Notes: generated by a model from the letters alone, not told the origin. A stretch of DNA of 64,000 nt from Macrostomum hystrix (GCA_950097015.1 CATNEN010000031.1:1736001-1800000), one strand, 5' to 3'. Positions 1-64,000 are shown, numbered from the stretch's first letter. Numbers and translations are program-made.

Positions 1-157
1 CTAATGCTTGTTCACCCCCATCCAGGGTTGAGATTCGAACTTCGGACCTCTCAGTCAGACATCAAAATTCCCCATAAGCGCAATTTTTTAGAAGAAACCT
101 GTACCAATTCATCCTAAAAATGGTTCCTTTTTTGAAAGCAGTGCCAAACTCCAACAG

Positions 158-257
158 CAACCTGGCGAACTCGGGCAGCCCAGGGGCAAATGAAAAAAAG
201 CCCAGCTCAACCGAGGAAGCGAACTCGAACCCGGAGCCTGAGCACCCTGGTCTGTGA
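158..257 (+). CDS. Possible terminal coding exon of an unidentified upstream gene (…NLANSGSPGANEKKPSSTEEANSNPEPEHPGL*)
   Basis: caacag acceptor at 156-157, GC-rich open frame to TGA 255-257, AATAAA near 436. No recognisable homology. Confidence 0.25.
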
Positions 258-680
258 TGCGCGCGTGTTGCTGACCGGCCCCGGGACTGAAGACTGGCCA
301 ATCAGAGAGGCGCATCTTTGAGTAGCGGCAAAGCCCAAGCAAGCGCAGCAGCAGGAGAAACAGACTCGCCCCAAGATGTCCGAAGTGAATTCTCACAATT
401 AAAGTTTTTTCTCTTCCGGCTTTGTGTTGCGCAGAAATAAAATTATTTGGCTATGAAAAAAATTTGAATTAGCATTTTATTGGCAAATCTCGTGGCGGAG
501 ATGATCGAAAATTCTAGCAAGCATTTTATCAACGGCACAAATTTGACGGCGCGTTAACTTGCCGTCTTGCTTTTAGTGATTGGACTCTAAGACTTTGTTA
601 CGAGTGAGTATAATTACTGTAACTATCTTAGTTTGAGCACATAATTTTACCTACTTCATGAGCAGTACCTAGTATCAAAA

Positions 681-1275
681 CAGGAATCGCAGCTAGATCA
701 TTGCAGGAATCGTAGCTAGAATCATAGCAAGAATCGTAGCTAGAATCATAGCAAGAATCGTAGCTAGAATCATAGCAAGAATCGTAGCTAGAATCGTAGC
801 TAGAATCAGAACAGGAATCGCAGCTAGAATATAGCAGGAATCGTGGCTAGAATCAGAACAGGAATCGCAGCTAGATCATTGCAGAAATCGTAGCTAAAAT
901 CATAGCAGGAATCGCAGCTAGAATCATATCAAGAATCGTAGCTAGAATCGTAGCTAGAATCAGAACAGGAATCGCAGCTAGACCATTGCAGGAATCGTAG
1001 CTAGAATCGTAGCAGAAGTCGTAGCTAGAATCGTAGCTAGAATCGTAGCTAGAATCATAGCAAGAATCGTAGCTAGAATCGTAGCTAGAATCGTAGAAGG
1101 AATCGTAGAAGGAATCGTAGCTAGAATCGTAGCAGTAATCGTAACTAGAATCTTTGCAGAAATCGTAGCTTAGAATCGTAGCAGGAATCGTAGCTAGAAT
1201 CGTAGAAGAAATCGTAGCTAGAATTATAGCAGGAATCTAGAATCGAAGCAGGAACCGACACTGGAATCGTAGCAA
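681..1275. repeat. Minisatellite, ~12-bp core (agctagaatcgt) with 23-24-bp higher-order variants
   Basis: Directly visible tandem units upstream of the GPCR gene; ends approximate. Confidence 0.9.
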
Positions 1276-1749
1276 GAGCAGTATCGAGAATATTAGTGCA
1301 TCAGAGTTGCCTATTGTCTGTAGAAACGCCCCCACCGGGTGTTTCTCAATTCTGTCCATCAATAGTTAAAAGTAAGCAATGCACCGAGCAGTGCTCGAGT
1401 TCTGCATTATTTGCTGGCAAAAAATTACCAATTGGAGACCTTGAATGGAGTGCAGTGGGCGGGCAGAAGTGAATGAGCGGGGGTCTCACCTATAGTCTAC
1501 TAGCCTCTCTATTCTATAGTTATTTCGAGTCTCAGCATTGGAAAGGCAGTGTTGAAATGAGTTGAGTTGGACGCTGGGCGCACCCAAACCCACCCAACTA
1601 TTTTTTTCTAAATATCGCATCTGTAATCTTTTTGTGTGCAAGCAAAACTTTCATTGTTCGCCGCTCTGCCCTTCCCTATCGAAGCTATAGCGCTATAGAA
1701 TTTTATTTGGGAGAATTCTGATCAACAGAGAATTATCCCTACACTACAG

Positions 1750-4700
1750 ATGGCCATCCGGCAGCTGAGCGTCTCGGCTGTGATCTTCCTGTTCGTCGGA
1801 CTGCACTGGTCGACGCTGTTTGTTGAAGCCTCGCTGGAGGCCGAAGTCTGCACGGCCAGCGCCGACTCGCCGTTCTCGTTGAGCGGACCCAGCTCGGCTG
1901 CCTCGGTGCGGCTTCCGGTGCTGGCCGCGCTGCGACGTCCGGGCACCGACGGCTTTGGCTGCTCCCGGCTGGCGGATGGTGAGGCCGCGAGTGCAATTTC
2001 GCCTTCGTCCTGCGCCGGCACCTGAACTTGCGTCATTGCCTCTAATTCTCCTCTAGCGTTTGAAGCGTTGAGGAATATGAATTTTGAGGAATAGGAATTT
2101 TCAGGAATATAAACTTTGAAGAATTTGAAGTTTGAGGAATATGATGTTTTGGAATATGAACCTAGGGGAACATCAATAAACTTTGAGTAATATAAAGATT
2201 TTGGGGAATATTTAGTTCAGGCAATATCAGTAAAGCTTTCTTGGAAACTCTAGGTTCGTGGGAAGTGAAACCTTCCCCCTTCATCCTAAATATCTTTCAC
2301 GATTTCCCGTTAAATCATTTCAATTGGACATCACCTCCTCACTCCAGATGCCTGGCCAGCCATCAAAGCCCTGGAGTGGGCGTTCGACCTTCTCAACGCC
2401 GAGTCCTCGACGGCGGGCTCAAGTGTGCCAATCAATGACAGCTACATTCCCGGAGTGAAGTTCGGTGAGAACTGTCAAGTCATCATCAGATTTCAGGCAA
2501 TCCAAGTTGAATATGGCTGAAATAGGCCTTCAAAATCTCATTGGCTGACGTTAGTCACGTGCTTGGATTTCCAGACAGAGAAAATATAATCTAGCTGTGC
2601 TAGGCCAGATGTACTGTCAGTGGTACAGCCGCAGCTATTGCGCGGGGCTTCTCAGCTCGATTCCGCGGCGAGGCCACATTCATTTGGGGCGCAGCAGCGG
2701 AGAGAAGGCTTGGAGGCTTGTCGTGCAATTTACGCCCTTGATTGGAACTTGGAACTTCCAAGGCACAGTGAGAGTGCACACTGCCTGACGATGAGAGAGT
2801 CAGCGAAATTGGGAGAATTGCCTCTTCGTTGGCTGCGGGTCTAGTGTCATCAAACGATGCGCCATTGCCCGCAGCCCTCCGGAAATAATTTCACTAGCGT
2901 ATTGTTAAAGTACGAGCGTACTAAAGGTTTAAGTGCATTTCTCAAGGGCTTTCGGGTGAGTTTCGAGCTCCCGATCTCACAGTCAAAAGTTCAAAACTCC
3001 AACCACGAACCAATGACCACTTGACTTGGCCATTTTAATTTATATGCAGTGATGACCGTTCACGACACCTGCGGTCGGCGCCAGGTGACAGACTCGCTGC
3101 TGGACACCCTATTTCCCGACCTAGTGTCCGCGTCCGCCTCCTGCTCGGCCAACCGGACACTCGTCCCCGGCGTCATCGGCCCGGCGGACACCGTCTCGGC
3201 GGCGTCCCTGGCTCCGCTGCTCAATGACTTCGGCATTCCGCTGGTGTCTTACTCGGCCAGAGGACCGGCGCTCAGCGACCGGTCCGCCTTCCCCAACTTC
3301 TTCAGGACCATTCCGAGCGACACGGCACAGTTTGATGTGAGTCGGTTGGAGCACTGACTCAGCGGTAGGATCTGCTGCTGGGTAGCGGGATGTTAGGGGC
3401 TGAATGAGCTCAGCGATATTGCGTCTGACTCGAGTACTGAAGTTCCTGAGTTCGAATCTGCATATCTACACACCCGGTTAATGCGTTCCTGCGTACAGCA
3501 TTTGTGTACTCAGGGGTATAATTACTGTGATAATTTTTAACAGTTAAAAAACTCTTTAGGTTCTGAGCAGTAATATTTGAGAAATCAATGTTACTTATAT
3601 CTGATCCATAACATATCGCAACGGGGGGGGGCTGAGTGGCAGAGCTGTCTACCGCGTTTGCCTCTCGCACCAATGTCCGTGAGCTCGATTCCGCGGCGAG
3701 GCCACATTCATTTTGGAGAGAAGGCTTGGGGCTTGTCGTGCAATTTACGCCCGACAAGGGCCAACCTCCAAGGCACAGTGAGAGTGCACACTGCCTGTGT
3801 GAGTGTGTGCCTGAGTACGGTATCTGTGTGCGTGTGTGCTCAGGAGTCGCGAAATGGGAAGAATTGCCTCCTTGCTGGCTGTGGGTCTAGTGTCACCAAA
3901 TGATTTGCCTTTGCCTGCAGACCTTGCGCAGTTATTATTATTATTATCACAAATCGCAACAGGCCATCGGAGCAGTGCTCAAGCAGTACAACTGGACTCA
4001 CATCGGCATCTTGTACACGACTGACGCTTACGGCACGGCAGGACAATCGGCCCTCATCAGCCTCAGCGCCTCCATCGGTGTCTGCGTTGGCCAGGTGTCG
4101 GCCATCAGCGTCTCACCGACAGCCGCGGAGGTGACGGCAGCGCTCAGCCGGCTGCGGGACTCCGGCGTGCGCGCCATCGTGGCCGTGGCCTCGCTGACAG
4201 ACTTCTCCGTCCTGTTCAACGACCCAGCGTCTGCCACATTCCAATGGATCATGTCCGACTCGTTCGGCAATCCGCCAGCTCTGCTAGGCGTGAAGAATGC
4301 TCGCGGCCTGACCTCCGTGAGCCTCGGCTTCCGACCGAACGACGCCTTCGAAACGTTCTACCTGAACAAGCTGAAGTCAATCAGCGAGAGCACGGACCCA
4401 AACGCCGATGCGGCCTTCAAGCAATGGTACATGCAGGCCAACAACTGCACCCTGACTGGCATGACCAACTTTGCCAGCCCAACGGCGCCCGCCTGTCCGG
4501 CCTTCAACATGGCCGCAGCTGTTGCCCGATACCAGCAGAACCGCCTGGTGGAACCGGCCATCGACGCCGTCTTTGTCATCGTGCGGGCTGTCCGTCAGCT
4601 GTGGCAGGCCAAGTGCGCCGGCGTGAGGGGCGTCTGCGCGGCGCTGCGCAGCGCTACTTACGCTGAGCTGCGCACTGCGATTGCCGGCACAGATTTCAGC

Positions 4701-7700
4701 TATACGGATGCTGAGCGAATTTCCAGGTGATTTCCTAAAAATAATAAAGACAATAACATTTGCACGAGGTTGTGCGAATTACTTTGACAGTCTATCCAAA
4801 ATAATTGATAATTGATAGTCGCATCTGAAGGCTGCGTACGGCTGTTCAGTCCATCCTCAATTTAACAGCTGGGTCAACCGACGAAATTCAGAGTTAAGTG
4901 TCTTGCTAAAGGACACACTCTGCGTCCAGTGGAGTCAAGTATCGAAACCCCGACTTGTAAGTCGTGAGTACGAAGCTCTAACCAGTAGGCTACACTTTCC
5001 CATCGTCAGGCGAAGTGCGAGAGAATAGTTCTCCAAGTGTGGGCTCGCCACTCACACCCGTATTAAAATTGAAGGTGCTGAAGTGTTCGTGGTTTAGAAA
5101 TTGGTTCACTGATTGGCGATAAAATTTGGTTGAGATATTAACGGGCTCTAGACGTCAGGAAATTGAACTTGAAGTTGAAACAGGCCTTTTTAAACCCCTG
5201 GCATAATCCAGATATTCAACAGCCAGCAGTGAGCCAGACCGTCAGGTGAAGCGGCTGCGTCTGACGAGCTCCGGCGATCCCTACGAGACGAACTACTTCA
5301 TTCACAACCTGCGCCCCAACGGCACCGGCTTCGCCTACGCGCGAGTCGGGGTTCGACTCGCTGGCACTTTTCCCGAGTGGCTGCCCGGAAGTGTGAACAT
5401 GTTCGATCTGGCCAGGTAAGTCTGGACTGCTATGCAAACACGATCTGAAGCGGCTGAGTGGAGAGCGGTTAACGCGTTCGCCTCTCGCTATAATGTCCCT
5501 GAGCTCGATTCCGCGGCGAGGCCACATTAAATTGAGGCGCAGCCGTGGAGAGAAGGTTTGGGGGCTTGTCGCGCAATTTACGCCTATAAGGGGGCCAACC
5601 TCCAAGGCACAGTTAAAGTGCACACTGCCAAACGATGAGAAAGTCAGGGCAGATGTACACACCCGTGTGAGTGTGTGCCTATGTACAGTATCTGTTTGCG
5701 TGTGCGGGATGAACAGAATTGCCTGTGTCACCAAATGATATCTGCCGTTGCCCGCAGCCCTCCTGCAATAATTATTATTATTACACGCAATCGGAAGTCG
5801 CGCTGTGACTCGAAGTAGTCTGCATTAACGAAAAAGCACCTCAAACTACTCAACAGGGACGCCGTGATCCCCACGCCGCAGTTCTCCTGCCCGACAGCGC
5901 CCTGTTCCGGCTGCCTCGCCGCGGCGCCAGACTTCAAATACGCCCTCGTATCTGGCGACGTCTACCTGCTCGGCGTGTTCTCCGTGCACTCGCCCGGCTC
6001 CAGCCCGCGCAGCTGCGGCGCCCTCAGCCTGGACGGTAGCAGCGAGCTGGACGCGTTTCTCTACTCCATCAGCCAGGTGAACGCTTTGGCGAATTCGAGC
6101 AGTCTGATTGGCGCAGTGGCAATCGACGACTGCGGCAGCTCCGTGCTGGCCCAGGACCTGGTCGACTCACTGCTCAGCGGCACCCGAAGCATTCCCGGCG
6201 TTGACGCCAGCCGGATCATTGGAGTGATCGGCGCCGGTGGTGCAGCCAGCACTGACGGTATCGCGCAGATGCTGGCCTCGCAGCAGAGGTCGCAGATTTC
6301 CTACCGACCAGCGGCTCTGGCGTCCAGTCCGTACCTGTACCAGACCGCGGCCTCCTCGGCAGCCGAGGCTGAGGCTCTGCTCTCCACGCTGCAGTCGCTA
6401 TCCGTCAACTATGTGCAGCTGGTCAGCTCGCAGGATCCGGTTAGTCGGGAGACGGTGCGCCTATTCCTGGCCGGAGCGAGCTCGCGACGCATCTGTGTCT
6501 CGGCCAGATTCGAGCTTGGCACCAACGGCAGCCACGCCCAGGTCATGGCGCAGGTCCGGACGCGCACAGCCGCAGCCACTGTGGTTGCCTTGGTGACGGC
6601 TAGCGACGCGGCTCTCCTAGTGTACCAGGTGACGGCACCGTTTCAGCTAGTCGGCGGCTCCGCCTGGGGCTCCAGCCAATCAGCGCTGGCCTCAGCCAGT
6701 ACCAGCCAATCGCTGGGTGTCATTACTGCTGGCGAGCCGCGATCCGCTTCTACCACACCCTATCAGAGCTGGGCAAGCCGCACTCGTGGCCTGGCCACTG
6801 AGACAGCCGCCAATCCCTGGTACTCTGAGTGGTTCGAAACCCTCAACAGCTGCTCCCTGTCCGCCACTAACATGCGCGGCTATACAGCACTCTGCCCGAC
6901 AGTCGACTCACACGTGCTCACAGCATCGTCCAGGTACACCGAATCGGCCTACACCAGCGCAGTGCAGAGGGCGTCTGCCACCTACGCTTCGGCAGCGTCC
7001 AGCCGACTGCGGCGCATTTGTACCTCGGGCAGCGTCGGCGTCTGCACCGCCTTCTGGTACGCCGGCAATGGCACGGGCAGCGGGCTGCAGGCTGACCTGC
7101 TCGGACAGTTCGGCGCCAGCAGCTTCACCGATCCGGTCACAGGATCCGCCTTTGTCTTCGCCAGTCGCTCGGTGCCAAACTTCGGCCTGACTCTGTACAA
7201 TGTGAGAAATGGCAGCGGCCCAGTTTACCAGGCCATCGGAGCCACTGTGCCCAGCTTCAGTCTGAGCACTGGCTTGCTGCAGCTTGCTCACGGCGCCACC
7301 TCGCTTAGCTCTTCTTGCACGGACGTCTCCAGGTGCAGCGAGTGCGCGCCGTACTTTACAGGCACACCCAGCTACCTGTACCTGCCAGGTGACCTACTCA
7401 TTGGTGTTCTTGTGAACGTGCGTGCGCCTGGCTCAACTGGCGGTGCCTGCGGTGCCGTGAAAACCGGAGAAGGTTTCGTCTACACCGAGGCAGTCCGGTG
7501 GACTCTGAACTACATCAACAACGGCAGCAAGTCAGACGTGCGTCTAGGCGGCTCTGTAAAGCTTGGCGCTCTCATCCTGGACGTCTGCGGCTCCTCGTCG
7601 GTGGCCATCAGTCTGGTGACGTCCATCACGCAGGGCACGCTGCTTCTGGCCGACAGGTCCACCGGGTCCAACATTGACGCCTCTCGAATCCGCAGCTGGG

Positions 7701-10700
7701 TCAGCTACGGCGACTCGGTGACCACCGCGCTGGCTCCGGTGCTCAGAAACCTGGGCGGCGTCCCTTTGGTCAGCCCGTCGGCCAGCTCGGACGATCTGAC
7801 TGCGCTAGCCGTGTTCCGGACAGTGCCGTCCAGCCTGTCCCAGGTTCCGGCCATCATAGAAGTCATCAAAAGGTTCAACTGGAAGTGCGTCCAGCTGGTG
7901 TACTCCAATGATGACTACGGCAACAGGCTGGCGACGGAATTCCGCGTGCAGGCTCTCAGCAATGGCATCTGCGTGCACCGCTGCCTGCAGGTCACCACGG
8001 ACGGCTCAGTGGCTATGATCTTAACTAGCATCATTGGTAAGACCGAGCTGGTTGATTCAACTCATTGCATTGTCGAGATATTCAACGATTCTCGCCCGGT
8101 GCCTGGTGGCAAGAACCACAAATAAAGGAATATTTTTTCTGCTCACAAAATTTCACCATGTAACCATGTCGGCTATCATTGTTAACTATTTTATATTGGT
8201 TAAATTGTAAATGTTTTCATTTTTATTCCATATGGACTCATACGGAACAATGTTACTTGTTCCTGTAACAAGGGTCTTCGACAAGAATTGCTGAATATCT
8301 CGACGATGGCGACGTAGAACGGCTTTAAAAGTTATTTCATGGTCAAGGGCTGAAAATTTTGATCCATTTGGTGGACTTTCACAAAAATCTGTCAAAAATC
8401 GGTCATCGGCTATCGTGAAGTAGGCAGCGGGTATTTGAAATTCTTCTCGTCCTCTTTCCCTAGGGGGAAAAATAGCATTGTCTTTCTACTGTTAAAGTAA
8501 TAGAATTTTTCACATCCCTCTGTCCCCACTGCAGACGACATTTCCAAGACCCGCGTGGTGGTCGTGCTATCAGATAATGCTGCCGATCTAGTCCAGCTGA
8601 CGGCGGCCAACAATGGTCTGGTGTTCATCGCCAGCAACTTCTGGGGCGAGATGACGCGCGACAGTTCACTCAGCGGCCTGGGCCCGGGCGCCAACAACAG
8701 CTGGGTGCTGCAGGTGAACTCACCTGATGTTGCCGGAGTGACTGTCCACCTGAGCAGCTTGTCGGCAGCCAGTAGTAGCGACAATCCTTGGCTGGTGAAT
8801 TTCTACGAGGCCCTGTACAACTGCAGCACCAGCGGCAGTCTGGCCTACAGCTCCCGGTGCAATAACACCTGGCCAATCACAGCATCGCCGCAGTTCTATC
8901 CGGGCCTGTTCACCATGACAACCACTAACGCGTTGTTTAGCATTGCGCGCGCCTTCGGTGACATGCTGGCGACTAGCTGCTCGAGCTCCTACACCAGTGA
9001 GTCACATTTGCTGGGGAAAACTGATTCAGAAAAGGGTGCATAGACGCAATGGTCCAAGGACTACTAGATAACTAATTAGACTAGACTTTACAACGCAGTT
9101 TTCCAAGTGATCCTTGCAATGGTCTCGCACCAAGGTGCCTGAGCTCGAATCCGCGGCAAGGCCACATTCATTTCGGGTGCAGCCGCGGGGAGAAGGCTTG
9201 GGGGCTTGTCGTGCAATTTACGCCCCTGAGGGCCAACCTACAAGGCACAGTGAAAGTGCACACTGCCTGACCATGAGAAAGTCAGGGCAGATGTACACAC
9301 CTGTGTGAGCATGTGCGTGCGTTCGGTATCTGTGTGAGTGTGTGCTCAAGTGCCTGCGAAAGGGGCAGAAGTGCCTCCTCGCTGGCTGCAGGTCTAGTGT
9401 GACCAAATTGTGCTCCTTGGAGGTTGGCCCTCAAGGGCGAAAATTGAACGACAAGCCCCTAAGCCTGCTGACCGCGGCTGCACCCCCAAATGCATGTGGC
9501 TTTTGAGCCGCGGAATCGAGCTCAGGGACCATGGTGCGAGAGGCTAACGCGTTAGACCGCTCTGCCACTCACCCCCAAGGCACAGTGTACCCCCAAGGTA
9601 CAGGTCAAGGGTGGGTATTACTGTCAGCCCGACATCTTCAATGCATCCCACATCGTGCAACACGCAGCCGTCTGTCCGAATTTCTGGTCGAACGCCGGAC
9701 TAAACGGCCAACTGGCAGGCAAACTCTCTGCTGTCAGCTTCACAGCTCTGGGCACTACAAGCGAGTTCAAATTCCTTGGCACTCGCGACGGCAACATGGG
9801 CTGGCTGACGCTCAACCGGGTGAACGCTGACTACGTGCCAGTGGCTACATATGTATCTGGAGCGTTCAACCCATTGCTGGCATTCTCCAGCCGCAGTTCC
9901 ACATACAGCTCCGTGCCTGCCGCCTGCCCCAGCTGCACGAATTGCCCGAAATCGCTGGACAGGACGGAGAAATTTCTCTACGTGCCCGGCCAGTTGCTGA
10001 TTGGCGGTAAGTCCCTGCGGGCGGGGCCGCGCTCATTCCCTGAGCTTCACATTCCTGAACTGCACATTACCTGGACTGCACATTCCCTGGACTGCACATT
10101 CCCTGAACTGGACATTCCCTGAACTGCACATTCCCTGAACTGCTCATTCCCTGAGCTTCACATTCGCGGAACTGCTCATTCCCTGAGCTGCTCATTCCCT
10201 GAGCTGCTCATTCCCTGAACTGCTCATTCCCTGAACTGCTCATTCCCTGAACTGCTCATTCCCTGAACTGCTCATTCCCTGAACTGCTCATTCCCTGAAC
10301 TGCTCATTCCCTGAACTGCACATTCCCTGAACTGCTTATTCCCTGAACTGCTCATTCCCTGAACTGCACATTCCCTGAGCTTCACATTCGCTGAACTGCT
10401 CATTCCCTGAACTGCTCATTCCCTGAACTGCTCATTCCCTCAGCTTCACATTCGCTGAACAGCTCATTCCCTGAACTGCTCATTCCCTGAACTGCTCATT
10501 CCCTGAACTGCTCATTCCTTGAACTGCTCATTCCCTGAACTGCTCATTCCCTGAACTGCTCATTCCCTGAGCTTCACATTCCCTGAACTGCTCATTCCCT
10601 GAACTGCTCATTCCCTGAACTGCACATTCCCTGAACTGCTTATTCCCTGAACTGCTCATTCCCTGAACTGCTTATTCCCTGAGCTTCACATTCCTGAACT

Positions 10701-13700
10701 GCACATTCCCTAAACTGCACATTCCCTGAGCTTCACATTCCTGAACTGCACACTCCCTGAACTGCACATTCCCTGAACTGCACATTCCCTGAACTGTACA
10801 TTCCCTGAACTGCACATTCCCTGAACTGTACTTTCCCTGAACTGCACATTCCCTGAACTGTACATTCCCTGAACTGCACATTCCCTGAGCTGCACATTCC
10901 CTGAGCTGCACATTCTCTGAACTGCACATTCACTGAACTGCACATTCCCTGAACTGCTCATTCCCTGAACTGCTTATTCCCTGAGCTTCACATTCCTGAA
11001 CTGTACATTCCCTGAACTGCACATTCCCTGAACTGCACATTCCCTGAACTGCTCATTCCCTGAGCTTCACATTCCTGAACTGCACATTCCCTGAACTGCA
11101 CATTCCCTGAACTGCTCATTCCCTGAGCTTCACATTCCTGAACTGCACACTCCCTGAACTGCACATTCCCTGAACTGTACATTCCCTGAACTGCACATTC
11201 CCTGAACTGTACTTTCCCTGAACTGCACATTCCCTGAGCTGCACATTCCCTGAGCTGCACATTCTCTGAACTGCACATTCACTGAACTGCACATTCCCTG
11301 AACTGCTCATTCCCTGAACTGCTTATTCCCTGAGCTTCACATTCCTGAACTGCACATTCCCTGAACTGCACATTCCCTGAACTGCACATTCCCTGAACTG
11401 CTCATTCCCTGAGCTTCACATTCCTGAACTGCACATTCCCTGAACTGCACATTCCCTGAACTGCTCATTCCCTGAGCTTCACATTCCTGAACTGGACACT
11501 CCCTGAACTGCACATTCCCTGAACTGTACATTCCCTGAACTGCACATTCCCTGAACTGTACTTTCCCTGAACTGCACATTCCCTGAACTGCTCATTCCCT
11601 GAACTGCTCATTCCCTGAACTGCACATTCCCTGAACTGTACATTCCCTGAACTGCACATTCCCTGAACTGTACTTTCCCTGAACAGCACATTCCCTGAAC
11701 TGCACATTCCCTGAACTGCACATTCCCTGAGCTGCACATTCCCTGAGCTGCACATTCCCTGAGCTGCACATTCTCTGAACTGCACATTCCCTGAGCTGCA
11801 CATTCCCTGAGCTGCACATTCCCTGAGCTGCACATTCTCTGAACTGCACATTCACTGAACTGCACATTCCCTGAACAGGCCTTTTCGACGTGCACAACTC
11901 GGGCTCCGTGCCATTCAGCTGCGGCACAGTGCGCAGCGAGAACGGCTTCCTGCTGACCGAGGTGTTTAAATATGCCCTCCAGTCAATCCCAAGCAATCCG
12001 ATTTTCGCTCGCAAACTCACCGGCGTGTCGATTGGCGGAGTCGTCTTCGACACCTGCTCGTCCACGGTGCGGGCCGACAGTCTGGTGGCGAACTTCCACT
12101 CGGGCTCCATTGTGCTCAGAGACTCCAGTCTGGGCCGCATCGATCCGGAGACCCTCATGGCCTACGTGGCAGCTTCCACCTCGGAGGCGGCAGACCAGCT
12201 GTCCAAGGTGAGTGTTGCGTACCTGCGGACTATGTGGTTAGTGCATCGGACTCACGACTTAAAGGTTAGGGATTCGTTTCCCGACTTAACTGGAGCAATA
12301 TGTGTCCTTTAGCAAGACACTTAACTCTGCATTGCTTCAGTTCACCCAGCTGTTAAATGGGTACCAGCATTGGCTGGGGTAATTGAGGGTGAGTGTGGCG
12401 TCCCCCCAGTCCATGGACTGAACAGCTGTACGCAGACTTTAGAAGCGTCGCGCTATGGCTGTGGCTGTGCCGTCGGCTGCACACCTGGCTCAATGGGCGC
12501 AGGTGTAATAAATAATAATTATTAATTAGACTGTTAATTGCAACTTTAGGTCACGGACGTGATCCAGACGCCAGTGATCTCCTACGCAGCCACAATGAGC
12601 TCGCTCAGCAACAAGCAGCTCTATCCGTACTTTTCGCGCACTGTGCCCAGCGATGACAAAGCCGCCTTTGCCATCGTGGACTTCCTGAAACGCTACGGCC
12701 TGACCAATGTGCAGTTTGTGCTGTCTCCGGGGGCCTACGGCACCAGCGGACTGCAATCCGTGCGGCGAGCCATCGTTAATGAGGGCATCTGCATTAGTAG
12801 CACGCTGCAGGTGAGGTCACTAAGCCATTATCGAATTTTTAGGGTCTGACGAATTTGTTTGCGATTGTTTGTCCTTGGAAGCTTTGCCGGTTAAGTGATG
12901 GTCAAGTGACGATAAAAAATGCGGGTCAATTGATCCAGTATCCTACAACATACACCAAACAGACAACCTGAACACTAGAGCGATCAACCCGAGAGCACCC
13001 ACCACCCCACAGCATCCACCACCCCACAGCACCCACCACCCCACAGCACCCACCACCCCACAGCAACCACCACCCCACAGCACCCACCACCCCACAGCAA
13101 CCACCACCCCACAGCACCCACCACCCCACAGCACCCACCACCCCACAGCACCCACCACCCCACAGCACCCACCACCCCACAGCACCCACCACCCCACAGC
13201 ACCCACCACCCCACAGCACCCACCACCCCACAGCACCCACCACCCCACAGCACCCACCACCCCACAGCACCCACCACCCCACAGCAGCCACAAACCCACA
13301 GCAGCCACAAACCCACAGCAGCCACAACGCCACAGCAGCCACAACCCCACAGCACCCATTCATTAGCTTCTAACAACTTTTCCAAGCTTACTGATTTGTC
13401 TCAGGGTCTGCAGCAACAAGCAAAAAAAGCTTAACAAAACAAAAGCTGACAAAAATCTCAATCAACTCGCAGGTGAACCGGACTGGCTTAACCTCGGTGA
13501 ACGCCGACCAGATAGCTTCGGAACTGTTGAAGCGACCCCAATCAACGGTGGTTGTCACATTCTTGCAGTCCAACGACTTGGCCGAACTTCTAGGCGCGGT
13601 TTCGCGAAACAATCTCACCGCGGATCGTTTCCTATTCATTGGTAAGTCTAGGCTTTGAACGATGAAGCTGCAGTAAAAGTCCTGTCGTTAATTGTGAAAC

Positions 13701-16700
13701 TTTCTCACAGATAATCAGAGCAGAGGTTGTAGAGGTCAAAGCGTCGGACTCACCACTTGAAGGTCGGGGGTTCGATTCCACTTGAACAAAGTGTGTCCTT
13801 TAGCAAGACACTTCACTATGCATTGCTTCAGTTCACCCAGCTGTTAAATTGGTAACAGCATTAGCTGGGGAAATTGGGGGTGGTTTTTCAATTTTTTCTC
13901 ACAGTCTTCCATCTTAAAACTGCACAGGCACGACCTACTGGGGCAACAGCCAGGCCGCTTTGAGCAAAGTCACCAATGGCCGGTATCCGCGCGCCATCAC
14001 GTTCGGCTTTGAGACGGCCGATCTCACAGATTTCGAGCGCAGCTATCTGATTTCTAAGAATCCGAGCACCTATTCGTCAGTGAATCCCTGGTTTAACGAG
14101 TACTACGAATTCTTGTTCCAGTGCAGCCTGTCGACCAGTTCACCTTTCTACAGTCGCACTTGCAGCTCTTCAACAATGTCGCTGACAGACGCCCCAACTT
14201 ATTCGCAGGCAAGTTTTTCACCACCGGGGGAATATTTTGGAGATACAGGAAAAAGAAAACTGTGGGTCTTGGGTCTGTTGAACAGTAGTTTACGGCGAGC
14301 TTGCAAGCTAAGAGGTCAGGGGTTCGAATCGTAGTACGGAGGGACAATTTGTGTCCTTGAGCAAGACACTTAACTGCCGGGGTGTTTGAGTGTTTGGTCT
14401 GGCGCTCCCCTTCCCCAGTCCATGGACTGAACAGCGGTACGCAGCCCCCGCAATAGCTGCGGCTGTGCTGTCGGCTGCACATCAATTTACAAATCCGTGA
14501 CTCCAAAAAATGGCACAGGACTCTCTAGCACTGTACGTGGTGAACGCAGTCTATTCGGCAGCTCTGGGCATTCACAATGCTCTGGTGAACATCTGCGGTC
14601 CGGTCTACAACGGCATCTGCAGTGATTTCTACGGTTCGGGCGAGAAGCGCCAGTGGGTTCTAAACGGCATCAAGTCGGCCGTGTTTGTCGACGCCACAAA
14701 CTCGAACTTCACAATGAACTCGGCTGGAGACAGCAACCGCGGCTATCACATCTACGACCTGCGCACCTCGAGATCCACGCCGTTTTATGCCAGCGTCGGC
14801 GCCTACAACGACATGGCGCTTCTGAAACTGCGCAGCGACTTTGGCCTGGCCTGGGCCAGCAACTGCAGCCTGCCCGGCACCTGCGAGGATGCCTGCCCCA
14901 ACCTGGGCCGAAACCTGTGCGTGCAGGAGGGTGCAGTGGACTGCTAGCCTAGTTCATTGATAACACTGGATTGCTAGCCTAGCCTATTGATAACACTGGA
15001 TTGCTAGCCTAGCCTATTGATAACACTGGATTGCTAGTCTAGCCTATTGATAACACTGGATTGCTAGCCTAGCCTATTGATAACACTGGATTGCTAGCCT
15101 AGTCTATTAATAACACTGGATTGCTAGCCTAGCCTATTGATAACAGTGGATTGCTAGCCTAGTCTATTAATAACACTGGATTGCTAGCCTAGCCTATTGA
15201 TAACACTGGATTGCTAGCCTAGTCTATTAATAACACTTGATTGCTAGCCTAGCCTATTGATAACACTGGATTGCTAGCCTAGTCTATTAATAACACTGGA
15301 TTGCTAGCCTAGCCTATTAATAACACTGGATTGCTAGCCTAGCCTATTGATAACACTGGATTGCTAGCCTAGCCTATTGATAACACTGGATTGCTAGCCT
15401 AGCCTATTGATAACACTGGATTGCTAGCCTAGCCTATTGATAACACTGGATTGCTAGCCTAGCCTATTAATAACACTGGATTGCTAGCCTAGCCTATTGA
15501 TAACACTGGATTGCTAGCCTAGCCTATTGATAACACTGGATTGCTAGCCTAGCCTATTGATAACACTGGATTGCTAGCCTAGCCTATTGATAACACTAGA
15601 TTGCTAGCCTAGCCTATTGATAACACTGGATTGCTAGCCTAGTCTATTAATAACACTGGATTGCTAGCCTAGCCTATTGATAACACTGGATTGCTAGCCT
15701 AGCCTATTAATAACACTGGATTGCTAGCCTAGCCTATTAATAACACTGGATTGCTAGCCTAGCCTATTGATAACACTGGATTGCTAGCCTAGCCTATTGA
15801 TAACACTGGATTGCTAGCCTAGCCTATTGATAACACTGGATTGCAAGCCTAGCCTATTGATAACACTGGATTGCTAGCCTAGCCTATTGATAACAGTAAA
15901 TTGCTAGTCTATCTCATTGATATTCCATTGTTTAACATCCCACCGTCACCCATACCGCCCAACGCAGGTCCGTCTACATGCAGGTGAACTCCAGCACAAT
16001 GGACTTAAACCTGGTCCAGTTCCTGTCGGTTCACGAAGGCCGATCGACCTCTCTTTGTGGCGCCATGGATCTGCAATCGGGCTTCAACAATCTCCTGGCC
16101 TTCCACTACGCCCTGGATCTCATCAACAACAACAGCGACGCCGCGGTGGCCGGCTTCAAATTCGGCGGCCTGAGCATCGACGTCTGTCGGTCGGAAGCTC
16201 GTGCAGCCACCTTCGCCTTCTCGTACACCTCGGGCACCGGCATCTGCAGCTACGCCGGCTTCTCCGACCTCGTCGGACCGCTGACAGCCGTGGCCTACTT
16301 GACCGAGGGTTCCGCGGTCAGCGCCCGTCTGGCCAGCATCGTGCCCGACGCCACGGTGGTGTCGCCTGATGCTACGGCGATTTCCTTGAGCAGTCGAGCA
16401 TTCTATCCAAGGTTTCTTCGAGTTGTACCGCCAGACAGTGTGCAGGTGAGATGCAGTAGCAATCCCCTGTGCTCCTTGATCAATGGGCTAGGCTAGCAAT
16501 CCCCTGTGCTCCTTGATCAATGGGCTAGGCTAGCAATCCACTGTGCTCCTTGATAGGCTAGCAATCCACTGTGCTCCTTGATCAATGGACTAGGCTAGCA
16601 ATCCACTGTGCTCCTTGATTAATGGGCTAGGCTAGCAATCCCCTGTGCTCCTTGATCAATGGGCTAGGCTAGCAATCCACTGTGCTCCTTGATCAATGGG

Positions 16701-19700
16701 CTAGGCTAGCAATCCACTGTGCTCCTTGATCAATGGGCTAGGCTAGCAATCCCCTGTGCTCCTTGATCAATGGGCTAGGCTAGCAATCCACTGTGCTCCT
16801 TGATCAATGGGCTAGGCTAGCAATCCACTGTGCTCCTTGATCAATGGGCTAGGCTAGCAATCCACTGTGCTCCTTGATCAATGGGCTAGGCTAGCAATCC
16901 ACTGTGCTCCTTGATCAATGGGCTAGGCTAGCAATCCACTGTGCTCCTTGATCAATGGGCTAGGCTAGCAATCCACTGTGCTCCTTGATCAATGGGCTAG
17001 GCTAGCAATCCACTGTGCTCCTTGATCAATGGGCTAGGCTAGCAATCCACTGTGCTCCTTGATCAATGGGCTAGGCTAGCAATCCACTGTGACCCTGGAT
17101 CAATGGGCTAGGCTAGCAATCCACTATGTTCCTGGATCACTGGACTAGGCTAGCAATCCACTGTGCTCCTTGATCAATGGGCTAGGCTAGCAATCCACTG
17201 TGCTCCTTGATCAATGGGCTAGGCTAGCAATCCACTGTGCTCCTTGATCAATGGGCTAGGCTAGCAATCCACTGTGCTCCTTGATCAATGGGCTAGGCTA
17301 GCAATCCACTGTGCTCCTTGATCAATGGGCTAGGCTAGCAATCCACTGTGCTCCTTGATCAATGGGCTAGGCTAGCAATCCACTGTGCTCCTTGATCAAT
17401 GGGCTAGGCTAGCAATCCACTGTGCTCCTTGATCAATGGGCTAGGCTAGCAATCCACTGTGCTCCTTGATCAATGGGCTAGGCTAGCAATCCACTGTGAC
17501 CCTGGATCAATGGGCTAGGCTAGCAATCCCCTGTGCTCCTTGGTCAATGGGCTAGGCTAGCAATCCCCTGTGCTCCTTGATCAATGGGCTAGGCTAGCAA
17601 TCCACTGTGCTCCTTGATCAATGGGCTAGGCTAGCAATCCACTGTGCTCCTTGATCAATGGGCTAGGCTAGCAATCCACTGTGCTCCTTGATCAATGGGC
17701 TAGGCTAGCAATCCACTGTGCTCCTTGATCAATGGGCTAGGCTAGCAATCCCCTGTGCTCCTTGATCAATGGGCTAGGCTAGCAATCCACTGTGCTCCTT
17801 GATCAATGGGCTAGGCTAGCAATCCACTGTGCTCCTTGATCAATGGGCTAGGCTAGCAATCCCCTGTGCTCCTTGATCAATGGGCTAGGCTAGCAATCCA
17901 CTGTGCTCCTTGATCAATGGGCTAGGCTAGCAATCCACTGTGCTCCTTGATCAATGGGCTAGGCTAGCAATCCACTGTGCTCCTTGATCAATGGGCTAGG
18001 CTAGCAATCCCCTGTGCTCCTTGATCAATGGGCTAGGCTAGCAATCCACTGTGCTCCTTGATCAATGGGCTAGGCTAGCAATCCACTGTGCTCCTTGATC
18101 AATGGGCTAGGCTAGCAATCCACTGTGCTCCTTGATCAATGGGCTAGGCTAGCAATCCACTGTGCTCCTTGATCAATGGGCTAGGCTAGCAATCCACTGT
18201 GCTCCTTGATCAATGGGCTAGGCTAGCAATCCACTGTGCTCCTTGATCAATGGGCTAGGCTAGCAATCCACTGTGACCCTGGATCAATGGGCTAGGCTAG
18301 CAATCCACTATGTTCCTGGATCACTGGACTAGGCTAGCAATCCACTGTGACCCTGGATCAATGGGCTAGGCTAGCAATCCACTATGTTCCTTCATCAAGG
18401 GGCTAGGTTAGCAATCCACTGTCTTCTCCATAAAGCAATCAATCTCAGCCCTTCAAACCTGCTCCATTAATTTGACCAGATTGACGCCCTGCTAGACGTG
18501 GCCGGCTACTACAACTGGTCGGTTGTGTCGCTGATCTACGATAGCACTCCGGCCGGACTGGCTGGCAAGGCTGCCTTCGAGGCGGCCATCGCTAGGCGCA
18601 ACGGCAGCCGGACGGTGTGTCTCAAGTACATCGGCACCGGCGGCTCTGGCTCCGCCATCAGTTCGGACGAAGCCAGAACAGCTTTGCAGTCAGCCAGCCG
18701 GCTGGCCTACGTCAACGCGCTGATTGCCTACCTGCCCGAGGACGGACTGCGCATCCTGCTGACTGCCGTGCGCGAACTCGGACTGCAGGGCCGCTTCGTG
18801 CTGCTGGGACTGGACGGCTGGGCGGACAAGATGTCCGTGGTGCAGGGCCTGGAGGCGGCTGCGCTCGGAGCGGTTACTCTGCGCCAGACCTACTTCACCA
18901 TCCCCGACCTGGACCGCTGGGTGTCCGAGATCGGACTGGCCCCAGCCAGAAGGAAGGGCATCCCGGTGGACTGGCTGGAGGTGAGTGTTAGACAAGGCGG
19001 AAGAGTGTTAGACAATGCGGAAGAGTGTTAGACAAGGCGACAGAGTGTTAGACAAGGCGAAGAGTGTTAGACAAGGCGGTATTAAAGTGTTAGACAAGGC
19101 GGTATTAAAGTGTTAGACAAGGCGAAGAGTGTTAGACAAGGCGAAGAGTGTTAGATAAGGCGAAGAGTGTTAGACAAGGCGAAGAGTGTTAGACAAGGCG
19201 GTAATAAAGTGTTAGACAAGGCGAAAGAGTGTTAGACAAGGCGGTAGAGTGTTATACAAGGCGAAGAGTGTTAGACAAGGCGGTATTAAAGTGTTAGACA
19301 AGGCGGCAGAGTGTTAGACAAGCTGCTGAATCTTAGACAAGTGAGATGCAGTAGCAAAGGCGAAGAGTGTTAGACAAGGCGGTATTAAAGTGTTAGACAA
19401 GGCGGTATTAAAGTGTTAGACACGGCGAAAGAGTGCTAGATAAGGCGAAAAAGTGTTAGACAAGGCGGCAGAGTGTTAGACAAGGCGGCAGAGTGTTAGA
19501 CAAGGCGAAAGAGTGTTACACAAGGCGGCAGAGTGTTAGACAAGGCGAAAGAGTGTTACACAAGGCGGCAGAGTGTTAGACAAGGCGAAAGAGTGTTACA
19601 CAAGACGGCAGAGTGTTAGACAAGCCTGCAGAGTGTTAGACAACAGTTGATGCCGCATAGCCAAACAACTCGAACCCAGGAATTCTGGCAGCACACGCTG

Positions 19701-22700
19701 AAATGCCGCCTCACTGGCAGTTCAGTGCAGCAGTCGCAGTACGCGACCATCTGCGACCCCAGTGGCAGCCTGCCAGCGGGCGCGCTGACCCAGAACGGTG
19801 GCACCTATTCCACCATCCTCTCTGCCTACATCGCCGCCAAGGGCATCGCCGACTTTCAGCGCGCCGAGTGCGGCACCATGGCAACGGATGTGTGCCTGTA
19901 CCGCATGTCCTCTGCTACCCGCCTAGCAACAATCTATCGTTACATTAGCAACGCCCAGTGGCGGGTGCTGCAGGGCCGGCTTGGCAACAATAGCCTGCTG
20001 TTCAGGTTCACAACAGACGGCTACGGCGACCGCGGCTACGATGTGCTGAACTTTGTGCGCATAGGGTCCGGCTTTGTCTACAAGCCTTTCGGCTACTGGA
20101 CCAACAGATTTGTGCCTCTGGCCGGCCAGAGGTGAGATTTGGCTTGATTTTGTCAAGACTGAGTTTTGAAACAGTTAAAAATGGTCTTAAATTTCTTCAA
20201 TATGATATCAATGATCCTTGATTTACCCAATCAGTCCCCAAAGATCCTCAATTTCCCCAATTAGTCACCAAGGATCCTCAATTTTCCCAATCGGTCACCA
20301 ATGATCCTCAATTTTCCCAATTGGTCACCAATGATCCTCAAATTTCCCCATTGGTCACCAATGATCCTCAAATTTCCCTATTGGTCACCAATGATCCTCG
20401 AATTTCCCCATTGGTCACCAATGATCCTCAATTTTCCCAATTGGTCACCAATGATCCTCAAATTTCCCCCTTGGTCACCAATGATCCTCAAATTTCCCAA
20501 TTGGTCACCAATGATCCTCAATTTGCCCGATTCATCAACAGTGATCCTTAATTTCCCTAGTCGGTTACAAATTTCTTATTGATTTTTTCAAAATCAAAAG
20601 ATTTCCAAAAGATTAGCTCCGAAATGTTTTTTTCACAACATATCGTCTGTCACTTAACCCAGCAGCCTGGCCACCTACGGGCCCGACGGCAGCTCGCTTA
20701 CCGCAATTCCTTGGTCTGCCTGTCCCGCGGGCGTTGACTGCGGCTGCCCCGGCGACTCCGGCGATCCTTTGGCACTGCTGCCGCGCCCGGACGTGTGGGA
20801 GCGAGCCATGACACCCTGGGGAGCGGTGCTACTAGCCCTGACCGCCCTGGGAGCCCTGGTCACACTGACTGCCATCGGGTTCCTGGCCTACGCATTCCCA
20901 CGCAAGCTGCAGGGCACAGCCGGCACCAACTACTTGGGCTTCGCCTGCCTGGTCGGCCTTCTCTGCGTGTTCGCCATCAACATCGCCTTCATCGCCCACG
21001 CCACCCCGGTGGTGTGCACCATCCGGCGCTTCGGCCTCTCCCTAGCCTATTGCGTCATCTTTGCTAGCCTCCTAGTGCGCAGCGTCGTCAACTGGACCGT
21101 CTACCGGGCGTCGGACAGGCCGGCCGAGGCACCGGCGTTCGCCGGGCTCAGCCATCCGGTCAGCCTGCTGGGCCTGGCAGTCTGCATCTGCCTGGTGTCG
21201 GCCATGCTTGGTGCGGAGTGGCTCATCCTGCAGAGGCCGGACGCCACGGACCTGGTGGCCTATGAGGGCGTGGCCTGGAGCCGCTGCAGTCCCACTAGTT
21301 TCTATGACGAAGGCCTGGCGCTGAGCTGCCTGTACCCGGCCGGCCTGTTGCTGGCCGCCCTTGTCTACTCGCTGCTCACCTGGGACGCTAATCTGGCCGA
21401 CTCGCGCCAGGTCGCCTTAGCGCTGCTGTTCTGCGCCGGAGCCCAACTCTGCTGGGGCTGCGTGTCCACCCTGACTGGCTTCAAATGGCGCGACCCGTCT
21501 GTGGTCATTGGCAACCTGGTCGCTGCAGGCGCTGTGCTGCTCTGTCTGTACATGCGAAAAATTGTCCAGGTGTGCCGGGCAACCCAGAGTGCAAATTCGT
21601 CAGCTGAGGAGCAGGACATCAAGACGAGGAACTACCCTACCAAGAGCATCAGCATGGGTGAGCCATTGGCTTAACATACTGTTAGTAGTGGGATGGTCAA
21701 ATTTCTGGGCTTTTGTTTTGGCCCAACACCTCGTCGTTTAACTGGGGTAAACTGGATTTTTTCTAAGGGGCTCAGGCTTGGCCCGACACCTTATCAGTTA
21801 ACTGGGTTTTTTTCTAAGGGGTTTAGGCTTGGCCTGACACCTTATCAGTTAACTGGTTTTTTTCTAAGGGGGTTTAGGCTTGGCCACACACCTTATCAGT
21901 TAACTGGTTTTTTTCTAAGGGGGTTTAGGCTTGGCCTCACACCTTATCAGTTAACTGGTTTTTTTCTAAGGGGGTTTAGGCTTGGCCACACACCTTATCA
22001 GTTAACTGGTTTTTTTCTAAGGGGGTTTAGGCTTGGCCTCACACCTTATCAGTTAACTGGTTTTTTTCTAAGGGGGTTTAGGCTTGGCCACAAACCTTAT
22101 CAGTTAACTGGGGTTTTTTCTAAGGGGGTTTAGGCTTGGCCACAAACCTTATCAGTTAACTGGCTTTTTTCTAAGGGGGTTTAGGCTTGGCCCGACACCT
22201 TATCAGTTAACTGTTTTTTTTCTAAGGGGGTTTAGGCTTGGCCACAAACCTTATCAGTTAACTGGGGTTTTTTCTAAGGGGGTTTAGGCTTGGCCACAAA
22301 CCTTATCAGTTAACTGGGGTTTTTTCTAAGGGGGTTTAGTCTTGGCCCGACACCTTATCAGTTAACTGGGGTTTTTTCTAAGGGGGTTTAGGCTTGGCCT
22401 CACACCTTATCAGTTAACTGGGGTTTTTTCTAAGGGGGTTTAGTCTTGGCCCGACACCTTATCAGTTAACTGGGGTTTTTTCTAAGGGGGTTTAGGCTTG
22501 GCCTCACACCTTATCAGTTAACTGGGGTTTTTTCTAAGGGGGTTTAGTCTTGGCCCGACACCTTATCAGTTAACTGGGGTTTTTTCTACGGGGGTTTAGA
22601 CTTGGCCCGACACCTTATCAGTTAACTGGTTTTTTTCTAAGGGGGTTTAGACTTGGCCCGACACCTTATCAGTTAACTGGGGTTTTTTCTACGGGGGTTT

Positions 22701-23009
22701 AGACTTGGCCCGACACCTTATCAGTTAACTGGGGTTTTTTCTAAGGGGGTTTAGGCTTGGCCACAAACCTTATCAGTTAACTGGGGTTTTTTCTAAGGGG
22801 GTTTAGGCTTGGCCTCACACCTTATCAGTTAGAGTGCAGACGATATTAAATGCCGAGACTAGAAGTAACTGTTGATTGACTTCTGTTCGCGGGTACTCTT
22901 ACGAGTGTAAAAAATACACTAGACAACCTACTGATAAATAGTATTTTTGTTGAAAGAAAAAGCATGAAACTTAAACTTTTTTGTTCCAGAAAACATCACT
23001 ACAAATTAG
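1750..23009 (+). CDS. Giant class C (glutamate-family) GPCR, ~2,820 aa: signal peptide, five tandem Venus flytrap/ANF-receptor domains, 7TM
   Basis: Exons: 1750-1978, 2348-2464, 3050-3336, 3963-4726, 5212(or 5230)-5415, 5857-8036, 8535-8996, 9668-10006, 11879-12207, 12550-12810, 13473-13641, 13928-14208 (GC donor), 14519-14916 (donor uncertain), 15968-16445, 18480-18980, 19680-20131, 20663(or 20666)-21657, 22990-23009 (last exon tentative). Phases chain to one 8,466-nt ORF. Hydrophobic N-terminus. Repeated mGluR/CaSR-type motifs (GVIGP…LVSYSA…LSDRSAFPNFFRTIPSD; VISYAAT…LSNKQLYPYFSRTVPSDD; FYPRFLRVVPPD; NPWFxEY/F; YNW). 7TM with CTIRRFGLSLAYCVIFASLLVR and WRDP motifs. Confidence 0.88.
2655..2870 (+). 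mobile_element. SINE family A copy (partial), GPCR intron 2
   Basis: Shares gctcgattccgcggcgaggccacatt…ccaaggcacagtgagagtgcacactgcc…ctagtgtca with the other family A copies. Confidence 0.75.
3623..3947 (+). mobile_element. SINE family A, apparently full length (tRNA-like head, (TTA)n tail), intron 3
   Basis: A-box-like gctgagtggcagagc, B-box-like gagctcgattcc, TTA-repeat tail 3932-3947; dispersed copies elsewhere in the window. Confidence 0.8.
4815..4995 (-). mobile_element. SINE family B (CORE-like) copy, intron 4
   Basis: Reverse complement of gtgtcctttagcaagacacttaactctg…cccagctgttaaa with a tRNA-like head. Confidence 0.7.
5449..5783 (+). mobile_element. SINE family A copy, intron 5
   Basis: Same head, body and ATT-repeat tail as the 3623-3947 copy. 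Confidence 0.8.
5857..8036 (+). CDS. GPCR exon 6 (2,180 nt): complete VFT2 and first half of VFT3
   Basis: Within ORF 5864-8125; caacag acceptor 5855-56, G|gtaag donor 8037. GDVYLLGVFSVH and GDLLIGVLVNVR module starts. Confidence 0.9.
9115..9410 (+). mobile_element. SINE family A copy (5'-truncated), intron 7
   Basis: Homologous body sequence. Confidence 0.75.
9411..9575 (-). mobile_element. SINE family A 5' half, inverted, abutting the previous copy
   Basis: Reverse complement of head and first half of body (ccgcggaatcgagctcaggg…gcgttagaccgctctgccactca). Confidence 0.75.
10031..11878. repeat. Intronic minisatellite, 16-bp unit cattccctgaactgca, fills GPCR intron 8
   Basis: Directly visible; ~1.85 kb with recurring variant blocks. 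Confidence 0.95.
12228..12525 (+). mobile_element. SINE family B (CORE-like), intron 9
   Basis: tRNA-like head, then tgtgtcctttagcaagacacttaactctgcattgcttcagttcacccagctgttaaatgggtacc, then AT-rich tail. Confidence 0.75.
12994..13358. repeat. Intronic minisatellite, 17-bp unit cacccaccaccccacag (intron 10)
   Basis: Directly visible. Confidence 0.95.
13715..13875 (+). mobile_element. SINE family B copy (3'-truncated), intron 11
   Basis: ggttcgattcc B box plus CORE-like segment. Confidence 0.7.
14285..14485 (+). mobile_element. SINE family B copy, intron 12
   Basis: ggttcgaatc B box, gtgtccttgagcaagacacttaac, and shared 3' ccagtccatggactgaacagc segment. Confidence 0.7.
14942..15910. repeat. 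Intronic minisatellite, 30-bp unit ttgctagcctagcctattgataacactgga (intron 13)
   Basis: Directly visible; ~32 units. Confidence 0.95.
16456..18422. repeat. Intronic minisatellite, 37-bp unit tccactgtgctccttgatcaatgggctaggctagcaa (intron 14)
   Basis: Directly visible; ~53 units; homologous to the reverse complement of the intron 13 unit. Confidence 0.95.
18983..19640. repeat. Intronic minisatellite, 19-21-bp unit agagtgttagacaaggcgg (intron 15)
   Basis: Directly visible; starts inside the splice donor. Confidence 0.95.
20205..20560. repeat. Intronic minisatellite, 30-bp unit aatgatcctcaattttcccaattggtcacc (intron 16)
   Basis: Directly visible. Confidence 0.9.
20663..21657 (+). CDS. GPCR exon 17: final Cys linker and class C seven-transmembrane domain
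   Basis: Seven hydrophobic segments in ORF 20769-21674; class C TM3 and TM7 motifs; G|gtgagc donor at 21658. Confidence 0.9.
21715..22830. repeat. Minisatellite, ~51-bp unit (ggtttaggcttggccacacaccttatcagttaactggttttttttctaaggg), intron 17
   Basis: Directly visible; period 51 measured at 21961/22012. Confidence 0.95.
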
Positions 23010-23471
23010 ACTGGAGCGCTGATAGACATTAATCAACAAATATTATTGTGTACACGAAAATTGAATCGTAAAGACTGAACTTTGCATCTCTATGCATGGC
23101 AACGAAAATGTTTTTGAATGTTTAAAATAGAGCATTATATAAGATGCCTGCGATACATAGCATAAATTGTTATTTACTATGGTTGAAATATTTTGATGTC
23201 TCTAAAAATTATCGATATAAAATTTAAGCACCTTTGTTAGTACTCATTTTAGCTAAATTTTGTTGACGAGCCAAAAACTTAATTCTAGGATATTTTTATG
23301 AAGTTAATAAACGTTAATAAACGAAGTCCTGGAACTGCAGGACCATTTTGTACTTTTTTATTTTGAAACACTTATAGTAACTGCTTTTTGAGTTAATTTA
23401 TTTGGCAACTCATTCATAGAATAGAGACGGACAGACAGACAGAAGAAATTACAGATTCGGCTAGAATCTAT

Positions 23472-23950
<479 letters not shown>

Positions 23951-24324
23951 CGGTCAATGGTCATTGTCGAGACACAGCCGAGTAAAGAAGTATTGTCGAC
24001 CTGTTGCCTAGCTCAAAAAACAAAATCAATCACGCACAGGAAGCATCCATCTAGATAGACTTGCGCCAGCTAATCAGATAATGCTATTTCGGCGCCTTCA
24101 CTCTCGAGCACAGATGCTCATAGCGGCTCTGGCTGCTCATTATGTAATTTAGCAGGATGATTGCATTACCGAGAACTCCGCGTCTGGACCATTTTGGAAT
24201 GTGGCTTTCAGGATAGATCGACTTCCTTGCTTCGCTGATAATGAAATTTGCAATTTAGCGAACGTGTTTGAGAATAATTAGCTTGATATTAGTGTGAGCA
24301 CAATGACTTAGATTATACTCGTGC

Positions 24325-24600
24325 GCGTAGCCTAGTGGTCAAGAGCTAACGACTTGTAGGTTGGGGGCTCGATTCCCGACTCCACTGGAACAGTTTGTGT
24401 CCTTTAGCAAGACACTTCTATTTGCATTGATTCTGTTCACGCAACTGTTAAATGGGTACCAGCATCAGCTGGGGTAATTGAGGGTGGGTGTGGCGTCCCC
24501 CAGTCCATGGACTGAAAAGCCGTACGCAGCCTTCAGATGCGCCGCGCAATAGCTGCGGCTGCACATTTTGGCCAATTGGGGCAGGTGAGATAAATTATTA
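24325..24600 (+). mobile_element. SINE family B (CORE-like), intergenic copy
   Basis: tagcctagtggtc A-box-like, gctcgattcc B-box-like, CORE-like segment and shared 3' part. Confidence 0.75.
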
Positions 24601-25486
24601 GGTTATTCCACCAGATTAAGAAGTTAAGAGACTGTCCTTCAGTCCAGATCGTATTCCTAATACTTTAAAGTACTTTAGCCAGTCAAATTCAGTAGATGCG
24701 AATGTTTAGAGGATATAATCATATTTGAAGCAAGATAGCGAGAAACACACACGCGCACGCACACACACGAGTCCGTTTATAAGGATTAAACGGCACAAAT
24801 ATGGACTTTGGGAGCTAGGGGGGGGCTGGGTAACCGGGTTGACTCTCCTTATCGCTAAGCCTATAGCCGAATCAAATCTACCTGGATTATAAAGATTCGC
24901 TTGGCCTAAATAACTTGGCCCCAGTTTGAGTTTGAGTCCAATGCCAGTGGGGCTGTGAGCAGAGTGTGTGCGTCACAGAAGAATGCGAATTGACGCATGA
25001 AGCCAAAACAGAGGCTGGAAGAGATGCAGAAATTCTAGCGGGTCCATAAATTTCTACTCCGTGACGTGGTTTTAAATAAAAGTACTTAAAGAGAAGTGTT
25101 TTTATTTTAAATTACTCTTTTATTGACATTTCTCTCAGAAGTCGAGATGTAAATTGATGTATTATTGCACTGCAATATCCTCAACAGCTACGAGAAGAAA
25201 CTCTTAACAGTTCAAAATATCCCTAATGAATTTCATTTATATGAATTTCATTTATACTCTAATGAAATTATGAAAAATATTCTATTAAAACGATGAAAAA
25301 TGCACAGATGCCATTAATATTAATGTGAGTATACACAACATTGATAGTCAGCTGCTGGCGTGATGAAAGGAAAGAATTTACCGCGTATGAATAAATTTTA
25401 TGCTGCATCATGGGCTAAAAATACTTAAAAATATAATAAATATTTCAGGATAACGAAAGTTCCGTTATAAAATCCACACAAACACC

Positions 25487-27012
25487 AAGATTCAAAAACA
25501 AACACCAAGATTCACAAACACCGAGATTCACAAACACTAAGATTCACAAACAAACACCAAGATTCACAAACAAACACCAAGATTCACAAACAAACACCAA
25601 GATTCACAAACAAACACCAAGATTCACAAACATCGAGATTCACAAACACCAAGATTCACAAACCCCAAGATTCACAAACAAACACCGAGATTCACAAACA
25701 CCAAGATTCACAAACAAACACCAAGATTCACAAACAAACACCAAGATTCACAAACAAACACCAAGATTCACAAACAAACACCAAGATTCACAAACAAACA
25801 CCAAGATTCACAAACAAACACCAAGATTCACAAACAAACACCAAGATTCACAAACATCGAGATTCACAAACACCAAGATTCACAAACAACAAGATTCACA
25901 AACACCAAGATTCACAAACAAACACCAAGATTCACAAACATCGAGATTCACAAACACCGAGATTCACAAACACTAAGATTCACAAACAAACACCAAGATT
26001 CACAAACAAACACCAAGATTCACAAACAAACACCAAGATTCACAAACATCGAGATTCACAAACACCAAGATTCACAAACACCAAGATTCACAAACCCCAA
26101 GATTCACAAACAAACACCGAGATTCACAAACACCAAGATTCACAAACAAACACCAAGATTCACAAACAAACACCAAGATTCACAAACATCGAGATTCACA
26201 AACACCAAGATTCACAAACACCAAGATTCACAAACACCAAGATTCACAAACACCAAGATTCACAAACCCCAAGATTCACAAACAAACACCGAGATTCACA
26301 AACACCAAGATTCACAAACACCAAGATTCACAAACACCAAGATTCACAAACACCAAGATTCACAAACAAACACCAAGATTCACAAACAAACACCAAGATT
26401 CACAAACACCGAGATTCACAAACACCAAGATTCACAAACACCAAGATTCACAAACACCAAGATTCACAAACACCAAGATTCACAAACAAACACCAAGATT
26501 CACAAACACCAAGATTCACAAACACCAAGATTCACAAACACCAAGATTCACAAACCCCAAGATTCACAAACAAACACCGAGATTCACAAACACCGAGATT
26601 CACAAACACCAAGATTCACAAACACCAAGATTCACAAACACCAAGATTCACAAACACCAAGATTCACAAACACCAAGATTCACAAACACCAAGATTCACA
26701 AACACCAAGATTCACAAACACCAAGACTCACAAACACCAAGATTCACAAACACCAAGATTCACAAACACCAAGACTCACAAACACCAAGATTCACAAACA
26801 CCAAGATTCACAAACACCAAGACTCACAAACACCAAGACTCACAAACACCAAGATTCACAAACACCAAGATTCACAAACACCAAGATTCACAAACACCAA
26901 GACTCACAAACACCAAGATTCACAAACACCAAGACTCACAAACACCAAGACTCACAAACACCAAGACTCACAAACACCAAGACTCACAAACACCAAGACT
27001 CACAAACACCAA
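25487..27012. repeat. Minisatellite, 16/20-bp unit (aaac)aaacaccaagattcac, just downstream of the calcium-sensor stop codon
   Basis: Directly visible. Confidence 0.95.
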
Positions 27013-27056
27013 TCATCAGAAGGAAGCAGGACAGAATGGTATCCCGTGGGCGCGGG

Positions 27057-29790
27057 TCAGGCCTGGTGACTGGGATCGCATTGCAGCAGTTGCACAATGC
27101 TCGGGTCTGACTTGGCGCCTTCGATGAATTCTTCCGTAGAGAGTCGGCCGTCCAGGTCTTTGTCCATCTGGCGAAAGATCTTGTCTGTTCGCTTCTCCGG
27201 CGTCGACTCGTCCTCTGGCATTCGAGTTACCATGCCTACCATACTGTAGATGGCCTGCGAATGAATTCAATTTCAGGAGAAGAAATTCAACATAATAATC
27301 TTTAATTAAAGATAGCACAACTGATTTTGGCATCCGTTTAACAGGATAAATAGTTATCTCGCTCAAGGACACAAATTATTTTCTCTGGGCTGAGATTCGA
27401 ACTTCAGACCTCTCGATTAGGAGTAAAGTTCAAAGCATTAACCGTTAAACTAAAATGTTCTTGTAAGGGGATAATTTATTGACTGGTGGGATAATTTGTA
27501 CAATGATGTAATAATTCCTAGTTTTAATTAAGTAACATTTATTCCTCGAAAGGGGATATTTTATAAGCTGAGAAGATAATTAAGAAGCTGTGTGGTTGAT
27601 TCTTTAATTAAGGGGGATAATTCGAAGTTGAATGGGATAACAAGTAAAAAATGGGGGAAAAACACTATAAATTCAACGAGAAACTTGGTTATACAAACAA
27701 TCCAATGGGAGTTTTTGTAACCTCGGCTATTAGCTTGACCAATTATTTGGTGTTTTCTGTTCAAAATGTCATGTCATCTTTTTGGGCCTTCTAAAGCTAA
27801 ACAATGATTTCACCATCGCTGCAATTACAGTCTAGGGATATAGAAACTGCAATCAATGATTTGTAAGAAGCCTATGCAGACAATTGTATTAGACTTATTA
27901 GGCTAAGGATAATTGTAGGCACAGCACACACGGCAGGTGACGAGTGTATTGAAACGCAAGTTGCTGGGAAGACTCAAAGATCTAATTACTGGGATCTTCA
28001 AATCCTTCATGCGACATTGTGCCTGTTTAGAAGGCTTCGCAAATTGTCATGCCTGTTTCTACTTTAGATCAGTCTGTACATGTATGCTAACCTTGCACGC
28101 TTTCTACCCCTGAGAGGTTGGTCGTGTCACCCCTCCCCACTTTCTCACCCACCCCAATCAGTTTATAAGCGACATACATCTTTCTTATTGAAGTTTGAAG
28201 CGTATGCTTTTTTTCGTAACGAAACAATAAACTCAGTTGACGGCAAATGCGAGACAGCTTACTAAACTAAGATTTTCCGTTGATTTGTCTTGAGAGTCCG
28301 AGGCAGCAGTGACAATGTAGACTATATTGGAATATTCTATTCAAAGCAGTTAACAGCAGAGCTACACTGACAAGAAGTTACGGTGCCTGCAGCCAGTGAA
28401 GGATCCGTCAGGAGTAATGCGTGTTGATGGTCGCCTGAAGTTCGGACAGCAGCTGCCAGTCGAAGCGAAACATCCAGCGATTCTGCCCAGGAAGCACTGG
28501 ATTACGAAGCTATTGATCAAGAAGTTTCACGAAGACCGAGCGCATGGTGGCACGAACGATGTGTTGGCCGCGATGGCATCGAGGTACTGGATCATCGGAG
28601 CGAGAGAAGCGATTCGCCAGTAGGAGCTAGAGTGCACGGTCTGCAGGAAGCGGCGGGCGCGTCCTGCAATGCAGCAGATGGCTCCTCTGCCAGAGGCGCG
28701 GCTGGCGTTCTCGCTAAAAGCATTCACTCATGTGGCAGTCGACATGGGCGGTCCATTCACCACGGTGCAAGGGCGCGGCAAGCGACGTCAGAAGCGCTAC
28801 ATAGACCTGTTCACATGCCTAGAGACACGTGCCGTGCACCTGGAGATGACCTACGGGCTCGATACGGACTCATTTTTGAACGCATTCTATCGCATGGTGA
28901 ACCGTCGAGGACTGCCAAAGGTCATGCATTCGGACAACGGAGGCAACTTCGTAAAAGAAGCAGAGGAGCTTCAGCAGCTGGCAAGCGGGAACAAGGCCAA
29001 AGTGCAGCAGGTCACAGCAGCGCACGGCGTCAAGTGGAGCTTCCAGCCACCCGCAGCGCCACACTTCGGCGGAGCACACGAAGTGATGATCCGCGCAGCA
29101 AAGCGGGCGCTGAGCGCAATCCTCGGCAATCCGGATGTGAATGATGAGGAGCTGCACTCAGCCATCAGGAGGGCGCCACTACCAGGGCGTCGTCAGCGGA
29201 TTGAAGTGGGGCCACGGCCCCCCTTGCAACCCCATGGCTACGCCCCTGCTTCAGTCACATCCCCTGCTAGACATCCCCGCTCCGCCCATCGACTCCGCAC
29301 TATGAGTTCCTTCTTTCCAATTGGGCACGCTCCCAACGTGTCGACGAGACTCCTAAACAACTCCGTTTCTGCACTGCGCTCCCCACAATCCCTCGCCCTC
29401 ACTGATTCCCACCTTGACAATCTCGAGCATCTCTTCCTTAGTGATGAAGCCGTCGCCATCAAGGTCGTACATGGAGAAGGCCCAGGCCAGCTTCTGCTCC
29501 AGCCGTCCGCGCGACGTCACACTCAGGGCGCAGATGAACTCGCGAAAGTCGATTCGATTGTCGCCGTCCCGGTCGAAGGTGCGAAACACGTGCTCGGCAA
29601 ATTTCGAAGCGTCGCCATAGGGGAAAAAGTTTGAGTAGATTCGCTGGAATTCCTGCTTGCTGAGCTCGCCAGTTGGGCAGTCCTTGAGGAAGCCGCGGTA
29701 CCAGCTCTGCAGCTCGGCCTCCGTGAACTCGGTGTTCTGCAGAAGGTCGCGAACTTCACTAGGGCTCAGCTTGGATGGCTTGGCTCCCAT
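27057..29790 (-). CDS. NCALD: Neuronal calcium sensor, neurocalcin/hippocalcin group (191 aa, N-myristoylation MG, four EF-hand scaffold)
   Basis: Exons complement(29413-29790, 27057-27254). AAG|gtggg donor and tcgcag|GCC acceptor. Sequence [12 protein letters not shown]…[19 protein letters not shown]…[12 protein letters not shown]…AIYSMVG…[20 protein letters not shown]…[16 protein letters not shown] is diagnostic of the family; exact vertebrate orthology is not resolvable. Confidence 0.95.
28350..29165 (+). mobile_element. BEL/Pao LTR-retrotransposon integrase fragment (truncated, in-frame stop), inside the calcium-sensor intron
   Basis: GVMRVDGRL…HPAILP…H…H…CTVC zinc-binding motif; [43 protein letters not shown] catalytic core; TAG at 28621-28623; no LTRs seen. 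Confidence 0.9.
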
Positions 29791-31855
29791 GAGCCCTGGC
29801 TGCGAAGATCAAATTGATTCAGTGGGATCATATTTAAAGTCACGAGCGCGCCATTTTTAATTCACTAACGTTACTTTAGAATGCATCTTAAAAAGACGAA
29901 ACTGGTTTTGTATTCAACAGTTGAAATTATTAAAGCTCAAAATCGCGTTTTAAATGCATAAATAAATTCGGAATAGTTTTATTACATTTCAATTTTAACT
30001 TATTCTCTTTCACTCTAAGGAAGCCTTAGTGCATTCAGAAATGTTTTTAATTTTTTATTAACTTGTGTCGTACTTCTTTGACCCATCCTAATTTCATAGA
30101 ATAATTTGAGACAAAAGTTTAAGCCCCTCTTGTTGACAAATGGCTTTTACAAATAAATAATTTTTTTGCAGATAATTTCGTGCTCATCAAAGCTATGAAC
30201 TAAAACCAATTAAGTGGCCTCTGCCATTTATATTGCATTATAAAAAATGTTAGTAACTGGTAAGAAAAATCTCTGCTTCTATGAGTAACTGTCTTTTGAC
30301 TTTACAACTTTGACTTTGCAGCGCTTTACAACCTTGCAAAATAGATGTATTAGATAAAATAATAAAATAGCGCATAACAATAAACTTACCAAGGAGATTC
30401 GTAGACAGGAAAAATAGTCACTAAAATAATAATAACTTTTTGTAGCGTTTGTAACTTGACATTCGCCAAAACTAAACTTGACCAATAATCGGTTTAGTTA
30501 TTTTTAAGTCTTCAGCAATGGCTTTATATACACCTTTGAAACTAACTTTTCGAACTTTAAATGACTAAGCTAGAGATGTGTTAAATCGCAAAGGTGTTTT
30601 AACAAGTACTTTTTGTGTAGCTCATGCCTCGTAAGTATATGATTGGATCGGGTTCCACTACGACAAACTGATATAAATTAAAACAGTGCCTCACGTTATC
30701 GGTGAATAGGTTTAAAACATTTTAACAAACCATTTGCTAGCTGGAAAGATCTCAACAAGAAATAGGTTTCATTTGTCGAACTTTGTAATTATTTCAATAA
30801 GATATGTGCCATAACTTTTTGAAATAATTTTTTTATCTGTTTGCGTGTTTTACGTCGCTGAAGTTGGGTGTTTCTAGATGTTTGAAGTGAGCTTTGTAGT
30901 TTAACAGTATTACAGCATCTGAAACATAGAAAAAAAAGAGTTTTTATATCTAATTATGCTTGCATTCGAGCAAGCAATCGCTTTACAATTTTTATTTCGG
31001 ATATTAGGAAATTTAAAATTCTATATTATATTCGTTGACTTTAATAAAAAATTAGCTAGGATCGTGCCAATCCCCATTGCTGAATGAACCCACTTTAAAT
31101 TTACCAATCGTAAGTAGCAACTCATATCCGGTTTCCGGTAGAGACCTAATGTTAGGCTAAGGCAGGAAGATGCAGTTTCGAAATTTTATGAGTACATAGT
31201 TACTGACAGCATTTTGTCATTAAGTTTGATTAATATTAATCCTACATTTATAATTTCTGCTTACTAAATGAGTGAACTTGAGCTTACCTCACTTTGAGGA
31301 TAATATAAAAAAAACAAAGTACATTTTTTATTAGAATAGCATGAATTGCATCGTGCCAAATGTATAAGCGATGGCTCCTCTCTTTGTTGCAATAGTTCTT
31401 TTGTTTATTTCATTGCTCATAATTTTATTGAGTACAATAATGTTTAGAGACAAAAACCAAATAAAACGCTTTATAGTGCGAAAACACAAGGCAAAAACAA
31501 ATAGAGCTAAGCGAACGGGAAATAGCATTTCAATTAAGGAAATTTTAGTTGTTGACACCGAACCGAGTTTTGGTTTGATAACATTGATAAATTGACAGAA
31601 CTCGCTTAAGCAGGTAAAAAAATCAATGAAATATGACAAAGCTACTAAAAGTAGTGTAAGTGTAACCCATCGAAATAACTGTGATCTAAAATGAATTAGA
31701 AGAATGAATTGGCTAAAGTCTATGATATAACCCGAAACCATTCACATTCGTTTATAGTGCTGTAAAAATTGTCATAAAACACGTCAATGATTCAAGGCTC
31801 AAGAATAACATCGCGGTAATTTCGACCAACCGAATAAGCAGTTTTCTGCTGGCTT

Positions 31856-34735
31856 TTAGTTGCCGAGATAGGACCTGCAAAAATACAGTTAAAGATAATC
31901 GGATGTGTATTTTAAAGTAAAAATGGTGTAAAGGAATGGGTAAATGTCGCTTAAACAATAGGGAGACGAATTGGACATGGGGATGTTGGGTTTTGGGGAT
32001 ATCGACATCGTAGATAGGGATAAATATTGGGTTAGGAGGTAAGATTTGGTGATTGTGGGACAGGAGATGAGGATTTTAGGATAACAATGATTGTCAGATT
32101 AGAGACGGCGATAATATATGGAGATTGTGGGAACAGATATGGGATTTTGGGATAAGAGATAGGGATTGCAGAATCCAGTGTGAAAAGAGTTTTCCCAACT
32201 TACGGCAGCTTGAACTTGATAAAGACGCGGCTAACAAAGAAGCTAACTAGGATGGCCAAGAGGCCGATGGCCAGCAGGATGATGCGATTCAACTTAGGCA
32301 GGCTGGGCTTGTTGGTCTGGTCCAGGACGATGAAGCCGCAGCCGCCAAGCAGGAACATGAAGCTGGAGGCCAGGCCCTCCATGATGTACTGCCCGTTGAT
32401 TCGGTAGGCCATGAAAGCGACCTTTAAAGTAGAATGCATATGTTTATTGAGTTTAGTCAGGGAAAGATTTCTTACAAATAAAGTGATGATTTTATCGCCT
32501 AATCACTAATGATTTAAATCCCTTGCAACTGATCGCCAAGAGACATATCCCGTCGTACCAACGCCAAGACAGATCAGATTATATAGAGATTCATTTAAAA
32601 TTGAACTCACAGGCTTGCTCTTGCCATTAGCATCTGTGGTAGATCCGATAGACGGCGGCTCAACAATCACATCATAGATGACACCTAAATTAAAAAAAAA
32701 ACAAATGAAAAATAAACACTGAAAGGCCAATTTGAAGACTTGATCGGGATCAAAATAGGAAGAGAAATAATTTTCAATACTTAGGTAGGTCTACCGTAGG
32801 GTCTTTAAGCAAAAATTGTGACTAGGCTAGCATAATAAAAATTTAAGATCTAAAGCACCAAGCTAGTTTATAAAAATGTTTTGCTATAGCTAGAAATAGA
32901 AAACTATTAAAAATACGTAGTCTATAATGATCTGGCATGATCTAATCAAAACATATACCTCATATATGAGCCCAAAATTACTAAGCTTATCAGCTTGCTA
33001 TTTATATAATTAGCTAACTAATCTCTATTGCAACATTGCTGAAAATCTGTGGATATGCACCTTAGCATTGCATTAGTGTTTATTTAAATTTGAACTAAAT
33101 ATTGTTTAAAAATTGCAATTTTTTTCAATTTTTTTTTTAAATATTGTATTTTCACAATCTTGCCTTTAGGCTTCATAGCATATAATTTTTTAGTATAATG
33201 AATTTTTCCAAAAATATATAGTTTTAAACAAACATGTATATTCTCCTAAATAAAAGGAAGAGTTGTTTTAATAAGAAATCAACTTGCCAGTGTGGCATAA
33301 AAGCCTAATTCAGATATACTGTAGTGCTGAAATAGTAAGTGATCTTAGAAAGGTGTTCCAATGCATTAGTTCTTTTCTCAGTTCTTTTCCCTTAAGACTG
33401 AGAATGAGATATTGGTAAAAGCCTTAGAAGGAGACTGCTTGTGCCATAAGAGTCGCTACACCATTATAGTGTTAAGCCCAAGGACATAAGAATCATAGAG
33501 TCATAAAAGTTAAAATGGCCCTTTTAGGGCCACCAGCTTAAAACATAGGGGAATACATGCAGAACTAAGAGGGAAGAAAGAATAAGATCAGCCTGAGTGA
33601 TACACTACCAATAGAAAGAAATATAGAGTGATAGAGATAGTTATAAGCCCTACTACACAAATTATTTTATGCATTGTTCTCTCTAGCAAACTCAACCTTG
33701 ATATTTATGATCTACAAATAAGTAAATAAAAATCTTTTCAAATTAGAAAAGCTAATAAAAAATCTGATTATCTCCCATTTGCACACTGGCATGATAGCAA
33801 AATGTTGAATTTCTTCTCATGTTAGTTATGGCCAAGTTGACTGACTTGTCCACTCATGAATTTCAGTTGCCTAGGCCCTACAAATAAGTCACCTTCTCAG
33901 TTTGGCAGACAAGATAGCAGCAGACAAAAAGATCAGAACCCCAAAATTGCCACCTCCTAAAGGAACATAGCAAATATTAATCAAAAGTCTATATATCTTT
34001 GCAGACCTTTATTTTTTAATTAAAGTATTCCATTTAAAAAAATGGTTGGAAATACTCAAGACAAATAATAAAAAGTTAATAGGCCCCCTATTTTATATCA
34101 ATTTTTACAGAAAGTTAGGAATGACATTTAATAGCATTTGGAATCATCACTACATAGAATATAGCATACTTTTGTTTATTAATAGCCAGCCAATGGCTAA
34201 ATTTGCACTTGAGTTTGCTGTTGCACTATAATAAAAGGATTTAGCTAGGGCCTAGTGCTACACTACAAAATCTGCAAAAGAATGCCAGACACTTTTGGCA
34301 GATTTTTTACTTTTAAATCTTTTGCACAAAGGGTTAGTTGCAAAATATTAGGTATGAAAAACTACTCTACTATTTTTGCACATTACAGGCAGTAAATAGT
34401 GCTTAGCTAAAAATGTACTAAAAGTCGCACACCTGCCTAGGCCCTACCTTACCATTGGCCCAAATGCATTGCATGTCGCTAATTTAAAAAGGTAAAATTG
34501 CATAGCTTTAAACGGCATAAGAATCAACTTTTATAATAGAAGGCCATAATATAATTCTACAAACTACACTCCATTAAGTACAACTAAACTACTTACCTCC
34601 AAGTACTAGAAAATATGACACCAAGATAAGAGCGAAAACGAACATAGGAGAGGGGGTCTTGAGCCACGATGGTTTTCGAAGCTTTAAGTTAGGGCACAGA
34701 AACACGTTAAATGGCAAAGAAAACAAGGTCTCCAT
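31856..34735 (-). CDS. OSTC: Oligosaccharyltransferase complex subunit OSTC/DC2 (149 aa)
   Basis: Exons complement(34597-34735, 32611-32684, 32204-32421, 31856-31874), all GT-AG with consistent phases. METLFSLPF…[11 protein letters not shown]…[16 protein letters not shown]…[21 protein letters not shown]…KLPSYLGN*. Confidence 0.95.
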
Positions 34736-37046
34736 ATTGACTATTTAAGGAGTAGGTCGAGAATAAGATACGGAAGGTAGACAAAGAATTTCCAGAAACA
34801 GTACAAATGCTATTGTTTCTGTATTGTATCTCAATGAAATCCACTAATTTATAAACATTTCGAACTTTTTCGTTTCGTAGAAAATCGACGTGGTAGATAC
34901 TAAAACTAACTGACTAAACGTGTAAAGCAGTTTGTAATTTTTATCTATTTTAATATGCAATTTATGTTGTAATTGGCAAATTTTTGGATAGATATAAAAA
35001 CTTTACCTTTCAAATGAATAATAAAAGAATTTGTAAAGCCGCTAGTTACTTCTTCATGTACTCGAAAGTTTAAGCATACAAAGTAAACTTCCAGTGTTAA
35101 AAAAATATTATTGTGATCATTGTTACGTAATTGTAATGGAATTATATCTAGATAATTATTATGTTAAAGTTAGATTTTATATTTCCATATAGTAACAAAA
35201 AGAAAATGAATTTTAAGTTTACGCTTATAACTCCTTAAAATAGATAAGTCGACATTCACACAAAACTTTCGTTACACAGTTCTTATTTTTATTCTGCTGC
35301 ATGTATATCTGTATAAGAACTGAAAATTTTGCATACTTCATACTTAAAACTTTATACCATATTACCACAGAGATCCAGTTTACTCTAGTGGATAGGAGTG
35401 CTTTGCGCTTTATGCACCAAGAAACATTGCTAAGGATGGACACAACACCCACCAGTGCAGGGTCATCAAGATGCCCAGGTTCACAACATGGTACCAACAA
35501 CAGTTCTTGCTTGATATGTACTGCTGTATACAGAGGAGCGACCACGACCGCGCCCCACAGTGGCGCATCTCCAAGATAGATCGATCCCATTATATAAATA
35601 AAAGGGCTTCCGCAAGTCAAATCAGAAGTTTTTTTTCACTAGAAAGCAATACACCCATCGCCTGCATCGTCTCCGACACGAGGTCAGTCTTGTCGCGCAA
35701 TAGCGCACGGACTATATGGAAGCTAGCTCTGCCTATGACCAATATGCGTGATCAGTCTGTGGACCTCCGGTATGCATTTGGGTGTGCACTAGCCCGATCT
35801 GATGTCGTTCAGAGAGACCTGATAAGGCGAGCCCGCCGCTGCCGTTGCTCCTCACACCTGTTTTGCGAACGCTCTTTGCAGGCCTTGCCGTTTGCGCAGA
35901 GTAGAAGCCTAATTTACTTGCACTTGTCTATCCTTATATTTATAGGAAAAATCGATAATGCATTTTTTGACAACTAACAAATCGAGCACAATATTTGTAA
36001 TCGATAGGGTCCGTTTTTTATAAAAAAAAGAATCTGAATTTGCTGTGTAACGACTCAGCACTGTGTAAAAATCTATTTATTTATTAGACGAAAAAATCTC
36101 CAGTTTAGCAGCACACATTGTGTGTGAAGAGAAAACTTGGATGGGCACAATGTGTTTAGCTTCGTGTTAAAGTTCGCCGATATGATTGAAGAGCAGCTTT
36201 TTTACAAACAAGCGAAGGCAATTTTTTTAATACGAGTAGAAAAAATTGCTAGTTTGTTATACGACAGATGTGAAATGAGTAATCTTTTAGGAATCTTTTA
36301 GGTCGCAGGGCAATACAAGACATCACAATCAATATCTGTACTTAAATATTAGGAAAATACAGCAGAATTGAGCAAACTGTTTAACTCACGATAACTGAAT
36401 AATATGATAGATTGGCAATGGCCGCGATTCAATTGATAAAGAGCAGAATAAAAGTTTTATTTGAGATCAGATCACGAATGCTATAATATAATTAATAACC
36501 CCACACCAACTATGAAGAAATCAACAGATTTTTAAATACAATTTTTAGTTAATAATAAACTATAAACATAAATGACGCCAGCGATGGATCTGAGATAGGT
36601 GAAGCAATGAATGGAAAAAAACTAAAATGTGCGAAGAAAGCACATTGTTCAAAGCAGCAATAAAAAAGAACATTTATATGGAAACAAGGCAATTATCGCA
36701 GCAAATTTTGTATGCTATAAAAAATAATATATTTTAAATGTACGCTCGTATAATAAAAAACAAATTAACAAGAAGCGAAAACTGCGAGCGCAGGAATCAG
36801 ACGAGGTTTCCATTTCTACAAGTGTGTTGATTTTAAATTTGTGCCAAAACACCGGAAATATATTTACGACAAAAACTTAATTTGCATGAACATTTTTCTT
36901 GAATTGACGTTAGAAATGTTAGATATCGATTTATTTTATAGTGTAATTTTTTAGGCTTATAAGGATTTGTTTTATAATGAAGCAGGACTTCAAAATATTA
37001 CTTGAATATTAAGTTGAGCCATAGAGCCTGTTTGTAGAGCATCTCC

Positions 37047-40000
37047 CTAAGCATAGAGACATACAAAGCGCAGCTCCAGAGACAGCTCTGACCGCAGGTC
37101 TCGGCCGAGTTCGCTCAGCGCCGGCACCAGAGCCCGGTCGAGCCTCTCCGCGGCTCCCTCGGCTAGCAACGCGGCGCCGCCGCTTGCCGCAGCCTCGTAG
37201 TGAAGACTGTCGGGTCCTAGGCGAGTCCGCACCGCTAGCAGTCGCTGGCCATAGGCCAGGAGCTCCGGCGCGCAGCTGTCTAGAGCTTGACAGACAGCTC
37301 CGGCGATGTGTCCAGCGATGCGCAGACTGTCGGCGGGAGTGCCGTCCGATTGGTCGGCGTCGCGCAGTAGGCTGACCAGTGTCCAACGGATTCGCCGACT
37401 GCCGCCGCCGCCGCAAGACTGGTGCTGACTGCGGACCAGCTGGCCAGCCGCTATCGGCATCGCCTGGCCAGTCAGCGGCAGGCCGTCGATCGGACTAAAC
37501 TCGACATCGTCCCGACGATGCATGTCAATAGCGTCGTCGTCGTCATCGTCTAGCCAACGGAATTCAATCAGGTCTCCGCCGTCTGGGATGCCGGACTCAA
37601 CTAGCTGCTGCTGCTGTTGCTGCTGTTGCTGCTGTTGTTGACAGACCGCGGACCAATTTCGCATGGCCTTCAATGCTTCCAACAGCTGCGCCAGCTGGGC
37701 GTCGGTCAGCTGCACCATGACGCCATCCTCGACGATGCTGGCCCGACTAGCCACGAAGCCACCGGCGTTGAACACAACGAATAGCGCAGCCGTGGAGGCC
37801 ATCTGGCGGCTGTCAATGCTGACGGCCTGAGTCCCGTAGTCGCCTGCGGTGGCGTAAATTGAAGTACAATTAAACCCGATTTCATGCTAGTAAAACTTAT
37901 CGGAGTGTGAGGCCTGGAATTGGGACTAGAACTAAGAGCATGATCTAACAGGATCCGAATCGCACCAGAGCCAGCCCTGTATCCCAGGAACGCACCAGTC
38001 TCCATGTTCTGATGGCAGACCAGGTGCGCATCGGCTGTTGGACTGAACTCGGCTCCGAACGCCAGAACCTTGGCGTCTGGCTGACACTGGGCCAACGCTT
38101 TCTGCACCGCAGCGTAGGAGGCAGTCGGGCACAGCACCGAGGTGCAGCCGGCGCGCAGATGTACCCGCATGCCCGACGGTGCTGGCAGGGTGTAGGTGAA
38201 GTTGCGAAAGTCCGCCAGCAGGCCAATGAGGGAGCGGCCAAGCTCGCCGAATACCGGGGCCCGATCGCGCACGGAGACCAGAGGCGAAGGGTAGAGGCGA
38301 CTCTCGGCACCGAGGCGAAGCAGCAGGCGCTGAGGGAACAGCTCCGCCCAGGGCGCCTCCCATCTGAGATCGCAGGCGGAGAGGGAGGCAGTGAGACAGG
38401 GCACTTACGACAGTAGGTTTTGAATTCAGAAAGTAATGATGACAGTGAGTCATGACGGCTGTGAGTCATGACGGCTGTGAGTCAAGATGGCAGTGGGTCA
38501 TGATGACAGTGGGTCATGATGGCAGTGGGTCATGACGGCAGTGAGTCATGATGGCAGTGGGTCATGATGACAGTGGGTCATGATGACAGTGGGTCATGAC
38601 GGCAGTGAGTCATGATGGCAGTGGGTCATGATGACAGTGGGTCATGATGACAGTGGGTCATGACGGCAGTGAGTCATGATGGTAGTAGGTCATGATGGCA
38701 GTGGGTCATGATGGCAGTGGGTCATGACGGCTGTTAGTCATGATGGCAGTGGGTCATGATGACAGTGGTTCATGATGGCAGTGGGTCATGATGACAGTGA
38801 GTCATGATGGCAGTAGGTCATGATGACAGTGGGTCATGACGGCAGTGAGTCATGATGGCAGTAGGTCATGATGGCAGTGGGTCATGATGACAGTGGCTCA
38901 TGATGACAGTGAGTCATGATGGCAGTGGGTCATGATGACAGTGGCTCATGATGACAGTGAGTCATGATGGCAGTGGGTCATGATGACAGTGGGTCATGAT
39001 GACAGTGGGTCACAATGAGAGTGGGTTATGATGTGAAGTCGTGATGAGTGATTAACTATGATCTTGACTCTAAGATTCAAACCTGAGTACAAGCAGGCCG
39101 CAAAGCAGTTTCCTGCAGATTGTGTTCGCATCCAGGCCCAAATTCTGCAGGCAGTGCAACCTACTGGGCCGGAAGAAGAGCAAGCCGGCGTTGTTTTTGT
39201 CGCCTAGCAACGGCTTACTGGCGTGCCAGCCAACGAAGGACAGGTGACGCGCCCATGTGCCGGAGTAGGCGCGCTCGTAGACCAGGTAAACCAGGTGCAA
39301 CAGGTGCAGCGGAGGAAGCGGCGATTCTTCAGATTCAAAGCCTGTCTCAGGAGACGGCGGGCGTCGGCTCAGCAGCAGCAGCAGGTCGGCTTGACCAACC
39401 GAGTCAAGGCCGCGAGTCATTAGCAACCAGACTAATCGGTGGCCGCAGCAGGGCAGGCTAATCAGGCTGCACTGAACCGAGATGTTCTTCGTTATCAGGT
39501 AGGTCACCTGTTTGGATTGCAGTTGCAGTTGCGTTACAAATCGCATTTACAAGTGCGGCTGTACTATCAGAAAACTAATTAATGAACCCCGTTAGGTTCC
39601 AACGTCGACACTTAGCAAACTTGTGGGAGCAATATCGGCCCGGTTCTTATAAGATTTTAACAGTCGAACCAAAATATTCACGTTTTTTCTCTCAAACTTT
39701 CGCCCGTTTTTAGGTTGATGATTTAGTGTTGAAGATGTGCTTTTTGGTGCAATTTCAAAGACGATTAGTGATTTGTGAAACTGTGATTTTTTTAACTAAA
39801 AAAATGTTTTAAGTCAATTTGCTAATATCATAGTTCACATCTTATTGTAAGTAAAAACAAGATGTACTCGTACATAATGTTGATCAATTACAAAAGTTCT
39901 TGCGCCCCCAATATATATAGAAATAGTTGCTGGTAGACAATATGTTCCTTTTTACTATAACCCATTCTAGTAGCACACAAAAAACTAATTCAAGTCCCTA

Positions 40001-43000
40001 GTACATAGTGGTACTCGAATTTTAGTGCAAAGTATTTGTCTGCGGACACTGCGCGAGCTAGCCCGCTTCTGTGGGCATTAGTATGCGGTCTGGGCCCTTG
40101 CAGTTGTGTCCAATGGTCCTTGGCAACCTTCTTGCGGACACTACGAGCCGGACTATTACCCGCATCTGCTACTGTTGAGCTCCGACATTTTCTGGCTCTG
40201 CTTGCTTGAAGGCGCGTTGCTTGTGGAAGTTCCGCGTGCGCAGACTGAACAGTTTCAGCCTTTGAATGCTAGATGCTGAAGAATGTACACTTTTGCATCC
40301 TTACTGCACCCTCCAGGTGCCTAACCACGCTGCACTAGTTACGGGCCCTCGCATACAATTCAGACTCAGTGTGTGCGCATATGACCGCTCTTCCCAGTGA
40401 ACTAATTCTACACTGAAGTCGGTGCAGAAAACAGCATACTGCTTCGTAGCTACTCGAGGCCAGAAAGCAACCGATTTTATTTCCAGCCGCGTAGTAGCCA
40501 TCGAAGCGTTGCAATGGCACACATCATTTCGTGACACTAGACCCGCAGCCAGCGAGGAGGCAATTCCGCCCCATTTCGCCGACTCCTGAGCACACGCGCA
40601 CACAGATACAGTATGCAGGCACGCTCACACAGGTGTGTACATCTGCCCTGACTTTCTCATCGTCAGGCAGTGTACACTTTCACTGTGCCTTGGAGGTTGG
40701 CCCTCGAGGGCGTAAATTGCACGACAAGCCCCCAAGCCTTCTCTCCGCGGCTGCGCCCCAAATAAATGTGGCCTCGCCGTGGAATCGAACTTAGGGACCG
40801 GGGTGCGAGAGGCAAACGCGTGAACCGCTCTGCCACCGACCCCTTACGTGGATGGGTTAGGGCAGAAATTTGTTTGGCTCTGAGATATAAGGAAATGAAA
40901 ATATGACGACAGGGACGAATATTGACAGAAAAAATGACCCGAATTTGGAAAATGACGGCATGACACAGACAAGAAAATAATCAGTTTCGCATTTGTTGAC
41001 AGTTGTAAAAAATTGATGTTCGTTTTTCCACCTGCAAAAATATATACTTTAATGGTCGCCGGCTTCAAAACTGACTGGCGGGTTTAATTTAATGTCACAT
41101 GGTGCTTTTTAAAGCATTTTTGGAAAATTCATGGTTTTGTTTCTTGTTTCATTTTATTCACAAAAGTTAGTTTCTTATGAAAAAATGACTGTCACGTGCA
41201 AATTTGACATGGTCACTTTGGCGCAGTCACAATTGATTATTGAGATTTACTTAACTTATGATAAGTCGTATGATAAAAATTACTAGAAAATGTCTACCGA
41301 GAACAAATGTGACAGCGTAATGATCATTTCAGCTGCGTCACGGCTTACACTTTGCGTCACAACCAAAAACTTTCCCTTTACTCGTAGGAATACAGTGCGT
41401 CACACTCAACGTCACTTTTTTCACAATGCGTCATGTCATTTTTGCGTAATCCGTCATCACTGAACCCCCAACAAGTACTTAGTACGAGGATGAATGTCTG
41501 AGTTGTCGTGCGCTAGATTTCGACTTTAATAAATAAATTGACTGGAGTCCATTGACGCTAGTTTAACTTTAAACAATGGGAATGGCTAGGAACAGATTCC
41601 AATTACAAGCCAATGCAACTCATACAGCCAATTGACTCACCTGCTTGCCGCTTCGCAGAGCAGCCTCCGGTGTCAAGCACGCTGCAGCTCCCGCAGCATC
41701 TTCAGTCGGCAGCGGCTCGTGCGGGGGATAGCTAGACCAATCGGCCGGCAGCAAACTCGATTCCGGCAGCGGCGCCGAGGCCCCAGACGATGGCAACGCA
41801 GATGCGGATGAGTGCCGCGAGGCCGATGCCGACCCGACGACGTCGCTATCGTCGGCATAAGCGCCGGTGACGTCACGAATGGCGCCAATTGACTCTTCTA
41901 GAAGATCGCCGCCCGGACGGATACCGTCGCTGAATACAACGGAACGACTGCGGCCAGCTGTAAAGGGTGAGTGGGTCAGTTTTTTATCGATTTTTGACGG
42001 ACAGACTGAGATTTATTTTGAGGGTATGGGAGAGTCGAGTACCTTGCGACCGTCTGGACTTCAGCACACTAACAGGCGGCTGCTGGCTGACAGGCTTAGC
42101 GGCAGGGTTCGACTCCAGCCTGATCAGCTCCTGGTAGCAGACAGCGCAAACCCGCGCCTTGGCATCTTCCAAGAAGCCTAGCTTCGCTGAGTAGGCGGCG
42201 CAGCCGGCGCAGAACACGCGGCCGCATGCGCGGCAATGATGCCGCCGGCGCAGGACGGTGAATTTAACGTCGCACTGCATGCAGACCGGGGCCTCACTGT
42301 CCGGTATCCAAGGCGGCTTTACAGTTCCCAGAGGCTGCAGCTCCGTATCAAAGTCCTGCTCCATAGTAGCAGCATTATCAGCGCCGACCTCATCGTCTGG
42401 CACATTAAATGCCTCCGCTTCCATCAGCTGCGGAGGCTGCGGAGGAGGACTCGGTGGGGCGGGCACTCCGCCACCGGTTGCGCCCAGGCTGGCTGGCTGT
42501 TGCCGCTCTTCCTGCAGGCTGTACATCGGATTCAATTCGCTACCGTTGCCAACGACGCCAGAGCCAAGGCAGCCAACGCCGGACACAGGCAGAGCAGACT
42601 GACTGCTAGCTGGCATCTGATTGAACATTGGATTGAATCCGTCGCTGCCAATACCAACAATGTCTGAAGGATTTACTAACTCTTGCTCGAAATTAGAAAG
42701 AGATGGATTGCTAGGCGCCCCCGTTCCAGTTGCTAAACTCATCGAATTAGTTGACTCGTTTAAGCCCCAGTCCTGAGCTGGCCAAGCTGACCACCGCGAC
42801 TCAGGCTGTTGTCGAGTAGGAAGAGGTGGAGGCGGCGGCGGTTGAGCCTCCTGCTCCATGAGCAGTTCCAGGTCGGCTTCGGTGATCTCCGGCAAGCTTT
42901 CAGCCAGGTCGGCAAATCGAATTGTAGACATCAAAGAAGCTGGCTGCGCATCAACGATGCGTTGATTGGCAAAGCTCTGATTGGCTGAACTTGAAGCCCT

Positions 43001-45215
43001 GTTAAATACAGCAGCTGTGCTCACTTGCCCATTGAGATTGCCACCTGCATGTGTTAAATCGGCTACATTTGTGGTATCGACAGACGATCTAACAAGAGTT
43101 GCGACAATAGAAGTACCGGTCAACTCATTTTGCGGTGCAGCCAAAGCGGTACTGCTTGAAGCAATGGCTGTTGTTGCGACTGCGGTAGTTGTGTCACAGG
43201 TGCTGGCTGATTGTATGACCTCGAGTATACGATAATTAGCACTGGTTATTGGTTCTACAGGAACATTGACGTTAGGATTGGCTAATTGTGCCACAGACAC
43301 AGCAACATTGCGATTAGCCTCGATAGGGCTGGCTGTTTTTAGTACCACTGGAGCATAGTCATTAGTACTAGTTGTTGGAGCTGCAACCACAGAAGCATTG
43401 TCCTTGGCACTGGTTCGTTGTTCTGCAACTACAACAATGTTTTCGCTAGCACTGATTATTGGTGCTGCAAACATGGGAGCATTCTCGTCAGCACTGGTTG
43501 TTGGTGCTGTTACCATAGGAGCATTCTCGTCAGCACTGGTTGTTGGTGCTGTTACCATAGGAGCATGCTCGTCAGCACTGGTTGTTGGTGCTGTTAACAT
43601 GGGAGCATGCTCGTCAGCACTGGTTGTTGGTGCTGCAACCATGGGAGCATGCTCGTCAGCACTGGTTGTTGGTGCTGCAACCATGGGAGCATGCTCGTCA
43701 GCACTGGTTGTTGGTGCTGTTACCATAGGAGCACGCTCGTCAGCACTGGTTGTTGGTGCTGTTACCATAGGAGCATGCTCGTCAGCACTGGTTGTTGGTG
43801 CTGCAACCATGGGAGCATTCTCGTCAGCACTGGTTGTTGGTGCTGCAACCATGGGAGCATGCTCGTCAGCACTGGTTGTTGGTGCTGCAACCATGGGAGC
43901 ATGCTCGTCAGCACTGGTTGCTGGTGCTGCAACCATGGGAGCATTCTCGTCAGCACAGGTTGTTGGTGCTGCAACCATGGGAGCATTCCCGTCAGCACTG
44001 GTTGTTGGTCCTACTAGCACAGGAAAACTGTCGTCAGCACTGGTTGTTGGTGCTACTAACACATGAGAACTGTCGTTAGCACTGGCTGTTGGTGCTACTA
44101 ACACAGAACTGTCGTCAGCACTGGCTGTTGGTGCTACTACCACATGAGAACTGTCGTTACCACTGGTTGTTGGTTTTTCTACCACAGGAAAACTATTAAT
44201 TGTTAGTGCTACTACCACAGGAAAACTGTCGTCAGCACTGGTTGTTGGTGCTGCAACCGCAGTACCACTATCAAAGGTACTGCTGGGGGGTGCTTCCACG
44301 GAAGCATTGTCAGCAGAACTAATTACTGTTGCCAAATAATAAGAGCTGGCACCCTTTTCCGCGTTGATCTCTAATGCAGGCGCAGAAGTTTGCGCAGGTG
44401 CAGCGTCACTAGCACTGGTCGATCCGGGTATAGCGCTAAGTGTAGTGACTGGATCACTGTCAGAATTATGCACTGTGGCCAATACAGTCTGAGCACAACT
44501 CAATGGCTGGTTAGTTTCATTGTCAGCGTTTGTTCGTTGTCCGGCATCGCCGCTCAGTGATGCTAAAATATCAAAAAGGTTTATTTCTTGCGTTGTGAAG
44601 TGAAAACCGTTTGATCCGTTGATTAAAGATACTAAGGCTTCCAAACGCTAAGCGCAATTCTGCCGCACTCTATCTCCTTTGTTTATGACTTAGCACACCC
44701 TAAAGACACAAAGCTCGCAGCAAAGAATGAAAAAAACGGCCGACGGGAAGCCATATCTAAAACAATTCATAAATACATTTTACAGCTTGTCAATAAATAC
44801 GCCATGCAGACTGTCGATACGATTAAAGTTACGCTTGATGATTTTTTGCGTCATGTTATGCCATCCAACCCAGCATGACGAATGGGTAAAATGGTATTTT
44901 CACCTGCACTAAAAAAGCTAATTATAAATGACAATTATTGTGCATAAAATTACCTGGCGAAGGAGTCTGTTTAAGATCGGTATCATTTGAGTCAGTTTTG
45001 AATTCACTATCAGATAGCATGACTTCGACAGCAACATTGCTGATAGTGTGGGAGCCGCCATTGCCGTCACCATTGGTACTTCCAGATGTGCTGGTTGAGT
45101 CTGGCGATTTCAAATTGCTTGCAGCAACTGTTGTCACTGGACGCTGATTAGCAATGTCAAGCTCAGCTTCAAGCTGGTCCAGTGCTGCATCCAAATCTAT
45201 AGTAAATGCAGCCAT
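37047..45215 (-). CDS. ZFYVE9: SARA/endofin (ZFYVE9/ZFYVE16)-family FYVE-domain protein, ~1,560 aa
   Basis: Exons complement(44954-45215, 42043-44562, 41641-41957, 39083-39507, 37996-38363, 37047-37843), phases consistent. N-terminal DLDAALDQLE; FYVE (WIPDSEAPVCMQC…RRRHHCRACGRVFC…RVCAVC); VVFSDGIRPGGDL; WEAPWAELFPQRLLLRLGAE; ADAHLVCHQN; SIVEDGVMVQ; SPIDG in the C-terminal DUF3480-type region. Confidence 0.9.
38443..39035. repeat. Intronic minisatellite, 16-bp unit gtgggtcatgatggca (SARA intron)
   Basis: Directly visible. Confidence 0.95.
40520..40845 (-). mobile_element. SINE family A copy in SARA intron
   Basis: Reverse complement of family A including an exact GTTCGATTCC B box. Confidence 0.8.
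43460..44270 (-). repeat. Coding tandem repeat, 42 bp / 14 aa (xAPMVAAPTTSADE) within SARA exon 2
   Basis: 13 conserved units plus ~8 degenerate flanking units, in frame in ORF 41984-44644. Confidence 0.9.
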
Positions 45216-45424
45216 GCTTGTGGCTACTGAAAATAAGTCACTATAGCTGTAACATAGACTAATTAAAGCTACATCTAATAAGTCATGTGGCTAGAATAGA
45301 TATTAAAACTAACTATATGGCATTCACAAATATATTTTAATTAATAAAGTGTACCAATTTTATTAATTTTCTAGCACATTATTCGCATCTTAGTTATAAT
45401 ATACCCTTAATTTTGCTATATTTT

Positions 45425-48400
45425 TAGTGAACAATAAGGCAAAACAGAAAGCGACAAAATATTCCGTCATGGGCCCGGAGATACCCAGATGGATCCTTTT
45501 TCCAGATGGGGGCTCTGAAGCTCAAAATGCGCCGAGGGAAGGGCGCCCCTTCCGGGGCTGCTGCCGAGGGAAGGAAGGAAACTGGTAAAACTGCATCCAA
45601 CCAACCGAAGCAGAAGACCACCAAGGCCTGCCAAGACAGCTCCAGTGGTGGCAAGAGGAAGCCAAAGTCCAAAGGGCAGGCGAAATCCGGCCCCAAGGGA
45701 ACTGGCACACCTAGCCAACCAACGGGCAACAACTCGGCAACCGAGGCATCGGCATCGGCTGATCCTCGGACGTCAAGCGGGCCGCCCCCTGGAGCAGGAG
45801 CGGGAGCGGAAGCCGACGCATCGGACTCGGAACTCTCTTCGGTGACTCTGACGGGGGCCCCGGACAGCGACGTGGAGGCGGAGGAAACCTCCTCTACTCT
45901 GACGTCGGGGTCCGGGGTCTGGGGCGCCTGAAGGAGGCGCTGAGGGGAGCGAAGAGGGGATGGACGTCGACAACCTCCCCTCTCCCAGTTCACCTCCGGA
46001 CACCTGGGACGAAGACGCGCTCTTGTCCAAGTCCCCTTAAGTTGTCCTAGAGGTCAAGCCAGACTCTGCATTTAATACAGTATGACTGCTCCATCAACAA
46101 AAGGAGCCACTTACTGCCTACAAATTAATCTACAGCACTGTATATCAGCATCAACAAATTTGATGAAGATCGCGGAGCTGTATAAGCCTGGTATCATCCT
46201 GCTTCAGGAACCCTGGCTTTGCAACGGTAAGTTGCCAAATATCCCTTACGGCTACTCTGATTTCTATGTGTGTGGCCCGGGAACAAACCGCCCTCGAGTG
46301 GCTATCCTCGCTGCCAATCACCTCAAGGCTTGGCTGAGGACCGACCTTTCAGATGGAGATCTCTGTGTCATCCAATCTGACTCTCTCCATGCACGGAGAT
46401 GCTTCATCGCCTCGATCTATATCCCGGGTGATGGAGATCCTGCTCCGGAGAGCTTGTTACGCCTGGCGCAGTACTGCGAAGCCCAGAAAGCTGAGCTGAT
46501 CGTGGGGGTGACCTCAACGCCCACCACAAGCACTGGGCAGTAATAATACCAATGCTAGAGGAGAGGAGCTTCTCGCTCTTCTATCCAGAACGAATCTCAT
46601 GCTCTGCAACCGCAGCAGCACTCCAACTTTCAACGATGGCAGATGGAATGAGGTTCTCGACGCGACCATGGCCACCCACCGGCTATTCAATAGCATCGAG
46701 GGGTGGAGGGTCTGGCTCGATGAACCATCCTTGTCTGACCACAGCTTCGTAGCTTTCAATATTGCGGGCGTTAATCAGCGATCCCCAATCACTTGGAGAC
46801 GCAACATCCGTAACACTGACTGGACGGCCTACACAGCTATCCTAGAGTCTCACCTGCAGGAGCTCATGGAGGAAACTCCTATGATCAACTGCGAGGAAGT
46901 GGACCGCGCGGCGGAAAAGCTTACAGGCTGCATTACTGTTGCCTACGAAGCTGCCTGCCCTGTCCGTGCCTACAAAGGCAAATCCTCAGCGCCGTGGTGG
47001 AACCCGGAGTTGGGGAAACTCCGACACAGGGCAAAAACCCTGCATCGTCATGCCATGAAATCTGGTAAGCCGGAGGACATGGAAAGCTTCCGCTCGGCCT
47101 CGAGGGACTTCAAACTCGAGATTCGAAAGGCCAAGGAAAGTAAGTGGAGATAATTCTGCGATGAATTCGACAAAGACAAGCTTACCTCTAGGCTTGTCAA
47201 AGCGCTTACTATGGACAAGATGTCCAAGCTAGCCATGATCAAGAATGATGGCTCTCACCAAAGAACCGCAGGAAGTACTCCAACGCATGCTAGGCAGTTT
47301 CTTCCCACCGGTTCCCACAGCCAACATGGAGCCGAACCACTCGCTGGAAGGCGACATCCTGGCGACAAGCATCATCAATGAAGACCTAATTGCTCGTGCC
47401 GTTACGACCTTCAAACATTTCAAGTCTCCGGGACCTGATGGCATCTACCCAATCCTCCTTCGCGAGGCGGCGAAGATCCAGAAGTTCCGGAGTATTACCT
47501 GCAACCTCATGCGGGCATCGATCCGGCTAGGGTTTGTGCCCAGCTGCTGGACTAATGCTCGGGTGGTCTTCATAACCAAGCCAGGGAAGGGAGACTACCA
47601 GAGCGTTAAGGCCTTCAGGCCGATCAGCTTAGCTTCCTTCCTGCTCAAGCTAATGGAAAGGCTGGTGCACTGGCGGCTACTATCCTGTGAGCTGACTGCA
47701 ACACCTCTCAGCGACAATCAGCATGCCTTCCGTACTGGGAGGTCGACTGAGAGCGCCCTACATGCGATCGTGGAGATCATCGAGTAGGCTGTGCTGGGTG
47801 ACGGCTATGCCCTTGCTCTTTTTCTCGACATCGAGGGGGCCTTCGACAATGTCCTGTTCCAGGCGTTTGAGAAGATCCTCCGGGATCGTAAAGCTTACGC
47901 GTGTCTTATCCGTTGGATTATGTACATGATCTCGAACCGAACAGTTACTGCTCATCTGCTTGGGCAGACTGCCACTACCAGGGTTTGTAAAGGCGGCCCC
48001 CAAGGGGGAGTCCTTACTCCCACTCTCTGGAAAATGGTCATCGACTCTCTCCTGAGCAGTTCCAGACCTGACCCCGTACAAAAAATCGGGTATGCCGACG
48101 AGGTCACTGCCATTGTTGCGGGACCGTCGCCTAGCACGCTCAGTGATCTTATGCAAGCGTTTCTCCGCAAAGCTGAGACCTGGGCCGAGGACAACGGCTT
48201 AAGGCTTTCAGAGCCTAAAACTGTTGCCATTATGTTTACCAGTAAGATCCGGTGGAACATAAAGCCTCTGCAACTCTATGGCAAGGACATCACCTTCGCT
48301 CAAAAGACCAGGTGTCTTGGGGTCATGCTCGACCACAGACTCAACTGGTCTTTCCACGTGAAGGCCAAAGCACAACATGCTTCTGCGATCCTAGCGCAGC

Positions 48401-49830
48401 GCAGGTTTATCCCCAAAGCGTCTTTGGTGGATCCATACCTCTATGGTGAGACCCGCCATCACCTACGCCTCCTTGATCTGGGTCAGCGCTACCCAGGTCA
48501 AGAGTCATGCTGATCTGCTCAACAAGGTCCAGGGAAGGGCATGTCGACTGATCTGCAACGCCACCAGATCAACACCCTTTGCTGGTATGGCAGCCTTCTT
48601 GGATCTTCCACCTCTGGACATCTTTATCAGAGGCGAAGCTGCCAAACGGCTAGGCGTCTACTTGATGCGAGCGTCAAGTTCAAGTTTATGAGAGCATTCG
48701 CTAAGAGGAAAATTATCCCTCAGCGATCTTTGCCTCAAAATCCTCAACGAGTGCGATGCCCATCATGTCCTCACGGATAACATCGCCTCGAGACCCAACG
48801 CGAGACAAGGCTACGACGTAGTCATCGATCCACGTGACGAAATCAATGACAGCCGGAACCGCGGTGAGCTTCATTGCTACACTGATGGATCCAAACAGTC
48901 AAAGAACACCGGTTTCGGTGTCTGCATCTTTCACAATGGGCAGCTGGTTGCAACCCACGCCCAACACACTGGCGTCAACTCCAGTGTCTTCCAGAATGAG
49001 GTCCTTGCCATCAGCTCCTGCTCTGCAGAGCTGCTCGCTACTGGCGTGAAAGGTAGGATATCATCTTCCACTCTGACAGTCAGGCAGCACTGTATGCCAT
49101 CCGCAGTCGCTGCATTGGCTCGGCAACGGTCCTCGACTGTATCAAGCATCTCAACATGTTGGCCTCCACCAACAAGGTCACCCTTAAATGGGTGTCCGGA
49201 CACGAGGGATTTCAGGGCAACGAGCTGGCTGACGTTCTAGCGAAAGCTGGCGCCGCTGGATCCTCCTGGGGACCCGAACCTCTGGTTCCGGTTCCAAACT
49301 GTGTCATCAACTCAGGCATCAAAGCGTGGGTGAAACTACAGCACTACTCGCTCTGGGCGTACTGCAACAACTGCAGGCAGTCTAGAAAGGCTGTTCCGCA
49401 GCCCTTCCGCAAACTCTGGAACCTCCTGCGACTCCCGCAGGGTAATGTTGCCAACGCTACCTGTAGTTTTTGCAACTCAGATGACGAAACCGCTGAAAAT
49501 TTTGTCAGCATCTGCCCCGCCTTCATGCAGGACACCTATCTCGGGCCACACACTTCCATCCAGGAAGCATGTAAACCCGAAAACTTCAATCAGCTCATGC
49601 GCTACCTTCAGGCCACCCGCAGAGCTGAACTCCCTCTTCCAGGGAGCAACGTGGCTGCAGAGAGCGACTTCGAGGGACCTCCCTAGGCAACGCCAACACC
49701 TCGTCCGTGACGGTGCATCGGTCGTTCAGGGACTAGCAGAATGGGCGGCATCGCCTTCTTACTGTGTCCCTCTACGGGACCACCCTGCAGCTAAGTCAAG
49801 TAAGTCATTGACTTATTATATACAACTCAA
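45425..49830 (+). mobile_element. Decayed non-LTR retrotransposon with APE endonuclease, RT, RNase H and C-terminal Cys motif (I-group, R1/LOA-like)
   Basis: CLQINLQH and LLQEPW (APE); GPDGI, FRPISL, QHAFRTGRST, FLDIEGAFD, GGPQGGVLTP, GYADE (RT); YTDGS and WVSGHEGFQGNELADVLAK (RNase H); CSFCNSDDETAEN. Several frameshifts and stops (e.g. ~46510, 47151, 47785). A short ORF1-like frame lies at 45506-45931. Ends approximate; clade assignment is tentative. Confidence 0.9.
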
Positions 49831-51413
49831 GGACTGACTTCAAGCTGGTGATAAAGGCATCCAAATCGCCTATACTAAAGGCGAAGGACACTTGCCATGA
49901 TGGCAACTTCAACAATGAGTACTTTTTCTTTTTTTATTTAGAAGTTTTCTATTTTTAGCAGCATCCTTATATTTTGAGCTCTGAATACAAGTGCTAAGCC
50001 AATCAATTTACTATATTGTGGTAATAACATAAGGAGCCTTCTATGTAATCATTTTACATATGCATTAATTCCCTACCACATGGAGACTGGTACCAACACA
50101 GCTGACCTGGAGGATGCAAATTGGCAGTGGCAGCAGCGGCCCATCATGGATTGCTCCAAGCCCCACCTCCAGCTGGGAGACTGACAGAGCCAGGAACCTC
50201 TTGGATGATGAGAGACAGGCAGTGTTGGATGACAGAGTTGGGGTGGCAGTGCATTACTACCCCAGCTCTGTGCACTGGCAACTTGTATTAGCAATAGCAC
50301 AGATGGCAGCCTATGCCTTTGTGGGCCATCTGCCAACAGTGCCAGCTGCCAAAGATCCTGCTTGAGGCTCAGGAACAATGTATAAGTAGCATGGCCAAAT
50401 GCAATGGAAGTTTAAAGGTGAAAAATAAAAACTTATGGTTTAAAGAACTTGAACTCATCATATTTTTGTGCCTGACTAAATGCATTTGATTAAAATTATT
50501 TTCTTCTTTGCCTATGTGACTGAAGTTTGCCTGAATTTTAACTTTCTTCCTTAATCATTTTTTACTTCTTCTGTCTTTAATCTAATTAGTCTGTGTTTTT
50601 TTACTTTATTTTTTGGATCTTGCCATGACTAGAATCTTAGAGCCTTGGTCAGCCACTTCAATAAACTCCCACATTTGAAACTTATACTGGGTGTTTAACA
50701 GCAATTTTCCTTTTTTGGTGCTAAATCACTCTTGCTAAAGCAAAGTAAATCAAGGGTATTTTCTTTTCTGTTTAAATTAATAAGATAAATTTGGACTAAA
50801 TGAAGATCAATCTTATTTATTACTAAATAATTTTAATTTTAAAACTAATTTAGCAATCTAAAAATAATTTATGAACTTATTATTGAAGTAAATTAAATAC
50901 TTTTATACTTATTGCAAAAAGTGTTTATCTTTCCAACACAACAGAAGAAATATAAAAGTTATGTAAAGTTGCACCTGTTTACATTTATTTTTAAACTACT
51001 TGCCAACTTGTACCCAATGCCTAACATGTAATTTATTCAGCTCTAAGTAAGCTACAGAAATGGTTGGTCAAAAACTAACTGTCTTCTACTTTTCTAGTGC
51101 CACAGGTTTGGTTGTAGACCTAACTTAGACATATAAATATGAATAAAAATATAAACACATTACACATATATACTTTAACTTGACATGCCAAATCAAGTTA
51201 TAAGCCTTTATATACTTATAGACCTAACTTTAACTCTATAAAGAGAAGACAGCAAGTGAAGTTTGAAGTCAATCATAAAACCGTGAGTATTTTATAGTAT
51301 TAATTTAAATAAGCCCTAGCCTAGGCATAGATTCAAGATTAAACAGCTGCCTGTATCATCAAGCAACATCTACGTGATATTAAAGGTGATGGTAACATTT
51401 TTATATGCAGTTA

Positions 51414-53339
51414 CTAGCTTTTTTTGCCCGTTGTTTCTGGGGCAGAAATTTAAAGCAAAGCAGTAAGCAATTAACGTCTCTGTATTAACTTTATAGTGAA
51501 GGTCACCATATATTCATTTACTGCATTAATGAAAAGTGAAGAGTTTGTTTAAGGGCGTTTTAAGTAAAAAATAAGTGAAAAGTTTGTCCAAACAGCCCCC
51601 TCTTGATTACTTCTTTAGAAACATGTCTCTTAGCCACTCCTCTATACAGTCAGTGGCAGATCCAGGAATTTTGTTTTGGGGCGGTCTGTCAGGGGAGCGC
51701 CATGAAAATCACAGAGTGGGTGCCAGCGGCCGAAAAAGGGCGCCAGAAGCCAAGAAAGGGCGCCAGCGGCTGAAAAACGGGAGCCAGCGGCTGAAAAAGG
51801 GGCGCCAGCGGCCGAAAAGGGGCGCCAGTGCTGCGACTGGCGCCCCTGGTGGAGGCATCTTATTCCCATGATTAAAATTTATGGGGGCGACTGCCCCCCC
51901 GCCCCCCTAAATCTGCCTCTGTATACAGTATGCATGTACACGCGTATACATAAGGAAAATAGCCATGGCATAACAATAACAATGTCAAAGAAACAAAATT
52001 AAACTTTTTCAGAGTTCAGAGTTAGACAGGTCAAGGTCAATTCGTGACTAATTTTCTATTAATTGCTTGCGAGTCACCTCAAGGCCTGGGGATACACCAC
52101 ATTCTTCGTTCTTTCCCTTGGTGCGAAAATGAATAGGCCAGCTGGAGTTCCAACACGGGAGCAGGCGACATAAAGCTGCCCATGCGAGAAGCAAGGAGTC
52201 TCCAGGTTGATGCCAGCTACCTTCAGCGACTGTCCCTGAGCCTTGTTAATAGTCATCGCAAAGCACACTCTCACAGGGAACTGCAGTCGCTTGAACTGAA
52301 ATGGCAGGTCCGTGGGGATAATTGGAATCCGGGGAACAAACACAGACTCTCCTCTGCCAGATCCAGTCATTATCGTGGCCTCAATCACGTGTGGGAAGAG
52401 CCGCCTGACTATCAGTCTGGTGCCGTTACACAGCCTTGGCGCATTCAGGTTGCGGAGGAGCATAATTGGTGCCCCAACTTTCAGCTGCAAGTTGTGCGAT
52501 GGAGTTGCAGGAGGATCTAGAGAGTTCAGAAACTCAACAGGATACTCCACAGCGGTGTCATCAGTCAACGTTGTATCAATTGACTTGTAGGTGAAAACTG
52601 CACCTGGCAACTCCTGAAGCAGTTGGTAGTTAATTTCATTGGCGGCATCATTTCTAGGACACAGAATTGCCCTCTCTGACAGCCAGTCAACGCCAGCCTC
52701 TCTCTTTTTTCTATCCCAGGCTGGCTGGAGAGAAATATCGACCGGAGAGCCCTGCGCACTGGGACGCCACCGCACTCACCGCACTCAGTCTCAGTGCTGC
52801 TTGGGGGCCAGTAGACAGTCTAGGGGTTTGGGCTGTGTACATTCACGGCTTGAAATACAATGTACAGTCTTGGGCTTCGGCGCCCGGGGAAGGGAGGGGG
52901 TGGCTGTAATAAAATTTGGCCCGCAGAGTGGCGGAGGGGAGTTGGGGTGGCTGTCCTCGGAAAACAAAAAGTGACTCACTTTGAGATGATGCAGCTTTGC
53001 TCTGGATTGAGTAGAGATGTTCAAAATTGACAGCATTGTTGGAAAACATGTAAAGTGTAAGAGGATCAAATTTGGAGAAAATCTGACAAAGTGGGGCGAC
53101 GATATGTCGAATTGAGTGATTTTTTGACGATTTTTGAGCAGTTTTTTGCACTTTTGAGCAGGAAGGAAATGATTTTTCGGGAATTTGAGTAGCCTATTGC
53201 ACTCAGCGTAGGTGGTTTTAGGTATGTGCAAAGTTTGGTGCGATTTGGTTGAGCGGTTTCGGCGTCTATAAAGACAAAAGGTTGCACACACACACACACA
53301 CACACAGACAGACAGAGTTTTCACTTTTATATATATAGA
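51414..53339 (-). mobile_element. Non-autonomous Helitron copy 1 (1,926 bp) with PIF1-helicase C-terminal fragment (ORF 52074-52775)
   Basis: On -: A|TCTATATATATAAAAG 5' end followed by a (CTGT)/(GT) microsatellite; TGCCC/GGGCA hairpin and CTAG|T 3' end; no TSD. Helicase motifs MLLRNL…LCNGTRL, QFPVRVCFAMTINKAQGQSL, FSHGQLYVACSRV. Confidence 0.92.
51651..51921. mobile_element. hAT-type MITE (271 bp) inside Helitron 1
   Basis: Imperfect TIRs CAGTGGCAGATCCAGG / CCTAAATCTGCCTCTG; 8-bp TSD tatacagt at 51643-50 and 51922-29; internal ~21-bp repeats. Confidence 0.8.
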
Positions 53340-54456
53340 TTTACGTGTAAAACTAAAAGGAAGTCACGGAATTCTAGTAACAAGTTTTTAATTTGAATTA
53401 AAAAAAACTGCACATAACTTATAGACTAAACTTTTATTTATAAGATGCCTATATTTCAGTGGACACTTATAAAGACAAAGAATAGCTAAGTTATTGCAAA
53501 TAGAATTATTACTTGACGGTCTAAGTAGTGAAGTTACCCAATGCAATTTGTTTCTTGGAACAGGTTTTGATAAAAAAGTTTAATTTTTCTATAAGTTTTA
53601 ACAAAAACTTTTATAAATTTTCTTAAAAGCGAAATTGTGCCCTGATTTTCATTAGAAACACAATACAATTTCTTAAAGTGTTTGCTTGCACTAATTCATT
53701 GTAATATTATATACAAATTTGTGACCAATTTGGAGTTATTTTAAAGTCACGATTTATAAAAAATCACTAGAAGCCCATGATGTGCTATTAACATTCACTG
53801 AACTTTTAAGTGGAATAAGTAGCCATAGTAGTAGCCATAAGTAGCCAAGTGGAATAAGTGGAATACGTGGCATAAGTAGCCACACATTTAAGTGGCTACT
53901 TATGCTTCTTTATAGGATTAGAAGTTTGTGCGTGTCTATATTTAAATGCAGTTTAATTTTACAAAAATCCCTGATTGAGCATTTTGGGTAAGTTCTGTGA
54001 TTAGAATGTACCCATTTTTGAAGTGCACATCCACGATGCATGAATATGTGCATGTAAAAAATAACAGTTCGGCTCGTCATGCCCCGAAAAGTATCCCAAT
54101 AACATTTTATGGACCGAATCGACGAAAGCTTCGAGAGCCCGAAAAAAACAAATGCACTATTCCAATAACGTGCAGAAAACTTAAATTTTTAACGTGCCTA
54201 CATAAGCCCTTTTTCGATTCTACTATTAGCAGCGCCGCGACTATTTTTGGTTCAAGAATCAATTTTATGTATTTTTTTATTCACGACCGATTCGGACGCC
54301 TCTAAAACGCGCCGACCACTGCGACCACTTAGCAAGCGTGAATTTTTACATCCGGATGAAACACAGAATGTAAGGAATGCAAAACTCCATTGGCTCATCT
54401 CTTGCGAAGCTGGACTTGACATATATTTATATTTAGACTGAAAACTATAATATATA

Positions 54457-56386
54457 CTAGCTTTTTTTGCCCGTTGTTTCTGGGGCAGAAATTTAAAGCA
54501 AAGCAGTAAGCAATTAACGTCTCTGTATTAACTTTATAGTGAAGGTCACCATATATTCATTTACTGCATTAATGAAAAGTGAAGAGTTTGTTTAAGGGCG
54601 TTTTAAGTAAAAAATAAGTGAAAAGTTTGTCCAAACAGCCCCCTCTTGATTACTTCTTTAGAAACATGTCTCTTAGCCACTCCTCTATACAGTCAGTGGC
54701 AGATCCAGGAATTTTGTTTTGGGGCGGTCTGTCAGGGGAGCGCCATGAGAATCACAGAGTGGGTGCCAGCGGCCGAAAAAGGGCGCCAGAAGCCAAGAAA
54801 GGGCGCCAGCGGCTGAAAAACGGGAGCCAGCGGCTGAAAAAGGGGCGCCAGCGGCCGAAAAGGGGCGCCAGTGCTGCGACTGGCGCCCCTGGTGGAGGCA
54901 TCTTATTCCCATGATTAAAATTTATGGGGGCGACTGCCCCCCCGCCCCCCTAAATCTGCCTCTGTATACAGTATGCATGTACACGCGTATACATAAGGAA
55001 AATAGCCATGGCATAACAATAACAATGTCAAAGAAACAAAATTAAACTTTTTCAGAGTTCAGAGTTAGACAGGTCAAGGTCAATTCGTGACTAATTTTCT
55101 ATTAATTGCTTGCGAGTCACCTCAAGGCCTGGGGATACACCACATTCTTCGTTCTTTCCCTTGGTGCGAAAATGAATAGGCCAGCTGGAGTTCCAACACG
55201 GGAGCAGGCGACATAAAGCTGCCCATGCGAGAAGCAAGGAGTCTCCAGGTTGATGCCAGCTACCTTCAGCGACTGTCCCTGAGCCTTGTTAATAGTCATC
55301 GCAAAGCACACTCTCACAGGGAACTGCAGTCGCTTGAACTGAAATGGCAGGTCCGTGGGGATAATTGGAATCCGGGGAACGAACACAGACTCTCCTCTGC
55401 CAGATCCAGTCATTATCGTGGCCTCAATCACGTGTGGGAAGAGCCGCCTGACTATCAGTCTGGTGCCGTTACACAGCCTTGGCGCATTCAGGTTGCGGAG
55501 GAGCATAATTGGTGCCCCAACTTTCAGCTGCAAGTTGTGCGATGGAGTTGCAGGAGGATCTAGAGAGTTCAGAAACTCAACAGGATACTCCACAGCGGTG
55601 TCATCAGTCAACGTTGTATCAATTGACTTGTAGGTGAAAACTGCACCTGGCAACTCCTGAAGCAGTTGGTAGTTAATTTCGTTGGCGGCATCATTTCTAG
55701 GACACAGAATTGCCCTCTCTGACAGCCAGTCAACGCCAGCCTCTCTCTTTTTTCTATCCCAGGCTGGCTGGAGAGAAATATCGACCGGAGAGCCCTGCGC
55801 ACTGGGACGCCACCGCACTCACCGCACTCAGTCTCAGTGCTGCTTGGGGGCCAGTAGACAGTCTAGGGGTTTGGGCTGTGTACATTCACGGCTTGAAATA
55901 CAATGTACAGTCTTGGGCTTCGGCGCCCGGGGAAGGGAGGGGGTGGCTGTAATAAAATTTGGCCCGCAGAGTGGCGGAGGGGAGTTGGGGTGGCTGTCCT
56001 CGGAAAACAAAAAGTGACTCACTTTGAGATGATGCAGCTTTGCTCTGGATTGAGTAGAGATGTTCAAAATTGACAGCATTGTTGGAAAACATGTAAAGTG
56101 TAAGAGGATCAAATTTGGAGAAAATCTGACAAAGTGGGGCGACGATATGTCGAATTGAGTGATTTTTTGACGATTTTTGAGCAGTTTTTTGCACTTTTGA
56201 GCAGGAAGGAAATGATTTTTCGGGAATTTGAGTAGCCTATTGCACTCAGCGTAGGTGGTTTTAGGTATGTGCAAAGTTTGGTGCGATTTGGTTGAGCGGT
56301 TTCGGCGTCTATAAAGACAAAAGGTTGCACACACACAGACAGACACACACACACACAGACAGAGTTTTCACTTTTATATATATAGA
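54457..56386 (-). mobile_element. Non-autonomous Helitron copy 2 (ORF 55117-55818; MITE 54694-54964)
   Basis: Near-identical to copy 1; same termini. Confidence 0.92.
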
Positions 56387-58648
56387 CTAGCTTTTTTTGC
56401 CCGTTTTTTTGGGGCAGAAATTTAAAGCAAAGCAGTAAGCAATTCACGTCTCGGTATTAACTTTATAGTGAAGGTCACCATTTATTTATTTACTGCATTA
56501 ATGAAAAGTGAAGAGTTTGTTTAAGGGCGTTTTAAGTAAAAAATAAGTGAAAAGTTTGTCCAAACAGCCCCCTCTTGATTACTTCTTTAGAAACATGTTT
56601 CTTAGCCACTCCTCTATACAGTCAGTGGCAGATCCAGGAATTTTGTTTTGGGGCGGTCTGTCAGGGGAGCGCCATGAGAATCACAGAGGGGGTGCCAGCG
56701 GCCGAAAAAGGGCGCCAGGAGCCAAGAAAGGGCGCCAGCGGCTGAAAAACGGGAGCCAGCGGCTGAAAAAGGGGCGCCAGCGGCCGAAAAGGGGCGCCAG
56801 TGCTGCGACTGGCGCCCCTGGTGGGGGCATCTTATTCCCATGATTAAAATTTAGGGGGGCGACTGCCCCCCCCGCCCCCCCCCTAAATCTGCCTCTGTAT
56901 ACAGTATGCATGTACACGCGTATACATAAGGAAAATAGCCATGGCATAACAATAACAATGTCAAAGAAACAAAATTAAACTGTTTCAGAGTTCAGAGTTA
57001 GACAGGTCAAGGTTAATTCGTGACTACTTTTCTATTAATTGCTTGCGAGTCACCTCAAGGCCTGGGGATACACCACATTCTTCGTTCTTCCCCTTGGTGC
57101 GAAAATGAATAGGCCAGCTGGAGTTCCAACACGGGAGCAGGCGACATAAAGCTGCCCATGCGAGAAGCAAGGAGTCTCCAGGTTGATGCCAGCCACCTTC
57201 AGCGACTGTCCCTGAGCCTTGTTAATAGTCATCGCAAAGCACACTCTCACAGGGAACTGCAGTCGCTTGAACTGAAATGGCAGGTCCGTGGGGATAATTG
57301 GAATCCGGGGAACGAACAGACTCTCCTCTGCCAGATCCAGTCATTATCGTGGCCTCAATCACGTGTGGGAAGAGCCGCCTGACTATCAGTCTGGTGCCGT
57401 TACACAGCCTTGGCGCATTCAGGTTGCGGAGGAGCATAATTGGTGCCCCAACTTTCAGCTGCAAGTTGTGCGATGGAGTTCCAGGAGGATCTAGAGAGTT
57501 CAGAAACTCAACAGGATACTCCACAGCGGTGTCATCAGTCAACGTTGTATCAATTGACTTGTAGGTGAAAACTGCACCTGGCAACTCCTGAAGCAGTTGG
57601 TAGTTAATTTCGTTGGCGGCATCATTTCTAGGACACAGAATTGCCCTCTCTGACAGCCAGTCAACGTCAGCATATCGAACCATCAGGTTCGGGTAAACTT
57701 TTGCCTTGAGCTCCTGCACTGACTGCACAATGGTTCCGATTGTAGCGATCGATGACTGCCCATCCTCGGTGCTAATCTCCAGCAGACCATTGCCGATTCG
57801 CAATAGATTGGCAGAGAACTCATGAGCTGTTTCGTCTCCTTGAATTGTAGCTCTCATGTTTGTTCGTAGGTGCAACTTCACAACCGATGGCCACAGGTGA
57901 GATGATTTTAGGCAAGCATTAATCTCATCAGCAGGAGTGCCACGCGGAATCACAGGCAGCGTCTGTCTAAAGTCTCCAGACAGCAGCAGAGTGACACCAC
58001 CCATCAGTTGATCGCCAGCCTCTCTCTTCTATCCCAGGCTGGCTGGAGAGAAATATCGCCCTGCGCACTGGGACGCCACCGCACTCACCGCACTCAGTCT
58101 CAGTGCTGCTTGGGGGCCAGTAGACAGTCTAGGGGTTTGGGCTGTGCACATTCACGGCTTGAAATACAATGTACAGTCTGGGGCTTCGGCGCCCGGGGAA
58201 GGGAGGGGGTGGCTGTAATAAAATTTGGCCCGCAGAGTGGCGGAGGGGAGTTGGGGTGGCTGTCCTCGGAAAACAAAAAGTGACTCACTTTGAGATGATG
58301 CAGCTTTGCTCTGGATTGAGTAGAGATGTTCAAAATTGTCAGCATTGTCGGAAAACATGTAAAGTGTAAGTGGATCAAATTTGGAGAAAATCTGACAAAG
58401 TGGGGCGACGATATGTCGAATTGAGTGATTTTTTGACGATTTTTGAGCAGTTTTTTGCACTTTTGAGCAGGAAGGAAATGATTTTTCGGGAATTTGAGTA
58501 GCCTATTGCACTCAGCGTAGGTGGTTCTAGGTATGTGCAAAGTTTGGTGCGATTTGGTTGAGCGGTTTCGGCGTCTATAAAGACAAAAGGTTGCACACAC
58601 ACAGACAGACACACACACACACAGACAGAGTTTTCACTTATATATATA
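56387..58648 (-). mobile_element. Helitron copy 3, longer variant with ~350 bp more helicase (frameshifted; ORFs 57222-58004 and 57050-57250; MITE 56623-56897)
   Basis: Extra motif LLSGDFRQTLPVIPRG…LRTNMRA; 2-bp deletion near 57315; its CTAG abuts the 5' TC of copy 2. Confidence 0.92.
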
Positions 58649-60591
58649 CTAGCTTTTTTTGCCCGTTGTTTTTGGGGCAGAAATTTAAAGCAAAGCAGTA
58701 AGCAATTCACGTCTCTGCAATCACTTTATAGTGAAGGTCACCATTTATTTATTTACTGCATTAATGAAAAGTGAAGAGTTTGTTTAAGGGCGTTTTAAGT
58801 AAAAAATAAGTGAAAAGTTTGTCCAAACAGCCCCCTCTTGATTACTTCTTTAGAAACATGTCTCTTAGCCACTCCTCTATACAGTCAGTGGCAGATCCAG
58901 GAATTTTGTTTTGGGGCGGTCTGTCAGGGGAGCGCCATGAGAATCACAGAGGGGGTGCCAGCGGCCGAAAAAGGGCGCCAGGAGCCAAGAAAGGGCGCCA
59001 GCGGCTGAAAAACGGGAGCCAGCGGCTGAAAAAGGGGCGCCAGCGGCCGAAAAGGGGCGCCAGTGCTGCGACTGGCGCCCCTGGTGGGGGCATCTTATTC
59101 CCATGATTAAAATTTAGGGGGGCGACTGCCCCCCCGCCCCCCCCTAAATCTGCCTCTGTATACAGTATGCATGTACACGCGTATACATAAGGAAAATAGC
59201 CATGGCATAACAATAACAATGTCAAAGAAACAAAATTAAACTGTTTCAGAGTTCAGAGTTAGAAAGTTGGTCAAGGTCAATTCGTGACTACTTTTCTATT
59301 AATTGCTTGCGAGTCACCTCAAGGCCTGGGGATACACCACATTCTTCGTTCTTCCCCTTGGTGCGAAAATGAATAGGCCAGCTGGAGTTCCAACACGGGA
59401 GCAGGCGACATAAAGCTGCCCATGCGAGAAGCAAGGAGTCTCCAGGTTGATGCCAGCCACCTTCAGCGACTGTCCCTGAGCCTTGTTAATAGTCATCGCA
59501 AAGCACACTCTCACAGGGAACTGCAGTTGCTTGAACTGAAATGGCAGGTCCGTGGGGATAATTGGAATCCGGGGAACGAACACAGACTCTCCTCTGCCAG
59601 ATCCAGTCATTATCGTGGCCTCAATCACGTGTGGGAAGAGCCGCCTGACTATCAGTCTGGTGCCGTTACACAGCCTTGGCGCATTCAGGTTGCGGAGGAG
59701 CATAATTGGTGCCCTAACTTTCAGCTGCAAGTTGTGCGATGGAGTTCCAGGAGGATCTAGAGAGTTCAGAAACTCAACAGGATACTCCACAGCGGTGTCA
59801 TCAGTCAACGTTGTATCAATTGACTTGTAGGTGAAAACTGCACCTGGCAACTCCTGAAGCAGTTGGTAGTTAATTTCGTTGGCGGCATCATTTCTAGGAC
59901 ACAGAATTGCCCTCTCTGACAGCCAGTCAACGCCAGCCTCTCTCTTTCTTCTATCCCAGGCTGGCTGGAGAGAAATATCGACCGGAGAGCCCTGCGCACT
60001 GGGACGCCACCGCACTCACCGCACTCAGTCTCAGTGCTGCTTGGGGGCCAGTAGACAGTCTAGGGGTTTGGGCTGTGTACATTCACGGCTTGAAATACAA
60101 TGTACAGTCTGGGGCTTCGGCGCCCGGGGAAGGGAGGGGGTGGCTGTAATAAAATTTGGCCCGCAGAGTGGCGGAGGGGAGTTGGGGTGGCTGTCCTCGG
60201 AAAACAAAAAGTGACTCACTTTGAGATGATGCAGCTTTGCTCTGGATTGAGTAGAGATGTTCAAAATTGACAGCATTGTTGGAAAACATGTAAAGTGTAA
60301 GTGGATCGAATTTGGAGAAAATCTGACAAAGTGGGGCGACGATATGTCGAATTGAGTGATTTTTTGACGATTTTTGAGCAGTTTTTTGCACTTTTGAGCA
60401 GGAAGGAAATTATTTTTCGGGAATTTGAGTAGCCTATTGCACTCAGCGTAGGTGGTTTTAGGTATGTGCAAAGTTTGGTGCGATTTGGTTGAGCGGTTTC
60501 GGCGTCTATAAAGACAAAAGGTTGCACACACACACACACACACACACACAGACAGACAGACAGACAGAGTTTTCACTTTTATATATATAGA
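58649..60591 (-). mobile_element. Non-autonomous Helitron copy 4 (ORF 59314-60015; MITE 58886-59158)
   Basis: Same termini and structure as copies 1 and 2. Confidence 0.92.
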
Positions 60592-61399
60592 TAGATGTAT
60601 GCGTTTTGAGCGTATTTAAAAAGACTAAACACGATTTTTTCAAAGAAGCATTGAGCTTGTTTGAGTGGATAGTGCTCCTGCAGTAACTTTTTTGGTACGA
60701 TAAGGGTTGAAACTCGTATAATCTTTTCATCAGGCTTCAAAGCGAAAAAGCTTACTCCTTTCAAAAGAAACACAAGGAAATCTAGAATAATCTAGTATTC
60801 TAGATGTCCTTGAAGAAACATTGGTTAACACTAGATGAGGAATATAACACAAGATAAAATTGTCAAAGGTCTATAAGCATTTTGCTATGCGAAAAGCGTA
60901 GGAAAATTCCGATATAACAACTAATCAAAGCTGTAAGATATAACAATGGTTTTATAAGCTAGCTAAAAAAATTATGCTGCAAAAATAGCATAGCGTTCCT
61001 AATGATAAAGCAGCTAGTAGTTAAGTTACCGGTGTTGCTTCGCTGTAAAATATTGATTCGTTGATAGTTTCGAAAACTTTTTCTAAAAAGTAGACGTAAA
61101 ATTGTTAAGGCAGGAAAAAGCGGCACTGCAAAAACATCAAGCTTTAATAAAATATTAAATTGCTTCGTTTCTCCAGTCTATAATGATGAGCTATTCAAGT
61201 GTAAGACTTCGCGAAACAGCTTGCAATTCAAATTGGTGCGAAAGTTATCGTTCAAATGTCACTGGGTTTTTATAACGAACCCAAAACATTCCGAGCTTTC
61301 CTAAGCGTAAACATAGCATCTTATTGGACGCACCAATTAGAATTTTAACGAATGTTTTTTTTCTTTGAAACGCAAATATTGCGGCGACGCCTCTTCTTT

Positions 61400-62685
61400 T
61401 CACTCGTCCTGCACAGTGCTGGTGGTCTCGCGCTCCTTCGTGTAGGTGTGACCCTCAGGTGTGCGATAGGTCTCAGTGTTTACCACTGTCTTTCGGTTGC
61501 CAACAGTCTTAGTGCACATCCGGGTGCCAACCAGTTGATCCACCGGGTCGTTCGGACCAATCACAGCTTCCAGCTTGGCGCCTGGCATCGGCGCTGACTT
61601 GCCTGACGTTGCAAAATGAGAGGATCGCAGTTCAAATTCGTGGTAATACGAAATTAAAATAAGGACACAGTAAGGCATCAGAAGAAGGATTGGATGAGGT
61701 GACAGCGGAAACACGAACTGGAAACGGTTTAACATGACCATATAAGCATTGAATAAGGTTGCCATCATTGTTGGTGAGGAGTTATAAATGAGATCCCAGC
61801 AGACCTTGCTCAGGCTCAGGCAGGATAATTTTCCCATCGACTGGCGGCAGAACGTTGCGTCCGAACTCGCCCATGTAGTTGCCCGCCGGCCTGTAGCGGC
61901 CAACAACGTAGACCCGGCCGGTGGCGGAGACGGCCCTGCCAAAGCCGACTTCCTCCGAGGCCTTCCATACCACCTGGGTGAAGTGGCCTGCAATGGCATA
62001 GGGCGGTGACTGGCGAGGTCCAAGATTTCAGTGCTACCTGCATTATCAACCCCCACAAACCCCACCCCACTCCTGAGCCACCAACCCTCACCAACACCAC
62101 CCCACTCCTCCTGCACACCACCCCGCTCCTGTGCACAAACCCCCACAAACCACACCCCCACTCCTGAGCACCAATTCCACAAATACCATCCTCTCTTAAG
62201 TAGTGCTACTGTAAGTAGTAATAACAGCTTTCTGTTTCATAACAAATTCAAAGAATCCTCACCGCACTGTATCTGGTCCTCGACTCCGTCGTCGAAGTTG
62301 TAATCCTCAACCTCGCGATACCAATAGTCCGTGAATAGGCTGCCTGTGGAATTAACGGTGCTTTGTATAGAAACTAATAGTCAGACGATGCTATTACTTT
62401 AGTAATAACATTAGGTATATACTTTAGGTATATTTTAGTTGCTAACCAGGAAAGTCAGTGTGCACTGAGCTGTACTTCATGGCCACATTCTCGCCCAACT
62501 TGTCCGTCTGGCACTGCGGATCGTGCTCAAGCTTGTCATTGGCGGCAATGTGCTCAGCCCACTTCTGAGCGGACTCAGTTAGGCCATGGTTTAGTCTCAG
62601 CGGAGGCACCTGATGCCTCTGACGGTAGGTGTTGTGTGAGTCCAAGATCTCTTTCAGGAACTGCTCCATTAGTCCGGGAGTTGGT
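61400..62685 (-). CDS. CAP/SCP-domain protein, GAPR-1/GLIPR2-like, with C-terminal extension; 5' end unresolved
   Basis: Exons complement(62447-62685, 62263-62343, 61805-61987, 61400-61602), phases consistent. HNTYRQRHQVPPLRL, GENVA, WYREVEDYNF, GHFTQVVWK, VVGRYRPAGN, NVLPP. Start is either ATG 62669 or an upstream exon. Confidence 0.88.
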
Positions 62686-62771
62686 CTGTGTGGAATGCGG
62701 TTTTTTATTCTTGCTACGTTCATCATAAAAGACAAGATAGCCGTATAACTAAAAACTCAAGTCCGGGGACT

Positions 62772-63160
62772 ATATCAATATACAGCTCCGAGATCAATAG
62801 ACACAGCTCCTAAATCTATAGACACAGGTCCGAGATCAATAGACACAGCTCCGAGATCAATAGACACAGCTCCTAAATCTATTGACACAGCTCCTAAATC
62901 GATAGACACAGGTCCGAGATCAATAGACACATCTCCGAGATCAATAGACACATCTCCGAGATCAATAGACACAGGTCCGAGATCAATAGACACAGCACCG
63001 AGATCATTAGACACAGCTTCTAAATCTATAGACACAGCTCCGAAATGAATAGACACAGCTCCTAAATCAATAGACACAGCTGCTAAATCTATAGACACAT
63101 CTCTGAGATCAATAGACACAGCTACGAGATCAGTAGACACAGCTCCGAAATCTATTGGGA
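62772..63160. repeat. Minisatellite, 21-bp unit atcaatagacacagctccgag
   Basis: Directly visible. Confidence 0.92.
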
Positions 63161-63912
63161 TACAGGTATAAAATATCTAGAGACCCAGGCTCGAAATCTA
63201 CAGACTCAGTTTAGAAATCTCTTGAGATACATTTCCAAAATCTATCATTTCTAGTCTGAAATCTATAGATATTGGTGCGCAATCTATTGATAAACGTCAG
63301 AAAGCTGAGAGTATATATGCGCAGTTCCAAATTCTATAGACAAATAGGTCCGAAAATTTTTAACAAAATGCCAAAACTGAATATCTTAAGAATCCTGTCC
63401 GTAAATCTAAAGAATGATCAACTTTTCACTTCAATTGAAAAATCTGACTTAATGAATGAGACTTACAGAGAGCCAAAAAATGAGACCTTCTCAAATAAGT
63501 CAGACAGTCGAGACCACAAGTTGGAAAAGATTGAGGTGAGCTATCAGATCTTTATAGAGTATTTGCTAGAGCTGTTTTAGTGTCATTAGAGCACACTGCT
63601 GCCCAGGGGGCCTATATAAGCAGATAATTTTATGTCCCAATGTACATATCCCGCCTGTTTATATTGATCCATTTGCTGCAGTACTCAATACTCTCTGTCC
63701 CTCTATCTTCTCTCTTTCTCTCGCTAAGAGTACTATCAGTGGACACAACGTGTGAACGCCCCACCCTGACGAGTACGCTCAGGATTAACTTCACTACTTC
63801 CTCATCTGAAATGCTCAATCCTTTGCTATACTCCCCGTTCTTTTCTACACAGTGCTGTAACATTTCCATCCTTCGTAGCTATGATTTAGCTCGTATATTA
63901 TTTTCTTGATCC

Positions 63913-64000
63913 AGTAAGTCATGAATCTAGGAGGTCATGAATCTAGGAGGTGATGAATCTAGGAGGTCATGAATCTAGGAGGTCATGAATCTAGGAGGTC
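63913..64000. repeat. Minisatellite, 16-bp unit tcatgaatctaggagg, running off the window end
   Basis: Directly visible. Confidence 0.9.

What the first reader, a model, noticed from the sequence alone, without database searches (positions are those of the whole stretch)
1750..23009. Class C GPCR with five tandem Venus-flytrap domains on one 7TM
Seen: the spliced ORF (~2,820 aa) has a signal peptide and five successive ~450-aa modules (approx. 1900-5415, 5950-7290, 7385-9900, 9985-14850, 16000-20700). Each has recognisable VFT landmarks (first strand + Cys; 'G..+.D.C'; 'VIG…+SY.A….LS….+R++P.D'; 'NPW+.E++'; 'AVY/AVF'). One class C 7TM follows. Established: mGluR, CaSR, T1R/V2R and GABA-B receptors carry a single VFT per chain and signal as dimers. 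Inference: this is a multi-lobed receptor that could integrate several ligands or act as an extended adhesion/sensing rod. I know of no functional characterisation of such an architecture, although similar unannotated invertebrate proteins may exist in databases.
Basis: partly seen in the sequence, partly recalled or inferred. Interest (0 to 1): 0.9.

Follow-up and report, generated by a model that had tools for sequence, protein, structure and literature searches.

The report
Five-flytrap class C receptor gene
This flatworm gene really does encode one 2,821-residue glutamate-receptor-like GPCR carrying five ligand-binding "Venus flytrap" domains in a row instead of the usual one. The same unstudied architecture is conserved in nemerteans and molluscs, with 2-4-domain versions in brachiopod-to-amphioxus relatives.

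Summary
Confirmed. Window 1750-23009 (+) is one 18-exon gene (17 GT/GC-AG introns). It encodes 2,821 aa: a signal peptide, five complete VFT (ANF_receptor) modules, a short 3-Cys linker after each module, and one 7tm_3 domain.

RNA contigs from four runs show seven junctions directly. One 5,825-nt contig runs from exon 6 through the 7TM into the 3' UTR, and its internal coordinates equal my predicted exon sum exactly. So this is one mRNA, not several genes.

The closest proteins are two truncated Macrostomum lignano models (78-79% identity). Full-length colinear proteins with five ANF stretches and one 7tm_3 exist in nemerteans and molluscs. Four-VFT forms occur in arthropods, a hemichordate and a crinoid, and 2-3-VFT forms in amphioxus. 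All are labelled "uncharacterized".

A module tree shows V2-V5 are positional orthologues across phyla (support 99-100). V1 groups with arthropod V1.

Fifty-three cysteines are conserved, whereas the canonical amino-acid-pocket residues are not. A lone loop Cys in V5 sits where mGluRs make their intersubunit disulfide.

Best reading: a dimeric, mGluR-derived class C receptor with a disulfide-stapled VFT stack. Ligand and signalling are untested. Nine literature searches found no description. It is a new variant of a known kind, and of high interest.

The parts
1750..1978 (+). Exon 1: start codon, signal peptide, orphan Cys34, first strand of VFT1
   Evidence: ORF and GT donor. Hydrophobic N-terminus. 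The junction itself was not seen directly. A continuous alignment to M. lignano P0001 starts at aa 40. The X1 2,966-nt contig extends 849 nt upstream of 4034, which equals 704 nt of CDS plus 145 nt of 5' UTR.
2348..2464 (+). Exon 2: VFT1
   Evidence: In-frame GT-AG model. Matches the local VFT HMM. Colinear with P0001/P0151.
3050..3336 (+). Exon 3: VFT1 lobe 1, including loop Cys147
   Evidence: ANF_receptor E 1.3e-13. Splice model.
3963..4726 (+). Exon 4: VFT1 lobe 2
   Evidence: ANF_receptor E 2.8e-16. The 4726>5212 junction is seen in RNA contigs of 4 runs.
5212..5415 (+). Exon 5: end of VFT1
   Evidence: Both flanking junctions (4726>5212 and 5415>5857) are seen in 4 runs.
5857..8036 (+). 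Exon 6: 3-Cys linker 1, all of VFT2, linker 2, first half of VFT3, in one uninterrupted exon
   Evidence: ANF_receptor E 3.7e-34 with 2 stretches. RNA contigs cover it, with X4 bridging 7018-7683. The AF2 model has pLDDT 78.7 and matches mGluR VFT structures at TM 0.73-0.86.
8535..8996 (+). Exon 7: VFT3
   Evidence: Junctions 8036>8535 and 8996>9668 are seen in RNA contigs.
9668..10006 (+). Exon 8: end of VFT3, linker 3, first strand of VFT4
   Evidence: RNA contig pieces end at 10006/7. The next junction is supported by the exon-sum check.
11879..12207 (+). Exon 9: VFT4
   Evidence: GT-AG model. Exon-sum check. Colinear with P0151.
12550..12810 (+). Exon 10: VFT4 (ISYAAT and RTVPSD motifs)
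   Evidence: ANF_receptor E 3.2e-18. Exon-sum check.
13473..13641 (+). Exon 11: VFT4
   Evidence: ANF_receptor E 1.4e-4, below the Pfam cut-off on its own. Model and exon-sum check.
13928..14208 (+). Exon 12: VFT4 (NPWF motif); GC-AG intron follows
   Evidence: The donor reads CAG|GCAAGT. Exon-sum check.
14519..14916 (+). Exon 13: end of VFT4, linker 4
   Evidence: Model. P0151 aligns through aa 2006. Exon-sum check.
15968..16445 (+). Exon 14: VFT5 lobe 1, including lone loop Cys2100
   Evidence: ANF_receptor E 1.4e-6. It must be included in the 5,825-nt contig for the exon sum to hold.
18480..18980 (+). Exon 15: VFT5 lobe 2
   Evidence: ANF_receptor E 2.3e-11. The loose-end sequence before 19678 equals the end of this exon.
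19680..20131 (+). Exon 16: VFT5
   Evidence: Junction 20131>20663 is seen in 4 runs. Base 19680 corresponds to record position 4194, exactly as predicted.
20663..21657 (+). Exon 17: end of VFT5, 3-Cys stalk, seven-transmembrane domain, start of C-tail
   Evidence: 7tm_3 E 1.3e-23. Seven hydrophobic segments. PDB best hit mGluR2 7TM, E 5e-8. GT donor at 21658.
22990..23009 (+). Exon 18: last six codons and stop; 3' UTR runs on to at least about 23177
   Evidence: The loose-end sequence after 21657 in 4 runs matches 22990 onward, and an AG acceptor precedes it.

Best explanation
SHOWN.
- The region is one expressed 18-exon gene of a macrostomid-like flatworm. Its closest proteins are from Macrostomum lignano, at 78-79% identity.
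- It encodes a 2,821-aa class C (mGluR-related) GPCR. The parts in order are a signal peptide and five complete Venus-flytrap modules in series. Each module is followed by a roughly 10-residue linker holding three invariant cysteines. After the fifth linker come about 25 further residues of stalk, a 7tm_3 domain and a short tail.
- It belongs to a conserved, uncharacterised bilaterian family. Members carry 5 VFTs in flatworm, nemerteans and molluscs. They carry 4 in arthropods, a hemichordate and a crinoid, and 2-3 in amphioxus.
- The five modules are positional orthologues across phyla, so the stack is old and every layer is kept.

INFERRED.
- The receptor works as a dimer, as other class C receptors do. 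VFT5 carries a lone, invariant Cys in the loop where mGluRs form their intersubunit disulfide, and the ectodomain has an odd number of cysteines.
- Each VFT's lobe 2 is stapled to the following linker. The lobe-2 Cys aligns with mGluR3 C240, and the second linker Cys aligns with the first Cys of the mGluR3 cysteine-rich domain (C527 by my recollection of the numbering).
- The stack would therefore be a fairly rigid tower that can pass closure or reorientation of one layer to the next, and finally to the 7TM pair.
- The 7TM keeps the TM3-ECL2 cysteines and an R/D version of the family's K/E charge pair, which I read as the class C K3.50/E6.35 ionic lock. That fits a signalling-competent receptor.
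- Which layer(s) bind ligand, and what ligand, is unknown. It is probably not classical glutamate recognition in every layer.

My odds: architecture and family about 0.97; dimeric stacked-relay mechanism about 0.45.
For: One mRNA.
- Joints 4726>5212, 5415>5857, 8036>8535 and 8996>9668 appear in RNA contigs. Joint 20131>20663 appears in 4 runs, and loose ends match 18980>19680 and 21657>22990.
- The 5,825-nt X1 contig places 10006 at record position 1776 and 19680 at 4194. The difference of 2,417 nt is exactly the summed length of exons 9-15.
- The 2,966-nt X1 contig links VFT1 to exon 6, and an X4 contig bridges 7018-7683.

Domains.

Orthologues.
- HMMER against 1.8 billion representatives gives 1,108 hits, with eight proteins of 2,730-2,872 aa aligned colinearly.
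- BLASTP gives single full-length HSPs of about 2,800 columns at 27-31% identity to Tubulanus, Babylonia, Sinanodonta, Argopecten and Physella.
- Pfam finds 5 ANF stretches and 1 7tm_3 in three of them.
- Transcript-sized Logan contigs of 9.0-10.2 kb carry complete 2,730-2,885-aa ORFs in other samples.
- Four-VFT forms are found in Saccoglossus, Anneissia, Centruroides and Dinothrombium by the local HMM. Proteins of similar length come from Limulus, Ornithodoros, Procambarus, Anabrus and Timema, but the stringent HMM count scored only 2-3 full modules in these. Two- and three-VFT forms are found in Branchiostoma.

Module tree (careful IQ-TREE). The V2, V3, V4 and V5 clades have support 99/97 to 100/99. 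V1 of the 5-VFT proteins plus arthropod V1 has 100/99. V2+V3+V4 together have 100/100.

Cysteines.
- 53 are conserved in at least 12 of 14 orthologues: 7 per VFT plus 3 per linker.
- The C240-equivalent is present in 50/50 spiralian modules.
- A loop Cys is present in 10/10 V1 and 10/10 V5, and in 0/30 V2-V4.

Structure and 7TM.
- V4 aligns with the mGluR3 VFT at E 3e-56, against 3e-20 for CaSR.
- The AF2 model of V2 matches mGluR VFTs at TM 0.73-0.86.
- The 7TM is the best-conserved region overall. It has invariant TM3/ECL2 Cys and a consensus K...E pair (R...D in the window).
Against: - No functional data of any kind exist: no ligand, no G-protein coupling, no dimer shown.
- Ten junctions rest on canonical sites, exon-sum arithmetic and orthologue colinearity, not on a directly seen joint. 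Read laying refuses the minisatellite-filled introns.
- The linkers were modelled with low confidence (pLDDT <50 at model residues 1-24 and 490-502). I had no coordinates, so the disulfide pairing is inferred from counting and alignment only.
- The V1 loop Cys could simply pair with orphan Cys34 within one chain.
- The TM7 'PK' motif that I recall for class C is RK here.
- The window's 7TM matches solved mGluR 7TMs only weakly (E 5e-8).
- The window's modules have a biased amino-acid composition, which can distort tree placement.
Confidence: 0.8

Rival explanations
1. Multi-ligand integrator. Each of the five VFTs binds its own small ligand, and the receptor computes a combined response.
For: Each module is a complete bilobed VFT by HMM coverage, and V2 also by AF2 model. 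Each has been kept as a distinct orthologous lineage since before the flatworm-nemertean-mollusc split. Each has its own motif variants.
Against: I checked four positions equivalent to the mGluR alpha-amino-acid contacts T188, D208, Y236 and D318. That numbering is from memory, anchored on the alignment.
- These positions vary among orthologues within every module.
- In this protein no module keeps all four: V1 R/D/Y/D, V2 A/S/V/S, V3 S/S/Y/N, V4 T/D/Y/T, V5 T/D/A/D.
- V2 is the fastest-evolving module, at 24-26% identity to the orthologues.
- The structural cysteines are far better conserved than the pockets.

Non-amino-acid ligands are not excluded.
Confidence: 0.2
2. Adhesion or trans-cellular rod. 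The VFT stack mainly serves as a long, rigid spacer or protein-interaction surface that reaches a partner on another cell or in the matrix. The 7TM reports engagement rather than a diffusible ligand.
For: The scaffold is conserved more strongly than the pockets (52 of 220 near-invariant columns are Cys). There are 23 N-glycosylation sequons. The number of layers changes between phyla (2-5) through duplication of the middle modules, while the first and last modules stay orthologous. That pattern is what would be expected if length itself is tunable.
Against: No adhesion-type domains (EGF, Ig, cadherin and the like) were found, only ANF and 7tm_3. V4, a middle layer, is the most conserved module (36-41% identity, as high as the 7TM). 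It retains most mGluR lobe-interface motifs, which hints at a real ligand site rather than a mere spacer.
Confidence: 0.2
3. Not one gene. The region could be several adjacent single-VFT genes plus a separate 7TM gene, or an assembly or annotation fusion of a tandem array.
For: Some very long 'CASR, partial' database models are evidently of this artefactual kind. Polypterus P0014, for example, has ten mostly partial modules covering only HMM positions about 130-460.
Against: RNA contigs from four runs cross the module boundaries. One contig spans exon 6 to the 3' UTR with an exact exon sum. VFT2 and half of VFT3 share a single exon. There is only one signal peptide and no internal TM segment. 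Colinear orthologues with positional module orthology exist in other phyla.
Confidence: 0.02
4. Non-signalling relic. The 7TM is only a membrane anchor, and the protein acts as a ligand sink or co-receptor for another class C subunit, in the way that GABA-B1 needs GABA-B2.
For: The window's 7TM has R for K in TM3, D for E in TM6, and RK instead of the recalled PK in TM7. Its C-tail is only about 30 aa. Nemerteans carry two adjacent paralogues (neighbouring LOC numbers in Tubulanus and in Lineus), which would suit obligate heterodimers.
Against: The 7TM is the most conserved region of the family (mean 0.58, with 28 near-invariant columns). The charge pair is retained conservatively. No second copy lies in this 64-kb window.
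Confidence: 0.08

Closest known systems
Metabotropic glutamate receptors (mGluR2/3 and other groups), class C GPCRs
   Same: These are the best solved-structure matches for both the VFT (E 3e-56, full length) and the 7TM. The AF2 model of V2 superposes on mGluR VFTs. Also shared are the intra-VFT cysteines, the lobe-2 Cys equivalent to mGluR3 C240, a loop Cys at the dimer-disulfide position, the RxxPxD, NPWF and NAVY motifs, and the TM3-ECL2 disulfide cysteines.
   Different: There are five VFTs in series instead of one. There is no NCD3G cysteine-rich domain; only a 3-Cys remnant follows every VFT. The agonist-contact positions are not conserved. The residue aligned to glutamate-binding mGluR3 R68 is Leu in V4. 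The 7TM is divergent, with RK instead of PK in TM7.
Uncharacterised predicted orthologues, for example Tubulanus polymorphus XP_074641006.1, Babylonia areolata XP_076434694.1, Sinanodonta woodiana KAL3856574.1 and Macrostomum lignano A0A1I8IKL0
   Same: The same 5 x ANF + 7tm_3 architecture and length (2,730-2,885 aa). They are colinear over the full length and carry the same 53 cysteines.
   Different: Identity is only 26-31% outside flatworms. The M. lignano models (78-79% identity) stop after VFT4 and so hide the 7TM. None has a name, a paper or a function attached.
Four-, three- and two-VFT class C proteins of arthropods, ambulacrarians and amphioxus, for example Saccoglossus XP_002735016.2, Centruroides XP_067137488.1 and Branchiostoma XP_035691717.1 / XP_035696128.1
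   Same: Tandem VFTs on one 7tm_3. Arthropod V1 groups with spiralian V1, and in the quick tree the arthropod last module is sister to spiralian V5 (support 94). The first module carries a loop Cys.
   Different: They have fewer layers. The middle modules were duplicated independently. The last module lacks the loop Cys (0/6).
GABA-B receptor subunits
   Same: A class C receptor without a cysteine-rich domain, with a short stalk between the VFT and TM1 (established knowledge; architectures are summarised in PMC12716839).
   Different: It has a single VFT and is not among the listed 60 of 98 PDB sequence matches for the VFT or the 7TM. The stalk here contains three invariant Cys.
Bacterial tandem-VFT sensor kinases BvgS and EvgS
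   Same: Two VFT domains in series on a dimeric transmembrane signalling protein (PMC4352136, PMC5573083, abstracts seen). This is a precedent for relaying a signal through stacked clamshells.
   Different: They belong to a different clamshell family, have a histidine-kinase output, and are bacterial. The resemblance is an analogy, not homology of the architecture.

Membership tests
Class C (glutamate-family) GPCR | 7tm_3 seven-transmembrane domain | tested here: met
   Pfam PF00003 E 1.3e-23, 84 bits against a cut-off of 33.5. Seven hydrophobic segments. PDB hits are mGluR 7TMs.
Class C (glutamate-family) GPCR | Extracellular Venus-flytrap (ANF_receptor / LIVBP-like) ligand-binding domain after a signal peptide | tested here: met
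   ANF_receptor hits in all five modules. Five full-length HMM matches. An AF2/Foldseek match to mGluR VFTs. A hydrophobic N-terminus.
Class C (glutamate-family) GPCR | Conserved TM3-ECL2 disulfide cysteines and the TM3/TM6 charge pair | tested here: met
   C2602 and C2692 are present in 14/14 orthologues. The family consensus is a K...E pair, R...D in this protein. The assignment to positions 3.50/6.35 is from memory.
Class C (glutamate-family) GPCR | Constitutive dimer | not testable with these tools
   Indirect only. There is a lone invariant loop Cys2100 in V5 at the mGluR intersubunit-disulfide position, and the ectodomain has an odd Cys count of 55.
Class C (glutamate-family) GPCR | G-protein coupling | not testable with these tools
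mGluR/CaSR/T1R subgroup | One VFT followed by a nine-Cys NCD3G cysteine-rich domain | tested here: not met
   Five VFTs. There is no NCD3G hit in the window exons or in three orthologues at E<=0.01. Only three Cys follow each VFT.
mGluR/CaSR/T1R subgroup | Conserved alpha-amino-acid contact residues in the VFT cleft | tested here: not met
   No module of this protein keeps all four tested positions, and they vary among orthologues. Residue identities are from memory, anchored on the alignment.
mGluR/CaSR/T1R subgroup | Closest sequence relatives are mGluRs | tested here: met
   V4 against PDB: mGluR3/5/7/2 at E 1e-56 to 1e-43, against CaSR at 3e-20.
Spiralian five-VFT class C family (defined here) | Five positionally orthologous VFTs, 3-Cys linkers, one 7tm_3, about 2,700-2,900 aa | tested here: met

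The most novel reading that the evidence does not exclude
Multi-VFT receptors form an overlooked, ancient bilaterian branch of class C GPCRs. In it, activation is relayed mechanically through a disulfide-stapled, dimeric tower of two to five flytrap layers, and the number of layers has been tuned by duplicating the middle modules. If each layer is about 5-6 nm (my rough estimate, not measured), the tower would be tall enough to span an intercellular cleft. That would be a mode of class C signalling, or of trans-cellular sensing, with no studied precedent. The family is missing from the usual model organisms and so has never been examined.
Probability: 0.3. Interest if true: 0.85.

Novelty: new variant of a known kind. 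Interest (0 to 1): 0.72.

Why it matters
Class C GPCR mechanism is built on one rule: one flytrap per subunit, two per dimer. Closure of that pair is passed through a cysteine-rich lever, or a short stalk, to the 7TMs.

Here is a transcript-supported receptor with five flytraps in series, and it is not a one-off. The same five layers, each orthologous, have been kept in flatworm, nemerteans and molluscs. Shorter stacks occur in arthropods (including insects and ticks), a hemichordate, a crinoid and amphioxus.

This raises directly testable questions. How does a conformational change travel through stacked VFTs? Which layers bind ligand? Why is the scaffold conserved more than the pockets?

It also matters for annotation. 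Such genes are easily split or truncated, as both M. lignano models are, or dismissed as fused tandem arrays. For flatworm and arthropod biology it is a candidate sensory or neuromodulatory receptor with no vertebrate counterpart seen in my searches.

Tried and rejected
The repeat-filled introns (8>9, 10>11, 13>14, 14>15, 15>16) therefore could not be spanned directly. I used the record coordinates of one long contig and loose-end sequences instead.
- The spliced protein cannot be handed to the database tools by reference. Pfam, PDB and AF2 were run on single exons or on orthologue parts.
- The word-based homologous-protein search with Tubulanus P0003 returned only 8 proteins. It was useful mainly for the nemertean paralogue pairs.
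- Rfam found nothing in the window.
- The ESM Atlas search returned only single-VFT clusters and gave no architectural information.
- I looked for a second copy of the gene in the window (a possible heterodimer partner) and found none.
- I began mapping the mGluR3 S151-equivalent by hand from the printed alignment. I dropped it because the numbering was ambiguous by one residue. Only T188, D208, Y236, D318 and C240-type positions anchored on clear motifs were used.
- Nine full-text searches found nothing on this architecture in GPCRs. The terms covered tandem or multiple VFT, ANF and VFD domains, Macrostomum, Saccoglossus and amphioxus GPCR repertoires. Only the bacterial BvgS, EvgS and CdgH tandem sensors turned up.
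- The Polypterus and Clarias 'CASR partial' giants were rejected as relatives of this architecture. Their modules are repeated partial lobes, typical of mis-joined gene arrays.

Full report
OBSERVATION. The + strand between 1750 and 23009 holds a chain of open-frame pieces separated by introns, many of them filled with minisatellites. A splice-site scan joined them with GT-AG introns (one is GC-AG) into a single ORF. RNA evidence then revealed one further short intron near the 3' end (21657>22990). The final model has 18 exons and 17 introns and encodes 2,821 aa. The ATG is at 1750 and the stop codon ends at 23009.

TRANSCRIPT EVIDENCE. Four runs of one 2020 study hold 89-93% of the sampled words of exon 6. 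Their contigs skip the introns with GT..AG ends, so they are cDNA. Five joints were seen directly: 4726>5212, 5415>5857, 8036>8535 and 8996>9668, and 20131>20663. Two more were seen as loose-end sequences that match the neighbouring exon: 18980>19680 and 21657>22990.

One X1 contig of 5,825 nt starts at 7062 in exon 6. Base 10006 sits at record position 1776 and base 19680 at 4194. The difference of 2,417 nt is exactly the summed length of my exons 9-15. The contig then continues through the 7TM exon and the last exon for 188 nt. A second X1 contig of 2,966 nt runs from 7076 back through exons 5 and 4 and a further 849 nt. That is 704 nt of predicted CDS plus 145 nt of 5' UTR. An X4 contig bridges 7018-7683. 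VFT1 through the 7TM is therefore one mRNA. The ten junctions not seen as joints are also supported by near-gapless alignments to the independently annotated M. lignano proteins over aa 40-2006.

DOMAINS. Pfam on exon translations gives only ANF_receptor (with the weaker related Peripla_BP_6) in all five modules, plus one 7tm_3 at E 1.3e-23. Exon 6 alone contains all of VFT2 and the first half of VFT3, which proves tandem VFTs in one reading frame. An HMM built from the modules finds five near-full-length copies at aa 40-541, 559-1022, 1037-1504, 1514-1991 and 2007-2498. Hydropathy shows a signal-like N-terminus and seven TM segments at aa 2532-2788. There are 23 N-glycosylation sequons in the ectodomain. 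No NCD3G domain is detected. An AF2 model of exon 6 (pLDDT 78.7) matches mGluR VFT crystal structures with TM 0.73-0.86 on the target.

RELATIVES. HMMER of exon 6 against 1.8 billion cluster representatives gave 1,108 hits. The best are two Macrostomum lignano UniProt models (78-79% identity by BLASTP). These end after VFT4, so they are truncated annotations.

Next come proteins of 2,730-2,885 aa that align colinearly over the full length at 26-31% identity. They are from Tubulanus and Lineus (nemerteans), Babylonia, Physella, Bulinus, Sinanodonta and Argopecten (molluscs), plus several transcript-sized Logan contigs of unnamed samples. A partial brachiopod protein from Lingula (2,414-2,466 aa) also matches, with four full modules and no 7TM by the local HMM. 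Pfam finds five ANF stretches and one 7tm_3 in each of the three orthologues tested.

My local HMMs count 15 representatives with 5 VFT + 7TM, 7 with 4 VFT + 7TM, 10 with 3 and 13 with 2. The four-VFT proteins come from Saccoglossus, Anneissia, Centruroides and Dinothrombium. Proteins of similar length from Limulus, Ornithodoros, Procambarus, Anabrus and Timema scored only 2-3 full modules under the stringent HMM count. The 2-3-VFT proteins come from Branchiostoma. All carry names such as 'uncharacterized protein' or 'mGluR3-like'. The giant Polypterus and Clarias 'CASR partial' models have repeated partial lobes and look like mis-joined gene arrays.

MODULE HISTORY. I built a careful ML tree of 81 modules (the quick version is). 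It recovers V2, V3, V4 and V5 of the ten 5-VFT proteins as four separate clades with support 99/97 to 100/99. V1 forms a clade with arthropod V1 (100/99). Spiralian V2+V3+V4 form one clade (100/100). In the quick tree the arthropod last module is sister to spiralian V5 (support 94).

The five-layer stack therefore predates the flatworm-nemertean-mollusc split. The first and last layers are older, shared at least with arthropods, and the middle layers multiplied separately in different lineages. Two caveats apply: the tree has no outgroup, and the window's modules have a biased composition.

V4 is the best-conserved layer (36-41% identity to nemertean and mollusc, equal to or above the 7TM). 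V2 is the least conserved (24-26%).

ANATOMY RELEVANT TO MECHANISM. Of 220 columns identical in at least 13 of 14 orthologues, 52 are Cys. Every unit has seven VFT cysteines plus three in the following linker.

The HMMER alignment of V4 to mGluR3 places the invariant lobe-2 Cys on mGluR3 C240. It places the second and third linker Cys on the first two Cys of the mGluR cysteine-rich domain. In mGluR3, as I recall, C240 bonds to the first of these. The C240-equivalent is present in 50/50 spiralian modules. I infer that each linker is a remnant of the cysteine-rich domain stapled back onto the preceding lobe 2, which makes a stiff joint.

The loop that carries the intersubunit disulfide in mGluRs has a Cys in 10/10 V1 and 10/10 V5, but in 0/30 middle modules. 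By parity counting, the V5 Cys (C2100) has no possible intrachain partner. The V1 Cys (C147) could pair with orphan C34.

Four positions equivalent to mGluR alpha-amino-acid contacts vary between orthologues, and in this protein they are complete in no module and all lost in V2.

The 7TM keeps the TM3 and ECL2 cysteines. It also keeps a conservative R/D version of the family's K/E pair and a TM6 Trp, but it has RK where I recall PK in TM7.

INTERPRETATION. It is shown that this is a single expressed gene for a five-VFT class C receptor belonging to a conserved family. It is inferred that the receptor is a disulfide-linked dimer whose stapled VFT layers form a tower and relay conformational change to the 7TM pair. 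The ligand is unknown.

The 'rod' idea fits the scaffold-over-pocket conservation and the variable layer number. Against it, no adhesion domains are present and a middle layer is the most conserved. The 'separate genes' reading is excluded.

KNOWN OR NEW. The closest characterised relatives are the mGluRs. The membership tests for class C are met. The tests for the mGluR/CaSR/T1R architecture (one VFT plus NCD3G, conserved contacts) are not met.

The nearest precedents for stacked clamshells are analogies only: bacterial BvgS and EvgS (PMC4352136, PMC5573083) and, from general knowledge, the ATD-over-LBD layers of ionotropic glutamate receptors.

A 2025 survey of glutamate-family architectures lists only ANF+NCD3G, ANF alone and Cache+EGF for metazoans (PMC12716839). 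Nine full-text searches found no description of tandem-VFT GPCRs. That library lacks most subscription journals, so prior mention elsewhere cannot be excluded. Predicted orthologues are already in public databases, though unnamed. I rate the finding a new variant of a known kind.

EARLIER NOTES OF THIS SCAN. Note s1-278399 says the modules differ at amino-acid-binding positions, and my count agrees with it. Note s1-278309 says inverted minisatellites bracket exon 14. The arrays are real, but the long contig includes exon 14.

Noticed in passing
window 10034-11876, 12994-13358, 14937-15922, 16457-18422, 18983-19643, 20209-20557, 21750-22831: Seven introns of the gene are largely filled by minisatellite arrays with periods of 16-52 nt and up to 116 copies. 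The 30-mer array before exon 14 and the 37-mer array after it share a core in opposite orientation. This was also flagged by note s1-278309. The 5,825-nt RNA contig nevertheless includes exon 14.
   Followed up: partly
window 2635-2744, 5483-5704, 9123-9342 (also about 3574-3900): A dispersed element of about 220 nt is present in the same orientation in at least three introns, at 74-87% identity. RNA contig depth over these copies is hundreds to thousands, against about 10 over the exons. That suggests an abundant, transcribed SINE/MITE-like repeat. There is no Rfam match.
   Followed up: partly
window 1737-1752: The start codon is immediately preceded by an acceptor-like ...CTACACTACAG|ATG. 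The RNA contig carries 145 nt upstream of the ATG whose origin I could not lay. The 5' UTR may be spliced or trans-spliced.
   Followed up: no
window 37050-44647 (- strand): A neighbouring gene on the opposite strand resembles SARA/endofin. It has a FYVE zinc finger (E 1e-20, in an 887-aa open frame at 41987-44647) and a SARA_C domain (E 1e-31, at 37050-37886).
   Followed up: partly
window 28624-29631; 46076-49683; 52077-60015: Transposon remains are present:
- An integrase-core fragment.
- A non-LTR retrotransposon with endonuclease, reverse transcriptase and RNase H pieces.
- Three copies about 3-4 kb apart (two of them identical in the residues shown) of a Pif1-helicase (Helitron-like) fragment.
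   Followed up: partly
window 23472-23950 and 25440-27124: Just downstream of the gene lie a long (ACAG)n microsatellite of about 120 copies and a low-complexity repeat block of about 1.6 kb that is open in all three + frames.
   Followed up: no
orthologues P0003/P0165 (Tubulanus) and P0166/P0167 (Lineus): Both nemerteans carry two five-VFT paralogues with consecutive LOC numbers on the same chromosome-scale contig, 49% identical to each other in Tubulanus. This could mean a heterodimeric pair. No second copy lies in this window.
   Followed up: partly
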